Part shown: in pieces, positions 1 to 64,000 of the stretch
How the letters are laid out: the number at the start of each line of letters is the position of its first letter
How positions within the stretch are numbered: position 1 is the stretch's first letter
NCBI GenBank assembly: GCA_963805975.1
Contig: CAWDVR010000002.1
Coordinates: forward strand, 64,001 to 128,000
DNA length: 64,000 nt
Reading direction: 5' to 3'
Source of the DNA: an uncultured Acidobacteriota bacterium
Lineage (GTDB): Bacteria; Acidobacteriota; Thermoanaerobaculia; Multivoradales; SZUA-115
Made by a program: the position numbers and the translations under genes
Notes under the pieces: model-generated
Databases searched by the model: none
Seen by the model: only the letters and a program-made list of their open reading frames with translations
What the model was told of the DNA's origin: nothing

Positions 1-514
1 GAAGCGGCCGTCGGCGGTGGTGAGGAAGATCCGGTCGTCGAGCCCCAGCCCCTTCAGGCCGCGAAAGATCGTGTCGCGGTGACCCGCCAGCGCCACGTTG
101 CCGGCCTCGCCGGGAAACGCAGTCTCCGGCAGGTGGCCGACGGCGCGCCGCAGGGTGGTGGTGTCCACGCCCTCGGCGACGATCGTTTCGATGTCTGCCT
201 TGGGGATCTCCAGGCGTCCGATCAGGCCCTCCGCGGCGGCGCTGGCGCGAGCACCGCTTGCTACTCTCTCGCTGGCTGCACGCTTCTTGGTTTCCAGGCC
301 CGCCTCCCAGCCCGGTGGCTTCTAGCATTGATGCGAGGCGGCTCTCCTGCAGGCGCTCGAAGGCAAAGCGATCGAGCGATACGTACCCCACGTAGCCGAA
401 AGACACCAAGGCGACCAGGAGCAACGCCGCTTGCAGCGAGTGGGCGAAGCTCCTGGCCGTCTTCGTGTCGAGCGCCCCTCCGTACCGGAGGGCCGGTGGC
501 TGCGAGGGGCGCAT
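1..514 (-). pseudogene. Class D-type sortase, truncated by the window edge and apparently frameshifted between its N-terminal membrane anchor and catalytic domain
   Basis: Manual translation of the minus strand 321->1 gives GRLEIP..VAEGVDTTTLRRAVGHLPETAFPGEAGNVALAGHRDTIFR (sortase GHRDT motif). That frame has a TAG at 322-324. The ATG at 514 and the hydrophobic anchor (LQAALLLVALVSFGYVGYVSL) lie in a different frame. Could be a sequencing error. Confidence 0.75.
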
Positions 515-544
515 GGGGTTATCGATCAAACCTCGAACCACGGG

Positions 545-1054
545 TTACGAACGGCGCGCCGCACGGAGGCCGACGGCACCGCCCAGAGCCAGCAAGCCGA
601 TCAGGCCCACCAGGGCCTCGGGGCTCGCGGTCTGCGGCAGCGTACGAGCATACTGGTCGTTATCGGTATCGTCGACATCGTCGTTCATCGCCGTGGCGCT
701 CGGAGCCGGCGCAGGGTACGACGTCGGCGGAGTCAAAGGCTGCTCGGCCATCGCGGAGGCAGCAGGGGCAATCTTCGCCGCGTGGAACGTGCCGTTGGCG
801 AGCGCATGGTAGTCGACCGTCACCCGGTCGCCGACCTTGAGATCGGTCGCCGGCTTGGTGGTCATCGAGTCGATGGCCAGCGTCATCCGCGGGTCACTGT
901 CGGACTGGAGGACCAGCGACGACGGCGACCACGAGAGCACCTTGCCGGTGGTGGTCAACGTCGGGCCCATGCTCGTCGAATCAGTCTGCGCCCAAGCCGA
1001 GACCGCACAGGCGGCGGCCAGAACGCACATGAGAGCGATGCTGTAGCGCTTCAT
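545..1054 (-). CDS. Secreted protein with C-terminal LPxTA sortase sorting signal
   Basis: Signal peptide MKRYSIALMCVLAAACAVSAWA; C-terminus LPQTA + hydrophobic helix + RAARRS; SD AAGGAGA upstream of ATG 1054; adjacent to the sortase gene. Confidence 0.85.
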   Translation of the reverse strand: MKRYSIALMCVLAAACAVSAWAQTDSTSMGPTLTTTGKVLSWSPSSLVLQSDSDPRMTLAIDSMTTKPATDLKVGDRVTVDYHALANGTFHAAKIAPAASAMAEQPLTPPTSYPAPAPSATAMNDDVDDTDNDQYARTLPQTASPEALVGLIGLLALGGAVGLRAARRS

Positions 1055-1202
1055 GATGTCTCTCCTTGGAGTAGTTGTCGGTGAAGTGGCCGCCTCTTGG
1101 CGCGCGGCCGAAGACCTATATTTCGAAGCTGAGCTTTGCACTCCTCGACCCGGGCGACTGGAGGCTTCGGCAACAGCGCTTCTCATCATGGACCACCGAA
1201 AG

Positions 1203-1218
1203 TGCAACCTCCGTTCCA
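1203..1218 (-). promoter_or_regulatory. sigma54 -24/-12 promoter for the LPxTA/sortase genes
   Basis: Minus strand TGGAACGGAGGTTGCA = GG-N10-GC with TTGC. Confidence 0.65.
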
Positions 1219-1290
1219 CGGAAGTAGCCTGACGAACGGCAACGATTCCGGGAGGTTTGGCGCCTTTCGGTGGCTGGAGGAGAAGCTTTT

Positions 1291-3366
1291 TCAGGGCCGG
1301 CCGGCAACCGGTGCCGAGCCGGCAGCGCGTCGGGCCCGGAGCCGCAGCTCGACGCCGGCACGTGCCGCGAAGCCCGGTGCCGGGAAGTAGAACGGCACGT
1401 TGGCGCCGGTCGCGTCCGGCAGCGCGTAGCCGAGCGGGGCATAGCGCTCGTTGGTGAGGTTGAGCAGGTCGAGACGGAGCCGGGAACGGCCCAGGGTTCG
1501 CGCCAGCCGCAGGTCCCAGACCAGGGCGTCGGAGAGCGGCAGCAGATTGGCGTCGTCCAACCAGCGGTCCGCGTACCAGCTTCCAGAGATCTCGGCCCCG
1601 ACCCCTCCCGGCAGGTCGAGCCCGGCGCCGGCGCGCAGCACGTGGCGCGGGATGTTCTTGAGCTGCCGGCCGCGCGCCGGGCCCGAGCGCTGTCCGGCCT
1701 GGGTCCAGGTGTAGGCGAGCCGCGGCCGCACGGGGCTGCCGGCGAAGAGTGACGCCGCGGCCTCCACTCCCTGGTGGAGGCTCCCCTCGAGGTTGCCGTA
1801 GCGGAAGGTGGCGGGATCGAAGTCGATCTCGTCTTCGACGGCGGTGCGGTAGGCCACCAGCTCGAAGCGGTGCGCGGCCGTGGTACCGCGCAAGCCGGCT
1901 TCGATCGAGCGCGCCCGCTGCGGCTCGATGTCGGGGTTCGAGATCACGAAGCTGCCGCCCGTGAAGTCGGGGAACGGCCGCGGATCGAAGAGCTGGTCGA
2001 CCGTGGCCGCCTTGAAGGCGCGCGACACCTGGACAAAGCCGACGAGCGAGCCGGGCGCGGCCGGATCGCGGCCGAGGTCCACGGTCAGACCGATGCGCGG
2101 CGAGAGGGCGTCGTGCTCCACCGTCTCGCCGCCACGCTGCCGGTCGCGGATCGAGTCCCAGCGCAGGCCGGTCGCCAGCCGCAGGCGGGGCGAAAGCTGC
2201 CAGGCGTGGGCGAGAAACCCGGCGAGGCGCTCGCGCCGGGCGTCGGCCGCCGCCACCTCTTCACCCGTGGCACCGGCGGCGCCGACCTCGCGGTAGGTGG
2301 TGTCCAACCCATCGGCCGCGAGCTCGAGACCGGCCCGCAGATGGCTGTCGCGCCCGGCGAGCGTGAATCGGCGCTCCCCTTCGAGCGAGGCACCGGCCGA
2401 TTCCGTGTCGAGGGAGCGCAGCTTGCGATCCCCCAGGCCGGGGACGAGCAACAGGGTGCGAAGCAGCTTCGTCTCCCGGCGCGAGGCCCAGAGCGCGGCG
2501 CGCCAGGGGTGACGCTCGCCGAGGTCGAAGCGCAGCGCGGCCCGCTGCCGCTCCGTGTCCTCGCGGTCGAAGCGGAAGAGCGGGTCCGAGCCCGAGCGGT
2601 CCCGTACCAGCTCGGTAGCTGTCAGAGGTCCGGGCTCCTCGCGGTCACGGCTGCTCGCCGTGGCGTCGAAGCGCCAGCTCCCCGCCGCGAGCGGTCCGTA
2701 CGCGGCGAGATCGAGGCTCCCCTCGTCGCTCGCCGACTGGCTGCGGAAGCCGTCCGTGTGGAGCGCCGAGCCTGCCAGCCGCAGCCCGCCGCGCCCCAGC
2801 GCCACGCTTCGACCCAGGTCTGCCGAGGCGGTGCCGAAGCTGCCCCCGGCGAGGGCCAGCCGGCCGGCGCCGTCCTCCTCGGGCGCGAGGCGGGTGGTGA
2901 CGTCGACCACACCCCCGAGCGCCGTATCGCCGTAGAAGGCCGAGGCCGAGCCGCGCAGCACCTCTACGCGCTCGACGCCCTCGGCGCGCACGCGCCGCCA
3001 GTCCGCAACCCCGGACTCGGCGTCCGCCGCGGGAATGCCGTCGACGCGGAGCTGCAGGTACTCCGCTTCCCCGGCGCCGAAGAAGCCGCGGGCGACGATC
3101 ATCGGCACGCCGCCGGCGCTCTGCGGGAAGAGGACGACGAGGCCCGGGACGAAGTCCAGCAGCTCGGCGAGGTTCTCGGCCGGGAAGGCCGAGATCGCCT
3201 CGCGATCGAGCACCGAGACCGCGGCGGGCACCAGCGAGAGAGGCTCCGCGCCCCGCTCGGCGACTACGACGATGGTGTCGGGAACGCGCAGCGCCGGCGC
3301 CTCGGCCTGGGCGGCGGGCGGGGCGTGCGCGAACAGCAGGCGGAAAGCCAGCCAGACGCCGATCAT
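1291..3366 (-). CDS. TonB-dependent outer membrane receptor
   Basis: Signal peptide, TonB-box-like DTIVVVA, plug motif ERVEVLRGSASAFYG..GGVV, NLTNERY near the C-terminus. Confidence 0.92.
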   Translation of the reverse strand: MIGVWLAFRLLFAHAPPAAQAEAPALRVPDTIVVVAERGAEPLSLVPAAVSVLDREAISAFPAENLAELLDFVPGLVVLFPQSAGGVPMIVARGFFGAGEAEYLQLRVDGIPAADAESGVADWRRVRAEGVERVEVLRGSASAFYGDTALGGVVDVTTRLAPEEDGAGRLALAGGSFGTASADLGRSVALGRGGLRLAGSALHTDGFRSQSASDEGSLDLAAYGPLAAGSWRFDATASSRDREEPGPLTATELVRDRSGSDPLFRFDREDTERQRAALRFDLGERHPWRAALWASRRETKLLRTLLLVPGLGDRKLRSLDTESAGASLEGERRFTLAGRDSHLRAGLELAADGLDTTYREVGAAGATGEEVAAADARRERLAGFLAHAWQLSPRLRLATGLRWDSIRDRQRGGETVEHDALSPRIGLTVDLGRDPAAPGSLVGFVQVSRAFKAATVDQLFDPRPFPDFTGGSFVISNPDIEPQRARSIEAGLRGTTAAHRFELVAYRTAVEDEIDFDPATFRYGNLEGSLHQGVEAAASLFAGSPVRPRLAYTWTQAGQRSGPARGRQLKNIPRHVLRAGAGLDLPGGVGAEISGSWYADRWLDDANLLPLSDALVWDLRLARTLGRSRLRLDLLNLTNERYAPLGYALPDATGANVPFYFPAPGFAARAGVELRLRARRAAGSAPVAGRP

Positions 3367-3404
3367 CCTCAGGGGATCATAGTCGGGCGATCATGGCCCG
3401 GCGG

Positions 3405-4958
3405 TCATGGCAGCGGCTCGATGCGGAACACCTTTCCCGTCTTGGGCATCACCTCGGCCGCCTTGGCGGTGGGCTCGAAGACGCCGAAGTCGAGCACGTA
3501 GACCAGCCCGTCCGGCCCGACCTTGACGTCGACCGGGCGCTCCAGGCCGTCCTCGAGGTCGAGGCGCGAGGCGGGCTGGCTCGCCCCCGCGCCCCGGTTG
3601 CGCACGAACACCTCGCGCCGGCCGCTCGCGAGGTCCACGGCCTCGACCTGGAAGCCGGCGCGCAGGTCCGGGTTGACCGGGTCCGTGTTGGGCCGGAAGT
3701 CACCCATCTCCGAGATCAGGAGCCGGCCGGCCCAGCGCGCGAAAGGGCCGCCGGGCGGCACCACCGTCATGCCGCCGAGCGCGGCGTGCGGATCGGTGGT
3801 GGCCACCAGCAGGCCACGGTCCGGCGGCGCCAGGCCGCTCGCCCGTTGGTCGATCACCGGCAGCAGCAGATCCTGGCCCGGCGGGAAGAACTTGGCCGGC
3901 GCGCGGTAGCGAGGGTCGGAGACGGGTACCAGGGCCGCCGAGTAGTCCGGCCAGCCGTACCAGGCGCCCTCGCGCAGGCGATAGATGGCGTCCGGATCGT
4001 CGAGCACCGGACGGGTGCCGCGGATGTCCGCGCCGTGCATGCCGATGAGCAGGGGGCCGGCCGGGTCCCAGGCCAGGGCCACGGGGTTGCGGAAGCCCCA
4101 GGCCAATAGGTCCGGCGTAGCGGCCCCCGATCGCAGCCGATACACGGCGCTGGTACACGGCACTTTGCCTGCCACCTGGCGCTCGACCGGCGCGCCATAG
4201 GCGGCGAAGGCACCGGTCACCGCGCGGTCGTCCTTCTCGTCAGTGAGCGCGTTGTCGTCGGGGAAGGAAGCGCCCGTCAGGGTCAGGTCGCGGCAGGGCA
4301 CGTCGTGCACCGCGGGGCGCTTCGCGAGCCATTTGCCGTTCACCGGGTCGTGGCTCGACACCACTCCCGAGTTGGTGGCGCTGCCGAGTCCGAAATAGAG
4401 GTTGCCGGCGGCGTCGAAGAGCAGGTAGTTGACGGCGTGGTCGCCGTTGCCCGGCAGGTCGCGCAGCACCGCCTCGACGGCGCCGCCCGCCGGCCGCACG
4501 CGGCTGATGCCCCAGGTGCCGTCCTTCTCCTCGTGCGAGAAGTAGAGCCAGCCGTCGTGGAACTCGAGGCCGATCGCCTGCCCGCCGGTCGGCGCCCGAT
4601 CGCCTTCGAGCGGGATCTCCTCCGGCTCGCCGGCGTCGTTGACGCGCAGGATCCGCGGCTCGAGCAGCGGCACCGGCACGGTGTGCGACTCGAGGACGTA
4701 GAGCCGGCCAGTGTCGTCGAAGGTGATCGAGCTCGGATAGTTGAGGCCCGCGACCAGCCGCACGGCCCGGAAGCCGGCCGGCGTCTCGATGTCCGTCACC
4801 ACCTTGGGCTCGGCGCCGTGGGTCGCGGCCTGATCGAGCGACTGCGTGGCGAGCGTTCCACCCTTGCATGCGGTGAGCAGCAGCAGCCAGCCCACGGCGA
4901 CGCCGATGGCGAGCCGGGGGCTGCGTTTCAGGTCACGCGCCTTGACACGGAACTTCAT
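3405..4958 (-). CDS. PQQ-dependent glucose/sorbosone dehydrogenase family beta-propeller lipoprotein
   Basis: Lipobox LLTAC; motifs GLNYPSSITFD, AWGFRNP, YGWPD, RPVDVKVGPDG.VYVLDFG; ATG overlaps the upstream stop (ATGA at 4955-4958). Confidence 0.85.
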   Translation of the reverse strand: MKFRVKARDLKRSPRLAIGVAVGWLLLLTACKGGTLATQSLDQAATHGAEPKVVTDIETPAGFRAVRLVAGLNYPSSITFDDTGRLYVLESHTVPVPLLEPRILRVNDAGEPEEIPLEGDRAPTGGQAIGLEFHDGWLYFSHEEKDGTWGISRVRPAGGAVEAVLRDLPGNGDHAVNYLLFDAAGNLYFGLGSATNSGVVSSHDPVNGKWLAKRPAVHDVPCRDLTLTGASFPDDNALTDEKDDRAVTGAFAAYGAPVERQVAGKVPCTSAVYRLRSGAATPDLLAWGFRNPVALAWDPAGPLLIGMHGADIRGTRPVLDDPDAIYRLREGAWYGWPDYSAALVPVSDPRYRAPAKFFPPGQDLLLPVIDQRASGLAPPDRGLLVATTDPHAALGGMTVVPPGGPFARWAGRLLISEMGDFRPNTDPVNPDLRAGFQVEAVDLASGRREVFVRNRGAGASQPASRLDLEDGLERPVDVKVGPDGLVYVLDFGVFEPTAKAAEVMPKTGKVFRIEPLP

Positions 4959-5446
4959 GGCGCGGGCTCCCGGCGACCGATCTCGGTGGCCTCGGGGTCG
5001 GCGTTCTCGAGCACGCCGATCTTGTGCTCGAAGACCATCTTGCCTCCCAGCCATCCCGAGGCGAGGAGCAACGCCGTCGCCACCAGCGCCAGGCCCATGG
5101 CGAGCGTCCACCGCGAGCCGGTGAATGCGCCGCCATTCCAGCGCAGCGCCAGGCTGGCGGCGAAGAGCGCCACCACCGTGAGGTTGAGAACCATGTGCAG
5201 GGTGGCGAGCCGCCGGCCGCGGGCGCTCATCTTCACCCCGAAGTAGTCCGCGAAGCCGGCCAGGGCGGCGAGCAGGGCCGAGACCACCCCCACCAGGATG
5301 GCGACGCGAGAGATCTCGTACCAGCTCGCGTTTTGGGTCTGGTAGTACGCGCAGTCAGCGATCACCGCCAGGATGAAGGCGCCGATCGGCACGGTGACCA
5401 AGAAGGGATGGATCGGATGCCCTCCGATCGCGGCGCGGCTTCTCAT
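4955..5446 (-). CDS. DUF2231 family membrane protein
   Basis: GHPIHPFLVTVPIG N-terminal motif, 4 TM helices, GWLGGKMVFEH; SD GGAGG upstream. Confidence 0.85.
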   Translation of the reverse strand: MRSRAAIGGHPIHPFLVTVPIGAFILAVIADCAYYQTQNASWYEISRVAILVGVVSALLAALAGFADYFGVKMSARGRRLATLHMVLNLTVVALFAASLALRWNGGAFTGSRWTLAMGLALVATALLLASGWLGGKMVFEHKIGVLENADPEATEIGRREPAP

Positions 5447-5494
5447 ATCTCCACCTCCCGAGCCGGAGCGAGCTCCGCTCACCTGCGGGTTTCT

Positions 5495-6082
5495 CTACAT
5501 CGCGGTTCTCAGCACGCTGATCTTTTCGGCTTCGGCCGGCAGGGCCTGCCCGGCCGTCACCGGCAAACGCCAGGCGATCAGGCCGATTGCCATCACCAGC
5601 AAGAGGAGCACGGGAGCGAGCTCCCAGCGGCGGGCCTGGTCGCGGCGCGGTGCGCGTCCCAGGGCGAAGAGCAGGCAGAAGGTGAGGAGCACGAGGAGAC
5701 CGACTTGGAGCACCGGCGCGAGGCGAGACTCGAAGCCCGCCTGGTCGCCGAGGAGAACAGGCACCAAGAGACCGAGAGCGACCGGCAGCACGAAGAGCGT
5801 GCCGGCACCGAGCAGGAACGCGAGGCGGCGCGGAGCCTGGAGAAAGCGCACACCGCCGTAGGCCACCACCGCGGCGGCCCCGGCGCCGAAGCCGCAGGCG
5901 AGAGCCAGGCCTCGCCACATGGGAACCAGCGCCTCCGCCTCGTGGGCCAGGGTCCAGGTGAGCGCGAGCGTACATGCGACCCAGGCTCCCAGCCCGACCT
6001 TGAGCAGGCGCAAGGTCTCCCGATTCCAGAACAGATGCAGTGCAGCCACTCGCAACGGATGGGGCTCTCGCATCGCCTCCAC
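5495..6082 (-). CDS. Hypothetical multi-pass membrane protein
   Basis: About 5 hydrophobic segments; SD-like GGAGGAGG at the start; first gene after a sigma54 motif. Confidence 0.65.
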   Translation of the reverse strand: MEAMREPHPLRVAALHLFWNRETLRLLKVGLGAWVACTLALTWTLAHEAEALVPMWRGLALACGFGAGAAAVVAYGGVRFLQAPRRLAFLLGAGTLFVLPVALGLLVPVLLGDQAGFESRLAPVLQVGLLVLLTFCLLFALGRAPRRDQARRWELAPVLLLLVMAIGLIAWRLPVTAGQALPAEAEKISVLRTAM

Positions 6083-6138
6083 CTCCTCCCAAGCTCAAAT
6101 TTTCAAGTTTCAAACGACTCGGATCGAAAGCTCGAGAG

Positions 6139-6154
6139 AGCAAGGCATGTGCCA
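6139..6154 (-). promoter_or_regulatory. sigma54 -24/-12 promoter for the 6082->1291 operon
   Basis: Minus strand TGGCACATGCCTTGCT, near-consensus. Confidence 0.8.
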
Positions 6155-6243
6155 TGGAGATCGGAGACAGACGCCAGCACCGCCCTCTCCGGGCATGCAC
6201 CCCTTGCCGCCGGGGAAATCTTGGACGGAAAGAACTGCCATGC

Positions 6244-6477
6244 CTACGCCCGATCCTGGAGACGGCTTTCGCCGGAGGACTTCGCGCAGTGGTTGCAGCA
6301 GTAGAGCGTGCCGTCCGCCTCCAGGCCGTGGCCGATGATCCGGCAGCCGCAGTGCGAACAGACCGGCGCCAGCATGTGGATGGCGCACTCGAAGCTGTCG
6401 AAGGTGAGGGTGGTATCGGCCATCGTTACCTGGAAGGCCTTGTCGTAGTCGTTGCCGCAAAGCGCACAGCGTGCCAT
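6244..6477 (-). CDS. Small Cys/His-rich metallothionein-like metal-binding protein (77 aa)
   Basis: MARCALCGNDYDKAF..FDSFECAIH..CSHCGCRIIGHG..YCCNHCA with 9 Cys and 4 His; SD AAGGAGG upstream of ATG 6477. Confidence 0.8.
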   Translation of the reverse strand: MARCALCGNDYDKAFQVTMADTTLTFDSFECAIHMLAPVCSHCGCRIIGHGLEADGTLYCCNHCAKSSGESRLQDRA

Positions 6478-6525
6478 GCATGCCTCCTTTTGCGTTTCGT
6501 CTTGTGTTTCGTTCCCGCCCGGCGG

Positions 6526-6541
6526 TGCAAGAGAGTTGCCC
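6526..6541 (-). promoter_or_regulatory. sigma54 -24/-12 promoter for the Cys-rich protein gene
   Basis: Minus strand GGGCAACTCTCTTGCA (GG-N10-GC, TTGC). Confidence 0.6.
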
Positions 6542-6551
6542 GCTGCCCGCG

Positions 6552-6567
6552 CGGCACGGCAATTGCC
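6552..6567 (+). promoter_or_regulatory. sigma54 -24/-12 promoter for the UbiB/ABC1 kinase gene
   Basis: CGGCACGGCAATTGCC, near-consensus. Confidence 0.7.
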
Positions 6568-6582
6568 TGGCCTCACCCGCTC

Positions 6583-8253
6583 ATGACCCTCTCCCTCGCT
6601 CCGAGCCACCTGAAGCGCTACAAAGACATCGCCCGCCTGTTCATCCGCTATGGCCGCCGCGAGTGGGCGACCGGCGACTGGGCGGCTGCCGGGCTCGCCG
6701 CCGAAGAGCCGGCGATGCCGGAGACCTCGCCGGCCGCCGAGCAGCTCGCCGACGACCTCGAGGCCCTGGGGCCCACCTTCATCAAGCTGGGCCAGGTGCT
6801 GGCCACCCGGGCCGACCTGCTGCCGCTGCCCTATCTGACCGCGCTCGCCCGCTTGCAGGACCAGGTCGAGCCCTTCGCCTTCGCCGAGGTGGAGCGCACG
6901 GTCGAGAGCGAGCTCGGCGTGCGGCTCTCCAAGGCCTTCTCGAGCTTCGAGTCGGCGCCTCTCGCCGCCGCTTCACTGGGCCAGGTGCACCGCGCGGCGC
7001 TGCGCGACGGGCGGCTGGTGGCGGTCAAGGTGCAGCGGCCCGGCGTACGCGAGATCATCGTCGACGACCTGGCCGCGATCGGCGAGGCCGCGGTCTGGCT
7101 GGAGGCTCACACCGAGATCGGCAGCCGCTACCAGTTGACGGCCCTCGCCGACGAGTTCCGCCGCACGCTGCAACGCGAGCTGGACTACGGAATCGAGGCC
7201 AACAACCTCGAGCGCCTGGGGAAGATCCTCGAACCCTTCCCGCGGCTCCTGGTGCCGCAGCCGATCCACGACTTCACCACCTCGCGCGTGCTGACCATGG
7301 ACTACGTGCGCGGCAAGAAGGTCACCGCTCTCGGGCCCCTGGCGCGCCTCGAGCTGGATGGCGAGGGGCTCGCCGACGAGCTGTTCCACGCCTACCTCCA
7401 CCAAGTGCTGGTGGACGGCTTCTTCCACGCCGATCCGCACCCGGGCAACGTCTTCATCACCGACGACCAGCGCCTGGCGCTCCTCGATCTCGGCATGGTC
7501 GGCCACGTGTCCAACGAGCAGCAGGACAAGCTCCTGCGGCTCCTGCTCGCGGCGAGCGACGGCCGGGGCGAAGAGGTTGCCGCGCTGGCCGAGGCGATGG
7601 GCACCAGGCTGCCCCACTTCGACGCGGCGAAGTTCACCCGCAGCGTCTCCGGCCTGGTGGCGGAGCACCGTGAGGCGAGCCTCGAGCAGCTCGCCATCGG
7701 CCGGCTGATGCTGGCGGTGGCGAGGGAGAGCGCAGAGGCGGGCGTTCGCCTGCCGTCGGATATGTCGCTCCTGGGCAAGACGCTGCTGCAGCTCGACGAC
7801 ATCGGGCGCACCATCGCTCCCGGCTTCAATCCCAACGAAGCGGTCCGCCGCCACGCCGTGGCGGTGACGCGCGAGCGCCTCAAGAAGAGCGCCTCGCCGC
7901 CCAATCTCCTCGCCGCCCTGGGCGACATGAAGGAGTTCCTGGAGCGGCTGCCGGCACGCACCAACAAGATCCTGGACCTGGTGGCGGCGAACGAGCTCAA
8001 GATCGAGGTCGACGCCATCGACGAGGGGTTGTTGATGGAGGGCTTTCAGAAGGTCGCCAACCGGATCAGCGTCGGCCTGGTGCTCGCGGCGCTGATCGTC
8101 GGTGCCGCTCTACTGATGCAGGTGGAGACCTCGTTTCGCCTCTTCGGCTATCCGGGCTTGGCGATGATCTGCTTCCTGGGAGCCGCGGCCGGCGGGGTGG
8201 CGCTGGTAGGCGGAATCCTGTGGAACGACCGTCAGACCCGGCACAAGGACTAA
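6583..8253 (+). CDS. ABC1/AarF/UbiB family atypical protein kinase
   Basis: LGPTFIKLGQ, AAASLGQVH, VAVKVQRP, FFHADPHPGN, LLDLGMVG; two C-terminal TM helices. Start moved from the track's 6040 to ATG 6583. Confidence 0.93.
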   Translation: MTLSLAPSHLKRYKDIARLFIRYGRREWATGDWAAAGLAAEEPAMPETSPAAEQLADDLEALGPTFIKLGQVLATRADLLPLPYLTALARLQDQVEPFAFAEVERTVESELGVRLSKAFSSFESAPLAAASLGQVHRAALRDGRLVAVKVQRPGVREIIVDDLAAIGEAAVWLEAHTEIGSRYQLTALADEFRRTLQRELDYGIEANNLERLGKILEPFPRLLVPQPIHDFTTSRVLTMDYVRGKKVTALGPLARLELDGEGLADELFHAYLHQVLVDGFFHADPHPGNVFITDDQRLALLDLGMVGHVSNEQQDKLLRLLLAASDGRGEEVAALAEAMGTRLPHFDAAKFTRSVSGLVAEHREASLEQLAIGRLMLAVARESAEAGVRLPSDMSLLGKTLLQLDDIGRTIAPGFNPNEAVRRHAVAVTRERLKKSASPPNLLAALGDMKEFLERLPARTNKILDLVAANELKIEVDAIDEGLLMEGFQKVANRISVGLVLAALIVGAALLMQVETSFRLFGYPGLAMICFLGAAAGGVALVGGILWNDRQTRHKD

Positions 8254-8290
8254 AAACAAAAACGCCGGGCCTCGAAGCCGAGGCCCGGCG
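8252..8290 (-). terminator. Intrinsic terminator for the OMP gene (possibly bidirectional)
   Basis: 12-bp stem CGCCGGGCCTCG-aagc-CGAGGCCCGGCG followed on the minus strand by TTTTTGTTTTT, between convergent genes. Confidence 0.8.
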
Positions 8291-8312
8291 GGCAGCTCGA
8301 AGTCGATCGGAG

Positions 8313-8903
8313 CTAGAAGTTCCAGCGTAAGCCGACGTTGGCGCCGAACCCGTCGAGATCGAAGGTCGCGGTGTCGTCGATGTCGATGTCGTCGATGTCG
8401 TCGAGATCCTCGGGATCGAGGCGGACCTCACCTTCCATCTTGCGGTAGTTGGCCTCGACGAAGAACTGGATGCCGTCCGGATTGCCGAAGGCGGCGCCCA
8501 GCGCGCCGTAGTAACCCACCTCGTCGTCCACCTCGCCAAAGTCGCTGTCCAGCAGGTAGTAGCCGGCACCGAACGAGGCATAGGGGCGGAAGCTGTCCTG
8601 CGGGAAGCTCAAGCGCACACCCACCTCGGCCGGGATCACGCTGATGCCCTGATCCTGGAAGACGGTGTCGTCGCTGTCGAAGGCGTTGGCGAGCGGGTCG
8701 TCCGACAGCTCCTCGAAGTAGGTGCCACGGAGCTCGATGGCCCAGGTCTCGTTGAACGGCAGGCCGAGGCTGATACCGCCACCCGCCGTGTCCCCTGCGG
8801 CGTCGGTGTCCCAGTAGGAGCCGTAGAGCGAAAAATCGGTGGCGGTCGCCGGCATCGCGAGTGCGAGGCCGAGGACGGCTGCCAGTAGAGCTTTACTCTT
8901 CAT
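8313..8903 (-). CDS. Small outer membrane beta-barrel protein (OmpW/OmpA-TM-like)
   Basis: Signal peptide, amphipathic strands (RPYASFGAGYY), C-terminal GLRWNF; SD AAGGAGA. Confidence 0.85.
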   Translation of the reverse strand: MKSKALLAAVLGLALAMPATATDFSLYGSYWDTDAAGDTAGGGISLGLPFNETWAIELRGTYFEELSDDPLANAFDSDDTVFQDQGISVIPAEVGVRLSFPQDSFRPYASFGAGYYLLDSDFGEVDDEVGYYGALGAAFGNPDGIQFFVEANYRKMEGEVRLDPEDLDDIDDIDIDDTATFDLDGFGANVGLRWNF

Positions 8904-9010
8904 GGTTGTATCTCTCCTTGGTTGTGTGTGGGTGAAGCTCGAAACAGGCAAGCCCCTCTCTCCCTCACGTCACGCGCGGCTCAATGGAACCGCATATCTC
9001 ACGCCACGGC

Positions 9011-9026
9011 TGCAACTAACATTCCA
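9011..9026 (-). promoter_or_regulatory. sigma54 -24/-12 promoter for the OMP gene
   Basis: Minus strand TGGAATGTTAGTTGCA. Confidence 0.65.
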
Positions 9027-9158
9027 CCAACCAAGGCGCCGGGCTCTGCGACCGTGCCGAGCAGGCTCGAGACCAAGCGGCCGGCAAGGCCTGCCGTTCT
9101 TGCAGACGGATTTTCCGCTGCCAGCGGCACGGGGGTCGCAAATTCGTGTTCAGCGCGC

Positions 9159-9174
9159 TGGCACGACGCTTGCC
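9159..9174 (+). promoter_or_regulatory. sigma54 -24/-12 promoter for the lipoprotein gene
   Basis: TGGCACGACGCTTGCC matches the TGGCACG-N4-TTGC consensus; weaker copy CGGCACGGGGGTCGCA at 9125-9140. Confidence 0.85.
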
Positions 9175-9228
9175 CTGTTCTCTGCCGAGCCTACGGGCTC
9201 CTTCCCTAGACCAAATGGAGAAACAATC

Positions 9229-9756
9229 ATGATTCGAACCCCACAGTTCGTTCTCGCAGCGATGATCATCGCCGCCCTCTCAGTCAGCGCTTGCCAGCCC
9301 GCCCACAACGAGCGGGCCGCGGATACCGCCAAGGGTGCTCCCACCCCCGCGGTGAGCGAGCAGGAGAAGCCCGGCACCGCGAACCCGAGCGATCTCTCCC
9401 CGGCCCAGGCCGAGATCCGCATCGACGACGTGACCCTGGGTTACGCCGTCGCCGCCGACGACACCATCCCCACCGAGCAGAAGGGCGACGATTTCGCCCG
9501 CGAGACGGTGTACGTGTCGATGAAGGTGGAAGACACCCCGGCCGGTTCGGTGGTGAAGACGGCTTGGTTCGCTCCCGGCGACCTGCGCGTCCACGAGGAC
9601 ACCAAGACGGTGGCGAATGGCCAGCAGCACCTGAGCTTCAAGGCCGATACCAAGGACTGGGCGCTCGGCGACTACCGGGTCGAGGTCTGGCTCGGCGACG
9701 AGAAGGTGGCCACCGAGCACTTCAACATCGTGGCCTCGCGCGAGAGCCAGGTCTGA
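9229..9756 (+). CDS. Hypothetical lipoprotein with a C-terminal Ig-like fold
   Basis: Lipobox VSAC after a hydrophobic stretch; WALGDYRVEVWL; SD GGAG. Confidence 0.75.
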   Translation: MIRTPQFVLAAMIIAALSVSACQPAHNERAADTAKGAPTPAVSEQEKPGTANPSDLSPAQAEIRIDDVTLGYAVAADDTIPTEQKGDDFARETVYVSMKVEDTPAGSVVKTAWFAPGDLRVHEDTKTVANGQQHLSFKADTKDWALGDYRVEVWLGDEKVATEHFNIVASRESQV

Positions 9757-9790
9757 CGCAGCTCTCCAGGATCTCTCTCGTGAAACGAAC

Positions 9791-9827
9791 GCGGGGGCGC
9801 ACCACAGGGCGCGTTCCCGCTTTTTTT
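9791..9827 (+). terminator. Intrinsic terminator
   Basis: GCGGGGGCGC...GCGTTCCCGC stem (with G-U pairs) followed by T7. Confidence 0.65.
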
Positions 9828-9846
9828 GTGCGTTAGCATCGCCGCC

Positions 9847-11061
9847 GTGAGCGAGGATCGGCCTCCCGGCCTGGCGTGGTTCCACACCTCCCCGCACCGC
9901 CGGCGACTGGTCGGGATGCTGGTCGGCATCGCCTCGCCGGTTCTGCTCATCGAGCTGCGCATAGTCTTCGAGGCCGATCCGGGCGCCTCGCCGTTCCTGC
10001 TCTTCGGTCTCGTCGTGGTCACCGCTTCCTGGATCGGAGGCCTCGATGCCGGGCTCGCTGCCATGCTGAGCTTTCTCGCCACCAGCTACTCGCTGCTCGC
10101 CCCACCCTGGGACTGGAAGACGCTGGTCGTGGCGCTCGTCGAAGGCACGCTGATGTCCTGGCTCGGCTCGACGCGCCTCAAGGCGATCCTGAGCTGGACC
10201 AACCTGCGCCAGGAGCTCGAGCAGCGCATCGACCGGCGGACCTCGCAGCTCGCGCGCACCAACGTCCGTCTGCAGGAAGAGGTGGAGGCGCACGAGCTGA
10301 CGATCGGCAACCTGGTCAGCGCGACCGGCCAGCTCACCAGCAGCAACAAGGAGCTCGAGCTGTTCGCCTCCGCCGCCTCGCACGACTTGCAAGAACCGTT
10401 GCGCAAGATTCGCACCTTCGCCGATCGGCTGCTCAACCGCCACGCCGAGGGGGTGAGCGACGCGGCGCGCGACGACCTGGCGCGGATCGCGCGCGCGGCC
10501 GAGCGCATGTCGACCCTGATCGAGGGGTTGCTCGCCTACTCGCGTCTCGCCAGGCAGAGCGGCATCGCCCGGCAGGTGGATCTCGACGAGGTGGTTCGCG
10601 GCGTGCTCAGCGACCTCGCCCTGCTGATCGAGTCCGGCGGCGCCAGGGTCGAGGTGGGGCCGCTGCCGACTATCGAGGCCGACGAGGTGCAGATGCGCCA
10701 GCTCTTCCAGAACCTGATCTCGAATGCGCTCAAGTTCGTGGCTCCCGAGGCACCGGCCGAGATCCGTGTCCACGGTGAGGTCGATCCCTCTGCCGTGCCG
10801 CCCTTCTGCCGCCTCTTCGTCGCCGACCGCGGCATCGGCTTCGAGCCTCGCTACCGCGAGAAAGTGTTCGACATGTTCCAGCGCCTCCACGAACGCGGGC
10901 GTTACGAGGGGAGCGGCATCGGCCTGGCGATCTGCCGCAAGATCGTCGAGCGGCACGGCGGCACGATCGAGGTGTCGAGCGAGGTCGGGCGGGGCTCGAC
11001 CTTCGTCGTGACCCTGCCCCTCGAGCAACCGGCGCCCGCAGCCACTGAGATCGAGATCTGA
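9847..11061 (+). CDS. Membrane sensor histidine kinase (ASHDLQEPLR subfamily)
   Basis: N-terminal TM helices, coiled coil, H-box ASHDLQEPLRKI, N-box QNLISNALKF, DRGIG, GSGIGLAIC; exact start uncertain. Confidence 0.92.
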   Translation: MSEDRPPGLAWFHTSPHRRRLVGMLVGIASPVLLIELRIVFEADPGASPFLLFGLVVVTASWIGGLDAGLAAMLSFLATSYSLLAPPWDWKTLVVALVEGTLMSWLGSTRLKAILSWTNLRQELEQRIDRRTSQLARTNVRLQEEVEAHELTIGNLVSATGQLTSSNKELELFASAASHDLQEPLRKIRTFADRLLNRHAEGVSDAARDDLARIARAAERMSTLIEGLLAYSRLARQSGIARQVDLDEVVRGVLSDLALLIESGGARVEVGPLPTIEADEVQMRQLFQNLISNALKFVAPEAPAEIRVHGEVDPSAVPPFCRLFVADRGIGFEPRYREKVFDMFQRLHERGRYEGSGIGLAICRKIVERHGGTIEVSSEVGRGSTFVVTLPLEQPAPAATEIEI

Positions 11062-11070
11062 AAGAGAGGG

Positions 11071-11514
11071 ATGGAAATGGCAAGTATTGACAAGGACGGC
11101 GAAGCCGGCCCCGGGCTCCTGGAGCGCGCGGCCCAGGCCGTCACCTGCTGGTCGGGGACCGATCAGGCCTTCGCCCTGGCCGTGGGGACAGTCGCCGCCT
11201 GGCTGGTGACGGGACCGATCTTCGACTACTCGAACACCTGGCAACTGGTCATCAACACCGGCACCACGATCATCACGTTTCTGATGGTCTTCCTCATCCA
11301 GCGCTCCCAAAACAAAGAGGCGCGAGCCCTGCAGGTCAAGCTCAACGAGCTGATCTCGGCCATCGGTCCGGCAAGCAACCGCCTGATCGGCGCCGAGGAG
11401 CTGTCGGAGCGCGAGCTCGAGGCGCTGGCGCATCACTACAAGCTGCTGACCCAGCGCCTCGAGCCCGGTTCTCGGGAGGCGCCAGAGATTCCTGATTCAT
11501 CAATCCTTAAATAG
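11071..11514 (+). CDS. Low-affinity iron permease (Fet4-like) family small membrane protein
   Basis: YSNTWQLVINTGTTIITFLMVFLIQRSQN..LQVKLNELI signature. Confidence 0.85.
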   Translation: MEMASIDKDGEAGPGLLERAAQAVTCWSGTDQAFALAVGTVAAWLVTGPIFDYSNTWQLVINTGTTIITFLMVFLIQRSQNKEARALQVKLNELISAIGPASNRLIGAEELSERELEALAHHYKLLTQRLEPGSREAPEIPDSSILK

Positions 11515-11603
11515 ATGGCGGTCGAAACCGGCTATGGAACGGTGCGGCCATGGTATGGTGGACTTCGCATCGCCAACCAGTCCCCAGCCGAGGATTCGGA
11601 ACC

Positions 11604-12068
11604 ATGAACGGACCCGTCAGAAGCGCAGGAATCGTCCTCGTCGACGACGACCCCGAGGACCGAATGCTGATCCGCGAAGCCCTCGTCGAGGCCATGGTGA
11701 CCAACCCACTGGCCGAAGTCGAAGACGGCGACGAGCTGCTGCGATACCTCACCCGCCCCGGCCCCGCCGCCGGCGGTCCCGACTCCGGCGGTCTGATCCT
11801 GCTCGATCTCAACCTGCCGGGCAAGGACGGCCTGCAGGTGCTGCGCGAGCTGAAACAGCATCCGCGGCTGCGCCGGATCCCGGTGGTGGTGCTCACCACC
11901 TCCACGGCGACCGAGGACGTCGAGGAGAGCTACGCCCTGGGTGCGAGCTCCTTCATCTCCAAGCCCACGGCGTTCGGCGAGCTGGTGCGGCTGATGAGGA
12001 CCCTGGGCGACTACTGGTTCGCCGCCGTGCGCCTTCCCGCCGAGGTCGCTTCGCATGGAGCCGCGTAG
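11604..12068 (+). CDS. Single-domain response regulator (Rcp1-like)
   Basis: LVDDD, LLDLNLPGKDG, IPVVVLTTS, FISKP, YWF C-terminus. Confidence 0.92.
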   Translation: MNGPVRSAGIVLVDDDPEDRMLIREALVEAMVTNPLAEVEDGDELLRYLTRPGPAAGGPDSGGLILLDLNLPGKDGLQVLRELKQHPRLRRIPVVVLTTSTATEDVEESYALGASSFISKPTAFGELVRLMRTLGDYWFAAVRLPAEVASHGAA

Positions 12069-13644
12069 GCTGCGAGTTCTCCTGGTCGAGGACGACGAAG
12101 ACGACTCCCTCCTGACCGGCGAGCTGCTGGCCGAGATCCCCGACGTCGAGCTCTCCTGTGACTGGGCGCCGAGCTACGCCGACGGGCTCGAGAGGCTGGC
12201 GGCTGGCAGGTTCGACGCTTGCCTGGTCGACCACTTCCTGGGCGCTCGCACCGGCGTGGACTTCGTGCGCGAGGCCTCGACGCTCGCCAGTCCGCCGCCG
12301 ATGATCCTCCTGACCGGCGCCGCGTCGCGCGAGATCGACCTCGCGGCGATGGCGGCGGGCGCCTCGGACTTCCTGCAAAAGGAGGGGCTGACGGCGGCGC
12401 TCCTCGACCGTTCGATCCGCTACTCGATCCAGAAGCAGCAGGCCGCGAGCGCCGCCCTCGAGCTGGTGCTCGAGCGCGCGGCGCGGAGCGCGGCCGAGGA
12501 CGCCAACCGCGCCAAGGACCAGTTCCTGGCCCGCCTGAGCCACGAGCTGCGGACCCCGCTCGCTCCCATCCTCGCGGTGGCGACGCTGCTCGAGGACGAG
12601 CCGGAGCTCTCCGCCGCGGGCCGCGAACAGCTCGTGGTGCTGCGCCGCAACGCCGAGCAGGAAGCTCGGCTGATCGACGACCTGCTCGACATCACCCGTA
12701 TCGTCCACGGCACCTTCGAGCTCAAGAAAGAGCAGGTCGAGGTGGCCACGCTGCTCTCGGAGATGGTCGAGAACGCAGCCGGCGGCACGCCGGACCGGAG
12801 GCCCGAGGTCCGCCTGGCGCTCGCCGCGGACGACCATCGCGTGTGGGGCGACGCGGCCCGCCTGGAGCAGGCCTTCGCCAACCTGCTTTCGAACGCGGTG
12901 CGCTGCACGCCGCCGGACGGGGTGATCACAGTGCGCACCGGCAAGGAGGCGGCTTGGCTCGCGGTCGAGATCGCGGACACCGGCTGCGGATTCGAGCCCG
13001 GCGACGCGCCCCGGCTGTTCGAGGCCTTCGAGCGCGGGGCGGGCGCCGGCACCGGCGGCCTCGGCCTGGGGCTCTCCATCGTGCGCTCGATCGTCGCCGC
13101 GCACGGCGGCCACGTCGCGGCGCTGAGCGAGGGCCGCGACCGGGGCGCGACGTTCACCGTGCGGCTGCCCCGGGTGCTGATGCCGGAGGCTCCGCCGGCT
13201 GGGGCTTTCGAGGCCAGCGAACGGCAGGCGGCCGGGACCGCGGCACCGGGTGAGCCCGCGCTCCACCTGCTGCTGGTCGAGGACCACGAGGACACTGCCT
13301 TTGCCACCGCGGCGCTCCTGCGGCGCCTCGGCCACCGCGTGACCAGGGCGGCCGGGGTGAGCGATGCGCGGGCGGCGGTCGTCACCGGCGAACGGATCGA
13401 CCTGGTGGTGAGCGATCTCTGGCTGGGTGAGGAGAGCGGGCTCGACCTGATGCAGGAGCTGGTTCGGGAGCATGGCCTGCGGGGTATCGCGCTCTCCGGC
13501 CTGGGCGGGAGCGAAGCCGTCGAGCGCTGCCGCGAGGCCGGCTTTTCCCGCCATCTCACCAAGCCGGTCTCCTACGAAGAGCTGGCGAGCGCCATCCGAG
13601 AGGTCGCCGCCGGCTCCCCGGGTCTGATATCTTTTTCCACTTGA
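12055..13644 (+). CDS. Cytoplasmic hybrid histidine kinase REC-HisKA-HATPase-REC
   Basis: N-terminal receiver, LSHELRTPL, NLLSNAV, GLGLGLSIV, C-terminal receiver (LVEDH, VSDL, LTKP). Confidence 0.92.
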   Translation: MEPRRLRVLLVEDDEDDSLLTGELLAEIPDVELSCDWAPSYADGLERLAAGRFDACLVDHFLGARTGVDFVREASTLASPPPMILLTGAASREIDLAAMAAGASDFLQKEGLTAALLDRSIRYSIQKQQAASAALELVLERAARSAAEDANRAKDQFLARLSHELRTPLAPILAVATLLEDEPELSAAGREQLVVLRRNAEQEARLIDDLLDITRIVHGTFELKKEQVEVATLLSEMVENAAGGTPDRRPEVRLALAADDHRVWGDAARLEQAFANLLSNAVRCTPPDGVITVRTGKEAAWLAVEIADTGCGFEPGDAPRLFEAFERGAGAGTGGLGLGLSIVRSIVAAHGGHVAALSEGRDRGATFTVRLPRVLMPEAPPAGAFEASERQAAGTAAPGEPALHLLLVEDHEDTAFATAALLRRLGHRVTRAAGVSDARAAVVTGERIDLVVSDLWLGEESGLDLMQELVREHGLRGIALSGLGGSEAVERCREAGFSRHLTKPVSYEELASAIREVAAGSPGLISFST

Positions 13645-14342
13645 CCGGCCAACCCCTGGAAGAGCATGGTCTGTCGCATGGGAGCCATCTCCTGTGCAGC
13701 GAGCAGTTTCGCGCGCTCGCCCGCTTCCGCTCGTCGATCGAGCACGAGCTGCGCAGCCCCTTGAACTCGCTCGGCCTCAATCTCGAGCTGCTCTCGAACG
13801 AGGTGGCGGACCTGGGTGGCGGGGCGGCAGGAGCCTTGGCCGAGACCCTCGCCTCGCTCCGCCAGGCCGTGGGCCGCATGACCGGCAATGTCGAATCTTT
13901 GCTGCGCACCGTTCTGCCTTCCGGCCACCGCCGCACCGAGGTCGTGGACCTCGACCGCGCGCTGGCCGAGCTGGCCGCGCTCTGCCGCCTCGAGGCGCGG
14001 CTCGCCCGGGTGTCCACCACGGTCGAGCTGCCGGGCCGTCCGTGGGCTGTCGAGGTCGAGGGCGAGGCCCTGCGGCAGGCGCTGCTGATGGTGGCGGCCG
14101 AGGCGCTCGAGCACGCGGTGACCGGTGGCGCGATCGCCATCTCGCTCGGCGGCGAGGCCGGGGCTCCGGTGATCCGCTTCGAGGTCCGGCCCTGGCGACA
14201 GGCGGCGGCCGGCGACGGCAGCCCCGCTCTCGGGCTGGCGGCAAAAGCTCTGGGCGCCATCCTCGAACGGCAGGCGGGCGAGGGATCACTCGTCATCGAA
14301 ATGAGGCTCGAAGTGGCCTCGGAGGGCGGCGAGCCATGTTGA
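13641..14342 (+). CDS. HisKA (DHp) protein with a degenerate ATPase domain; possible phosphotransferase
   Basis: H-box EHELRSPLN is intact; the N-box position reads LRQALLMVAAEALE (no Asn) and G1/G2 boxes are not recognisable; overlaps both neighbours. Confidence 0.7.
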   Translation: MTGQPLEEHGLSHGSHLLCSEQFRALARFRSSIEHELRSPLNSLGLNLELLSNEVADLGGGAAGALAETLASLRQAVGRMTGNVESLLRTVLPSGHRRTEVVDLDRALAELAALCRLEARLARVSTTVELPGRPWAVEVEGEALRQALLMVAAEALEHAVTGGAIAISLGGEAGAPVIRFEVRPWRQAAAGDGSPALGLAAKALGAILERQAGEGSLVIEMRLEVASEGGEPC

Positions 14343-15742
14343 GCGCACTGATCGTAGACGACGACGAATCCTCGGCCCGCGCCCTGGCCCGGGTGGTCAA
14401 GGACGAGGGCTACGTCCCTTTCACCGTGGCGAGCCTCGCCGCGGCGCGCCAGCGCATCGAGGAGCAGCCGCCGACCCTGGCCCTGGTCGACCTCATGCTG
14501 CCCGACGGGCACGGCCTCGAGCTGCAGGAGACCTTGAGCGAGGTGGCGCCCGACTGCGCGGTGGTGGTGATCACCGGCCACGCCTCGATCGACACCGCCG
14601 TCGACGCACTGCGCCGCGGCGTCGCCGACTACCTGACCAAGCCGATCGACATGGCGCGGCTCAAGACGGTGTTCGTCCACCTGAAGCGCAAGCGGGAGAT
14701 GGACGTCGAGATCGGGGCGCTGCGCGACGAGCTCAAGGGGCTGGGCCGCTTCGCCGGCATCGTCGGCTCCTCGTCGGCGATGCAGCGCCTGTTCGACCAC
14801 ATCCAGCGCGTGGCCCCGACCCGCGCCACGGTCCTGGTGCTGGGCGAGAGCGGTACCGGCAAGGAGCTGGTGGCGCAGGCCGTCCACCGCCTGAGCAAGC
14901 GCCGCTCGCAGCCGCTGGTGACCGTCAACTGCGGCGCCATCTCGCCGCAACTGATCGAGAGCGAGCTCTTCGGCCACGAGCGAGGCAGCTTCACCGGCGC
15001 CGAGCGCCAGCACCAGGGCTACTTCGAGCGCGCCTCGCGCGGCACTCTGTTCCTGGACGAGGTCTCGGAGATGCCGCCCGAGCTGCAGGTGAAGCTGCTG
15101 CGGGTGCTGGAGACCGGGCAGGTGCTGCGCGTGGGGGGCCGCGAGCCGATCGCCGTCGACCTGCGGGTGGTGGCGGCCTCCAACCGCGACCTGGAGCAGG
15201 CGGTGAGCGAGGGCAAGTTCCGCCAGGATCTGCTCTACCGGCTCAAGGTCTTCCCCATCTATCTGCCTCCCCTCTCCGAGCGCGGGAGCGACGTCGAGCA
15301 GTTGGCGGAGCACTTCCTGGCCGAGCTCAACCGCGCCGAAGGCCGGCGCCAGCGGCTCTCCGCCGAGGCCGTGGCGGCGCTCTCCCGCCACCACTGGCCG
15401 GGCAACGTGCGCGAGCTCAAGAACACGATCCACCGCGCCTCGATCCTGGCCGGCGACGAGATCACGGTCGCGGACCTGCCGTCCGACATCCTGGGCGACG
15501 CCGCCCTGCCAGAGCCGGGCGCGCTGCGCGTGGCGCCTGGCACCCCGCTCGCCGACGTGCAGCGCCGGCTGGTGCTCGCCACCATGAACGAGTTCGACCA
15601 GGACCGGTCGCGCACCGCCGACGCGCTCGGCATCAGCGTGCGCACGCTCTACAACTGGCTGAAGGAGTACCAGGCCCAGGGTGCCTGGAGCGGCGACGAC
15701 AAGGCCGAGGAGCCGGCCGTGCCCGTCGGCCAGGAGAGCTAG
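14336..15742 (+). CDS. sigma54-dependent response regulator (NtrC family, REC-AAA+-HTH)
   Basis: GESGTGKE, ESELFGHERGSFTGA, LFLDE, FRQDLLYRL, WPGNVREL, Fis-type HTH; ATG at 14336. Confidence 0.95.
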   Translation: MLSALIVDDDESSARALARVVKDEGYVPFTVASLAAARQRIEEQPPTLALVDLMLPDGHGLELQETLSEVAPDCAVVVITGHASIDTAVDALRRGVADYLTKPIDMARLKTVFVHLKRKREMDVEIGALRDELKGLGRFAGIVGSSSAMQRLFDHIQRVAPTRATVLVLGESGTGKELVAQAVHRLSKRRSQPLVTVNCGAISPQLIESELFGHERGSFTGAERQHQGYFERASRGTLFLDEVSEMPPELQVKLLRVLETGQVLRVGGREPIAVDLRVVAASNRDLEQAVSEGKFRQDLLYRLKVFPIYLPPLSERGSDVEQLAEHFLAELNRAEGRRQRLSAEAVAALSRHHWPGNVRELKNTIHRASILAGDEITVADLPSDILGDAALPEPGALRVAPGTPLADVQRRLVLATMNEFDQDRSRTADALGISVRTLYNWLKEYQAQGAWSGDDKAEEPAVPVGQES

Positions 15743-15806
15743 GCCTCGGGAGGTCCTCGGACCACCATCCTCCTTCTTCTCTGCTCGTAACCTCCGGGAG
15801 ATCCTC

Positions 15807-16823
15807 ATGAGCTTGCCTCGACGCCTCGCCCTCGTGGCTGCCGCTGCCCTGCTCGTCCCGCTCACCGCTGCCGCGGCGCCGCAGGTCGCTCTCAAGCGCT
15901 ACCCGCCGGGCGCGCTCAAGCTCCTGCCGGTGCCCTCCTCCGCCTGCGCGCAGGGCCTGCGCTACGACGACGGCAGCTTCGAGAGCCGTCCGAGTGTCGG
16001 CGAGGCCGCGGCGCTCGACACGGTGATGGCGTTCGACCTGCCGGCAAACCCGAGCCAGCTCGGCAGGGTCTGCGTCTGCTGGACGCGGACCGGCGGTACC
16101 GAGACCGCCGACTTCGACCTCCTGGTCTACGACGACGACGGCTTTGCCAGCCAGCCCGGAAGTCTCCTCGCCGGGCTGGGCGGTCTCCAGGCCGAGAGCG
16201 TGCCGCTCTTCCCGCAGACGGCGTTCTACCAGCTCGACCTGGCGGCGCTCGGAGTGTCCCTGGCCTCGGAGCGCGTCTTCATCGGCCCCTCCTGGAACGC
16301 GCAGGCCCAGCCCGAGCTCCACGCCTGCGGTGACGACAACGGTCCCTCCCTCCAGCCCGTCCTCTACTCGACCGACCTCGGGACGAGCTGGAACGACCTT
16401 GCGGGGCTGTTTCCGAACCTCAAGGCGCTCGGCGTGCGAGCGGTGCTGGGGGCGGGGGGTGAGCCGTTCGACTGCGTGGCCGACGACACCACCCTCTGCC
16501 TGAACGACGGCCGCTTCCGGGTGCGGCTCACCTGGCGCGTTCCCGCCGGCAACCAGGGCGCCGGCCACGTGGTGCCGTTCGGCTCCAATGACTCGGGCCT
16601 GCTGTGGTTCTTCAACCCCGTCAACTGGGAGATGTTGGTGAAGGTGCTCGACGGCTGCACGGTGAACGACCGCTACTGGGTGTTCTTCGCCGCGGTCACC
16701 AACGTCGAGTTCACGCTCACCGTCACCGACTCGACGACCGGGGCCACCAAGACCTACGTCAACCCCCAGGGCAGCTCGGCCGACAGCATCACCGACACCG
16801 ACGCCTTCGCCGCCTGCCCGTAG
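15807..16823 (+). CDS. Secreted protein with a Cys-bounded C-terminal beta domain
   Basis: Signal peptide; C-terminal CVADDTTLCLNDGRFRV..WFF..NWEMLVKVLDGC..YWVF..TNVEFTLTVTD..TDTDAFAACP. Confidence 0.8.
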   Translation: MSLPRRLALVAAAALLVPLTAAAAPQVALKRYPPGALKLLPVPSSACAQGLRYDDGSFESRPSVGEAAALDTVMAFDLPANPSQLGRVCVCWTRTGGTETADFDLLVYDDDGFASQPGSLLAGLGGLQAESVPLFPQTAFYQLDLAALGVSLASERVFIGPSWNAQAQPELHACGDDNGPSLQPVLYSTDLGTSWNDLAGLFPNLKALGVRAVLGAGGEPFDCVADDTTLCLNDGRFRVRLTWRVPAGNQGAGHVVPFGSNDSGLLWFFNPVNWEMLVKVLDGCTVNDRYWVFFAAVTNVEFTLTVTDSTTGATKTYVNPQGSSADSITDTDAFAACP

Positions 16824-17660
16824 CTACCGCGCCACCGGCCGGCGGCGCAGCAACCAGGCCGCGGCACCGAACAGCGCCAGCGTCAGGAAGGCGAGGCCCC
16901 AGGCGGAGAGCACCGGGATCGCCGGCGGCTGCGTCGGGATGCCGCCCACGAAGTCGATGACGAGCTGCGGCGGCGCCGCGCCGCCGCCCGTCGCGATGCC
17001 GCTCTCGCGCGTGTCGAAGCGCTTGGCGGTCGCCGAGGTGGACTCGTTGCCGATCAGGATCCAGCCGAAGTTCGAGGCCGGGGTGTCGAGCCAGCCCTGC
17101 ACGTCGGCCACCATCTGGGCCGTCGAGCCCCAGGTGTAGGGTCCGTTGTCGTCCACGGCTTCGGTGGCGCTCACCGTGGGCGAGAAGTCGCCGCCCGGCG
17201 TGGCCCAGCTCGAGGTCGAGAAGAAGGTGTGCAACCAGGTGGCGTCGCCGGTGGTCGCCGGGGCACCACCGCCCCCGCCGCCGCTGGTGGCGTTCGAGGT
17301 GCCCTCGCCCCAATCGGCCGTCAGCCGGTGCAGGTCCACGGGCTCCGCACCGGCGATGGTCTGCGTCATGTTGAGCACCAGTTGCACGCTGTTGATGGTC
17401 GAGCCGGGCGGCACCGCGCCGGCCACGTCGAAGGCGACGACGCCCCGGCGGATGCTGGGGCCCTTGTTGTTCGTGCGCCCCACGAAGAGCGACACGCCGG
17501 CACCGTTGCTGGCCGGGCCGGTCTCGCCCAGGCTCGGGGCGACGAACTCGTAGAGCGTGTTGTCCTTGGTGGGAGTCAGGGAGACGATGTCGGCCGCCGC
17601 CGAGGCGGCCGCAAAGGCTAGGCCGCAGCAGGCGAGAGCCGCGCAGCAGTGCTTGGTCAC
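16824..17660 (-). CDS. Secreted DNRLRE-like domain protein with an IPTL-CTERM-like sorting tail
   Basis: GTG start with SD GGAGG, signal peptide, KDNTLYE, RRGVVAFD, WGEG; C-terminal IPVLSAWGL + TM + RRR. Confidence 0.8.
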   Translation of the reverse strand: MTKHCCAALACCGLAFAAASAAADIVSLTPTKDNTLYEFVAPSLGETGPASNGAGVSLFVGRTNNKGPSIRRGVVAFDVAGAVPPGSTINSVQLVLNMTQTIAGAEPVDLHRLTADWGEGTSNATSGGGGGGAPATTGDATWLHTFFSTSSWATPGGDFSPTVSATEAVDDNGPYTWGSTAQMVADVQGWLDTPASNFGWILIGNESTSATAKRFDTRESGIATGGGAAPPQLVIDFVGGIPTQPPAIPVLSAWGLAFLTLALFGAAAWLLRRRPVAR

Positions 17661-17795
17661 GAGAACCTCCGGTCGGAAAAGGATCGCGGGGGAGTCATCC
17701 CGCGCAAGATTCAAAAAACCAATGCATTATCGCTCGCGGCACACGGTTCAGGCAACGCCCTGCCGAGGAGGAGCGACCCGATCGAGGTCGCGGCG

Positions 17796-18707
17796 CTAGT
17801 GCTTTAGGCTCGTGTAGACCAGGGTCACCATGACGTCCGGCTGAATGAAGCCCTTGCCCCAGGTCTCGTCCCACAGCGCCGTGGGTTTGGCGGCCTTGGC
17901 TTCCTCGAGCGTCTTGCCGGCCGCGATCAGCCGGGCGACCGCCTCGCGGATCTGCTTCAGCATGTCGCGGTACGAGGTGAGGTTGCCTTCGTGCGCCAGG
18001 GGCCCGTGGCCGGGGATGATCTTGGTGTTGGGCCCCACCATCTCGAGCACCCGGTCGACCGCCGCGATCACTCCATCGACCGAGCCGCCGCTCGAGACGT
18101 CGATGAACGGGTACATGCCGTTGAAGTAGACGTCGCCCATGTGCACGACGTCGGCCTTCTTGAAGTGCACGATCGAATCGCCGTCGGTGTGCGCCGGCGG
18201 CACGTGGAAGGCGTGGATCTCCTCGCCGTTCAGGTGGAAGGTCACCGTGTCGTTGAAGGTCACGACCGGCAGCGCAACCGCGGGCGAGGGTGGGGTCTTC
18301 GAGTCCCAGAGCGCGTTGAACTGCTCGGAGGACATCCGCACCCGCACGTTGTCGTGCGCCACGATCAGGGTGCCGGCCTTGCCCAGGTTCTCGTTGCCGC
18401 CGCTGTGGTCACCGTGCCAGTGCGTATTGAGCACGAAGCGGATCGGCTTGGGGCTCAGAGCGGCCACCGCCGCCCTGATCTTCTCGGTCAGCGGCGCGTA
18501 TTGATCGTCGACCAGGAACACGCCGTCGTCGCCGCTCACCACCGCGATGTTGCCGCCGGCCCCCACGAGCATCGCGAGGCCCGGCGCCACCTGTACGGTC
18601 TGGATCTGGACCTGGCTGAAGTCACGCTCCTGGGCTCCGGCCGCGGTGGCCAGGAGCCACGCGGCAAAGCAGAGGGAAACCGGACGGATGCGTCGCGAAA
18701 AGCTCAT
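17796..18707 (-). CDS. Secreted MBL-fold metallohydrolase (cyclase-like)
   Basis: NTHWHGDH, AHTDGD, HMGD, IPGHG; signal peptide. Confidence 0.92.
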   Translation of the reverse strand: MSFSRRIRPVSLCFAAWLLATAAGAQERDFSQVQIQTVQVAPGLAMLVGAGGNIAVVSGDDGVFLVDDQYAPLTEKIRAAVAALSPKPIRFVLNTHWHGDHSGGNENLGKAGTLIVAHDNVRVRMSSEQFNALWDSKTPPSPAVALPVVTFNDTVTFHLNGEEIHAFHVPPAHTDGDSIVHFKKADVVHMGDVYFNGMYPFIDVSSGGSVDGVIAAVDRVLEMVGPNTKIIPGHGPLAHEGNLTSYRDMLKQIREAVARLIAAGKTLEEAKAAKPTALWDETWGKGFIQPDVMVTLVYTSLKH

Positions 18708-18798
18708 TGGGACCTCCGGGAAGGTTGGCAAGAAAGAGAATCGCCGGCATGCTATCAAAGCGCTGGTTCTCAGCTCCTGAGCGGGCTAGGATCGGCCC

Positions 18799-19293
18799 AT
18801 GAACCTCCCGCATACGCTCGTCATCCAGTTTTCCTATACCTACGCCGTGCTGAAGATGAACCTCGCCGGCATCGACCACGCGGCGAGCCTGGTGGCGCCG
18901 GAGCCGGGCGGCAACTGCCTGAACTGGGTGGTGGGCCACGTGGTCGCCTCGCGGAGCAAGCTGCTCGACGAGGTGCTGGGGCTGCCCGCGATCCTCTCAC
19001 CCGAGGCGGTGGACCCCTACCGCCGCGGCGCGCCCGCGCTCGCGGACGGTGCCCTCGCGCAGCCGCTCGACGAGCTGCTGGCGGCCTACGACGCCTCGCA
19101 GGAGGATCTGCGCCAGGGCCTCCTGCAGGTCTCCGAGGAGCGCCTCCTCGAGCCCGCCCCGTTCTCCCCCGGTGGCAATCCCAAGGAGACCGTGGCCTCT
19201 CTCCTAGCCGGCCTCGCCTTCCACGAGGCCTATCACGTCGGCCAGACGGGAATCCTGCGGCGGCTGCTTGGGAAGGAAGGAGCAATACGTTAG
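18799..19293 (+). CDS. DinB family protein
   Basis: NWVVGH and FHEAYHVGQ metal-binding His pattern. Confidence 0.88.
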   Translation: MNLPHTLVIQFSYTYAVLKMNLAGIDHAASLVAPEPGGNCLNWVVGHVVASRSKLLDEVLGLPAILSPEAVDPYRRGAPALADGALAQPLDELLAAYDASQEDLRQGLLQVSEERLLEPAPFSPGGNPKETVASLLAGLAFHEAYHVGQTGILRRLLGKEGAIR

Positions 19294-19319
19294 GCGGACG
19301 GGCAGCTCGGGGGCGATCC

Positions 19320-19360
19320 TTGACCCGTCGAGCACTCTCTCCTTACACTGCGGGTAAGGA
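19320..19360 (+). promoter_or_regulatory. sigma70-type promoter and operator of the vapBC operon
   Basis: TTGACC-N18-TACACT; the inverted repeat TCCTTAC-N7-GTAAGGA (19340-19360) overlaps the -10. Confidence 0.7.
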
Positions 19361-19379
19361 ATCGACCGCAGGAGTAAGA

Positions 19380-19619
19380 ATGCCAACTGCGACTCTCACC
19401 AGCAAAGGCCAGGTCACGATCCCCAAGGAGGTGCGCGACCGGCTGGGTCTCGACACCGGCGCCCGGCTGGCCTTCAGGGTTCGCGACGACGGCATTGTGG
19501 AACTGTCTCCCGAGAACGTGGATCTGATGTCGCTCTACGGCACCGTCAAACCGCCGGTCCGCGGAGTCAGCGTCGAGGACATGAAAGCCACCGCCCGGCG
19601 GATGGGTGGCACGGGGTGA
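19380..19619 (+). CDS. vapB: AbrB/MazE/SpoVT family antitoxin
   Basis: MPTATLTSKGQVTIPKEVRDRLGL; GTGA overlap with the PIN toxin gene. Confidence 0.9.
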   Translation: MPTATLTSKGQVTIPKEVRDRLGLDTGARLAFRVRDDGIVELSPENVDLMSLYGTVKPPVRGVSVEDMKATARRMGGTG

Positions 19620-20011
19620 TCGCCCTCGATACAAACGTTCTGGTCCGCTTCCTGGTCGAGGACCATCCCGAGGAGAGCGCTCGCGCCCGCAGGCTCCTGG
19701 AGGAGAGGCTGGACCAGGACCAGCCATTCTTCGTGGCGGACGTGGTGCTCTGCGAAGTGGTCTGGGTCCTGCGCTCGAACTACCGCCTACCCAAAACCGA
19801 CACCTTGGAGATCCTGGACAAGCTTCTGCACGCGACTCATCTGACCTATGCATCGTCCGACCGTGTTGCGATGGCCCTGAGAGCTTATCGCTCCGGTCGA
19901 GGCGACTTCGCCGACTACCTGATCCGGGAAGAGGCGCGATCCGCTGGGTATCCGACGGTCGCAACCTTCGACCGCGACCTGCTCAAGGAGCCGGGCTTCG
20001 TCGCGCCCTGA
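19616..20011 (+). CDS. vapC: PIN-domain toxin
   Basis: IALDTNVLVR, CEVVWVL, DFADYLI, TFD. Confidence 0.92.
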   Translation: MIALDTNVLVRFLVEDHPEESARARRLLEERLDQDQPFFVADVVLCEVVWVLRSNYRLPKTDTLEILDKLLHATHLTYASSDRVAMALRAYRSGRGDFADYLIREEARSAGYPTVATFDRDLLKEPGFVAP

Positions 20012-20366
20012 GATCGCTGCGGTTGCGCCGAGGTGCGCCCTCCGGCTCCCACTGATACCGCTTGAGATCCACCTTTCCCGCCAGGCTGAAGACCACGCCT
20101 TCCTCCTCGAGCAGGTGGCGCTGGTAGCCCTCCATGAGGCCGGGCTCGGCACGCAGGCTGACCTCGCCCTTGGAGTTGATGACGCGCTGCCACGGGATCT
20201 CTGCTCCCTCGGGGCATCCGTGCAGGGCATAGCCCACCTGCCGGGCGTGGCCGGGCAGGCCGGCGAGCGCCGCCACCTGGCCGTAAGTGGCCACCTTGCC
20301 CTCCGGGATGCGCGCGATCACGGCGTAGATCCGTGCATAGGTGCCGTCCTCTTCCTGGTTCGCCAC
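19983..20366 (-). CDS. Alkyltransferase-like (Atl/MGMT DNA-binding) protein
   Basis: IPEGKVATYGQVA, ARQVGYAL, PWQRVIN (Trp in place of the catalytic Cys). Confidence 0.9.
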   Translation of the reverse strand: MANQEEDGTYARIYAVIARIPEGKVATYGQVAALAGLPGHARQVGYALHGCPEGAEIPWQRVINSKGEVSLRAEPGLMEGYQRHLLEEEGVVFSLAGKVDLKRYQWEPEGAPRRNRSDLRARRSPAP

Positions 20367-20378
20367 GGTCCAGCCTCT

Positions 20379-21596
20379 TCACGGTACGGGCGTGAGGCCC
20401 AGTGCTCCGGCGTAGCGCTCCAGCGCCCGCGCCGCCGCCTCGCGGTCGGCGGCCAGTCTACGGTCCCGAGCCTGCGAGCCCCCCTCTCCCTCGAAGTGGA
20501 GCGCCAGCACGGAGAGGGTGCCGGCGCGGCGGTCGGCCTTGAGGTCGTAGCGCGCCACCAGCCGCTCGCCGGCCAGCACCGGCAGACAGTAGTAGCCGAA
20601 GGTGCGCTGCGGCGCCGGCTTGAAGATCTCGAGCAGGGCCTCGAAGCCGAAGAGCTGGGCTACGCGGCGGCGGTCCCAGAGCAAGGGGTCGAACGGCGAG
20701 AGCAGCACTCCACAGTCCGAGCGCAGCCGAAGATCGGTGAGCCGGGCGGCGAGCTCGCGGTCCCCTGGCCGGATCCAGCCCTGGGCCAAGCGGCCGTCGG
20801 CCAGCACCAGCGCGCAGCGCTCGACTCGCCTCTCCTCCACCAGCTCGGCGAGCGCGGTCGCGATCTCCGGCTGCATGTTCGACAACCGCCAGGTGCCGGC
20901 GAGCGTGCCGGTCTGCGCCCAGCCGTGGCCCGCGAGTGCCAGGAGCAGCAGCTCCTTGACCGCCTCGGCGCGAGGCAGCGAGCGCCGGTGCCATTCCTCG
21001 GGGATGACGCGCTCGGCCAGGTCGAAGGTACGTTGGAACGATTTGCGCTCGCGTACCGCGAGCCGGCCGCTCGACCACAGCGCCGAGGCCACCTTCTTTG
21101 CCGGCTTGAGGTCCCACCAGCCGCGGCTGCCCTCGCCCTCGAGGTCCAGGGAGCGCAGCGGCCCGTCCCGCTCGATGCGCGCCAGGAGATCGTCGGCGAG
21201 CTGGCGGTGCTCGGAGAGCAGGTCTCCCCACCACGGGTGAACACAATACTGCTCGCGCCGGAAGGCGAAGGCGGGATAGAGCTCGATCGGCAGCCAGCTC
21301 GCCTCGTGGCCCCAGTACTCGAAGAGCGGCTCGCCGGGCTGGAGCAGCTCCTCCGCGAGGTCGGGAGCCATGCCTTCGAGCCGCGACAGCAGCACGATGC
21401 CGTGGCTCCTCGCGCCGGCGATCGAGACCGTGTCGAGCTGCAGATAGCCGAAGCGCCGGATCACCGCGAGCGCCCCCTGCCGTGCTCTCTGGCCCGCGCC
21501 GGCAGCCCGCGACGGCAACCCCGTCCACTCCGGCTTCAACAGCCCGGCCCGCGCCAGCGCCAAGCGCCGGGCTTCACGGATCGAGAGCGGTTCCAC
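20379..21596 (-). CDS. YcaQ/AlkZ-family winged-helix DNA crosslink glycosylase
   Basis: LQLDTV (QxD), FEYWGHEAS, LLSPFDPLLWDR, R.FGYYCLPVL. Confidence 0.88.
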   Translation of the reverse strand: MEPLSIREARRLALARAGLLKPEWTGLPSRAAGAGQRARQGALAVIRRFGYLQLDTVSIAGARSHGIVLLSRLEGMAPDLAEELLQPGEPLFEYWGHEASWLPIELYPAFAFRREQYCVHPWWGDLLSEHRQLADDLLARIERDGPLRSLDLEGEGSRGWWDLKPAKKVASALWSSGRLAVRERKSFQRTFDLAERVIPEEWHRRSLPRAEAVKELLLLALAGHGWAQTGTLAGTWRLSNMQPEIATALAELVEERRVERCALVLADGRLAQGWIRPGDRELAARLTDLRLRSDCGVLLSPFDPLLWDRRRVAQLFGFEALLEIFKPAPQRTFGYYCLPVLAGERLVARYDLKADRRAGTLSVLALHFEGEGGSQARDRRLAADREAAARALERYAGALGLTPVP

Positions 21597-21599
21597 TTC

Positions 21600-24500
21600 C
21601 TACTCCCTCCGCAACGCCGGGATCAACGGCACTTCGAGCGCGCCGCGCACCGCGGCCAGGCTGGCGAGGAGGCCGGTGGCGAAGACCAGCACGAGCGTCC
21701 CGCCGAGCGAGAGCCACGGCACTTTCCCGGCACCCGCGGCCAGGTGCGGCGCCACCGCAACGAGAGCGGCCGTCGCCCCGAGGGCGATGCCGAGCGCCAG
21801 CAGGAACGCGTTCTCCGCCACCACCAGTGCCATCAGCCGCGAGCGCTCGAAGCCGAAGGCGCGGAGCGCCGCGAGCTCGCCGCGCCGCTCGAGCACGTTA
21901 CGCAGCAGGATCACACCCAGGCCCACGGTGCCGAGCAGCAGGCCGAGCCCGCCCAGGGTCTGGAAAGTCGCCATGTAGGTGTTCTCCACTGCCTGGAACG
22001 AGGCCAGGCGCTCGGCAGTGCCGGTGGCGTCGAAGCCGAATCGGCCGAGGCTCCTCTCGAAGGCCTCGGCAAGAACCGGGGCCGCGGCCGGCCCGTGCCC
22101 GGGGGGCGCCTCGGCGAGGAAGTAGCGGTAGCCGCCGCGAGAGGGAAAGTGCTCCTCGAAGCGGCGCTCGGAGATCAGGATCTCGCTCTGGAAGAGGCTC
22201 TTCGCGATCAGCCCCACCAGCCGCAGCTTCACGGGGCGGCCGGCCTCGTCCACCAGCTCGAGGTCGTCGCCCAGGCCGAGCTTCAGGATCCAGGTCGCGG
22301 AATTGGCGTCCGCGAAGGCCGGGATCACGTCCGGTCCGCCCTTCCCGTCAGAGATGGGGTCGTCTTCGAGCAAGGTCCAGGGGTTCGCGACCTCGCGGCT
22401 CGTCTTCTGGAAGGTGAAGCCGCCGCGGGCCATCATCTCCGGCGGCACGCCGAGCACACGCGGGCGCTGCGGGCGAAAGAGGTTGAGGCAGGATGCGTCC
22501 TCGCCCGGCAGCAGCCGGAACGGGAAGACGGTGGCTCCGGCCATGGCTGCCTCGGCCGCCGCGTCGAAACCCATCTCCTGCCGCCGGCCGGGGAGGTTGA
22601 GATCGGCGTAGATCGGCGCGTCGCTCTCCGCCGCCAGGGTGAAGCCGCCGGTGCCCGAGGCGCGGTCCGTGACGTCGCCCTCGGCCTGGCCGCGGTTGGC
22701 ACCCACGGCGACGATCAGGAAGCAGGCAGAGGCCACCAGCGCCACCGAGAGCAGGCTCCGGCCGGCGCTCCGGGCGCTGTTGCGCGCGCCCATGGCGAGG
22801 ACGCCCGCGCCGCCCAATGCATTGGCTCGCCGCCGTCCGGCCCGGCGGCACCAGAGGGCGAAGCCCGCGAGACCGGCGACCAGCAGGCAGGCGCCGATGC
22901 CGAAGGCGAAAGCAGGGGAGGCCGAAGCGTCGCCGAGCACGGCCGCCACCAGGAGCACCACGGCGAGCGCCAGGGACAGCACGGCCACGGCGCGGGCACG
23001 GCTTCGGCCGCCGCGTTCCGCCCCCGAGACCACCGCGCCCGCGAGCAGCGCCGGTGCCGGCAGGCGCGCCAGCGAGCGGAGCGCCAGGGCGATCGAGATC
23101 ACGACCACGGCGAGCGAGATCGCGCTGCCCGCGAGGAGGCTCGCCGGCCGTACGTGCAGGAAGAGCACCGGCGTGCCCACCGCCGGCAGCCAGAGGGTGC
23201 GCAATCCCCAGAGCATGAGGCCGGCGTAGGCCACGGCGCCGGCGAGCCCAAGCACCACGCCCAGGGCCGCGACCAGCGTCCCTTCCGCGAGGAAGCGGCG
23301 CCGCACGTGGCGGCGCTCGTACCCCACGGCGAGGAGCAGCCCCACCTCGCCCGCCCGCTGCTCGACGCCGAGCCGGAAGAGCAGGCCGACGAGGAGCGCC
23401 GCGGAGACGATCAGGAAGAGGCTGAAGCCCAGAAAGAGCTGCGCGAAGTCCGTGGCGCCCTGGGCCGCGGCGAGCGCCAGCTCCCGCACCGGCATCAGGA
23501 CGAAGCCCGCGGCCCGCGGGTCCACTTGCCGCGGCAGCTCGCGCTCCAGCCGCCCGGCCAGGGCCGACGCGTCCGTCGTGTCGGCCGCAGCGAGGCGGAG
23601 CGAGGTCAGATCCCCGAAACGGCTCTGCCAGAGCCTCTGGCCGGTGGCGAGGGAGACGAACGCCTTGGGTGCGCCGCGGTAGGCGTCCCAGTAGTCCTCG
23701 TCACGCTTGCGGATGCGGCCCAGCTCGACCGGAAACGGCGGGTCCCAGCCGGACATGTCCTCGGCGTCCGACATGCCGGGGAACTCGGGCGTCAGCGTAG
23801 GGTCCGCACCCAGCCCCTCCATGGCGACCACGCCACGCACGCGGAAGCGCTCTTCCCGCTCGGTGAGCTCGTCCCGCGCGCCCAGCACGTAGTAGCGCAT
23901 CGTGAGGTCGGCGCCCGGTGCTTCGACTCCCAGATCCTCTGCCGCCCACGAGTTGAGATAGATCTCTCCCTCTGCGAGCGACGGCGCCGACGAGCCGTCG
24001 AGGAGCCGGAGTCGAGGGGTGCCTCGGGCGAGCAGCGCAGGCCGCCCGGAGGGAGCTCGAGCAGCGGAGACCGAGATACCCCTCGACTCCGGCTCCGGGG
24101 TGCCGAGTGCCGCCACGGTGGAGTAAGGCAGCGTCGCCTCTCCGACCCGCATCTCGTTGGCGAGGTAGGTGAGAACCGGCTCGACCCCGGCGCCTGCCTT
24201 CTCCGCAAAGGATCTCGTCGCCTCCACCAGGCCCGGCGAGAGCACGAACTGCCGGCTCTCGACCACCACGGCCCCACCGGCGGTCCGCACCACGAGCCCG
24301 AGGTCGTCTGCGGTCAGCGCCTGGCCCAGGGATCGGGACGCGGCCTCGGCGCCGGTGCCGGCGCGCTCCACGAAGAGGGCGTTGACCCGCCCCGGCTCGC
24401 CGAGCACCCGTTGCAGCCGGGGCAGCTCCACGAAGGCGTTGAGCGGCCGGCCCTGCTGAGCGGTGAGCGCGAAGCTCCCCACGCCGCGGTCCGGCACGAT

Positions 24501-25055
24501 GCGCGAGATGGCGAGCCGCACCGAGGCCAGGGCCTCGGCACCGGGCGCGCGGCCCACCAGGGTCTCGCGCGGGATGGCGCCGCGGTCCTCGAACGACAGC
24601 AGCAGCTCGTCGCCTTCCCGCGCCCCGAGCTCCCGGGCCAGGGCCTGGTTGACGATCAGCGAGGGCAGCGCCTGCCCCTCACGGCGGGTGAAGTCGAGCG
24701 CCGTGCCTTCCGCGTAGAGCGCCGCAAAGCGGGAATCGACACCCACCACCGCCACCCGCGAGGCGCGAGCGCCGGTGCTGCCGTGCACGGCCGAGCCGGA
24801 GAGCAGGACCGCCGGTGCCACGGCGCTCTCCCCGCCGAGGCCACGAGCCACCTCGGAGGCCAGCTCCTCGCGGAAGAGCTGCTCGGCGACCAGCGCGTCG
24901 TCGATCGCACCCAGCCGCTCGCGGGCCAGGTCCACGAGGCTGCCGCGCACCGAGTCCCCGACCAGGAGGGCGCCCGTGAGCACCGCGGTGGCCACGGCGG
25001 CGCCGAGGGCAACAGCGAGGTTCTGGCGCCGGAAGTGGATCAGGCTGCGACGCAA
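21600..25055 (-). CDS. Fused FtsX/MacB-type ABC transporter permease
   Basis: Two FtsX-like TM repeats (EQRAGEVGLLLAVG; ERRGELAALRAFG) with large periplasmic domains. Confidence 0.88.
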   Translation of the reverse strand: MRRSLIHFRRQNLAVALGAAVATAVLTGALLVGDSVRGSLVDLARERLGAIDDALVAEQLFREELASEVARGLGGESAVAPAVLLSGSAVHGSTGARASRVAVVGVDSRFAALYAEGTALDFTRREGQALPSLIVNQALARELGAREGDELLLSFEDRGAIPRETLVGRAPGAEALASVRLAISRIVPDRGVGSFALTAQQGRPLNAFVELPRLQRVLGEPGRVNALFVERAGTGAEAASRSLGQALTADDLGLVVRTAGGAVVVESRQFVLSPGLVEATRSFAEKAGAGVEPVLTYLANEMRVGEATLPYSTVAALGTPEPESRGISVSAARAPSGRPALLARGTPRLRLLDGSSAPSLAEGEIYLNSWAAEDLGVEAPGADLTMRYYVLGARDELTEREERFRVRGVVAMEGLGADPTLTPEFPGMSDAEDMSGWDPPFPVELGRIRKRDEDYWDAYRGAPKAFVSLATGQRLWQSRFGDLTSLRLAAADTTDASALAGRLERELPRQVDPRAAGFVLMPVRELALAAAQGATDFAQLFLGFSLFLIVSAALLVGLLFRLGVEQRAGEVGLLLAVGYERRHVRRRFLAEGTLVAALGVVLGLAGAVAYAGLMLWGLRTLWLPAVGTPVLFLHVRPASLLAGSAISLAVVVISIALALRSLARLPAPALLAGAVVSGAERGGRSRARAVAVLSLALAVVLLVAAVLGDASASPAFAFGIGACLLVAGLAGFALWCRRAGRRRANALGGAGVLAMGARNSARSAGRSLLSVALVASACFLIVAVGANRGQAEGDVTDRASGTGGFTLAAESDAPIYADLNLPGRRQEMGFDAAAEAAMAGATVFPFRLLPGEDASCLNLFRPQRPRVLGVPPEMMARGGFTFQKTSREVANPWTLLEDDPISDGKGGPDVIPAFADANSATWILKLGLGDDLELVDEAGRPVKLRLVGLIAKSLFQSEILISERRFEEHFPSRGGYRYFLAEAPPGHGPAAAPVLAEAFERSLGRFGFDATGTAERLASFQAVENTYMATFQTLGGLGLLLGTVGLGVILLRNVLERRGELAALRAFGFERSRLMALVVAENAFLLALGIALGATAALVAVAPHLAAGAGKVPWLSLGGTLVLVFATGLLASLAAVRGALEVPLIPALRRE

Positions 25056-25723
25056 CGGCCTTCTCGCAGCTCCACCCGGCGGCCGAAGCGGGCCGCGATC
25101 TCCGGGCTGTGAGTGACGACGACCAACACTGCGTTGGCCTCCTCGTGCAGCTCGAACAGGAGGTCCGCCACCGCCGTGGCGGTCTTGCCGTCGAGATTGC
25201 CGGTGGGCTCGTCGCAGAGCAGCAGGCGGGGCCCCATGACCAGCGCCCGCGCCACGGCCACCCGCTGCCGCTCGCCGCCGGAGAGCTCCGCCGGCCGGTG
25301 GGTCAGTCGCGCGGTCAAGCCCACACGATCGAGGAGGGCACGCGCCCGCGGCTCGGCCTCCACGCCGCCGCGGCCGAAGGCGAGGGTGGGGATGAGCACG
25401 TTCTCGAGCACCGTGTACTGCGGCAGCAGGTGATGGTCCTGGAAGACAAAACCCACGCTCCGGTTGCGGAAGCGCGCCAGCTCGCGCTCCGGCAGCGAGA
25501 ACGGGTCGCGCCCGCCGATGCGCACACTGCCCGAGGTCGGGCTGTCGAGCGTGCCGAGGATGTGCAGCAGAGTGCTCTTGCCCGAGCCCGAGGGCCCGGT
25601 GACCGCCAGGGCCTCGCCCGGCTCGAGCGTGAAGGTGAGGCCGGAGAGCACCTCGAGCCGCTCGGCTCCCTGGTAGACCTTGCCCAGGTCCACGACCTCG
25701 AGGCGGGCCGGCTCAGGATTCAC
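25040..25723 (-). CDS. ABC transporter ATP-binding protein (LolD/MacB-like)
   Basis: GPSGSGKS, LSGGERQR, LLCDEPTGNLD. Confidence 0.95.
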   Translation of the reverse strand: MNPEPARLEVVDLGKVYQGAERLEVLSGLTFTLEPGEALAVTGPSGSGKSTLLHILGTLDSPTSGSVRIGGRDPFSLPERELARFRNRSVGFVFQDHHLLPQYTVLENVLIPTLAFGRGGVEAEPRARALLDRVGLTARLTHRPAELSGGERQRVAVARALVMGPRLLLCDEPTGNLDGKTATAVADLLFELHEEANAVLVVVTHSPEIAARFGRRVELREGRCVAA

Positions 25724-26141
25724 GGGGAGCCTCCTCGAGCCGATCCGCGATGAAGGCGGGAATGGGGATCGAGCGCAGGCCCGCCGGATCGTCGAGGATG
25801 CAGCAGACCGCGACCGTGCGGCCGCGGGCGATCGCCTGCTCGCCGCGGTGGAAGGCGAAACGGTAGGTCATGGACTTGGTGCCCTTCCTCTCGACCTCGA
25901 CGTGGATCGCCAGCTCGTCGCCGAAGCGGGCCGGCGAGAGGTACTCGCAGGTGGCCGAGAGCCGCGGCCAGCCGATCAACCGGCCCTCGTGCCGGGTATG
26001 GACGGCGGTGCCAATCGCCTGCAGCAGCTCGTGCTCGGCGGTCTCCATGAAGACGAAGAAACGCGCGAAGTGGACGATGCCGCCCATGTCGGTGTCGGCG
26101 AACTCGACGCGGCGAGTGGTGTGGTGCTCGTGGACTGGCAA
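25713..26141 (-). CDS. Acyl-CoA thioesterase (4HBT hot-dog fold)
   Basis: RVEFADTDMGGIVHFARFF, YLSPARFGDEL. Confidence 0.9.
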   Translation of the reverse strand: MPVHEHHTTRRVEFADTDMGGIVHFARFFVFMETAEHELLQAIGTAVHTRHEGRLIGWPRLSATCEYLSPARFGDELAIHVEVERKGTKSMTYRFAFHRGEQAIARGRTVAVCCILDDPAGLRSIPIPAFIADRLEEAPRES

Positions 26142-26174
26142 TCGTGTCTCCGTCGTTGTCTCCGTCCCCGGCGG

Positions 26175-26288
26175 CGGCCGGCACAGGTCCGGCCGCTACG
26201 TTCGGAACCAGGACCCGCTGGCACGGCTCCGGCCGCTACGTTCTCGAGATCAGTCCTCCGGACGTAGCGGCCGGACCTGTGCCGGCCG
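26175..26288. repeat. Cluster of three GTAG-type REP-like palindromes
   Basis: GTAGCGGCCGGACCTGTGCCGGCCG at 26264-26288 (+), an exact inverted copy at 26175-26199, and a degenerate inverted copy at about 26215-26239. Confidence 0.8.
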
Positions 26289-26355
26289 TTGGCAGCTCCG
26301 CCCGTTGGAGGGAATTCTACGGAATACCTGGAAGTTCCACAAACTGTTGCATTTG

Positions 26356-26383
26356 TTGACTTTGTGCCGGTGATGAGTATGGT
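26356..26383 (+). promoter_or_regulatory. Possible sigma70 promoter of the integrase
   Basis: TTGACT-N16-TATGGT in an AT-rich patch. Confidence 0.4.
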
Positions 26384-26478
26384 TTTCTTCTATGAGGTTC
26401 GCCTCGATTGGCTCCTCACTGCATGCCCTGCGCATGCCTAGGATGGCGAGTCGAGGCGCTGTCTCACGGGAGAAAAGC

Positions 26479-27714
26479 ATGCGGATCAAACTCAGCCGAG
26501 CGACCCTCGATAGCGCCAAGCCAGGCGCCCAGCGCTATCTGCTGCGCGACACCCGGACGGTGGGCCTGGCTCTCAAGATCGAACCGTCCGGCACCCGTAC
26601 CTTCGTCTTCGAGTACCGGCTCCAGGGTAAGCCGTCCCAGCGCTACAACATCGGCCGTTATGGTCAGCCGTGGACCCTGGATCAGGCACGGGCCGAGGCG
26701 GGCCGGCTGCGGTCGTTGGTGGACCGTGGTTTGGATCCCCTGGCCGTCCGTCAGCGGGAAGCCTCGTCAGGCCGGAGCCTGACGGAGCTGGCCGCTCTGG
26801 TCATGGCCCAACTCGAAAGGTCCGGGCGCCGCCCTGGGACCCTCTACATCTACCGCCGGATGTTGCGGCTGTTCATCCTTCCCCGGTTCGGCAGGCTTCG
26901 TGTTGAAGATCTCAGTGTCGAGCACGTCGAGCGGATGCACGCAGAGCTAGAACGCACTCCTGTCCAGGCCAATCATGCGCTCGTGGTGCTCGGCCGTTGC
27001 CTGACGATTGCCGAGCGCTGGGGATGGATTCCCCGCGGGTCGAACCCGGTGCGGTGGGTGGAGCGCTATCCGGGGCGGCGGCGTGGGGACAAGAAGGGCG
27101 TGATGTTGACGCCCGAGCAGATGGCGCGGCTCCTGGCGGCGTTCGACGAAGAGGAGCAGAGCGGCGGTGATCCGCTCGCTGTTGCCGCTCTTCGGATCGC
27201 CTTCTGGACGGGCTGGAGAACGAAGAGCGAGGTTCTCCGGCTTCAGTGGTCTGACCTCGACCTCGACCGCAGCCAGGCCCGGTTGGTCGGCACCAAGACG
27301 GCAGACCAGGAGTACAGGGTGCTTCCGGACGAAGCGGCAGCGGTGCTCCGATCGCTTCCGCGGGTCGAGGGGAGCCCCTGGGTGTTCCCCAGCCAGGACC
27401 CGATGCGGCATCGCAGGACTCTACGCCGGGTGTGGTATCGAGCGCGACAGAGAGCCGGGCTCGTGGACCTCGAAGAGCTGGGGTGCTTTCGCCTCCACGA
27501 CCTACGGCACAACATGGTGAGTTGGGACGTCTCTCGAGGCACGAGCTTGAAGATGGCCGGTGCGAGTGTGGGCCACAAGAACCAGAGATCCACCGAGGTC
27601 TATGCGCACTTTCTGCCTTCTCATTTGCTGGCTTCCACCAACGCCCGATCGCAAGCCATGCGCGAGGCTCTGGAAGCGGCCCAGCAGGCGGCTTCAGGCC
27701 CGGAGGAGATGTAG
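26479..27714 (+). CDS. Tyrosine recombinase/integrase with an N-terminal arm-binding domain
   Basis: Arm domain (LRD..GLALKI..GTRTFVFEYR..IGRYG..TLDQAR); catalytic residues TGWR, TKT, HDLRH, GH, Y all present. Confidence 0.92.
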   Translation: MRIKLSRATLDSAKPGAQRYLLRDTRTVGLALKIEPSGTRTFVFEYRLQGKPSQRYNIGRYGQPWTLDQARAEAGRLRSLVDRGLDPLAVRQREASSGRSLTELAALVMAQLERSGRRPGTLYIYRRMLRLFILPRFGRLRVEDLSVEHVERMHAELERTPVQANHALVVLGRCLTIAERWGWIPRGSNPVRWVERYPGRRRGDKKGVMLTPEQMARLLAAFDEEEQSGGDPLAVAALRIAFWTGWRTKSEVLRLQWSDLDLDRSQARLVGTKTADQEYRVLPDEAAAVLRSLPRVEGSPWVFPSQDPMRHRRTLRRVWYRARQRAGLVDLEELGCFRLHDLRHNMVSWDVSRGTSLKMAGASVGHKNQRSTEVYAHFLPSHLLASTNARSQAMREALEAAQQAASGPEEM

Positions 27715-27879
27715 AGATGCCAAGCGCGAGGGACGAGCCTCTGAGGCCCGAGGGCCGCCCAGGGGGCGGTCGCGGTGTTGGCAACCCCGCGGCCACCAGG
27801 CCGCACCAAAAAACCAAGCGGGCCGACCGAGCGCTAACGACACCCGGCCGACCCTAGCCGACCATGGAGCCGGAACCCC

Positions 27880-28317
27880 ATGACCGACCGAGAGCAGTCT
27901 ACCGCTGCCGCAGTACCTCTACCCGATCCCCCTCCACCCCCCGAGGAGCCCGCCTCGCCGCCTTCGCCCTTGGATGCCTGGGAGGAGCTACAGCCCATTC
28001 GGGAGACGTTCCTCCACCACGTGGGCCACGCTGAGACTCAGCAGGCTCTCCGCGCGATCGGCGATTACTTCTACCAGGCCGTCCTCGAGTGGCGGAACTT
28101 CCCCGACGTGGAGACGCCGCTCATACTGCTGGAGCTCGAAGCCGGGGCCAAGGATGCGCGTTATCTCCAGGGCTTTCTGCACCACACGGTAGCCGACGAC
28201 GGCCGGGGCACCTTGGCCGATGCCCGGTACGAGCGCTGGCTCAAGGTGAAGGCCGAGGAGTGGGCCGACGCCCTCGGCGAGGTCGCCACCGAGATCGAGA
28301 AGGCGGTGGCGGAATGA
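27880..28317 (+). CDS. Hypothetical protein (acidic, helical, Pro-rich N-terminus)
   Basis: Coding-like codon usage, SD GGAG upstream, hairpin downstream. Confidence 0.7.
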   Translation: MTDREQSTAAAVPLPDPPPPPEEPASPPSPLDAWEELQPIRETFLHHVGHAETQQALRAIGDYFYQAVLEWRNFPDVETPLILLELEAGAKDARYLQGFLHHTVADDGRGTLADARYERWLKVKAEEWADALGEVATEIEKAVAE

Positions 28318-28373
28318 AGCCCGCCTGCCGGAGGTCCGAGCGCCTCCAGCGACCCACCTAGAAACACCCCTAC

Positions 28374-28416
28374 GCCGCCCGGGCCTCCAGGAACCAGGAG
28401 GCTCGGCGGCTTTCCT
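28374..28416 (+). terminator. Terminator-like hairpin
   Basis: GCCGCCCGGGCCTCC-loop-GGAGGCTCGGCGGC followed by TTTCCT (weak U tract). Confidence 0.5.
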
Positions 28417-29000
28417 CGACCGCACAGTCCCTCGCCTTATCGGAACCACCGAAGCCTGCCGGCCGGAGCGCTGCCGGAGGGGACTAGCAAGCTGTGTTTT
28501 CGCTATGCGAAAACCCCCCGCTCGCAAGCTCGCGGGCCGCTTGCCGGGGGAGGCCCCCAGGACCCCCCAGAGGCTCGCTTCGCTCGGGAAGAGCGCCTAT
28601 GGCTGCGGCCTGGTCTCCCCTCCTCCCGAGTCCGCGAGCGGAGTCCAGGGGTGGCCCTTGGCCAGCTAAGGCGAGCTGGCGAGCCGCGTTTTCGGACCAT
28701 GAAAGCCGCGAGCGCCGCGAGGGGTTTTCGTGGGACGAAAACATTGCTGGCAGAGCGTGGAGCGTCGAAGGCTCCGGGGGGTGGGTCTCAGGCGCGAGGG
28801 TGGCGCCAGCGCATGGGCAATAGGTGGAGCTCGCGCCGCCACCAGGAGGAGCGAGCCAGAGCTGCCGCAGGTCGGATCGAGGGAAGGGAAGCCCAGGTAC
28901 CGTGAGCTGGAAGCGTCTGTCTGCTGTAAGCCACATGCCGGGGATACTTACCCGGGACGGGGTTCGATGCGCCCTGGAGTGCCAAAGCCCGAGCGGCCGC

Positions 29001-31595
29001 TCACTCGGCCGCTTTCGGGAGCGTCTTGAAAGTCAGCCGTTCGAGCGACCAGGTCACGGGCAAGTCCAAGGGTTCGACGCCGCGGCTTGACGAGCCGGTC
29101 TGCGAGAGCAGCTCCTCGAGCAACGTGGTGCCGCGCGGGCCACGCGATCGGACTCCCGGAAACTGCACCACCCAGGGGTTGGGTATGGGTTCCTCGGTGC
29201 TGAGCAGGAAGTAGGTATCAGTGCCGAAAGGCTCACGGATTCGGAATATGTCCCGGGCTCCGACCTGAATCTCGTTGGGCCACCGGCCCGAGGGGGCGGT
29301 AACGATGGGGAAGCGATTCTCGACGCTGCCGAGCGCACCGCGCGGGAACAGCAGGACGCTGTTACCAAAGCTGTCGATGCTGAAGAAATAGAGATAGCGC
29401 GGAGCTCTGGCATAGGCGAGTGCTTGGGCATCGCTTTGCAGCACCAGTCCCAGCTTCTGGCCGGCATAGAGCTCGCCGTCACGGTGAATCTGGCCTGATT
29501 CTCCGCGCAGTGCAAAACGGTAAGGAAACTCGCTGCCCAACGGGGACTCGAGGGTCAGCCAGGCTCGGATCTTGGCGATGCGCAGCGCACTTTCGGTCAG
29601 CGTCTCCGCGCAGTTTTCGTTTTTTTCGTCGCACCAGTTGCTGCGCAGGGGAAGCGCAACCAGCTCCGGATCGGTCGCGCTCGCCTCCGGTCGGAGCCAG
29701 GCGAAGCTCATCTGACCCGCCACCAGGCGACCGACCAACAGATAGTGCGCGTCCGCCGGGTCCGAGACCCGTTCGACAGCGTCGTGCTGGCTGCCCTGCC
29801 CCAGATCGAGATGGCGCGCGAGGTCCGACGAAGAAGGCACGTTGACGAACAGGATTGGCTCTTTCGTTCCTGCCTGGAGCCGCCGCAGGATGTCCTTGCT
29901 CGCGGGCGTCGCGCCCAACGATTCGGGCACCCCGGCAGGATGGGTGAGCCACCATCCATCCTGCTTGCGGTACAGGACGTGCGTGGGCGTGCTCTCGGTC
30001 GGGTCCGTCACCCAGCGCACACCGCTCTTCTCGCTCAAATCGCAGAGCTGCCGAATCCAGGCCATTTGCTGGCTCCAGCTCGGGCCGGCTTCGGGAACCC
30101 ATACCTTCAAGGTGGGCTCGTTGGCAATGACCCAACGCGAGATGGCGACCAGCTCGCCCGCCGCAACCGGCTGCGGAGAGCGTCGCACGGACCTCGTGGC
30201 GACCACCCGCGCCTCGGCCGAAACCGGCCCCAAGACGCGAACCACGCGCAATCGCACGAGCTCCTCGTGGGGCGAAGAGCTCTGGAGATCGAGCTCCACG
30301 CCTTCGCGCAGACCGTGAATCCATCCCCCCTCCAGGATGACCGTGCCATCGGCGGAGGTTTTTTGAACCGCGATCATGCCGACCGACCGGGCCGAAGCCT
30401 GTTCATGGCCGAACAAGGGGCGTCGCTGGCGCTCCAAGGTGCCCGCGAGGACCGGCCGCTGCTGAGTCTCGCTGCCTTGCAGGAGAGCCCAGGCACGTTG
30501 AAACGTGACTTCGGCGCCCTCCCCGGGCAGCCCACGACCGAGCGCACTCAACAGGGCCTGCGAGAAGGCGCCGTGAATCTGTTTTGCCGGGTCTGAGATC
30601 TCGTAGGCCCGTTCGAAGTCCTGGGCCGCCGAGAGAATCAGCGCCCCGCGCTCTTCGGGTTTGCCGCCGGTCGGCGCCGAGTCCACCACACCACGCGTCG
30701 AGGCTGGCAGAAAACGTGGCGTCGCACTGGCCGGAATGCCGCGCGCGATGCTCCCGCTGTGGCAGCTGTCGAACAGGACTGTCAGCTTTGCGCCGGTGTC
30801 CAGGATCTGGTTGAAGAGTCGCGCCAGCTCCTTGTCGCGCAGGTCGTCGGCGCCCAGGTTGGAGTCCGCCGGCACCAGGCTCTCGTCGAGCTTGTCGTCT
30901 TCTTCGGAGGCCCGGTTGGGAACCTGCGACCCGTGGCCAGCATAGAAGAACACCAGCTCGTCGCCGCGCTTGGCAGAAGCCAGGAGGTGCTGCTCCAAGC
31001 CCTCGCGAATGGCCTGCCGCGTCGCAGCGCGATCGGTCAGCAGGAGCACCCCGGCAGCCGGAAAATCGTACTGCCCGATCAGCAGGTCGCGCATCGCTTC
31101 GGCATCGTTCACCGCGCCCCGCAGATTCCGCCAGCGCACTTGCTCTCGCGAGGCGACCGGCAACCCGGAGGTGTAGTCGTTGATGCCGACGATCAACGCC
31201 CGGCGCCTGGGAGCGGATGCGGAACGCCCCTCCGGAGGACGGGGCGCGGGAGCTCCCGTGGCCATGCCGGGCACTGGATCCGGCGTACCGAAAGGCACGG
31301 CACGAGTGCACGAGCGCACCCTCGCCACCGACAGCGCGAGGCCGCGAAGAATGCCGTGCCGCTGCACCGCTTCGCGCGAGTACTCCGAGCACGACGGCCG
31401 ATAACGGCAGCGGACATCTTCAGCCAGCCAAGGCCTGCCCAGCAGCTGATACTTCGCCACCGCCCAGTCGTAGGCTCGAGCCAGCTGCTGGGCCTGGGGT
31501 GGGCGCAGCGCATCGATCACCAAGGCCGTCAAGATCAGCCCGACGGCCAGCAGATAGGGCTCGGGCCTCTTCAGGTATTGCCGCAGTGCGGGCAT
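29001..31595 (-). CDS. YidD-like domain + caspase (peptidase C14) + DUF4384-like domain fusion
   Basis: TM/signal segment, CRYRPSCSEY..AVQRHG..RG...C..DPVP (YidD/haemolytic motif); ALIVGINDY, FYAGHG, FDSCHSG (His/Cys dyad); C-terminal YLYFFSID..LLFP..EPFGTD. Confidence 0.88.
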   Translation of the reverse strand: MPALRQYLKRPEPYLLAVGLILTALVIDALRPPQAQQLARAYDWAVAKYQLLGRPWLAEDVRCRYRPSCSEYSREAVQRHGILRGLALSVARVRSCTRAVPFGTPDPVPGMATGAPAPRPPEGRSASAPRRRALIVGINDYTSGLPVASREQVRWRNLRGAVNDAEAMRDLLIGQYDFPAAGVLLLTDRAATRQAIREGLEQHLLASAKRGDELVFFYAGHGSQVPNRASEEDDKLDESLVPADSNLGADDLRDKELARLFNQILDTGAKLTVLFDSCHSGSIARGIPASATPRFLPASTRGVVDSAPTGGKPEERGALILSAAQDFERAYEISDPAKQIHGAFSQALLSALGRGLPGEGAEVTFQRAWALLQGSETQQRPVLAGTLERQRRPLFGHEQASARSVGMIAVQKTSADGTVILEGGWIHGLREGVELDLQSSSPHEELVRLRVVRVLGPVSAEARVVATRSVRRSPQPVAAGELVAISRWVIANEPTLKVWVPEAGPSWSQQMAWIRQLCDLSEKSGVRWVTDPTESTPTHVLYRKQDGWWLTHPAGVPESLGATPASKDILRRLQAGTKEPILFVNVPSSSDLARHLDLGQGSQHDAVERVSDPADAHYLLVGRLVAGQMSFAWLRPEASATDPELVALPLRSNWCDEKNENCAETLTESALRIAKIRAWLTLESPLGSEFPYRFALRGESGQIHRDGELYAGQKLGLVLQSDAQALAYARAPRYLYFFSIDSFGNSVLLFPRGALGSVENRFPIVTAPSGRWPNEIQVGARDIFRIREPFGTDTYFLLSTEEPIPNPWVVQFPGVRSRGPRGTTLLEELLSQTGSSSRGVEPLDLPVTWSLERLTFKTLPKAAE

Positions 31596-31960
31596 CGTGC
31601 GCTGGCCTCGAGTCGCTGATTGTTGCAGTGAGGGCATCGGATCAAGTTACCCTGTGGGCGCGAGAACAGATAGATCACGAGGCCGATCACGCTGGTCAGC
31701 ATGACCAGCACCATCCACATCACAGCGCTGTCCATGCCGCGCGACTTCGCATCTCTCGCCACCCAGACGAGGAGCGCGATGTTGAGCGCGAAGATTGCGA
31801 TGGGTACGAGGATCAGGGTACCTGTAAATGCGCCACAGGTGCCGCAAGCAGCGCAGGCGACGGCGTCTTCCTGGGGATCGGACGGCTGGAAGGCGAACAG
31901 TGTGGGAGCAAGGCCTAGAAAGGCCAGAGCTGCCGCAACCAGAGCTTTGCGATGGCTCAT
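31571..31960 (-). CDS. Small membrane protein with a PLDc_N-like TM hairpin and a C-terminal zinc ribbon
   Basis: Signal peptide, CAACGTC, WVARDAKSRG..W..IGLVIYLFSRP, CPHC-x10-CPHC. Confidence 0.8.
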   Translation of the reverse strand: MSHRKALVAAALAFLGLAPTLFAFQPSDPQEDAVACAACGTCGAFTGTLILVPIAIFALNIALLVWVARDAKSRGMDSAVMWMVLVMLTSVIGLVIYLFSRPQGNLIRCPHCNNQRLEASARCPHCGNT

Positions 31961-32055
31961 CGGTTTCTCCATGAATTCGTACGGTCGATGGCAGGGCCCC
32001 CGACGCGATGAGTGGAAGGCTCGATGCACTGTGTTCTGCACCGTTAGACACGCGC

Positions 32056-35000
32056 TCAGGGCCTTTGTGGGGCCTCGACGATGCGGATGGCTTGGCGGCT
32101 GGTGCTGAGCGCAACGGCTGTCAGGTCGGGCGCTTTTCCGCGCTGTAGAAAAGCCTCGTCGAGCAGCGGCGCAAGCGGCCCCAAGCGCTCGCGCTCGCCA
32201 CGGCTGAGGCCGGAGAGCCGCGGCAAGCGCAGGGGCGAGAAGTCGATGGGCTCGGCGCTGGCGATCAGCAACAGCACATCGACCCCCAGAGGCTTGGTTA
32301 CCTGAAATACCTCGTTCAAGGTCCGGGGCCTGGGCTTGGCACTTGCCCTTTCACGCGCTCCGGGAGGCGGCCAGATCACGGCGATGTCTCCATCGGACAT
32401 CAAGTCGAGCACCGAGATGAAGGCGGCATCGTCACTGCCGGTGATCCGCAGCTCGAAGAGGCTGTCGAGCGGCAGCTCGATCTCCTCTCCGAGCGTGCGC
32501 ACCTGTTCTCGCGGATGGGCGACTACGCGACAGCTCTGGCGCGTCCCCGTGGTCGGGTCGGGGCAGTCCAGGAAGTCGACCGGCACCACCTCGAGCTCGG
32601 TGTGCAGGCGCGCATCGTACAAATCGAGCCGGCGCAGGTAGCGGTTCAGCGCCAGCCGGGGCGCGAGATCGGTCGCGGTGTCGCGGACCAGGAAAGCGCG
32701 TGCCGTGACGAGCTCGTCGTAGGCCACCGGCGAGGCCAGCTCGGCAATCGCTTCGTAAGGGGAGGCCTCCGAGATGCGAGCACCGGTGAGTGGATCGCCG
32801 ACCGCGGGCCCGGAGGCTCCTGCCGGATGGATCTCCAGCTCGGAGCCGACGGTGAGACCGGCCAGCAATCCAGGCCGCAGGCGGACCCATCGGTCCTTGC
32901 CGGCGATCGGGATCACCGTAAAGTACGGCAGCTGCCACGTCATCGGGGCTTCCAGGAAAAGCGGGCTGTCGAGCACGCCCTCGGCCTGAAGAACATTCGA
33001 CACCTTGCCGCGCAAGGCGGCTCGGGCTCGCTCGGCCAGCTCGCGATAGGTGAGCGGCGGTGGATCCTGAGCCAGCTCCCGGCTGATCGCCCACGTCAGA
33101 CTGCCCACGCGTTCCAGGTCGTGGCGCTTCACTTCGAGCGCCCGCTCCCCGGAACGCGACGCGGAGAGCACGATCAAGGGCGCCAAGCCCTCTTCATGGA
33201 TTTTCATCCCGCGCACGCCGTCGACGAGCCCCGAGATCATGTCTTCGCCCCGCGCCCCGGTGCCGGAGTGGCAGGCGTCCAGCAGCACCACGACTTGCCC
33301 TGTCGGCCCCAATCGGCGGCGCAACCGCTCGAGCAGCTCGCCCAAAGCGTCGTCGCGCAGATAGCGCTCGATACCTTCGCCGAGCGCACCCGGAGCTTCG
33401 TCGACAGGGGCGTCATACGGCACCAGCGCTTCGTCATAGCCGTCGAGCTCGTCACCGGGCTCGTCGTCGGGCAGCAGGCGGCCGTGGCTCGCCACGAAGA
33501 GCAGCGCCAGGTCCCCAGGTCGACTGGGCTCGATCAGCGCTTGCTCGACGGCGCTCACGATCCCGGCGCGAGTGGCATCGCGATTCAGCAACTCGCGGAT
33601 CGCCGACGGCGAGAATCCTCGGCTCTCGAGCGTGGTTCGCATCAGCACCACGTCTTGCTCCGAGGCGATCCTGCGCCAACCACTGCCGGCGGGGTATTCA
33701 CCGATCCCGACCAGGAGAGCGCGCCTGGCGGCAGGGCCGCGAGCGGCCCGCGGCGCGGGCAGCACCGCCGCTTCCGGCTCGGGAGGAGGCGGGGCCATCT
33801 CACCCGTCAGCGTGAAGGCTCCCCAGAAATAAGGAGCTCGAAAACGCTCGTCCGCGAGCAGCGCCAGCTGCGCCTGGCGCAGGGCCTCGCTGGCCGGCTG
33901 GCCCGCACGCAGCAAGCGATAGAACGAGACGGTGAGCTCCGCCGCCGCGAGGTCGTCGATCTTCCACAAGGTGGAAACCACGGCCGGACTGCCGGAGTAG
34001 AGGATGGCGCGCGCCAGGCTGGCGACCTCGTCACCGGCGCTGCGCTTGCCGAGCGCGGTCTCACAGGCCGAGAGCATCACGAGATTGACGCCGGAAAGAT
34101 CCACGCCGCTCAGCAGCTCGTGCACCTCCAGATTGCCGTCCTGGGCCTCGTCCGGTGCCAGGGCGATGCGTGTGAACGAAGAGCTGTTGGCGTTGTAGAG
34201 CCCGTGGGCCGCCAAGTGAACGAGATCGATCTTGCCGCCGAGGCCGTGCAGCTTGCTCTCGGTGGCTTCGCCGTCCAGCCAAGGCCGAGTACCCCAGATC
34301 TCGGCCACTTGACGCGCTTCGGCAGCGGCACCCGGCAAGAGAGGCAGCCGAGGGTCGGTGGCGGCCGGTGCTCCCAGGACGAGCGCACGGCCCTCGAAGG
34401 AGGTTTCCTTGGCGCGCAGAAATGGCAAGGCACTCGCCGACGGCAGGTACGACAACGTGTAGTCCTCGAGCAGGTACCTGCCCGTGTCCGGGTCCCGCAG
34501 GGTGGCGAAGGGAAGGTAATGGAGCACGCCGTGCGGAACGAGCACCACCCTCGTGCTCCCGAGCTTGGTCTTGAGAGGTGAGAACAGCCGCCGGTAGAGC
34601 CTCGTCGCACGCTCGAGGTCATCCGGACAACCGGAGATCACCTCGGCACCCCGCGTGGCGCTGCCTGCGTCGCGACCGAGCGCCGCCGAAAAGCACAGCA
34701 CGTCTTCGATCCCTGCCGTGCCCAGGTCGAGCGCAACGTGCTCGAGGCTCGTCCGGTTGGCCACCCAGACATGGGCCCTTGTCCCCGAGATGAAATAGCT
34801 CACTAGGCTTTCCGCCGGTGCCAGGCTCTGCTGCACGGCAGCGAGGTCGAGCGGCTCGATGGTGACGAGCGCGGCGTACTCGGGGCTGGTGACTTTGATG
34901 CGTGTCATCAAACCCTCGAGATCCGCCTTGGCATGGCCGATGTCCCGTTCGAGGTGGAGGCGCTCGGCGCCGGCGGCCGACGGCAGCTCGCGCTCCCAGC

Positions 35001-36978
35001 GAGCGATCGCCTGGCGCAGTGCGCTGGCATGCTCGGTCAGCCCCAGGTCGCCACCTCCGGTCGCGGTGATACGCCGGTTCCCCAGCTGTTGCAAGAAGGC
35101 GCGGGCACGGGCGCGCTCGGCATAGGAGAACGCCTCCGACACTTGCCCCTGCTCGATCAGCATCTGGATGATGGCGTCGTAGAAGACGTGACGGCCGCTG
35201 CCGAGGTAAGAGGACAGGAGATCCGTGTGGCGCAGCTCCTGCGCACCCCGCTCCATCACGGCAATCGCCTGGCGCAGCGTCGTGAGAGCTTGCGCGTGCC
35301 TGCCCTCGCGATAGTCGAGTGTCGCCAGAGCGGCCGACAGCAGGGCCGTCAGATCGGCATTCTCGAGCTTGCGGGCCTCTCCCAGTGCGTTCGACCAGTG
35401 GCTACGCGCCAAGTCGATTTTTCCGCTCTCCAGGGCAGCGTGGCCAAGATGGAACTCGGAAACGAGGGTGAGCTCAACGGGTTGCGCGCGCCTCTCGGTA
35501 GCGCCGTTCTGGGGAGGCGCCGCGGAGGGTGCGGTTAGTGCGCGATGTAGCTGATCGCGCCAGGGATCTTGCCCCGGGATCCTCTGCAAGAGCTCGGACA
35601 GCCGGGCTCGCAGCTGCCCGGCGTCGAGGCCGCCCGGCTGCCCGCTTTGGATCTCCGCCAGCAGGCTCAGCAGAGCCTGTGCCGGCATCCACTCGCTCTC
35701 GACCGCGGCCGCTTGCCCGCGCTCCAGCATCGAGCGCGCGCTCGCCTCGGATGCCAGCATGAAATAGACCTCCACCAGGGCAGCACTGGACGCGGCCTCG
35801 AGCAGGACCTGACCCCGTTGGCCGAAGATCGCGACCGCCTCTTCGAGGAACCGCGCGGCGTCTCCATAAGCACCCCGCTGGTAGGCCAGCTGGCCACGAT
35901 CCGACTGAATCGTCGCCAGCCGTAGGGAGTTCCCGCTGGCGCGAGCGCGGCCCAGGGCCTCGACCAGCGTCTGCTCCGCCTGGTCGAAGAGGTTCTGGTC
36001 GAGGTAGAGCGTGGCGCGACTTTCGAGTACCGATGCGTGACGTGCCGAGTCGCCGTCCTCGGTGGCCAGGGCCAGCGCCCGGTCGTTCCAGGACAGTGCA
36101 GGCCCGAAGTGGCCGGCCAGGGCGTCGATCTCGGCCAGCCGCCGGAGCGCGGCGATCTGCATCCGATGGTCCTTGGCGAAGGAGAACAAGCTGAACATGC
36201 CGGCGTTCTCGAGCGACTTCTCCAGATGCGCCTTGGCTTCTTCGAGTCGCCACTGTTGCCGTCGCAGCTCACCCCAAGCACCATCCAGCGACGTCACGAA
36301 CAGCCCCCCGAGAAGCTCCGACTTCGCTTGTGCCTGCTCGAGCTCTTGCTCGGCCTCCTCGATCCGGCCCAGGTCCAGGAGCACGAACACCCTTTCACCG
36401 CGCGCCGCTCCCTCCATCACGCTTGCCAGCATAGGTGTTATCAGCGCCAGCATCGGCCCGGCTCCTTCGAGCTGGCCGGTGGGGGCACCAAACAGTCGCC
36501 CCATCGCCAGGAAGCCCTCGAGCGAGGCCGGGCGCCCGGCAAGAGTGAGCTGATGGAGCTGCTCGATCGCGCTGTTGAAATGTGCCAACGCCCTCTCGCT
36601 GTGCCCCAACATGCGATCGGACATTCCCTGTATCACCAGCACCATGCTGGCGGCAAAGAGGTCGCCGCTACTGGCGAAGCGCGCCGACGACGCCTCGAAA
36701 TCCGCCGCCGCGCGGCGCTCGTCTTCTGCGGCGAGCGCGGTCAGTCCACGCACCAAAAGCGCCAGCGCCTCTCCTTGGCCATCGCCGATGCTGCGATAGA
36801 GCTCCAAGGCCTGCTCCACGCCTGCGACCGACTCTACCGAGCCCTGGAGCGCCCGCTGGACCTGGTCGCTCAGCAAGGCTTCGGCCCGTGCACGAATCTC
36901 CTCGGGAGATTCCGCCGCGAGTGGAACCGTGAGCAGGGTGAAGACGATGGACAGTGAAACCACGGTGGATCTCGACAT
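32056..36978 (-). CDS. Secreted TPR-CHAT-caspase(C14)-DUF4384-like multidomain protease
   Basis: Signal peptide, TPR-like helices, CHAT (PHGVLHYLPF, HLAAHG, LSACET, PYFWGAF), caspase (ALLVGIGEY, VASHG, LDACHSG). Confidence 0.9.
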   Translation of the reverse strand: MSRSTVVSLSIVFTLLTVPLAAESPEEIRARAEALLSDQVQRALQGSVESVAGVEQALELYRSIGDGQGEALALLVRGLTALAAEDERRAAADFEASSARFASSGDLFAASMVLVIQGMSDRMLGHSERALAHFNSAIEQLHQLTLAGRPASLEGFLAMGRLFGAPTGQLEGAGPMLALITPMLASVMEGAARGERVFVLLDLGRIEEAEQELEQAQAKSELLGGLFVTSLDGAWGELRRQQWRLEEAKAHLEKSLENAGMFSLFSFAKDHRMQIAALRRLAEIDALAGHFGPALSWNDRALALATEDGDSARHASVLESRATLYLDQNLFDQAEQTLVEALGRARASGNSLRLATIQSDRGQLAYQRGAYGDAARFLEEAVAIFGQRGQVLLEAASSAALVEVYFMLASEASARSMLERGQAAAVESEWMPAQALLSLLAEIQSGQPGGLDAGQLRARLSELLQRIPGQDPWRDQLHRALTAPSAAPPQNGATERRAQPVELTLVSEFHLGHAALESGKIDLARSHWSNALGEARKLENADLTALLSAALATLDYREGRHAQALTTLRQAIAVMERGAQELRHTDLLSSYLGSGRHVFYDAIIQMLIEQGQVSEAFSYAERARARAFLQQLGNRRITATGGGDLGLTEHASALRQAIARWERELPSAAGAERLHLERDIGHAKADLEGLMTRIKVTSPEYAALVTIEPLDLAAVQQSLAPAESLVSYFISGTRAHVWVANRTSLEHVALDLGTAGIEDVLCFSAALGRDAGSATRGAEVISGCPDDLERATRLYRRLFSPLKTKLGSTRVVLVPHGVLHYLPFATLRDPDTGRYLLEDYTLSYLPSASALPFLRAKETSFEGRALVLGAPAATDPRLPLLPGAAAEARQVAEIWGTRPWLDGEATESKLHGLGGKIDLVHLAAHGLYNANSSSFTRIALAPDEAQDGNLEVHELLSGVDLSGVNLVMLSACETALGKRSAGDEVASLARAILYSGSPAVVSTLWKIDDLAAAELTVSFYRLLRAGQPASEALRQAQLALLADERFRAPYFWGAFTLTGEMAPPPPEPEAAVLPAPRAARGPAARRALLVGIGEYPAGSGWRRIASEQDVVLMRTTLESRGFSPSAIRELLNRDATRAGIVSAVEQALIEPSRPGDLALLFVASHGRLLPDDEPGDELDGYDEALVPYDAPVDEAPGALGEGIERYLRDDALGELLERLRRRLGPTGQVVVLLDACHSGTGARGEDMISGLVDGVRGMKIHEEGLAPLIVLSASRSGERALEVKRHDLERVGSLTWAISRELAQDPPPLTYRELAERARAALRGKVSNVLQAEGVLDSPLFLEAPMTWQLPYFTVIPIAGKDRWVRLRPGLLAGLTVGSELEIHPAGASGPAVGDPLTGARISEASPYEAIAELASPVAYDELVTARAFLVRDTATDLAPRLALNRYLRRLDLYDARLHTELEVVPVDFLDCPDPTTGTRQSCRVVAHPREQVRTLGEEIELPLDSLFELRITGSDDAAFISVLDLMSDGDIAVIWPPPGARERASAKPRPRTLNEVFQVTKPLGVDVLLLIASAEPIDFSPLRLPRLSGLSRGERERLGPLAPLLDEAFLQRGKAPDLTAVALSTSRQAIRIVEAPQRP

Positions 36979-37002
36979 GGATGACCTCTCGGTTCGCCGA
37001 GC

Positions 37003-39771
37003 TCAGCGAGACAGGACGAAAGCGCCCGCTCCGAGGACAGCATCGACGAGCGAACGCGTGCGGCGGAGCCGGATCAGCTCCTCGCGCTGCACCTCTGCAA
37101 ACGCCCGCCGGGGGTCGGAGGTCGCGAAGAGTCGCGGATAGAAGCGCTCCATGAAGGCGTAGGCATCGGCATCATGGATCCGCCAAAGTGAGAACAGCAG
37201 GTGTTGTGCACCCGCGAGCCGGAAGCCGTGACGAAGCCCCAGTACCCCTTCTCCATTCGGCGCCTCTCCCAGGCCCGTTTCACAGGCCGACAAGACGCAG
37301 AGCCAGGTGCGCGTGAGGTCCAGGCCGGCGATCTCGTCGGCGTTCAGGAAACCGTCGTGGTCCGGCGCGAGGGCTTCTGCACTCTCCGGCTTCTGCTGGG
37401 CGAGGTGGAGGTAGCCCCGCAGCAGGGGAGAGCGAGCGCTGGCCGGCGCCGCCGTGGACGGTAATCGCAGGAAGCTGCCGTGAGTTGCAAAGTGCAGGAC
37501 ACGCGCCGACGGTTGTCGCGCAACCACCTCTTCACGGGCCTGGTCACCAGTCAGCACACGAGCCTGCCAGCCCTGTTGCTTGGCCACGGACGCCACGAAA
37601 CGGGCCTCGCTTTCGGGCAATGCCAGCCGCGCGTCGTTTCTCCCGACGGCCAGCAGCGTCTTCTCGGCTGCCGACACAGCCGGCTGGAGAAGCTGGCGGC
37701 CGGAGGTGATGTACAGGATAGTGAAGTCTTCGGCGACGAAGCGATCATCCTCTCCCGGCAGTGCGGCCCACGGCACGAAGTGTAGCGCTGCGTCCGGGCT
37801 GAGGATGACAGCTTGCGTGCCTTCCGGAAGCGCCGTGGCCAAGGGCTGCCAGAACCGACGATGGAGCCGGCGCAGGGTGGCGAGAAAAGCCTCGGTGTCC
37901 TCACACGGCCCGGAAGCCTCCGAGCCGCGCCCGCGGATCGCCAGGCAATCTCCCAGCCGGGCGATCTGCTCTTCGATCTCGGCTGCGGCTCCCAGCAGAA
38001 TCCAGCGTGGGCTCCGGTTGGCGGAGATGAGCAACGCCCCATAGTGCGGTACCAGCCGGCGGTTGGCATCCAACTGCTCGAAGCGCACCATCTCGATCAA
38101 GACCTGCCGTGGCTCAAGGGCTGCCTGCACGCGCTCGAGGTCGACGTCGAACACCCGCTCGACCACCGGCATGCTCAGCGACTTGGCGAGCGCCGTCTCC
38201 TCCGCTTCGAGCCTGCGCTCCAGGAGCTCGAAGCCGGGGACGTCGACCTTCTTGCCGGTGCCCTCGCCGAGCTTGGCCATGAGCTCCCGCTTGAGGGCGC
38301 GGATGCGGTCCAATCGCTCGCGGTCGCCCGCCTGTGTGCTGCGCCGCGCCAAGGCGCGCTCGTAGAACAACGATGCAGAGACGGCTCCCTTCATCGTCAG
38401 CACGGCGTCGGCGAGCGGACGTGGCTCGCCCAGGTTCGCCAGCAGGTCATACGGGAACGTCTGTTTCCGATAGCTCAAGCGCTGGGCCTCGGAGCCAAAG
38501 CTCAGGATCTGTCCCAGGTGCTTCCGGTCGAGCACCATCGCCGCTTCGGCAAGTTTCCTGGCCTGATCCGAATCGCCACGCTGCTGCGCGATCACGGCCC
38601 GCCCTTTCATCAGGGCCGCCGAGAGCGGGTGCTGTTGCGATCCGTGAGCGGCCCACAGATTCTCGGCACGTAGCAGAAGCTGATCCGCCTCGGCGAGATC
38701 GTTCTCGGCCAGCGCCATCATCGCGAGATTCGACAGCGAGGCCACCAGCTTGGCCGGCGCGGTGCCGGCCTGGGCTTCGAGAATCGCCAGCGCTTCTCCC
38801 AGATGTTGCTTCGCCCGGCCGACATCACCGGCTTCGAGGGCAACCAGCGCGAGGTTTCCCAGCACGGTTGCTCGCTCTTCGCTTTTCGGGTGCGTGAGAT
38901 CGACCGCCTGCAGCAATCTCGCCTCGGCCTCCTGGAATCGCTCGAGGCCACGCAGGGCCTCGCCGAGATCGTTGAACAGAGCGAGCCGAACCTTGGCATC
39001 GGGTGCGGGCGAGCCTGCCAGGAGCTTCTCGTCGATCGCGCGGGCCCGCTCGTGATCGCCCATCGTCAGACGCAGCGCTGCCCAGTTGTGCTGGGTGATC
39101 ACGAGCTCTCTTGTCCGACTTGGCCCGAGCCCCTCGAGCAAGGCGATCGCTTCGAGGTAGGCGGCATCGGCCTGCTCCCAATCTCCCAAATGGGTAGCCG
39201 CGCTGGCCAGGTTCTGCCAGACAATCGCCCGCTCGGCTGCGCGGGATGGCGCGGGCAGAGCTTCTAAGGCGCGGGCGAAGATCTCGGCTGCCGCATCGAT
39301 CTCGCCCCACTGGAGGCGGATCATGCCCATGTTGTTGTAGAGCCAGCCGAGGTCCGGGCGCCCCGCGACCTGTGCTTCGAGGATGCGTCGCGCCTGCTCG
39401 TAGTAGGTCTGGGCACGGTCGAGATCGCCGATGGCGCCGTAGAGCTGTGCCAGAAAACCGAGGCTGCGTCCGACTGCGGCACTGTTCTCACCCTGAAGAG
39501 TGCGTGCTGCCTGCGTGAGCACCTCGAGCGCGGGAATCGCCGCCGCCGCGGATTCGCGGGGCACGGCGGGCAGCCCTGGGATGTTCACAAAGCCGCCGCC
39601 TTCTCCTGCTGCAGCGGCGGGTATGGGCCTGCGGGCTTCGAGTCGCTCGGCCGCTGTGCGGGTAGCCCGGACAGCCCAGATCAACACTCCCGTGCCCAGG
39701 ACTAGCAGAGGCAACAGGCAGCCCAGGCAGAACACCTTGAGCACGCGCCGCAGCCGTATCGCCTTGCTCAT
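37003..39771 (-). CDS. Membrane-anchored TPR-CHAT protease
   Basis: N-terminal TM, TPR repeats (YNNMG, WQNLA, LSNLA), SPDAALHFVPW, HFATHG, LSACETG. Confidence 0.9.
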   Translation of the reverse strand: MSKAIRLRRVLKVFCLGCLLPLLVLGTGVLIWAVRATRTAAERLEARRPIPAAAAGEGGGFVNIPGLPAVPRESAAAAIPALEVLTQAARTLQGENSAAVGRSLGFLAQLYGAIGDLDRAQTYYEQARRILEAQVAGRPDLGWLYNNMGMIRLQWGEIDAAAEIFARALEALPAPSRAAERAIVWQNLASAATHLGDWEQADAAYLEAIALLEGLGPSRTRELVITQHNWAALRLTMGDHERARAIDEKLLAGSPAPDAKVRLALFNDLGEALRGLERFQEAEARLLQAVDLTHPKSEERATVLGNLALVALEAGDVGRAKQHLGEALAILEAQAGTAPAKLVASLSNLAMMALAENDLAEADQLLLRAENLWAAHGSQQHPLSAALMKGRAVIAQQRGDSDQARKLAEAAMVLDRKHLGQILSFGSEAQRLSYRKQTFPYDLLANLGEPRPLADAVLTMKGAVSASLFYERALARRSTQAGDRERLDRIRALKRELMAKLGEGTGKKVDVPGFELLERRLEAEETALAKSLSMPVVERVFDVDLERVQAALEPRQVLIEMVRFEQLDANRRLVPHYGALLISANRSPRWILLGAAAEIEEQIARLGDCLAIRGRGSEASGPCEDTEAFLATLRRLHRRFWQPLATALPEGTQAVILSPDAALHFVPWAALPGEDDRFVAEDFTILYITSGRQLLQPAVSAAEKTLLAVGRNDARLALPESEARFVASVAKQQGWQARVLTGDQAREEVVARQPSARVLHFATHGSFLRLPSTAAPASARSPLLRGYLHLAQQKPESAEALAPDHDGFLNADEIAGLDLTRTWLCVLSACETGLGEAPNGEGVLGLRHGFRLAGAQHLLFSLWRIHDADAYAFMERFYPRLFATSDPRRAFAEVQREELIRLRRTRSLVDAVLGAGAFVLSR

Positions 39772-39832
39772 CCTCGTGCCTTCCACGCTTCCGAAGACAC
39801 GCCAAGAGCACTTTCAGGGGGTGCGGCCGGAC

Positions 39833-40642
39833 CTATGCGGGCGGAATCTCGATCCGGTCGGCGAAGACCTGCGCTTCCGTTCCGGACGAAGAGATACCGA
39901 CGACACGGATCTCGTAGCGCCCCGGGGCCAGCGCCGCCCTGGAAAGGGCCACTGAAAAAGTGGCATCGGGCAGCAGCTTCAGCCCTGACCGGCTCCACAG
40001 AGGCTGCTCTCCCATGCGATCCATCGAGCGCACTTCCAGACGGTAGTCGTCGTAGGGTTGTGGATCCAGAGTCGCCAGCTGGAGAAAGAGCACATCGCCG
40101 CTCCCTTCCAGTCGTCGGGGCGCGACCTCCACGGGTGAGGAGCCACGCGGTGCCAGCGGTGCCAATCGGTGGAATTCGACATTGATCTGAACGCCCGAGG
40201 TCGCGGCCAGGCGCTGCTCAGCCCCCAGTCGCCCGGCCCGCTCCTGATACCCCCAGAGCGCGAGCCCCAGGATCGCCAACAGCGAGGCTGCCAGCAGGGC
40301 GAGAGCGGGAAGACGGCGATCTCGACGGTCCGGCCCACGCTGCCGCGCACCGGACCGGATGCGGCCCTGGATCTTCTTCCAATCCTGCGCCAGCTCCTCG
40401 GGCGATAGATGACCGGGCTCCCCTCGAGTCGCGGCGGGAGGAAAGGCGGCGAATTGGCTCGCCAGCAGCGCAGCTTCCGGATCGAGGGCAATCGCCTCTT
40501 CGACCCGCTCGCGCTCTTCTGCGGCGAGCTCGTCATTGAGGTATGCGAAAATATCTTCGGCACTAACCTTCATTTCGGGTCGCCGGCGCAGCTCGGCGGC
40601 CAAACCCTCGAGAGCGACCGAAAGTTCTTTGTTTCGCTTCAC
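39833..40642 (-). CDS. Putative anti-sigma factor (ASD-like N-terminus, one TM, extracytoplasmic Ig-like domain)
   Basis: Directly downstream of the ECF sigma gene; AYLNDELAAEERERVEE resembles the zf-HC2/ASD helix pair; TM LALLAASLLAILGLALW; LAPGRYEIRV. Confidence 0.75.
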   Translation of the reverse strand: MKRNKELSVALEGLAAELRRRPEMKVSAEDIFAYLNDELAAEERERVEEAIALDPEAALLASQFAAFPPAATRGEPGHLSPEELAQDWKKIQGRIRSGARQRGPDRRDRRLPALALLAASLLAILGLALWGYQERAGRLGAEQRLAATSGVQINVEFHRLAPLAPRGSSPVEVAPRRLEGSGDVLFLQLATLDPQPYDDYRLEVRSMDRMGEQPLWSRSGLKLLPDATFSVALSRAALAPGRYEIRVVGISSSGTEAQVFADRIEIPPA

Positions 40643-40665
40643 GGCGTCTCCTCCCCTTCCTCGGA

Positions 40666-41223
40666 CTAGTCGAGGCGCAGCCGCGTGCCGCTCAGCATCC
40701 GTTTCAGGGTCTTCAGAGCATCATGGCGCAGACTCTTGACCGTCTCGACCGAGATCGCAAGCAGCTCCGCGATCTCTTTGTAGCTGTGATCCTGATTCTG
40801 CAGCAGGATCACGTGTCGCTGACGGGGCGAGAGCTCCTTGATCGCAGTCCGCAGCAGCCCGAGTGCCTCTTCGATCTCCAGCTTCTTGTCGGCCGGCATA
40901 TCCTGACTTAGCAGCTGCCAAGAAATCAGCATTTCGCCCGGCAAGCTCGATTCCGCATCGATTGCAACCCTCTGACCACTACGCATCTTGGCTCTCCGGT
41001 AGCGAATCTCGTTGGACCAGACGCCGTGGATGATCGTAAAGAGCCATGTCTTCTCGGAAGATTCGTCGCGGAACGTGCCACGGTATTGATAGACACGTAC
41101 AAAAACATCTTGTGCTAGATCGCGAGCCTCGTCCTTGGAGCAGCCGCGGGCGACAAAGAAAGCCACGACGCGCGGATACCACGCCGCATAGAAGCGTTCG
41201 AACCACTGGTCATCTCTGTTCAC
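40666..41223 (-). CDS. ECF RNA polymerase sigma factor
   Basis: Region 2 (ARDLAQDVFVRVY, TWLFTI) and region 4 (LSPRQR, SYKEIAELLAISVETVKS); 185 aa. Confidence 0.93.
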   Translation of the reverse strand: MNRDDQWFERFYAAWYPRVVAFFVARGCSKDEARDLAQDVFVRVYQYRGTFRDESSEKTWLFTIIHGVWSNEIRYRRAKMRSGQRVAIDAESSLPGEMLISWQLLSQDMPADKKLEIEEALGLLRTAIKELSPRQRHVILLQNQDHSYKEIAELLAISVETVKSLRHDALKTLKRMLSGTRLRLD

Positions 41224-41410
41224 GGGCCCTCCGCTGAATCGATCCTAGCAGTATTCCGCCAGCCCTCTTCGTGCTGGGTTGGCAACCTTCGAGCACGCAC
41301 ACTTTCTGCTAGCCTCTGAGAAAGCAATTTCGACCATCCAAGATGCAGCCTGCCCCCTCGCCAGCGACGCTCTGGAACTGACCGGCATTGCCGTGGAGGT
41401 ATCTAGATCC

Positions 41411-44400
41411 ATGAGATTCGGCCTTTGGGTCCCGACCAGTCTGATCGTCCTCCTCGGCTCTGCTTGCATCGGTCGCTCTCCCGCCGACGAGAGGGCGTCG
41501 ATGGAGCCGCTCGCCCGTCCTTTTCCGGTACGTCTCTCCGTCCCGACCACGTATCTCCCTTGCGCGCTCGACGTGGCTCCGGGCCCTCTCCCGCGCAATC
41601 CGCGATGTCCGGAGCCGTCCACTGCAGCCCCCCCCTCTTCCGTTCACGATGTGTCTATAGACACGGCTGAGCAAGCTCGCGGGGTAGCGGGTAGCCATCG
41701 CAGCGCCATCGCGGCGCTGCTCAAGGCCAGTGAGTCTTACGACTTCGAGGAGGCGTTCTCGTTGTTCGAGGCCGAGCTTCAGAATTCGAGCTCCGCGGCG
41801 CTGCTGAACGATTTCGCAGCGGCCCATTGGGTGCGGTCCCAACAGCTCGATCAACCGGTGGACCTCGTGCGGAGCTTGGAATTGGTCCGGCAAGCGGTCG
41901 AGGCCGACGAGAGCTTCGCCCCGGCAATGTTCAACGCCGGCCTGCTCTGTCGATCCCTGGGGCTTTCTTGGTGCGAGCGCGAGGCCTGGGAGCGCTACTT
42001 GCGATTGGACTCGGACCCTTCCTCGCCGTGGGCGCAAGAGGCTCGCCAGCACCAAGCCCGGCTCGCATGGCCGTCGCTCCAATCCCTGGCACAAGCAAAG
42101 ATGGGACTCGAAGAGGCTGTCACCAAGCGTGACTCGGTGCGCCTGCGCCACTTGGTGGCTTCACACCCGGGAACCGCCGAAGCGTGGGCGCTGGACGTTC
42201 TTCTCGGCAAATGGGCTGCGGCCGTGGAGCAAAAGCAGGCGGCTCACGCCGCCGCGCTGCTCGCCGATGCGCGGCTCATCGCCGATGAGACCGGGGCCAC
42301 TCGTCGCAATCGCCCGCTGTCGGCTGCGGTGGCGGCCATCGAGCGTGCCGGGCAAACAGACTCCGAGGCGGCTCGCCTCGCATCCCTCGTCCGCGGCCAC
42401 GCGTCCTACGCTCGAGGCATACAGCGATTCACCACCGATTACGAGCCTGCCGCTCGACACTTCACCGCCGCGCGACAGGCGCTCGCGCAGGGCGGCAGTC
42501 CGTTCGCCCTCGTCGCAGAGCTCCAACGCATCACGTGCCTGATGCGCAACAACGAGTACGAACGCGGGCTCGATGCACTTCGTCGCCTCGAGCGTGAAGA
42601 GGGTATTTTGCCGCCCGCGCTCGGCGGGCGAGTGTATTGGCTGCGCAGTTTTGCCGAAACCCATCAGCGACGGCTTCTCGAAGCCATCGATTCGTACCGC
42701 CAGGCGGTCGCTCTCTACGAACAGGCGGAAGACGCCTCGAGCCTTTTCTGGGCAGAGTGGCGGCTCGCCGAGCTGCTCGACTTGGTCGGGCAGACCGAGG
42801 TGGCATGGCAGCACCGCTATCGTGAGCTGGCACGCCTCGGGAGCATAGAAGACCTGCGAGGTCGCACGTGGGCTCTCAGCGAAGCTTCGGCGGCCGTTCT
42901 CGGCCTGAATGCCAAGCACTCCGCAAAGCTCCTGCACACGGAGGCCGTTCAGGTCGGCCGACTCGCGGGAGACGATTTGATCCTCGCCGAAGCGCTCCGG
43001 AAGAGCGCCGACGTCGCGCTAGCCAGCGGCCAGCCCGAGGAAGCTCGTGAGGCCGTGCAGGAAGCCTCCCGCATTGCCAGCGACTTCGGTCAAGGCAATG
43101 CCTCTGACGCCGTCGAGCTCAAGATTCTCCAAATCGAGGGACGCTTGGCGCTGCCTTCGGAGCCAGCTCGAGCGCTGGCCAAGTTCGAAGCGGCGAGCGC
43201 GCTTGCCCGTACTCTCGGCCAAACGATTTATCTCCCCGAGCTGCACGCTGAGCGTGCCGAGGCGCTGGGACTGCTGCACCGCTTCGCCGAGCGCGAGGAG
43301 GCGCTCGATGCCGCCGTACTGCTGGTCGAAGAGGAATGGGAGGCGGCGCTCAAAGAGCGTTCTCCGGGCGATTACGAGGCGCTGTGGCCAACTTATTTCG
43401 GCCCGGGCCGAAAATCTTTCGATCGCCTCATCGAGGCGTTGGTTCTCGAAGGAAAGTTGGACCGCGCCCTCACGGTTGCCGAGCGTGCCCGGGCCCGCGA
43501 GGTCCTCGACCTGCTACGCGATCCGGCGGCATTGCAGAGTGGTCTGAGGAGTTTTTTCCGGGGCGAAACCCGTCCGTTGACCGTAGCGGAGCTGATCGCC
43601 CGGCTTCCCCCCAAAACGGCCGTGGTCGAGTTCGCGCTGACGGAGGATCGGCTGTTCACCTGGGTGCTGGCGCGGGACGGAGTCCGATTTTTCCACGAGC
43701 AGCCGGCCGGGCCGGTGCTGGCGCAGGAGATCGAGAGCGCGATCGACGCTATCCGCTCGAGCACGCAGCAGTTTGAGATCGAAAGGCGTCTGGCCGCGCC
43801 CTTCGATCGCCTGATCAGGCCGCTCGACGGTTACCTCCGAGAGGCGGAACACCTGGTCTTCATCCCGGACGGCGCTCTCCATGCCTTGCCGTTCGCAGCG
43901 CTCTACGACCGTTCGACACGCCGTTTCCTGATCGAGAGCCATCCTGTGGCCATCACCCCCAGCGCGACGCTCTATGCCTACGCCCTGGAGCGCAATCGCG
44001 AGCTCGCCGCCATCGAGCGCCGGGCCCCGAAGAGTGAGCCTGGGCTCTTGGCCGTCTGCGACCCCGCCTTTCCGGCCGAGAAGTTCCCTGCCCTGAGCCG
44101 CCTCTCGGGCGCGGCCGCCGAGTGCACTGCCGTCGCCGAGCAATATCCGAGCTCGACCCTTCTGGCCGGCGAGACGGCGACGAAACGCCAGTTCCTGACG
44201 GAGCTGAGCCGGCACTCGGTGCTTCACTTCGCCGGCCATGCCATCGGGCACCCGTCGGCAGCCTACATCGTGCTGGCGGCGGACTCGTCGGACGAGCTCG
44301 GCATCCTGTACGCCAGCGATCTTCTTTCCCGGGAGACCGGTCGGACCCGCATCGCCGTTCTTTCGGCTTGCAGCTCGGTTGCCGAGCAGGCGGCGCGCGG

Positions 44401-44674
44401 GCAGGGGGTGGCCGCGCTCGTTCGGCCGCTGATGGGCGCCGGAATTCCGGCGGTGGTCGGGACACTGTGGAAGGTGGACGATCAAGCGACGCTCCATTGG
44501 GCCCGGTCGTTCCATCACCACCTGCTCGCCGGTGACGATGCCGCGCGCGCCATGCAGGCGGCACAGCTCGATCTATTGCACGCCAAGCAGCTCAAGCTTC
44601 AGCTACCTCAGTCCTGGGCAGCGTTCCAGCTGGTGGGATATGCCTCTTTTTTGGAGGAGAACAAGGAGGAGTAG
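41411..44674 (+). CDS. Exported (possible lipoprotein) TPR-CHAT protease
   Basis: SD GGAGG then MRFGLWVPTSLIVLLGSAC (lipobox-like); IPDGALHALPF, HFAGHA, LSACSS, WAAFQLVG. Confidence 0.88.
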   Translation: MRFGLWVPTSLIVLLGSACIGRSPADERASMEPLARPFPVRLSVPTTYLPCALDVAPGPLPRNPRCPEPSTAAPPSSVHDVSIDTAEQARGVAGSHRSAIAALLKASESYDFEEAFSLFEAELQNSSSAALLNDFAAAHWVRSQQLDQPVDLVRSLELVRQAVEADESFAPAMFNAGLLCRSLGLSWCEREAWERYLRLDSDPSSPWAQEARQHQARLAWPSLQSLAQAKMGLEEAVTKRDSVRLRHLVASHPGTAEAWALDVLLGKWAAAVEQKQAAHAAALLADARLIADETGATRRNRPLSAAVAAIERAGQTDSEAARLASLVRGHASYARGIQRFTTDYEPAARHFTAARQALAQGGSPFALVAELQRITCLMRNNEYERGLDALRRLEREEGILPPALGGRVYWLRSFAETHQRRLLEAIDSYRQAVALYEQAEDASSLFWAEWRLAELLDLVGQTEVAWQHRYRELARLGSIEDLRGRTWALSEASAAVLGLNAKHSAKLLHTEAVQVGRLAGDDLILAEALRKSADVALASGQPEEAREAVQEASRIASDFGQGNASDAVELKILQIEGRLALPSEPARALAKFEAASALARTLGQTIYLPELHAERAEALGLLHRFAEREEALDAAVLLVEEEWEAALKERSPGDYEALWPTYFGPGRKSFDRLIEALVLEGKLDRALTVAERARAREVLDLLRDPAALQSGLRSFFRGETRPLTVAELIARLPPKTAVVEFALTEDRLFTWVLARDGVRFFHEQPAGPVLAQEIESAIDAIRSSTQQFEIERRLAAPFDRLIRPLDGYLREAEHLVFIPDGALHALPFAALYDRSTRRFLIESHPVAITPSATLYAYALERNRELAAIERRAPKSEPGLLAVCDPAFPAEKFPALSRLSGAAAECTAVAEQYPSSTLLAGETATKRQFLTELSRHSVLHFAGHAIGHPSAAYIVLAADSSDELGILYASDLLSRETGRTRIAVLSACSSVAEQAARGQGVAALVRPLMGAGIPAVVGTLWKVDDQATLHWARSFHHHLLAGDDAARAMQAAQLDLLHAKQLKLQLPQSWAAFQLVGYASFLEENKEE

Positions 44675-44677
44675 GAA

Positions 44678-45763
44678 ATGGACTTCATTCTGCGGATCTA
44701 CTTCATCGGCCTGATCGCCTTCGTCCCCGATTCGGACGGACAACGCATGACGGCACTGCTGGTCGATGCACGCCACAGCTACATCGCCTCGGACGGCGAG
44801 CAGGTGCCGGAGCATTACCCCATGCTCTTCGCGCGGGCGCAGAACTGCTCCGGCAACTGCCACGAGCAAGACACTTTTCTGGCTGACACCGTGTTTCCTT
44901 CGACCCTGTCGGCAGGCGAGCGCCTGACCAACCTGCAAGATGCCGTGATCGGGGGCGGTGGCTGGAAGCTCGACCTCTCGCAGCTGCGGATCGTCCTTCC
45001 GGGCGCTTCGCAGATGTCTTTGACGCCTTTCCAGCTGGTCGGTGATGGCGATACGGTAGCGGGTCCCGGCCGGCCTCTGCCCAGCAGCTCGACTCCACGA
45101 GACGATTTCGACTACGTGGCCGACCTTCGTGAGATCGTGGGCGAAAGCCTGGTCGTCGATTCGACGCTGCTCGACGCGCCCGAGAAAGGGCGTACCGTCG
45201 CCCTGATGAAGCTGGCGGCGGGTGACGTGACAGCACAGCGTCTGTCGGGCTTCAAGGACGAGATCGTCGAGTTCCGCTTCGCCACCGCCGAGGAGCTCAA
45301 GAATGGTCTCGATCTCTCGATGCCACTCGCAGCCTTGGCGGATCGCGTGATGGTCGAGATCAAGATCTCGGGCGACCGGGTCCGGCTCGAAGACCGCAAC
45401 AGTACGACCTCCACCGTCCGCACGATGGAGCTCACCCCTCAAGCCGGCAGTAATGTGATCGAGGTCGTCATCGTCAATCTGCCGAAGCACGGCTTCCAGT
45501 TCGAGGGCTCCCATCTCGGCCACCCTACGACTCCCGGGCAGATCTTTATCGATCATCACTTCGAGCTGTTCTACGAGCTGGCAGAGTGCGTTCCACCGCG
45601 CAACCGCCGACCGGTTCCGGGCTATCTCAACGACTTACGCACTGAACGACCGAACGACCCGTCCCAAGACAGCTCGACATTCCTGGGCGCGTTGGGCCTA
45701 GCGCCGAGCCGAGGCGTGTGGAGCCAACCCACGTGCGTGGTGGTCCAGCTTCCGCGCGGCTGA
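44678..45763 (+). CDS. Hypothetical beta-rich protein coupled to the CHAT gene
   Basis: Starts 3 nt after the CHAT stop with SD GGAGGAG; FIGLIAFVP, HHFELFYEL, C-terminal SRG..PTC. Confidence 0.8.
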   Translation: MDFILRIYFIGLIAFVPDSDGQRMTALLVDARHSYIASDGEQVPEHYPMLFARAQNCSGNCHEQDTFLADTVFPSTLSAGERLTNLQDAVIGGGGWKLDLSQLRIVLPGASQMSLTPFQLVGDGDTVAGPGRPLPSSSTPRDDFDYVADLREIVGESLVVDSTLLDAPEKGRTVALMKLAAGDVTAQRLSGFKDEIVEFRFATAEELKNGLDLSMPLAALADRVMVEIKISGDRVRLEDRNSTTSTVRTMELTPQAGSNVIEVVIVNLPKHGFQFEGSHLGHPTTPGQIFIDHHFELFYELAECVPPRNRRPVPGYLNDLRTERPNDPSQDSSTFLGALGLAPSRGVWSQPTCVVVQLPRG

Positions 45764-45888
45764 AGGGATCACCCCCGAAGCGACGGCGGTGGTGTCTGAG
45801 CTGGCGAGCGGATACCGCACCAAGGCATACCCGACGTCCGGGCAGCAGATTCGGTCGCGGTCTTCCATCGCAATTACAAGGAGGAGTC

Positions 45889-46302
45889 ATGTCGAAGATC
45901 GTCCCCGCCTTCGTCGCCTCGATGCTGCTGACCGTCGCAGTACACGGCGACAACTCGGGCCTCGTCACCTATGACGAGTTCCTGTCTTCGCGCGGCCTCA
46001 CTCAGTCGCAGGTGGACTGCCGAAGTCCCAAGACCGAGGATGTGCTCAACGTCCGCAGTCAGGACTGGGATCGCAGTCAGACGGTCTGCGAAGTATGGAT
46101 CAAGGAGAAGGTCACGCCCGAGCAGCGGCTCACTTTCAAAGACGGTGCGCAGGTGTATATGACCGTGCGACGCTGGACCGCGCCCAAGCCGGTGCCACCG
46201 CAGCAGGTCGAGGTTTCGGATTCCTTCGTGGTGAAGGAGGACAGCAAGCCCGAAACCAGTACCAAGGCGTACAAGCGCTACGTCGGCAAGCAAGAGCCTT
46301 GA
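45889..46302 (+). CDS. Small secreted hypothetical protein
   Basis: SD AAGGAGGAG, signal peptide MSKIVPAFVASMLLTVAVHG, one Cys pair. Confidence 0.75.
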   Translation: MSKIVPAFVASMLLTVAVHGDNSGLVTYDEFLSSRGLTQSQVDCRSPKTEDVLNVRSQDWDRSQTVCEVWIKEKVTPEQRLTFKDGAQVYMTVRRWTAPKPVPPQQVEVSDSFVVKEDSKPETSTKAYKRYVGKQEP

Positions 46303-46326
46303 GGGTCGGACACGTCCCCCAGTAAG

Positions 46327-46362
46327 AGGAGGGGTCGCCATGAGCGCCCCTCCTTTCGTTTC
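46327..46362 (+). terminator. Terminator-like hairpin
   Basis: AGGAGGGGTCGC-catga-GCGCCCCTCCT followed by TTCGTTTC. Confidence 0.55.
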
Positions 46363-46413
46363 TCCTCGCTTCCATCAACAGCTCGCCCGCCTGTTGCGAC
46401 ACCGGGAGGCTTC

Positions 46414-47811
46414 ATGGTTCGGACAGCTCTGCTATTGCTTCTCGCCTTTTTCACCAGCCCACTGACCGCCGCTCCGAGAGTGGCGTTACAGATTTTCGAT
46501 GTTGGCGCTTTGAGCACCTGGACGACGCTCACGGCAGAAGAGACGACCCCCTACCTCGCCGAGGGTTTGCGCTCGGATTTCCGCTTTGGTGCCCGATCGA
46601 CAGCGGGTAGCTATGCTTTCGTGACTCAAATCGACAACACCCTCGATCGAGATGCGCTCGGCCCCGAGGACATCCAGGGCCTCTTTTCCGTCGACACCTA
46701 TCAGGATCTCGAGCCCAGCGGCTTCACTAGTGAGGTCGTCACCGTCGGAGAGAAACACAACTTGTCGGCCCTGGTGGTATCTTTTCGCACTACCAAGCTT
46801 GGTTACGTGGTCAGCGCCCCCCCCGGCCCGGTGCTGGTAAAAACGGTATTTCTCCCTCTCGTACTGCGAGATGCGAGCACTCGGCAGTACCTCAACTGGA
46901 TCTACGTCGCCAACTTTCGCGGCAGCACGGCACAGCAGGGCGACTTGCAGGCTTTCGACCGGCTCTGGCAGCAGGCAAAACTCGGCGATCCAGGTCTCTC
47001 GCAGGTCGAGCTGGATCGATTCAATGCGCTCCGGCCCGAAATCGCGACAGTTGAGCCGGTCAGCACCTTGCCGCTCGCCCCCCTTCCCGAGCCGCAAGGC
47101 GCCGCGCCGGGAGCACCGGCTAGCGAGCCTCTGGCGCAGGCTCTCGTTGGCGCGCTTACTCCAGGTTCCAAGGTCTTAGCGCCTGGGCCGCTGCGACGCT
47201 TCACCAGCGAATACCCAGACACGGCCCTGGCAAAAGTCTTCCAGTCGCTCGCGCAGGCTCAACTCTCGGTTCTCCAAGAGGCCATCTGGCAGCAAGCCTG
47301 GCAGGCTTCTCCGAGCGCTCAGAAGGCCTTGCTTGCGGCACTGTTTCTGGTGCAGAGCATCTCCGTGGAGGACGAACGGTTAGTGGCGCGCGTGTCCCAG
47401 GACGCTGCGATGGCAGGGATCTCGGCGGGAAAGCTCGATTGCGAGCAGCTCGGTTTCCTGCTGGATCTTCTCTTGCCTCAGCGCAACCATCGCTTTCTGG
47501 CCCGGCCGGCAGTGCGGCAATTCTTCGCCTTGGCTCCCGACCGCGGCTGCGGTGATCTGGTTCAGCTCATGCACGCGAGAGAGATCGATCTTGTCCAGCT
47601 GCACGAGGTCGCCCGCGAGAAGCACCCGGGAACCTGGGAGCTCAAATCGACGTTCCCCTCCGGGCGCCTACCGACCCTGGCGCAACAGGAGGGCAACCTG
47701 ATGCTCGTTCAGTTCCCGGTCGGTCGAAAAGACCGGGCGATCGACGTCCGGGGCGTGACCAGCTTGCTCGATCTGATCGCTGCGCTCGCTCGCCAAGGTG
47801 CAAGCTCTTAG
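46414..47811 (+). CDS. Secreted hypothetical protein
   Basis: SD GGGAGG, signal peptide MVRTALLLLLAFFTSPLTA; 465-aa ORF with no competing gene. Confidence 0.7.
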   Translation: MVRTALLLLLAFFTSPLTAAPRVALQIFDVGALSTWTTLTAEETTPYLAEGLRSDFRFGARSTAGSYAFVTQIDNTLDRDALGPEDIQGLFSVDTYQDLEPSGFTSEVVTVGEKHNLSALVVSFRTTKLGYVVSAPPGPVLVKTVFLPLVLRDASTRQYLNWIYVANFRGSTAQQGDLQAFDRLWQQAKLGDPGLSQVELDRFNALRPEIATVEPVSTLPLAPLPEPQGAAPGAPASEPLAQALVGALTPGSKVLAPGPLRRFTSEYPDTALAKVFQSLAQAQLSVLQEAIWQQAWQASPSAQKALLAALFLVQSISVEDERLVARVSQDAAMAGISAGKLDCEQLGFLLDLLLPQRNHRFLARPAVRQFFALAPDRGCGDLVQLMHAREIDLVQLHEVAREKHPGTWELKSTFPSGRLPTLAQQEGNLMLVQFPVGRKDRAIDVRGVTSLLDLIAALARQGASS

Positions 47812-47835
47812 AGCCTTGCGCGCCTCTCTGCGAAG

Positions 47836-50800
47836 TCACTCTGGAGCATCAGGCTCCGGAGGCAGGGCGCGTCCGATCAGGATCTGGCCCAGCAGGGCCG
47901 GGTAGCTGCGCATCGGCTTTTGGAAACCTCCTGAAGCCGACTCGACCTGGGCCGACACGTGACGATAGAGCTCGTCGAGGTCGATCAGGCCGTCTCCCGA
48001 GCTGTCCGCGGCGCCGCGCAATCCCTCGAGCAGGTAGTAGGTGAAGAGGCCGTGCTCGAGACGGTTGTCTTCGACCGCCACCTGGTTGGGCTCGCTGGCC
48101 GCGAGGATCGCCCGCCCACTGCCGGCGCTCGCCAGGCGGCTCAAGAACTCCGCGCTCAGACTGTTGCGCACAGAGCCGTTACCGCCGAAAACGGTGCGCC
48201 CGCCCGCGGTCGAGGCACCGCTGAAGCAGCTGTCGATCATCACCACCACGCGCTCGGCGCGATAACGCCGCAGGATCAGCTCGAGCTCGCTCATGGGCAG
48301 TGCCGAGCTGTAGAGATCTGCCGATACCGCGTCGACGGGCAGGAAGTATTTGGTGAGGCCGTCGGGCTCCGCAATGCCGATGGCTTGTTCCGGCATGCCG
48401 TGCCCGGCTAGGAAGAGGATCACGGTGTCCCCGGCGCTCGTGGCACGCTGTGGCAGCACGGTACCGAGAAGGCTCCGTACCTCCCGCAGCGTCGCCTGTT
48501 CGTTCGTTCGCACGAAGACCTGCTCGGCCGGCAGATCCAACGCAGTGCGGAAATAAGCGGCCACCGCCTCGGCGTCTTTGTGGGCATAGCGCAATGGCCG
48601 AATCGCGGTGTCCTGGTAGGAGCTCACACCGATAGCCACCAGCCAAACACGCCGACTCTCATCGTCTCGATAGAGCGACAGCACCCGAACGCCGCGCTGG
48701 CCATCAGCGGTGATGGCGGTCACTTCGAAGCGGTTCTCACCGCGGGCGAGCTGCACCGGCAACTCGTAAGTGCTCGCATTCAAGCTCCCGTCACGCACGG
48801 TTCTCGCGGGTGACGAATCCAGGGCGACCGGACGGTCGTTCAGGCGCAGGCGGACGTCTTCGAGCTCCGTGGCATGCTGAATCTCGAAGCGAAGGACGAT
48901 GGCTTCCTGCGCCACCTTCTCGCCGAACTGCTGCCGGAGAAAGGAGATCGTCGGTGCCAAGACGGCTCGCGCCGGCGTGGCGGGCTGTGGCACCGGCTCT
49001 GGTGGAGCGGCACTCATCACCACGGGCGCCTGCTCGACCACCCTCACCGCGGCATTTGTCCGTAGTGGTGCGAAATCCCGCTGCGTCACCGAGACGACGA
49101 GCGGAGCCTCGCCCGGCCCAGCACCGGTACGCACGGAGATCGGCACACGGATCCGCCGCGCGCCTCGTGATGGGACGATGTCCAGCAGAACCTCGCGCTT
49201 GGTTCTCGGCAGCCCCAAGTCGTCGAGCAGGTCCACTCCGGGCATCGAGCTTTCGAGCGTGACCTGTACTTGCTCGGCGGCGAGGTCCCCGCTGTTGCGC
49301 AGCTCCAAGGAGAGCTCCCGGGCCGTGCCGCGCTCGAGCTCCACGACCGAGGGAACGCTCAGCTCGAGCTGGGGCTGGAGGCTCCAGAACTCGACGGGCA
49401 GATCCTGGACGAGATCCGGAAAGCCGTCTTGGCGAATGCGCGCCGTCAACGGGAGGCGAGCTGGCTGCGCTCCTGCTCCGAAGCCCCGCGGCAGGCTCAG
49501 CACCACCCATTGGCTGCGGCTCGTCGCACCCGCCGGTAGCGTGCCGAAGTCGACTTGAGCCGGCTTCGGCTGCAGGAGGTCGGTGCTCGAGGCCAGCTCC
49601 AGTCGCACGTTCTCCGAGGACAACGACCCGTCGTTGCTGACCGCGAGGATCAACTCGACGGTCTCACCATTGTTCGCAATACCATCGGAGTTCCCTCTCG
49701 AGCCGGGTGAAGCTCCATCCGCGAGTTGAGTCGTAACCCGCAGCCGTGGCGCTCGGGCGACCGTGCTCCACCCCTGCTGACGTGTGGTCGACGCGGCCAG
49801 CTCGCCTCGGCCATCAACTGCCGAGAAAGTGAGCTGCAGCTGTGGGGCCAGCCCATTGCGCGAGACTGCGAGCAGAAAGCGGCTCTCGGCGATGTCGTGG
49901 CTCGCCAGGCGCTGGATGATGCCCGGCGTGGACAGCACGTGGACGCTTGCCAGCGGCTCCAGTAGCCCAACGCGAACGCCAAGGGCATCGCCCGCTCCCG
50001 AGTTGCGCACTCGAACGACAACCTCGACCGTCTCCCCGGCTCCGGGGAGGCCGTCACCATCCCCGACAGCGGGCGGCGTGGCGTCGTTGATGGCGACGTC
50101 AAAAATCTCGAGCGCCGGTGACGCGAAGCTCACCGCCGCCACCTCGAGAAGAATGGAGCGGGCCGCATAGCCACGGTTCTCGAGCACCTCGGCGCGCAGA
50201 GCGATCGGTCGGGCAGGTAGGCCCAAAGTGCTGTGGAAGCTGATCTCGTACACCAGGTCGGCACCGACACCGAGGTCGCCGAGCCCCGTGACCGCCGGTA
50301 CGATCAGCGACGGCTCGTCGGACGACAACCGGAGGCTAAGACCGAAAGCTTTGCCCGGGCCTTCGTTGCGCACCTTCACGCGGAGCCGAGCCGCTTCGCC
50401 GGCGTCCAGGCGACCGTTGGGCAGGAGACTGTCGTTGTCATCCAGCTCGATCGAGGCGAGAAGGGTCGCGGGCGCCGTCGACAGGCGCTCGAAAGAATCG
50501 AGCACACGGCGCAGGGACGGTGATCCCCGTAAGCTTTGGATGCAGCTCGAAATCGCCAGACGGAATGCATCCTCCGTGTAGGCTTCGACGAGAAGCGCCG
50601 GACTCCAGAAGTTAAACCCCTTTCGGTCCTCACCCGAGCAGTCCACGGTCACAATGGGTGCGTGCGCTCCATCGAACAGCTCCAGCTGCAATTGCGCTTG
50701 AACACCGGGGCCTGCTCCTCCCGGAGCACCAAGGACTTTGGTTGAGAAGCTGTAGACCGCCTCGAGCAGATGCGGCTCCTGCGGGGGGATTGGCGTGCTT

Positions 50801-51252
50801 TTGCGCTTTCTGGAGGTGGGCGCTATACCCGCCGGGAAGAGCTGCTCGAAAGTGCTCGTCAGCGCTTCTCCGAGGGCTTGGTCCAAGTAAATCGGAATAG
50901 AGATCCCCTGGACCAGATAGTCGCCCGAGACGCTCTCTATATCTTTCTGCAATGGGCTCAGCATGTTGTCGAGTCGACGCTTGAAGTCCCCCTCACGGAT
51001 GTAGATATCTCCGTAGTAGGCCGTGGCATCCGTGTTGCCGGGCTTGGAGGTCACACGGACCGCGATCGGGAAGCGGGATTCGAGGGGACTGATCGGCTCC
51101 GGTACCAGCTCGTCCACGTCGGGCATGGCAGACATCACTTTCCACACGACTTCGGCAGCTAGCGCGCTCGGCGAAGGTTGGAAAATCAAGAAGCCAACCA
51201 TGACGGCCCCTCGACTCACACTCCAGAAGATTCGCACGATCAGGTTCCCCAT
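47836..51252 (-). CDS. Secreted multi-Ig (CARDB-like repeats) protein with a C-terminal caspase (C14) domain
   Basis: Four repeats ending (V/L)xN(E/S/D)G, three with Dx(n)GE loops; LVAIGVSSY, FLAGHG, IDSCFSG, HGLFTYYLLEGL.G.AD; start uncertain. Confidence 0.88.
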   Translation of the reverse strand: MGNLIVRIFWSVSRGAVMVGFLIFQPSPSALAAEVVWKVMSAMPDVDELVPEPISPLESRFPIAVRVTSKPGNTDATAYYGDIYIREGDFKRRLDNMLSPLQKDIESVSGDYLVQGISIPIYLDQALGEALTSTFEQLFPAGIAPTSRKRKSTPIPPQEPHLLEAVYSFSTKVLGAPGGAGPGVQAQLQLELFDGAHAPIVTVDCSGEDRKGFNFWSPALLVEAYTEDAFRLAISSCIQSLRGSPSLRRVLDSFERLSTAPATLLASIELDDNDSLLPNGRLDAGEAARLRVKVRNEGPGKAFGLSLRLSSDEPSLIVPAVTGLGDLGVGADLVYEISFHSTLGLPARPIALRAEVLENRGYAARSILLEVAAVSFASPALEIFDVAINDATPPAVGDGDGLPGAGETVEVVVRVRNSGAGDALGVRVGLLEPLASVHVLSTPGIIQRLASHDIAESRFLLAVSRNGLAPQLQLTFSAVDGRGELAASTTRQQGWSTVARAPRLRVTTQLADGASPGSRGNSDGIANNGETVELILAVSNDGSLSSENVRLELASSTDLLQPKPAQVDFGTLPAGATSRSQWVVLSLPRGFGAGAQPARLPLTARIRQDGFPDLVQDLPVEFWSLQPQLELSVPSVVELERGTARELSLELRNSGDLAAEQVQVTLESSMPGVDLLDDLGLPRTKREVLLDIVPSRGARRIRVPISVRTGAGPGEAPLVVSVTQRDFAPLRTNAAVRVVEQAPVVMSAAPPEPVPQPATPARAVLAPTISFLRQQFGEKVAQEAIVLRFEIQHATELEDVRLRLNDRPVALDSSPARTVRDGSLNASTYELPVQLARGENRFEVTAITADGQRGVRVLSLYRDDESRRVWLVAIGVSSYQDTAIRPLRYAHKDAEAVAAYFRTALDLPAEQVFVRTNEQATLREVRSLLGTVLPQRATSAGDTVILFLAGHGMPEQAIGIAEPDGLTKYFLPVDAVSADLYSSALPMSELELILRRYRAERVVVMIDSCFSGASTAGGRTVFGGNGSVRNSLSAEFLSRLASAGSGRAILAASEPNQVAVEDNRLEHGLFTYYLLEGLRGAADSSGDGLIDLDELYRHVSAQVESASGGFQKPMRSYPALLGQILIGRALPPEPDAPE

Positions 51253-53798
51253 TGCGCTTTTGGATCGCCGGTCAGCGTGAAGCCTGCCCAATAGTAAGGC
51301 GCCGAGGTTGACTCTTCGCGCAGCAGCTCGATCTGTGCGCCCCGCAATGCTTCGGCCACGGAGGAGCCGGCCTTCCAGCGGCGGTAGAAACGATTCATGA
51401 GCTTCTCGGTGGCGGCATCATCGGCGTTCCAGAGGCTCGAGACGACACCCGGCGAGCCGGCATACAGAAAGCCGCGCATCAGGCTCTCGATCTCGTCTCC
51501 TCGGCTCGGCTCTCCGGTCGCTGTCTGGCAGGCTGCCAGCACGACCAGGTTGACTCCGGAGAGATCGAGCCGCGAGTAGATCTCGTGCACTTCCAGGTTG
51601 CCGTCATACCCCGCACCGGTCGCCAACACGATGCGGCTGAAGCGCGGGCTCGCCGGCATGTATTCGCCGTGCGCCGCGAAATGCACGATGTCGACCGTGC
51701 CATCGAGCTTCGCCAGCGCGGCCTCGCTGGCGGCGGGGCCGAGGAGGACCTCGCCGGCGAGCAGCTTGCCCAGCCCCACGGCCTCGCGGCCCATACCAAC
51801 GGCGGCTTTATACTGCCGCTCCTCGCGCTCGGGTGCTCCCCACACCCGGGCCTTGCCCGTGAACGGCGATTCTTTCGCGCGCAGGAAGCGCAGGGCACTG
51901 GCGCTGGGAACGTAGGTGAGCGTGAAGTCCTCGATGAGATAGCGGCCGGTGGCGGGCTCTCTGAGCGCCGCGAAGGGAACGCTGTGCAGAGGCCCGTGAG
52001 GGATCAGGATCAGCTTGGAGTGGTGGACAAACGGTAGCAGCGGCTCGAAGAGCTGCTGATAGAGCTGGACGAGGCTCGACTGCTCGGCCATGCAGTGCTC
52101 CGGAACAGAGCCGCGCACCGCCATCGAAGCGGTTTCGACACGACAGGTGAGCGGCACGATCGGCCCGCTCGGCAGCGGCAGCACGAGCGGCTCGAACGAG
52201 TCCCGCTCCACCACCCAAGCATGGATACTTTGATCGGTGACGAAGAAACTGATGAGCGTGACGTCGGAGTCGAGCTGGGCTTGGAGCTGGTCGACATCCA
52301 CCGGCCGAGCGGTGACCAGAGAGCCGAGCTCTGCGTCCTCCAGAGCCGTGCGAGCGGTCAGCCCCTGGAATTGCCGCCGTTGGTCCAGCAGCTCCTTTTC
52401 CTTGGCCTCGCGCCCCGCCCCGGTGGCGCGGGCCAGCTCTTTCTCGAGATCGACCAGGCGCTGCCGGAAGACCGTCGATTCCGCGGTGCTTCTGAGCAGG
52501 CGAGCGGGATCACGGTCGGCCCCCACGGCCCGCAGGAGCGCGCGGGCACGGGCTTGTTCTGCGACCAGGAAGGCCTCGCGAGGCCGCTGCTCGAGCACCA
52601 GCATCTCGAGCAGGCTCTGGTACGCAACGCGGCCGGGGCCGGCATGGTAGGTGGCGAGCAGGTCGAGCGTGCTCATCGTGCCGGTGGCCTCCTCGAGACA
52701 GGCCACGGCGGCTGCGGCCGCGTCGATCGCTTCAGGGAAGCGGTGTTGATACCAGAGCGCCCGGCTGAGGCTCGCGAGGGAGGGCGCCGCGCTCTCAGCG
52801 CTGCCGGCTCGCAGAGAGCGCCTCACATCCAGGCCCCAGAGGCGAATCGCGTCCTCGAACCGCCCCTGTTGAAAAGCCCGCAAGGCCGCCAGCAGCTGGC
52901 CTCGGGGTGAGCCCGGATCGGCCTGCCGTCGGTGGGTGGCCAGAGACTCACCACGATAGGCACAGCGTCTTTGTACGGTGGCGTGGGCCGCAGTGATCGC
53001 CACTCGACCACCGGCGGCGGAAGGACTCTTGCCGGCAGCATGGATTTCGTCGAGCCGGGGATCGAGGCGGATCCCCTGGCGATGGAATGCGGCCACGCTG
53101 GCTGCCAGGCCTGCCGTGCTTCGCATGAGCAAGAGGTTCGCGGCGAAGCCCAACTCTTTGAGCCTCGCCGCAAGCTCACTCTGGGCTGAGTCCGCGGCGG
53201 TTTGGTGCCCGACCAAATGGTAGTAGAGCGTCAGGATCGCCAGCGACTGAAGCTCTAATTGGCGAGCGAGGACTCGTTCGAGCGGGTGGCGAGGCTGGAC
53301 CTGGCGGCTGAGCGCCTTCGTTTTCTCGAGGTCGTGAATGACCTGTTCGTAGCGCCCGGCTTCGGCATCGAGCACGGCCTGCTGGAAGAAACCTCCCGCC
53401 TGCCAGAGCACGCCGTCCGGACGGTCCGCCTCTCGCAGGAGGCTCTGATTCACGCTCTCGGCAGCCGACAGATAGCCCGCCATCTGTAGCAGAAAGACCC
53501 GCTGCAGGAGAACCGTGAGGTAGACTCTCCGGTCACCCGCCAGCCTGGCATAGCTCTGTGCCCGTTCATTGGCTGTCAGCGCGGCGCCGGTTCGGCCCTG
53601 CAATCTGCGGGTTTCCGCGCCGAGCAGAGAGTACGTGGCGAGGCCCAGGCCCAGCTGGCGCATCACCGACGGCGAAGCTCGAAACGTCGCGCGCCACAGG
53701 GTTTCCCACGCCGCCCAGGTCTGTAAGGAGGTCGCGGTCAGGAGCACCACGCCGAGTGCGAGGTGCCGCAAGGCTCTATTCGAGAGGAGTGTGGTCAT
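51240..53798 (-). CDS. Exported TPR-like-CHAT protease
   Basis: Signal/TM segment, IPHGPLHSVPF, HFAAHG, LAACQT, PYYWAGF. Confidence 0.9.
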   Translation of the reverse strand: MTTLLSNRALRHLALGVVLLTATSLQTWAAWETLWRATFRASPSVMRQLGLGLATYSLLGAETRRLQGRTGAALTANERAQSYARLAGDRRVYLTVLLQRVFLLQMAGYLSAAESVNQSLLREADRPDGVLWQAGGFFQQAVLDAEAGRYEQVIHDLEKTKALSRQVQPRHPLERVLARQLELQSLAILTLYYHLVGHQTAADSAQSELAARLKELGFAANLLLMRSTAGLAASVAAFHRQGIRLDPRLDEIHAAGKSPSAAGGRVAITAAHATVQRRCAYRGESLATHRRQADPGSPRGQLLAALRAFQQGRFEDAIRLWGLDVRRSLRAGSAESAAPSLASLSRALWYQHRFPEAIDAAAAAVACLEEATGTMSTLDLLATYHAGPGRVAYQSLLEMLVLEQRPREAFLVAEQARARALLRAVGADRDPARLLRSTAESTVFRQRLVDLEKELARATGAGREAKEKELLDQRRQFQGLTARTALEDAELGSLVTARPVDVDQLQAQLDSDVTLISFFVTDQSIHAWVVERDSFEPLVLPLPSGPIVPLTCRVETASMAVRGSVPEHCMAEQSSLVQLYQQLFEPLLPFVHHSKLILIPHGPLHSVPFAALREPATGRYLIEDFTLTYVPSASALRFLRAKESPFTGKARVWGAPEREERQYKAAVGMGREAVGLGKLLAGEVLLGPAASEAALAKLDGTVDIVHFAAHGEYMPASPRFSRIVLATGAGYDGNLEVHEIYSRLDLSGVNLVVLAACQTATGEPSRGDEIESLMRGFLYAGSPGVVSSLWNADDAATEKLMNRFYRRWKAGSSVAEALRGAQIELLREESTSAPYYWAGFTLTGDPKAQWGT

Positions 53799-56493
53799 CG
53801 CGCGCAGATCCTCGGAGACTCGCCCGGTGGCTCTTGGTTTCGATCCATCGTGCTTGCGGATCTCCGGCGAGGGTGTAGCCCGCCCAATAGAAAGGCGCGG
53901 CGAAGCGTTCCTGGGCGAGCAGCGACAGCTGCGCTCCGCGAAGCGCCTCCGCCACCGGCGCGCCCGCTTTCAGGCGGCGATAGAAAGCGGTCATGAGCTC
54001 CGCAGAAGCAACATCGTCAACGCTCCAGAGGGTCGAGATCACGCCCGGACTGCCGGCGTAGAGGAAGGCGCGTGTCAGGCCCACGATCTCGTCACCGCCG
54101 CTGTGCTCACCCAAAGCTGTTTCACAGGCGGAGAGGACAACCAGGTTGACGCCCGTCAGGTCGAGCTCGGAGTAGATCTCGTGTACCTCCAGGTTGCCGT
54201 CGTCTTTGCCGTCCCTGGAAGGAGAAAGTGCCAGGCGGCTGAACCCCGCGCTCCGCGGAAAGTAGAGGCCGTGCGCCGCGACATGGACGATGTCGACCTC
54301 GCCCTCCAGCTCTTTGAGCGCCGACTCGCTGGCGGCCATGCCGAGCAAGGGTTCGGTGCCCAGAAGCTCTGCCACCTCCTCGGCCTCGCGGCGGCTTCCC
54401 GCCAGCGGCGGCAACTCGGGGTCGGCAGGGATGGGCTCTCCGAGCACCAAGGCGCGGCCGGTGAATGGAGACTCCTTGTGGCGGAGGTACTGGAGAACGC
54501 TGGCGCTCGGGGCGTAGGTGAGCGTGAAGTCCTCGATCAGATAGCGGCCGGTGGCCGGATCCCGCAGCGCGGCGAAGGGAACGTAGTGCAGGACGCCGTG
54601 GGGAATGAGGATCAGCTTGGAGCTGTGCAGATGAGGCCGTAGCGGTGCAATGAGCTGTTGATAAAGACCCTCCGCATTCTGGTCCGCGGTGCTGCAGCCG
54701 GCGAGCGGCTCGCTGCCTCGAACGCTGTGCCTCACCGCGTCGGAGAAGCACAGCGGAGTGGAGACTTCGCCCTCGAACGGCGGCAGAGAGAACCAGCTGA
54801 AGGTGTCACGGTCGATCACCCAGGCATGGATGCGGAAATCCGTGACGAAGAAGCTGATCAGGGTGACACCCGGCTCGAGCGCGGCCTGCACTTGGGCCGC
54901 TTCCACAGGATGGGCCTTGACCACGGAGGCGAGCTCTGGGTCCAGGGCCACGGTTCGAGCACGCAGGCCTTCGTGGAGCTGGCGCAACTGGAGCAGCGTC
55001 GACTCCATGGCCCGTCGTTCGTCACCGATCGCCAAGGCCATCTGCCGCTCGGTTACAACGATGCGTGCGGCGAGCTGGTCCAGGTCCCGAGAGAATGAGC
55101 TCGCGTGGGAGCGTTGCTGCACGGGACGGGTGTTGCCCAGCGCCTGGAGCAGGGCTCGGGCCTTGGCCAGCTCGGCGACGGCGAAAGCCTCCCTCGTGCG
55201 CAGCTCCAGGCTCAACATCTCGAGCAGCGCGTGGTAGAAGAGACGCGTGACCCCACCACGGTAGGCCTGAATCGATTCCTGCCGCTGATTCAAGTCTCCA
55301 GCCACCTCGAAGCAGGCGACGGCGGAGGCCGCGCGCTCGATCGCTTCGTCGAACCGACCCTGCAGCCAAAGAGCAGCGCTCAGGCCGGAGAGGTGAATCC
55401 CGGCGAGCTGCGCGTCGCCCACTCGGAGCTCTTCCGCCAGCGCGATCTCCCAGGCCCGAATGGCTCCTGTACGGTCGCCCAGATGGTAGAGGATGGGAGC
55501 CCAAATCCCGGTGCGCCATGCCTTCGTGCGGTGGAACTGGCCCAGGCCGACCGCCAGCGTTTGGTCGCCGTTGGCGCAACGGCTCGCGCCTGGAATTCCT
55601 CCTGCGCTTTGCCGCAGAGTACCCGGCGCAGCTTGGGGGCCTTGTCGTTGCAACGAGCGATGGATTCCAGCAAAGTCCATCCTGAGCTTCTGCTTCTCGC
55701 CGAGCCATATCTGAAACGAGCCCAGCTTGCGGATGGCCTCGGCCGTCGTCGTTGCAAAAGGCAGATGATGCTCGTCGAGCATGCGCTCGAGCTCCCTGGC
55801 CGCACTCGAGCTGCCCCTTCCTGGGCCGAGCATGCTGTAGACAGAGGGCAGGAGCGTCGTCGCGGTCCATTCGGTCAGCGTGGCTATCAGCTGTTCGAGC
55901 AGGGCGCTCTGAGGCTCCCTGGCCAACATTCGTGATTGTTCGAGGTAGGCAATACCTTCCTCGTATCGCCCGTCCAAGGCCAGAATAAGACCCCGTTGGG
56001 CTTGCGCCACCGCGGTCATGGCTCGGTTGTTGCTACGCTCGGCAGCGGACATAATTTCTTCGTTGGTTTCGAGCGCGGCGTCAGGATATCCGAAGGCCAG
56101 TAGCAGCCTGGAGCGATGCATGAGAACGCTGGGGTAGGCCCAGGGGTGGAACGAGAGGCGGGCGAAGAGCAAGGCACGGTCGTTCTTCTCCAGGGCCGCG
56201 CTCGGGTTGCCGCGCATGGTTTCGAGCTCGGCGCTCCAGAGCAGCCGCGTCGTCTCCATCATGCTCAGGAAACGGTACCCGTATGCAGACTCCGCAGGGA
56301 TCACCAGCTCTTCGTCAGCGCCGTGATGCCATAGGCCGCGCATCGCCAGTCTGACGGACGCCGCCATCAGGGCGAGCTGCGCCAATGTCGCGCCGACGAG
56401 CAGTCCCGACAGCAAGACCTGGCGTAGCGGGTGGCTCCGTGGGCGGACGCTGCCGAGAGCTTTCGGCTCCTCGCTTCGAGGTCCCACTCTCAC
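53776..56493 (-). CDS. Membrane-anchored TPR-like-CHAT protease (paralogue of 51240-53798)
   Basis: N-terminal TM, IPHGVLHYVPF, HVAAHG, LSACET, PFYWAGY. Confidence 0.9.
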   Translation of the reverse strand: MRVGPRSEEPKALGSVRPRSHPLRQVLLSGLLVGATLAQLALMAASVRLAMRGLWHHGADEELVIPAESAYGYRFLSMMETTRLLWSAELETMRGNPSAALEKNDRALLFARLSFHPWAYPSVLMHRSRLLLAFGYPDAALETNEEIMSAAERSNNRAMTAVAQAQRGLILALDGRYEEGIAYLEQSRMLAREPQSALLEQLIATLTEWTATTLLPSVYSMLGPGRGSSSAARELERMLDEHHLPFATTTAEAIRKLGSFQIWLGEKQKLRMDFAGIHRSLQRQGPQAAPGTLRQSAGGIPGASRCANGDQTLAVGLGQFHRTKAWRTGIWAPILYHLGDRTGAIRAWEIALAEELRVGDAQLAGIHLSGLSAALWLQGRFDEAIERAASAVACFEVAGDLNQRQESIQAYRGGVTRLFYHALLEMLSLELRTREAFAVAELAKARALLQALGNTRPVQQRSHASSFSRDLDQLAARIVVTERQMALAIGDERRAMESTLLQLRQLHEGLRARTVALDPELASVVKAHPVEAAQVQAALEPGVTLISFFVTDFRIHAWVIDRDTFSWFSLPPFEGEVSTPLCFSDAVRHSVRGSEPLAGCSTADQNAEGLYQQLIAPLRPHLHSSKLILIPHGVLHYVPFAALRDPATGRYLIEDFTLTYAPSASVLQYLRHKESPFTGRALVLGEPIPADPELPPLAGSRREAEEVAELLGTEPLLGMAASESALKELEGEVDIVHVAAHGLYFPRSAGFSRLALSPSRDGKDDGNLEVHEIYSELDLTGVNLVVLSACETALGEHSGGDEIVGLTRAFLYAGSPGVISTLWSVDDVASAELMTAFYRRLKAGAPVAEALRGAQLSLLAQERFAAPFYWAGYTLAGDPQARWIETKSHRASLRGSARDDHTPLE

Positions 56494-57194
56494 CCCACGT
56501 ACAGCGGCTGCTCGCGGCTGCTCTGGAAGCGGCCGAGGCGATCCTCGAACAGCGCTTCGATGGAGTAGGTGCCCGAGGGGGCCTTGGCCGGTATCGTGAC
56601 TTCCGAGCGCGTCTCGACGATGCCGCCGCCGCGCGGCACCACGAAGCTGTCGGGCCCGAGGGCATTCATGTACTGGCCGCCGTATTTGATGCCCGTGAAG
56701 GCTTCGATCTTGAGGTCTTCCTCGCGGTTCGGCCCGATCACCAGGTAGCGCACGTAGACCTTGGCCGTGCCGCCGGGTGCGACCCGGGCCGGCTCGAAGC
56801 GCACCTCCTCGACCGCGAGGATGTAGCCCTGGGAAGAGTCGTAGCTCAGGCGGGCCATGGCCTCGTCACGGCTGCCGTAGAGCATGTCCTGCCGGCGCCC
56901 GATGAGATATCCGGCGACCCCGCCGACCACGGCACCGGCGACCGCGCCCTTGACCGGGTCGTGCCCGAGAATGCGCGCCCGCAAGAGGCCACCGGCTGCC
57001 CCGAGCACCGCACCGGTGATGGCGGCCTTCTTCCGGCGCGGCTGCTGCCGCAGCCACGACTTGAGGGGATGGCTGGGCGCGCCGCTGGTTGCGCCCACCG
57101 TGCGGGGAACGCTGCCGCCGCCCGCAAGCGGCGAAGAGGCGCAGCCGGAGAGCTGGAGAGCACAAAGCAGGAGAGCGGTGATCCATTTCTTCAT
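56490..57194 (-). CDS. Glycine-zipper lipoprotein
   Basis: Lipobox LSGC; GAVLGAAGG and GAVAGAVVGGVAGY zipper; C-terminal Ig-like domain. Confidence 0.82.
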   Translation of the reverse strand: MKKWITALLLCALQLSGCASSPLAGGGSVPRTVGATSGAPSHPLKSWLRQQPRRKKAAITGAVLGAAGGLLRARILGHDPVKGAVAGAVVGGVAGYLIGRRQDMLYGSRDEAMARLSYDSSQGYILAVEEVRFEPARVAPGGTAKVYVRYLVIGPNREEDLKIEAFTGIKYGGQYMNALGPDSFVVPRGGGIVETRSEVTIPAKAPSGTYSIEALFEDRLGRFQSSREQPLYVG

Positions 57195-57208
57195 GGGAAA
57201 CCTCGCTT

Positions 57209-58888
57209 TCAACGGTCGTCGTCATCGTCACGGTCGATTTCGGTCTGCTTCTTGCGCCGGGGATTGAGCAAGGTCGCATCGGTCTTGCTGCCGGCGCCCT
57301 GCCAGAGCTGTTTCATTCCCTCCTCCGCCGTGGCCACGAGCTCGCGCGCCCGCGCGGCGACGTCTGCGGGAGCCCCGGCCTCGGCGGCGAGTCGTTGCGC
57401 GAGCTGCTTGGCTTCGGGGTAGCTCGCGGCGGAGAGCAGCGCGTCGATCTCCGTCAGCCGGCGCTCCCAGGCTTGGCGCTCGGCCTGGGCTGCCGCCTGA
57501 GCCACCGACTGGGCATGCTGGGCGGCGGTGCGGCGCTCGATCTCTTGCTCGGTGATGCGGTTGCTGAGGAGCGACAGCGTGGCCATCTCGTCCACCAGGT
57601 CGGTGCGGTGCTGGTACGAGCGGTTCAACAGCTCCTGCACCTTCTGCCGGGCTTCCTCGAGCCGGCCTTCGTCACACCAGCGCTCCGCCTGGGCCGTACC
57701 CGCTGCGAGCTCGGCACGCAAACGCACCAGCGCTTGCTCGCGGATCGCCTGCGTCGGATCGGGACGAGGCGGCTCGCGATCGCGCCGCACGGGCGGCGGT
57801 GGCGGCTCGGGATGGGGTGCAGCGGGTGCCTGGATCGGTGCCGGGGGAGGTTCGACGATCACGTACTGGTTTGAGATGGTCGGCGATGGCGGATCTCGCT
57901 GCTGCCACCCGTCGAGCAGCTTCCCGAGTAGCGTCAGGGTCGTCAGGGCCAGGATGACGGCCCCCCAGACCGTCCGCGCTCTTCTAGGGCGGACATTCGG
58001 CTGCCCCCTGTCCCCGACCCGGTTGCCGGCGCTGCGCGCGTGCTCTCTCGGCAGCGCCGCCGGCTCGACAGCATGGAGCGCACGCTCGAACGCCGCGGCG
58101 CTCGAGAAACGCTCGCGCGGCTCCTTGCGCAGCGCCTTCGACAGAGCTGCGCAGACCACCGAGCTGGCGGCGAGCGTGCTCAGAACTTGTTCCGCCGGCC
58201 GCTCCAGATGCAGGCGCTGGATCTCGTAGTCGCTCTTGCCGTCGAACGGCGGCCGGCCCGCCAGCAGCTCGAAGAGCAGCACGCCGGCGCTGTAGATGTC
58301 GCTGCGATGGTCCAGGCTCTGCGGGCTCTTGATCTGCTCCGGGGACATGTAGACCGGGGTACCCACGGTCTGTGAGGTCTTGGTACGCCGCTCCTCGCCC
58401 ACCCGTAGCGCAATGCCGAAGTCGGTGAGCTTCGCCACTCCGGTGGCGCTCACCAGCACGTTGCCGGGCTTGACGTCCCGGTGGATGATGCCTTGCGAGT
58501 GCGCGTAGTCGAGGGCCGAGAGCACCTGCCCCAGGATGCGCAGTGCCTGGTCTTCCGGCAGGCCCCGGCCGCCCCGCTCCCGCAGCAGCTCCTCGAGACT
58601 GCGGCTGCCGAACAGCTCCATCACCAGGTACGCGACGCCCGCGACCTCGAGCACGTCGTGGACGGCGACGATGTGCGGATGCTGGAGCCGCGCCTGCGCC
58701 CGGGCTTCGGCGGCGAAGCGCTCGCGCAGCTCGCCGTCGCGGGTCAGCTCGAAAGGCAGAGCCTTGATCGCCACCTCGCGATGCAGCCGGTCGTCCACCG
58801 CGCGGTAGACGACTCCCATGCCGCCGCGGCCCAGCAGGCCGAGCACCCGGTAGGGGCCCAGCAGCGCGGGCAGAGGTGCGGGTGCCAT
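57209..58888 (-). CDS. Hanks-type Ser/Thr protein kinase with a TM and an extracytoplasmic helical domain
   Basis: GRGGMG, VAIK, HRDVKPGN, DFG, GTPVYMSPEQ, SDIYS; alternative TTG start at 58894. Confidence 0.95.
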   Translation of the reverse strand: MAPAPLPALLGPYRVLGLLGRGGMGVVYRAVDDRLHREVAIKALPFELTRDGELRERFAAEARAQARLQHPHIVAVHDVLEVAGVAYLVMELFGSRSLEELLRERGGRGLPEDQALRILGQVLSALDYAHSQGIIHRDVKPGNVLVSATGVAKLTDFGIALRVGEERRTKTSQTVGTPVYMSPEQIKSPQSLDHRSDIYSAGVLLFELLAGRPPFDGKSDYEIQRLHLERPAEQVLSTLAASSVVCAALSKALRKEPRERFSSAAAFERALHAVEPAALPREHARSAGNRVGDRGQPNVRPRRARTVWGAVILALTTLTLLGKLLDGWQQRDPPSPTISNQYVIVEPPPAPIQAPAAPHPEPPPPPVRRDREPPRPDPTQAIREQALVRLRAELAAGTAQAERWCDEGRLEEARQKVQELLNRSYQHRTDLVDEMATLSLLSNRITEQEIERRTAAQHAQSVAQAAAQAERQAWERRLTEIDALLSAASYPEAKQLAQRLAAEAGAPADVAARARELVATAEEGMKQLWQGAGSKTDATLLNPRRKKQTEIDRDDDDDR

Positions 58889-58890
58889 CG

Positions 58891-60252
58891 TCAAGGCTCC
58901 GCCGGCACCGGTGCGGGAGAGGACACGCCCGCACGGGCCAGAAAGCTCCGGATGGCACCCAAGGCGACCGCCTCGACGGTGCCGGCTCCATAGTCTTTCG
59001 TCGCCACCGATCGACCGGCCAGCGAGATCGTCCTCGCCGCCGCCAACCGGCTGCGCGTGAGGCCCACCAGCTCGCCACGCCGGTTGACCACCGGGCCACC
59101 CCCGCCGGCCACGGCAAAGGAGCGGTCGAGGGTCATTCCTACGGGCTGGCCGCCGGCATCCCGATCGAGGCGTGCCACGAAGGCCTTGATGAAGAGCGGG
59201 TCCGCCAGCGGGCCCGCGCGGGTGCCTGTCGGGCGCATGCCGGCGGCGCTCAGCAGAGGCTCGGCAACGGTCGATGGATACAGCAGGAGGCCCACGTCCT
59301 GCGCCACTTCGAGCGGCTCGCCGGCCGCCGCGACGGCAAGCGGGGTCGTCAGGCGCAACGGGATCTGCAGCAGCGCCAGATCGGCGTTGCTGGCGAGGGC
59401 ATAGACCGTGGCGGGAACCGGCTCCTGGCCCGGGAGCTGCACGGAGAGCGTATCGATGGCGGCCTTGAGCTTGCCGGAACCGGTGAGATCTTCCAGGGGA
59501 TGGCCGATGGCTTCACGCCAGGGTCGCGCCAGGTGAGCCGACGTCAGCACCAGGGTGGGCGCAATCAGCACGCCCGAGCCCCAGGCGGTCCCATTCTGGA
59601 TCGAGCCCGAGCCCGGCGTGACGAGGCTGTAGCGGCTCTCCACGCGTGCCACGGCGGCGCGAGCACGCCCTTCCACCTCCGTCCAGGCCGGTGCCGCGCC
59701 GCGCCCGAGTGACTGCACGCTCGCTCTCTGCGCTGTGCGCTCGGAAGCCCAGAAGCCGATCAGGCCGAGCGCACCGAGCAGCAGGAGCAGCCCGGTCGAG
59801 CCGGCGAGCAACGCTCGGTGCCGCGCTCGACGCCGGCGCGCCTGGTCGTCGTCGCTCAGGGCACCGCGCAGCTCCGCGCGCAGGGTCTCGCGACCGATCG
59901 CCGGCTTGGCGGCAACCTCGCCGGACATCAGCAGCACGCGCAGCTCCGGGCCACCGGCGGCAAGGCGAATGCGTGAGCCCTCCGGCACCGCCAGGCGCTC
60001 GAGAGGCGGGCACTTGGCTCCGTTCAAGAAGGTGCCGTTCGAGCTTTGCTGGTCTTCGAGCCAGAGCCGGCCTTGCTGGTAGAGCAAGCGCGCATGGAGC
60101 CCGCTCACCAGATCGTCCGCGAGGTCGTGAAACTTCACGTCGCAAGTGGCATTGCGGCCCAGCGTGAGGCTCTGCCCCTCGGCGAGCTTGAGTCGTTGAC
60201 TGTGGCTGGCGAGGGATCCGGATTGATGCCGGAGTTCGATCTCGACACTCAC
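58891..60252 (-). CDS. FHA-TM-trypsin-like domain protein (catalytic Ser apparently absent)
   Basis: FHA (LGR, VSGLHA, SSNGTFLNG), TM, GSGVLI..LTSAH, DLALL, GGGGP in place of GxSGGP; GTG start overlaps the upstream stop. Confidence 0.85.
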   Translation of the reverse strand: MSVEIELRHQSGSLASHSQRLKLAEGQSLTLGRNATCDVKFHDLADDLVSGLHARLLYQQGRLWLEDQQSSNGTFLNGAKCPPLERLAVPEGSRIRLAAGGPELRVLLMSGEVAAKPAIGRETLRAELRGALSDDDQARRRRARHRALLAGSTGLLLLLGALGLIGFWASERTAQRASVQSLGRGAAPAWTEVEGRARAAVARVESRYSLVTPGSGSIQNGTAWGSGVLIAPTLVLTSAHLARPWREAIGHPLEDLTGSGKLKAAIDTLSVQLPGQEPVPATVYALASNADLALLQIPLRLTTPLAVAAAGEPLEVAQDVGLLLYPSTVAEPLLSAAGMRPTGTRAGPLADPLFIKAFVARLDRDAGGQPVGMTLDRSFAVAGGGGPVVNRRGELVGLTRSRLAAARTISLAGRSVATKDYGAGTVEAVALGAIRSFLARAGVSSPAPVPAEP

Positions 60253-61010
60253 TTGAGATCTCCTTGATCGGTCGGTTTGCGCCCACCGGATGGCATCGGC
60301 GGCAGTACCAGCAACACCAGCTCGGTGGAGCCACAACGGATCCAGTCCCGGTCCATGAGCTCGACCTGGTTGCCGGCGCCGAGTTCCTCGCCGTTGATCC
60401 AGGTGCCGTTGGTTGACATGCGGTCCGAGAGGTAGAAGCGTCCGTTGCGCGCCAGCAGCAAGGCGTGCTCGCTCGAAACCCGCGCGTCTTCGCGCAGGCA
60501 GATGTCGTTGGCGGGATGGGCGCCCAGAAAACTCTTGCCCTGCCGCACGCCGAAGAGGGCGCCGCCAGGTTTCAGCGCCGGAGCGGCCAGCACCGCCACC
60601 AGCTCACGCGCCGGCTCGCCCGCGACGGCTCTCGGGGCGACGGGATCGAGGCGCGTCGGCGGGCCGCCGGCACGAGCCTCTGCGAGAACCGGTGGAGCCG
60701 GGGCTTCCCGTGGCTCCGGCTCCACGCTACCGAGCCGGGTGCGACGGCCGGCTCCCGGCGGGGCCACCTCGAGACGTGTGCCGCGGGCCTCGGCGGCACC
60801 GGCGGCATGTTCCAGGCGCGTGTGCGCGGGGGCGGCCGGCGGCGCGGCTCCCAGGAGCGCGCAGTAGGGACAGGTCGCCCAGCTCGGATCGATGGGATGC
60901 CCGTTGGCACAGATCGGCTCGCCCGCATCCGCCACCAGGCTCGTGCCGCAGGACAAGCAGGCTCGCTCGCTCGCCGGGTTGAGCGTCTGGCAACGCGGGC
61001 AGCGGTTCAC
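60249..61010 (-). CDS. Zinc-ribbon + FHA domain protein
   Basis: CPRC..CLSC..CANGH..CPYC; FHA (VSSEHA, STNGTWING). Confidence 0.88.
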   Translation of the reverse strand: MNRCPRCQTLNPASERACLSCGTSLVADAGEPICANGHPIDPSWATCPYCALLGAAPPAAPAHTRLEHAAGAAEARGTRLEVAPPGAGRRTRLGSVEPEPREAPAPPVLAEARAGGPPTRLDPVAPRAVAGEPARELVAVLAAPALKPGGALFGVRQGKSFLGAHPANDICLREDARVSSEHALLLARNGRFYLSDRMSTNGTWINGEELGAGNQVELMDRDWIRCGSTELVLLVLPPMPSGGRKPTDQGDLK

Positions 61011-61840
61011 GATCCCCTCCGCGCCACCGCCGCCGGCCGGGTCGGTCGCAGGGCTGTACCCAGAGGCGCCTCGGTCAGCCGCAGACAGATCACCGAGATG
61101 TTGTCGTCGCTCGCGGCGGCGAGCGCGGCCTCGACCAGGCGCGCGCAGATCTGCGCTGCCGTGCCGCCGGTGTTGGCCAGCCGCGTCATCTCGGCATCCG
61201 TCAGGCTGCCGTGCAGCCCGTCGCTGGTGAGCAGCAGCAGATCACCGGCGTCGAGCGGCAGCGGCAGGTGCACTTCCGGCTCGAAGGGCGCCTCCTGGCC
61301 GACGGCGCGCTGGAGCACGTTGCGCTCGGGGTGGGAGAAGGCTTCGTGCTCGGAGAGGTGGCCGTCGCGCACCAGCTGCTCCACCAGGGAGTGGTCGGCT
61401 GTCAGCCGCAGGAGCGACCGGCCCCGCAGCAGATAGGCCCGGCTGTCTCCCGCGTGCGCCAGGTGCAGGATCGCCCCCGCACGGCCGTTCTCGATCACGG
61501 CGACGAGGCCGGTGGCGCCCATGCCCGCCTGCGCCCGCACCCGCGCGGCCTCGCGCACTGCATCGTGAGCGGCGGTGAGGGCCTGCGCCAGTGCCGCCGC
61601 CCACGGCTCGGAGCCGTCGCTCGCCCGCAGCCGCTCACCGATGGTCCGCACCACGATCTCGGCGGCGTCGCGGCCGGCTTCGTGTCCACCCATGCCGTCG
61701 GAGACGACGCCCACCACCTGTCCCGCGTCGCCGACCAGAACCAGCGCGGCATCCTCGTTCTCCGTTCGCACGGGACCACAGATCGAGATCACGGCGGCAT
61801 CGATGTCAGAGCGGCCGGGCAGCTGAAGTTCGGTCGACAC
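61007..61840 (-). CDS. PP2C/PPM family Ser/Thr phosphatase
   Basis: RTENED, SDGMGG, MGAT, GDSRAY, DHS, SDGL, DDNIS; probable GTG start at 61840. Confidence 0.93.
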   Translation of the reverse strand: MSTELQLPGRSDIDAAVISICGPVRTENEDAALVLVGDAGQVVGVVSDGMGGHEAGRDAAEIVVRTIGERLRASDGSEPWAAALAQALTAAHDAVREAARVRAQAGMGATGLVAVIENGRAGAILHLAHAGDSRAYLLRGRSLLRLTADHSLVEQLVRDGHLSEHEAFSHPERNVLQRAVGQEAPFEPEVHLPLPLDAGDLLLLTSDGLHGSLTDAEMTRLANTGGTAAQICARLVEAALAAASDDNISVICLRLTEAPLGTALRPTRPAAVARRGS

Positions 61841-61880
61841 GGTGGTGTTCTCGCCCCCTAGAGACACCAACGGACACACC

Positions 61881-61907
61881 TTGTTGCCACGCGCGCCGGG
61901 GCAACAA
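61881..61907. promoter_or_regulatory. Inverted repeat in the divergent promoter region
   Basis: TTGTTGCC-N11-GGCAACAA between the PP2C and VWA genes. Confidence 0.45.
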
Positions 61908-61946
61908 AGAGAGCGATGGCGTGTCTATCGGCCGCGGAGGAGATCC

Positions 61947-64000
61947 GTGAGACGACGCGACGTTCGGGAAGCTCTGATGGCGCTGGCGCTCGCGATCTGC
62001 ACGGGCCCGCTGGTGGCGCAAGGCAGCGCCGAGGCCGATGTCGTGGTGGTGGTGGACACCTCGACCAGCATGCAGCAAGAAGGTATGGACCCGGAGCGCA
62101 GCTCGCTGCTGGTCACCAAGCTCTTGGCGGACATTTCCCCGGGAAGCCTGGCTGTCGTGCGGCTGCTCGACTTGCAGGCCGACGCCAATCTCCTTCCATC
62201 GCGCGACACCGGTACGTTCGTGCCGTGCTCGGAGGACCCCTCCCGGTCATGTCGGCACGTTGAGGCCGCGTCGGACTGGGAGGCCGACGCGCGCCGCCAG
62301 ACGTTCGGTGCCCTGCTGCGACCGGCACGCGGTGACGGCGCTTACAAGAAAGATCTCGAAGCTCACCTCGAACAGCGCAGCAACAACAGCCCGTTCAATC
62401 TCGCGCTGCGCTCGGCCCAGGGTGTTCTCGACCAGCGGCGCCAGACCCGTGCCGCCGAGGCCGCGGTGCCGCAGACCGTCATCTGGTTGTCCGATGGCCG
62501 ATCGGACAACCCGACGACGCTGCCGCCCGTCGTCGCCGAGCTGAAGCAGCAGAAGGTGGCCCTCGAAGCGATCGTCTTCGGGCGCGGTGAAACTCACCTG
62601 TCGCTACAGCTCGGTCTCGACCCCCATCAGGTGAAGACTCCGGCCGAGCTGATGAGGGCTTTCGCCAGCGCCTTCCGCCGCATCGTCCAGGCGCCCTACG
62701 AGATCGACGCCCTGCTGTCGTCGTCCCCCTCGTTCGAGATGAAGCAAGCCGTGGACGAGGCATGGATCGTGGTGTACGGCGACGACACCTTGAGGCAGGC
62801 CGAGGTCGAAGGGCCGGCGGGAGTGGTGCCGGCCGATTACGCCGCCGACCGCTGGGCCGGGGCCGGGGCTTACCGCGTGGTCCACCTCACCCGGCCCGCC
62901 GCGGGGCGCTGGACCATCCGCGCCACCGGCGGCGGCGCCGGCACGGCCTATGCGGTGGTGCAACGCTCGGCGCTCACCCCCATCTTCCTGGGGCCGGAAC
63001 AGGTCCTTTCCGGCACCGCCACCCTGTTTCAGGGAGCGATCCGCGCCGGCAGCTCGACCGAGCCGATCAGCGATCCGGCGATCCTGAAAGAAGCCGAGCT
63101 CACCCTCGAAGCCCTGGGCTCGGGTCCGGGGACGACCGTCCGGCTCCACGACGATGGCCGGGATGGCGACGCGCAAGCCGGCGACGGCCGCTTCTCCGGT
63201 TTCGGCACTCTCCACGGCTTCGGCCCGCAGCCCGCTCGACTGCACCTGGCAACGCCGCTGGTCGACCGTTCGGTGGAGGCCACGATCCAGGTGGCGGGAC
63301 GCTTCGCCACCACGGGTGAGCCGGTCGAGGTCGACCTCGGCCGCTTGGGGGTCGCCACCGAGGTCTGCAAGCCGCTGCGCTTCGCCGTGGAGCACGAGGG
63401 GCAAGTACCGCTCACGCTCGCGCAGCTCGCCGCATCGCCCGTCGATCACCAGCTCTCGCTGCGCACGCCGCGGGGCCGGATCGAGGTCGGAGGCGATGCG
63501 CAGCTCGCCACTCCCGAGGACACCTTCGAAGTTTGCCTCGCCACCGGCCCCCGAGTTACCTCCTCGCGGGCTCAGGGCGAGCCTTGGCTGGTGCTCGGTG
63601 TGGCCTCGTCCGAGGACCCGCTCCAGCGCCAGGTGGTACGACTGCGCTGGCAGGTCGAAGGCCTGGGCTTCTGGGCCCGCTGGGGCTGGCTGATCCTGTT
63701 GATGCTGGCGGCCATCGCGGTTGCGATCGTGGTCGCGGGGTACATCGTGCCCGAACGTTTCCAGCCCTCGCTGGCGCTGGTCTTCACGTCCGACCGCGAG
63801 GACCTCGAGGAGCAGAGCCCGCAGCCGATCAAGCAGTGGCGCGGCGTGGGAATCGGCTTTTATCGCCATGCGCGCGCTTACCTGCATGCGGACTTTCGGC
63901 TCTCGGGCAACCCCGGCGGCTCGGTCGCAACCCTCGCGGCAGTCGCCCGAGGCACGCGCGTCTTCCCCGGCAAGGGCGCGAGCCTCTATCGCGAAGGGCT
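61947..64000 (+). CDS. Membrane-anchored von Willebrand factor A domain protein (3' end outside the window; absent from the ORF track)
   Basis: SD GGAGGAG, GTG 61947, signal peptide, MIDAS DTSTS, IWLSDG, LHDDGRDGDAQAGDGRFSG (choice-of-anchor-X-like), TM at about 63670-63750; frame checked at several points. Confidence 0.85.
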   Translation, partial: MRRRDVREALMALALAICTGPLVAQGSAEADVVVVVDTSTSMQQEGMDPERSSLLVTKLLADISPGSLAVVRLLDLQADANLLPSRDTGTFVPCSEDPSRSCRHVEAASDWEADARRQTFGALLRPARGDGAYKKDLEAHLEQRSNNSPFNLALRSAQGVLDQRRQTRAAEAAVPQTVIWLSDGRSDNPTTLPPVVAELKQQKVALEAIVFGRGETHLSLQLGLDPHQVKTPAELMRAFASAFRRIVQAPYEIDALLSSSPSFEMKQAVDEAWIVVYGDDTLRQAEVEGPAGVVPADYAADRWAGAGAYRVVHLTRPAAGRWTIRATGGGAGTAYAVVQRSALTPIFLGPEQVLSGTATLFQGAIRAGSSTEPISDPAILKEAELTLEALGSGPGTTVRLHDDGRDGDAQAGDGRFSGFGTLHGFGPQPARLHLATPLVDRSVEATIQVAGRFATTGEPVEVDLGRLGVATEVCKPLRFAVEHEGQVPLTLAQLAASPVDHQLSLRTPRGRIEVGGDAQLATPEDTFEVCLATGPRVTSSRAQGEPWLVLGVASSEDPLQRQVVRLRWQVEGLGFWARWGWLILLMLAAIAVAIVVAGYIVPERFQPSLALVFTSDREDLEEQSPQPIKQWRGVGIGFYRHARAYLHADFRLSGNPGGSVATLAAVARGTRVFPGKGASLYREG

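What the first reader, a model, noticed from the sequence alone, without database searches (positions are those of the whole stretch)
34627..54750. Four CHAT paralogues share a Cys-x(n)-Arg-Gly-x(n)-Cys loop: a disulfide-tethered activation site?
Seen at the equivalent position just before the LY..L..P / PHG.LH segment: CFSAALGRDAGSATRGAEVISGC (34627-34695), CLAIRGRGSEASGPC (37903-37947), CRVETASMAVRGSVPEHC (52092-52145), CFSDAVRHSVRGSEPLAGC (54694-54750). The intervening residues diverge, but both Cys and RG(S/A) persist; the divergent CHAT at 41411 lacks the loop. Known: many clan CD proteases cut after Arg/Lys, and disulfide-bridged nicking loops activate secreted zymogens and AB toxins. 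Inference: cleavage at R|G switches on each protease while a periplasmic disulfide holds the chains together, allowing a chain reaction and redox control.
Basis: partly seen in the sequence, partly recalled or inferred. Interest (0 to 1): 0.85.

Follow-up and report, generated by a model that had tools for sequence, protein, structure and literature searches.

The report
Disulfide-stapled arginine loop in exported proteases
Four caspase-like proteases encoded here share a floppy Arg-Gly loop between two cysteines that relatives keep or lose as a pair; the cysteines likely form a disulfide brace, and the loop is likely a cut site that would switch on these enzymes, which are predicted to be exported, but no cutting has been shown.

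Summary
All four Cys..Arg-Gly..Cys loops lie in minus-strand TPR-CHAT proteases with intact His-Cys dyads, at the tip of a helical hairpin in the pseudo-protease domain. The Arg is present in 120 of 120 aligned close sequences. Among 149 cluster representatives the hairpin never holds exactly one Cys, and the two Cys change together in 7 of 7 independent pairs. The 37003 protein belongs to another clade; its Cys pair sits one helical turn further out, so it arose independently. A disulfide is very likely. It is an optional brace rather than a tether: 15 of 84 Arg-Gly/Ser loops lack it, and a cut would fall inside one folded domain. Arg-Gly motifs recur in the neighbouring anti-sigma factor, exported caspases and a partner protein. 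Best reading: a site cut by an arginine-specific protease of the same cluster, which activates the enzyme. Cleavage and its effect are untested; redox control has no support. This scan found Arg-Gly cut-site codes before on other DNA; my look-ups found no note on the disulfide brace.

The parts
32056..36978 (-). TPR-CHAT protease fused to a C14 caspase domain and a weak DUF4384-like domain; N-terminal signal peptide predicted; CHAT dyad H925/C972
   Evidence: Pfam CHAT 789-1060, Peptidase_C14 1085-1323; DUF4384 E 0.0016, under the cut-off; sequence
34627..34695 (-). Loop 1: C762..T-R776-G..C784
37003..39786 (-). TPR-CHAT protease of a second clade, N-terminal hydrophobic anchor or signal; dyad H769/C835
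37903..37947 (-). Loop 2: C614..R618-G-R620-G..C628; Cys pair one helical turn further out than in loops 1, 3 and 4
51240..53798 (-). TPR-like CHAT protease, signal peptide predicted; dyad H710/C757; tandem paralogue of 53776-56493
52092..52145 (-). Loop 3: C552..V-R562-G..C569
53776..56493 (-). TPR-CHAT protease, N-terminal hydrophobic segment; dyad H741/C790; conserved E703 and D827 are candidate S1-pocket residues
54694..54750 (-). Loop 4: C582..V-R592-G..C600; in the model C582 is in helix A, C600 just before helix B, and R592-G-S has pLDDT under 50
41279..44674 (+). Loop-less CHAT protease (likely start 41411, lipobox-like signal), dyad intact; candidate initiator
   Evidence: family of 84 without insert
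44678..45763 (+). Partner protein with no Pfam family; C-terminal R[GS] motif (45704-45715) ahead of a conserved Cys
   Evidence: 8 of 9 family members with R[GS], one with K-G; no Pfam
39833..40642 (-). Membrane anti-sigma factor (weak zf-HC2, one TM helix) with an R-G in the outer linker (40142-40156)
40666..41223 (-). ECF sigma factor
   Evidence: Pfam Sigma70_r2 and r4_2
29001..31637 (-). C14 caspase with acidic S1 residues, an R-G just after the catalytic Cys (30738-30770) and R-G motifs in the C-terminal domain; candidate cutter
47836..51291 (-). Ig-like-domain protein with a C-terminal C14 caspase domain with acidic S1 residues; candidate cutter

Best explanation
The loop is an Arg-Gly segment inserted at the tip of a predicted helical hairpin in TPR-CHAT proteases that are predicted to be exported; its two cysteines likely form a disulfide that braces the hairpin, and an arginine-specific protease of the same gene cluster would likely cut after the Arg and so switch the enzyme on. 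Shown: the motif, its conservation, the paired gain and loss of the cysteines, the intact catalytic dyads, and similar motifs in neighbouring proteins. Predicted: hairpin position and loop flexibility. Inferred: the disulfide; that the hairpin is the three-helix motif lining the substrate pocket of separase and Csx29; that the uncut loop hinders that pocket; that the cutter is a co-encoded C14 caspase or the loop-less CHAT; and that the same cut code opens the anti-sigma linker and releases the ECF sigma factor. The disulfide would keep the nicked hairpin from fraying and fix the new Gly N-terminus 7-8 residues from its anchor; it would not be what holds the protein together.
For: Arg 120/120, then Gly 111 or Ser 9, in a loop whose other columns diverge; 84 of 101 insert-bearing representatives against at most 61 in shuffles. 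Loop is coil between helices 147-157 and 172-183, with pLDDT under 50 at R-G-S; the fold matches Csx29 (Z 33.7, rmsd 3.5, 374 aligned) and separase (Z 29.0, rmsd 3.4, 347 aligned). Hairpin Cys count is 0 in 76, 2 or more in 73, and 1 in none of 149, while single Cys occur elsewhere in the domain in 26 of 149. Cys1 and Cys2 go the same way in 6.9 of 7 independent pairs, median p 0.016. In the second clade both Cys are shifted by about 4 residues in 4 of 4 (16 and 20 from the anchors, against 12 and 16-17), and one clade for all Cys-pair proteins is rejected (p-AU 7.5e-13). Exported proteins of this genome show an even-Cys excess (57% of 320 against 42% of 875, p 6e-6). Arg to second Cys is 8-9 residues in 105 of 119, first Cys to Arg 5-21. 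R[GS] motifs occur in the anti-sigma outer linker (R-G or R-S in 5 of 5 read, not all in one column), at the partner's C-terminus (8 of 9) and after the caspase catalytic Cys (5 of 7). The co-encoded C14 domains carry Asp on helix 1 and two residues before the catalytic Cys, as the Arg/Lys-specific TbMCA2 and MALT1 do (PMC4357240). Precedent: LcCaspase cuts its partner at conserved R|G sites (bioRxiv 2025.11.14.688446); a type III-B CHAT activates a caspase by cleavage (bioRxiv 2023.06.23.546230).
Against: No cleavage data exist for any member. The characterised bacterial CHATs cut after Leu or Met, not Arg (bioRxiv 2021.06.07.447441; PMC11506125). The conserved W+4 Asp of these CHATs aligns four residues before separase's S1 Asp, and both candidate S1 acids are family-wide, also in loop-less CHATs. 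Known TPR-CHATs are switched on allosterically, not by a cut (PMC9729208). Separase self-cleavage leaves activity unchanged (PMC10317155). Short-hairpin relatives also often carry an Arg at the hairpin turn (29 of 48 and 56 of 83), so part of the Arg signal may be structural or a contact. The fixed Arg-to-helix-B spacing is not seen in the second clade (n=14, Levene p 0.48). No DsbB or VKOR was found in this 96% complete genome.
Confidence: 0.45

Rival explanations
1. Self-inhibiting bait in cis: the loop's Arg sits in the protease's own S1 pocket and blocks it until a ligand on the TPR domain shifts it; the enzyme then cuts its own loop. No second protease is needed.
For: The Arg is fixed relative to helix B (8-9 residues to Cys2 in 105 of 119; Levene p 6e-5 in 60 representatives with Cys and 0.007 in 10 without) while the other side is elastic. 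Precedents: gingipain RgpB prodomain Arg126 in S1 (PMC4357240; RgpB matches the model at Z 19.8, rmsd 3.4, 273 aligned) and AtMC4 Lys225 (bioRxiv 2020.03.09.983940 abstract). Some loop-bearing CHAT genes show no protease neighbour in the 20 kb read (for example L077, L078).
Against: AlphaFold2 leaves the R-G-S unplaced (pLDDT under 50). The asymmetry is absent in the second clade. Arg specificity of these CHATs is not established.
Confidence: 0.2
2. The loop is cut, but the cut turns the enzyme off, or only changes its partners or stability (a timer or feedback brake).
For: Conservation cannot give the direction of the effect. Separase self-cleavage leaves fragments attached and activity unchanged but drops a partner (PMC10317155). 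The hairpin is likely part of the substrate pocket (PMC11506125), so a nick there could impair it.
Against: A brace across the cut suggests selection to keep the nicked domain intact. In clan CD, cuts in blocking loops usually activate.
Confidence: 0.15
3. The Arg-Gly is an uncut docking or substrate-contact motif at the hairpin tip, and the disulfide is ordinary stabilisation of an exported loop.
For: Short-hairpin relatives have a tip Arg too (29 of 48; 56 of 83 in the second clade's outgroup, 46 with Gly at the next position). P2' is mostly Val/Ala and P5' often Leu, which fits a binding epitope as well as a protease site.
Against: Strict Arg (no Lys at that column in 120 rows) with a small next residue, in floppy segments of unrelated proteins of one protease-rich cluster, is the pattern of clan CD cut sites.
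Confidence: 0.15
4. One reading: the disulfide is what tethers two chains after the cut, and its reduction is a redox switch, as in AB toxins.
For: The Cys always bracket an Arg followed by a small residue (72 of 73 representatives with both Cys; the exception has lost its catalytic His).
Against: The loop persists without Cys in 15 of 84 representatives and 15 of 19 second-clade proteins, most with hydrophobic N-termini. Cys pair and Arg-Gly do not co-vary (about 5 of 7 pairs show no change). Strands on both sides of the loop belong to one domain in both models; in Csx29 the CHAT domain has one central 11-stranded sheet.
Confidence: 0.05

Closest known systems
Csx29 / Craspase TPR-CHAT (type III-E CRISPR; PDB 8eey, 7y83)
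   Same: TPR plus CHAT with pseudo-protease and active-protease parts and a His-Cys dyad; best structural match (Z 33.7, rmsd 3.5, 374 aligned); acts on a sigma-factor regulator.
   Different: Cytoplasmic, activated allosterically by RNA-bound Cas7-11, cuts after Met or Leu; the S. brodae protein lacks the LPxxxxE motif and the W+4 Asp in a profile alignment; no CRISPR genes among the ORFs scanned here.
Separase (clan CD, C50; PDB 5u1s, 5fc2, 7nj1)
   Same: Same protease fold (Z 27-29); strict P1 Arg; self-cleavage with fragments staying attached; autoinhibitory loops (PMC10317155).
   Different: Eukaryotic and intracellular; self-cleavage sites lie in an insert outside the protease hairpin and do not change activity; its S1 Asp (C+41) is not at the same position in these CHATs.
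DdvA-DdvS of Myxococcus xanthus (PDB 8rot, 8rw5)
   Same: Periplasmic TPR-CHAT tied to an ECF sigma/anti-sigma switch; proteolysis in a flexible linker is proposed (PMC11506125).
   Different: DdvA is itself the anti-sigma and lacks the three-helix motif of the substrate pocket; here protease and anti-sigma are separate, and the hairpin is present with an Arg-Gly insert. The word 'disulfide' does not occur in that paper's main text.
Lysobacter capsici LcCaspase - alpha/beta-hydrolase module (bioRxiv 2025.11.14.688446)
   Same: A bacterial caspase-like protease activates a co-encoded zymogen by cutting conserved R|G sites.
   Different: The substrate is a cytoplasmic hydrolase effector, cut twice; the cutter is not a CHAT; no disulfide.
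SAVED-CHAT to PCaspase cascade (type III-B CRISPR; bioRxiv 2023.06.23.546230)
   Same: A CHAT and a caspase in one locus with a sigma factor and its inhibitor, activated in a proteolytic chain.
   Different: Cytoplasmic, triggered by cyclic oligoadenylate and filament formation; the CHAT is the initiator, and no cut in the CHAT itself appeared in the passages read.
Gingipain RgpB prodomain loop (PDB 4ief) and plant metacaspase AtMC4 linker
   Same: A clan CD protease with a loop that presents Arg or Lys to the active site and is cut during activation.
   Different: The blocking element is a separate prodomain or inter-domain linker, not a disulfide-braced insert in the protease's own hairpin.

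Membership tests
CHAT / TPR-CHAT proteases (PF12770, clan CD) | CHAT domain over the Pfam cut-off | tested here: met
   184-249 bits in all five window proteins, cut-off 24
CHAT / TPR-CHAT proteases (PF12770, clan CD) | His-Cys catalytic dyad | tested here: met
   Present in all five; invariant in A1
CHAT / TPR-CHAT proteases (PF12770, clan CD) | Separase/Csx29-type fold with pseudo-protease and active domains | tested here: met
   Foldseek E 1e-17 to Csx29; Z 33.7, rmsd 3.5, 374 aligned
CHAT / TPR-CHAT proteases (PF12770, clan CD) | Proteolytic activity | not testable with these tools
   Needs an enzyme assay
Arg-specific clan CD proteases (separase, metacaspases, MALT1) | Acidic S1 pocket in the CHAT domains | tested here: inconclusive
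   Invariant Glu at the helix-1 position of the caspase Asp (LPGxxxE against LRGxxND within the window) and invariant W+4 Asp, but this Asp is four residues before separase's S1 Asp; both are family-wide; Csx29 aligns with an E there in one weak alignment and with a gap in another
Arg-specific clan CD proteases (separase, metacaspases, MALT1) | Acidic S1 residues in the co-encoded C14 caspase domains | tested here: met
   Asp on helix 1 and Asp two residues before the catalytic Cys in all three window C14 domains, the positions described for TbMCA2 and MALT1; by sequence only
Disulfide-bridged nicking loop (AB toxins, two-chain zymogens) | Cys pair brackets the basic residue | tested here: met
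   72 of 73 representatives with both Cys have R[GSA] between them
Disulfide-bridged nicking loop (AB toxins, two-chain zymogens) | The two Cys are within bonding distance | tested here: inconclusive
   Opposite arms of one hairpin in both models and paired evolution, but coordinates were not returned
Disulfide-bridged nicking loop (AB toxins, two-chain zymogens) | The disulfide is required to link two separable domains | tested here: not met
   The site is inside one domain, and the loop occurs without Cys in 15 of 84 and 15 of 19 relatives
Disulfide-bridged nicking loop (AB toxins, two-chain zymogens) | Cleavage in the loop activates | not testable with these tools
   Needs biochemistry
DdvA-type anti-sigma TPR-CHAT | Zinc anti-sigma domain and TM helix fused to the TPR-CHAT | tested here: not met
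   The anti-sigma is a separate 269-aa gene; no such domain was found in the four loop proteins
Craspase (type III-E) Csx29 | Encoded with Cas7-11 and cytoplasmic | tested here: not met
   No Cas family among 42 window ORFs scanned; hydrophobic N-termini

The most novel reading that the evidence does not exclude
These clusters encode an exported, complement-like protease cascade. A loop-less lipoprotein CHAT senses a signal and starts cutting; loop-bearing TPR-CHATs are true zymogens armed by one cut in a disulfide-braced Arg-Gly loop beside the substrate pocket; exported caspases amplify; and the same code opens the anti-sigma factor to release the sigma factor. It would be the first CHAT protease activated by proteolysis rather than by allostery, and the braced loop was invented at least twice.
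Probability: 0.3. Interest if true: 0.8.

Novelty: new variant of a known kind. Interest (0 to 1): 0.52.

Why it matters
CHAT domains are very common (about 121,000 cluster representatives match; 20 loci in this one genome), yet the few studied ones are cytoplasmic or orphan, and how the exported ones are switched on is open; for DdvA the trigger was not found (PMC11506125). This loop gives one residue to mutate, one band shift to look for, and named candidate cutters in the same cluster. The paired Cys and their second origin one helical turn away also show selection to brace exactly this spot. If cleavage activates, CHAT zymogens and extracellular clan CD cascades in bacteria become testable. 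If it does not, the finding is a conserved subfamily signature of modest interest.

Tried and rejected
Complex prediction of two copies of the 53776 CHAT domain: no verdict, score 0.00, no evidence either way. S-S and loop-to-active-site distances: the structure tool returns no coordinates. Signal-peptide co-variation: by a hydrophobicity heuristic (not SignalP), 126 of 135 full-length Cys-pair proteins, 17 of 19 with RG/RS but no Cys and 33 of 42 with neither score as exported (the RG/RS class of that call includes some chance matches in short hairpins), so there is no contrast to test; several low scorers look N-terminally truncated. The idea that the invariant W+4 Asp is separase's S1 Asp was dropped after alignment. 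The first spacing count picked the Arg nearest 8 residues and was redone on 119 unambiguous rows, 48 left out. The second clade test, for one origin of all RG inserts, did not finish. P0283 was left out of the 150 representatives because it does not cover the hairpin. The tree used 70 rows sampled from the larger sets. Chance or a DNA repeat as cause: rejected. Metal binding by the Cys pair: considered; only two Cys, no conserved His in the loop, exported setting. Helix C-cap as the only role of R-G: unlikely in the insert clade, since the distance from helix A varies from 5 to 21 residues. Not in print as far as I could search: searches listed no paper describing such a loop in CHAT proteases; the library lacks most subscription journals, and supplements were not read. 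Three separase structure papers were not held, so the position of the separase helical insert next to the substrate groove rests on recall and on PMC11506125. The protein atlas look-up for the 44678 partner did not complete.
Full report
Observation. The four peptides are on the minus strand at the stated places. They lie in four ORFs with Pfam CHAT domains and align just before the LY..L..P / PHG.LH segment; the + strand CHAT at 41279-44674 has a short segment there. All five keep the His-Cys dyad and begin with hydrophobic stretches that read as signal peptides, anchors or a lipobox (judged by eye and by a hydrophobicity heuristic). The genome has 22 CHAT matches in 20 loci; five loci have the Cys-RG-Cys loop, the fifth in a frame-split gene on contig C3. 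Named close hits are Thermoanaerobaculia / Acidobacteriota, so the host is likely of that group (inference).

Conservation. In the alignment of the 53776 domain with its 119 best hits the Arg is 120/120, followed by Gly (111) or Ser (9); each Cys is 117/120, and the same three rows lack both. Top hits could be biased towards the motif, so I also used the 150 best 50%-identity representatives (one dropped for not covering the hairpin). Of 149, 48 have a short hairpin and no Cys; 101 have an insert; of these 69 have R[GS] and both Cys, 15 have R[GS] and no Cys, 3 have both Cys with R-A, and one has both Cys, no such Arg and no catalytic His. R[GS] is found in 84 of 101 inserts against a shuffled mean of 43.7, maximum 61.

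The cysteines behave as a pair. The hairpin holds 0 Cys in 76, two or more in 73 and exactly one in none of 149, while elsewhere in the same domains a lone Cys occurs in 26. On a tree built without the loop columns (247 rows, FastTree), 6.9 of 7 independent pairs that differ in Cys1 differ the same way in Cys2 (median p 0.016); Cys and Arg-Gly do not co-vary. The 37003 protein belongs to a distant clade. There, 21 of 120 rows form a subgroup; 19 have the hairpin R[GS] insert, and only 4 have a Cys pair. In those 4 both Cys lie about four residues further from the anchors (16 and 20, against 12 and 16-17), one helical turn on each arm, as an antiparallel hairpin would require. A single clade of all Cys-pair proteins is rejected (p-AU 7.5e-13, 70 sampled rows). 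The genome's predicted exported proteins show the even-cysteine excess of disulfide-forming cells (57% of 320 against 42% of 875; my own gene calls and heuristic), and it has two exported DsbA-like proteins. Against this, DsbB and VKOR were not found in it and are sparse in relatives (2 and 6 of 31). I put the disulfide at about 0.9.

Structure. AlphaFold2 models (mean pLDDT 88.7 and 88.1) place the loop between two helices of the pseudo-protease part: helices 147-157 and 172-183 with Cys at 151 and 169 and pLDDT under 50 at R-G-S; helices 130-147 and 160-181 with Cys at 143 and 157 in the second clade. The fold is that of Csx29 and separase. [quoted passage not shown] Strands before and after the loop belong to one domain, and Csx29's CHAT has one 11-stranded sheet (bioRxiv 2022.08.17.504292, passages). 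A cut would therefore not free two chains, which with the many Cys-free loops argues for a brace, not a tether.

Is the Arg a cut site? For: strict Arg, small next residue, floppy loop; Arg-to-Cys2 is 8-9 residues in 105 of 119 unambiguous rows while Cys1-to-Arg spans 5-21. The cluster recurs in relatives: ECF sigma and anti-sigma, a divergent loop-less CHAT with a partner of the 44678 family, exported caspases, the loop-bearing CHAT, VWA proteins, a kinase and a lipoprotein; a few loop-bearing genes stand without these neighbours. R[GS] motifs recur in the anti-sigma outer linker (5 of 5 read), the partner's C-terminus (8 of 9) and behind the caspase catalytic Cys (5 of 7). The three C14 domains of the window have the acidic S1 residues of Arg/Lys-specific enzymes (PMC4357240, passages; PMC5756287, passages). 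A bacterial caspase cuts its partner at conserved R|G sites (bioRxiv 2025.11.14.688446, passages and section 7), another is strictly Arg-specific (bioRxiv 2024.10.24.620036, passages), and a CHAT-to-caspase chain is known (bioRxiv 2023.06.23.546230, passages). The loop-less family (84 rows) has no insert and no conserved R[GS] column anywhere, with dyad and acidic residues intact, which fits a role as initiator. In the second clade the outgroup has a long first active-site loop with a conserved Arg (71 of 99), and the insert-bearing subgroup has lost that loop; this looks like a move of the motif between two loops, but it is one event. Arg-Gly at the hairpin tip without Cys also shows up in a Nostoc and in Pyrinomonad CHATs.

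Against: nothing shows cleavage. Characterised bacterial CHATs cut after Leu or Met (bioRxiv 2021.06.07.447441, passages) and are activated allosterically (PMC9729208, passages). The invariant W+4 Asp aligns to Cys+37 of separase, whereas its S1 Asp is Cys+41 (D2070 in PMC10317155, passages and section 4; C2029 from PDB titles). The two candidate S1 acids are family-wide. Short-hairpin relatives often have a tip Arg too (29 of 48; 56 of 83). The spacing asymmetry holds in the first clade (p 6e-5, n=60; p 0.007, n=10) but not in the second (p 0.48, n=14). Separase self-cleavage does not change activity. Cis-blocking precedents exist (RgpB Arg126; AtMC4 Lys225, abstract only).

Verdict. The feature is real and conserved, the disulfide is very likely, and a regulatory R|G cut is the best reading (about 0.7 for a cut or bait site, 0.45 for activation in trans). 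The proteins are members of the CHAT family; the braced loop is a new variant. Ten literature searches listed no description of it, within a library that lacks most subscription journals; no supplements were read. Earlier notes of this scan proposed Arg-Gly cut codes in at least eight other loci (unchecked AI notes, not support) and described a related cluster; look-ups for the disulfide found nothing. The term 'bait loop' and the lead to PMC10317155 came from note e1-8309172. The names 'pseudo-protease domain' and 'CHAT' come; that the separase helical insert reaches the substrate groove, and the even-cysteine test for disulfide-forming cells, are recalled.

Noticed in passing
window 29001-31637 (-), residues 58-118: The caspase ORF begins with a TM segment and a YidD domain (Pfam E 1.3e-14). 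Five close homologues in related clusters are about 100-140 residues shorter and start with a plain signal peptide. A real fusion or two genes run together.
   Followed up: partly
window 44678-45763 (+): Partner of the loop-less CHAT, directly downstream of it in the clusters where both were read; no Pfam family; conserved Cys pair near the N-terminus and a C-terminal R[GS]-x6-9-Cys. Candidate substrate or securin-like inhibitor. No obvious signal peptide, although its neighbour looks exported.
   Followed up: partly
G000:C3:12746-13559 (+) and G000:C6:55536-56355 (-): Two CHAT genes of the genome are split over two reading frames inside the protease domain; the C3 one carries the fifth Cys-RG-Cys loop. 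Pseudogenes or assembly errors.
   Followed up: partly
G000 whole genome: Clear even-cysteine bias in exported proteins and two DsbA-like proteins, but no DsbB or VKOR found; both oxidants are sparse in 31 related genomes. The re-oxidising partner in this group may be divergent or unknown.
   Followed up: partly
window 26392-27714 (+) and 26000-56000: A tyrosine integrase borders the protease cluster, and G+C drops to 62-68% against about 70% for the genome: likely a genomic island. No tRNA in the window. A 32-bp near-perfect inverted repeat lies at 26175-26288.
   Followed up: no
G000:C2:495276, C2:10170, C3:254038: Three other CHATs of the genome lack the hairpin insert but have Arg-Gly in a long loop before the LP..E motif, as in the outgroup of the 37003 clade.
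   Followed up: partly
window 56490-64000: Glycine-zipper lipoprotein, Ser/Thr kinase, FHA-trypsin, zinc-ribbon-FHA, PP2C and a VWA protein follow the CHAT pair; related clusters add Hsp70-like and tubulin-like genes.
   Followed up: no
L075:7080-8489 (-) and 8 homologues: An exported VWA protein, absent from the window, lies directly beside the loop-bearing CHAT in many related clusters and has an invariant Q-F-F-x-R-G (9 of 9); probably structural, not examined.
   Followed up: no
window 46414-47811 (+): A 465-aa protein with a signal peptide, no Pfam family and no homologue in the 20 regions read.
   Followed up: no
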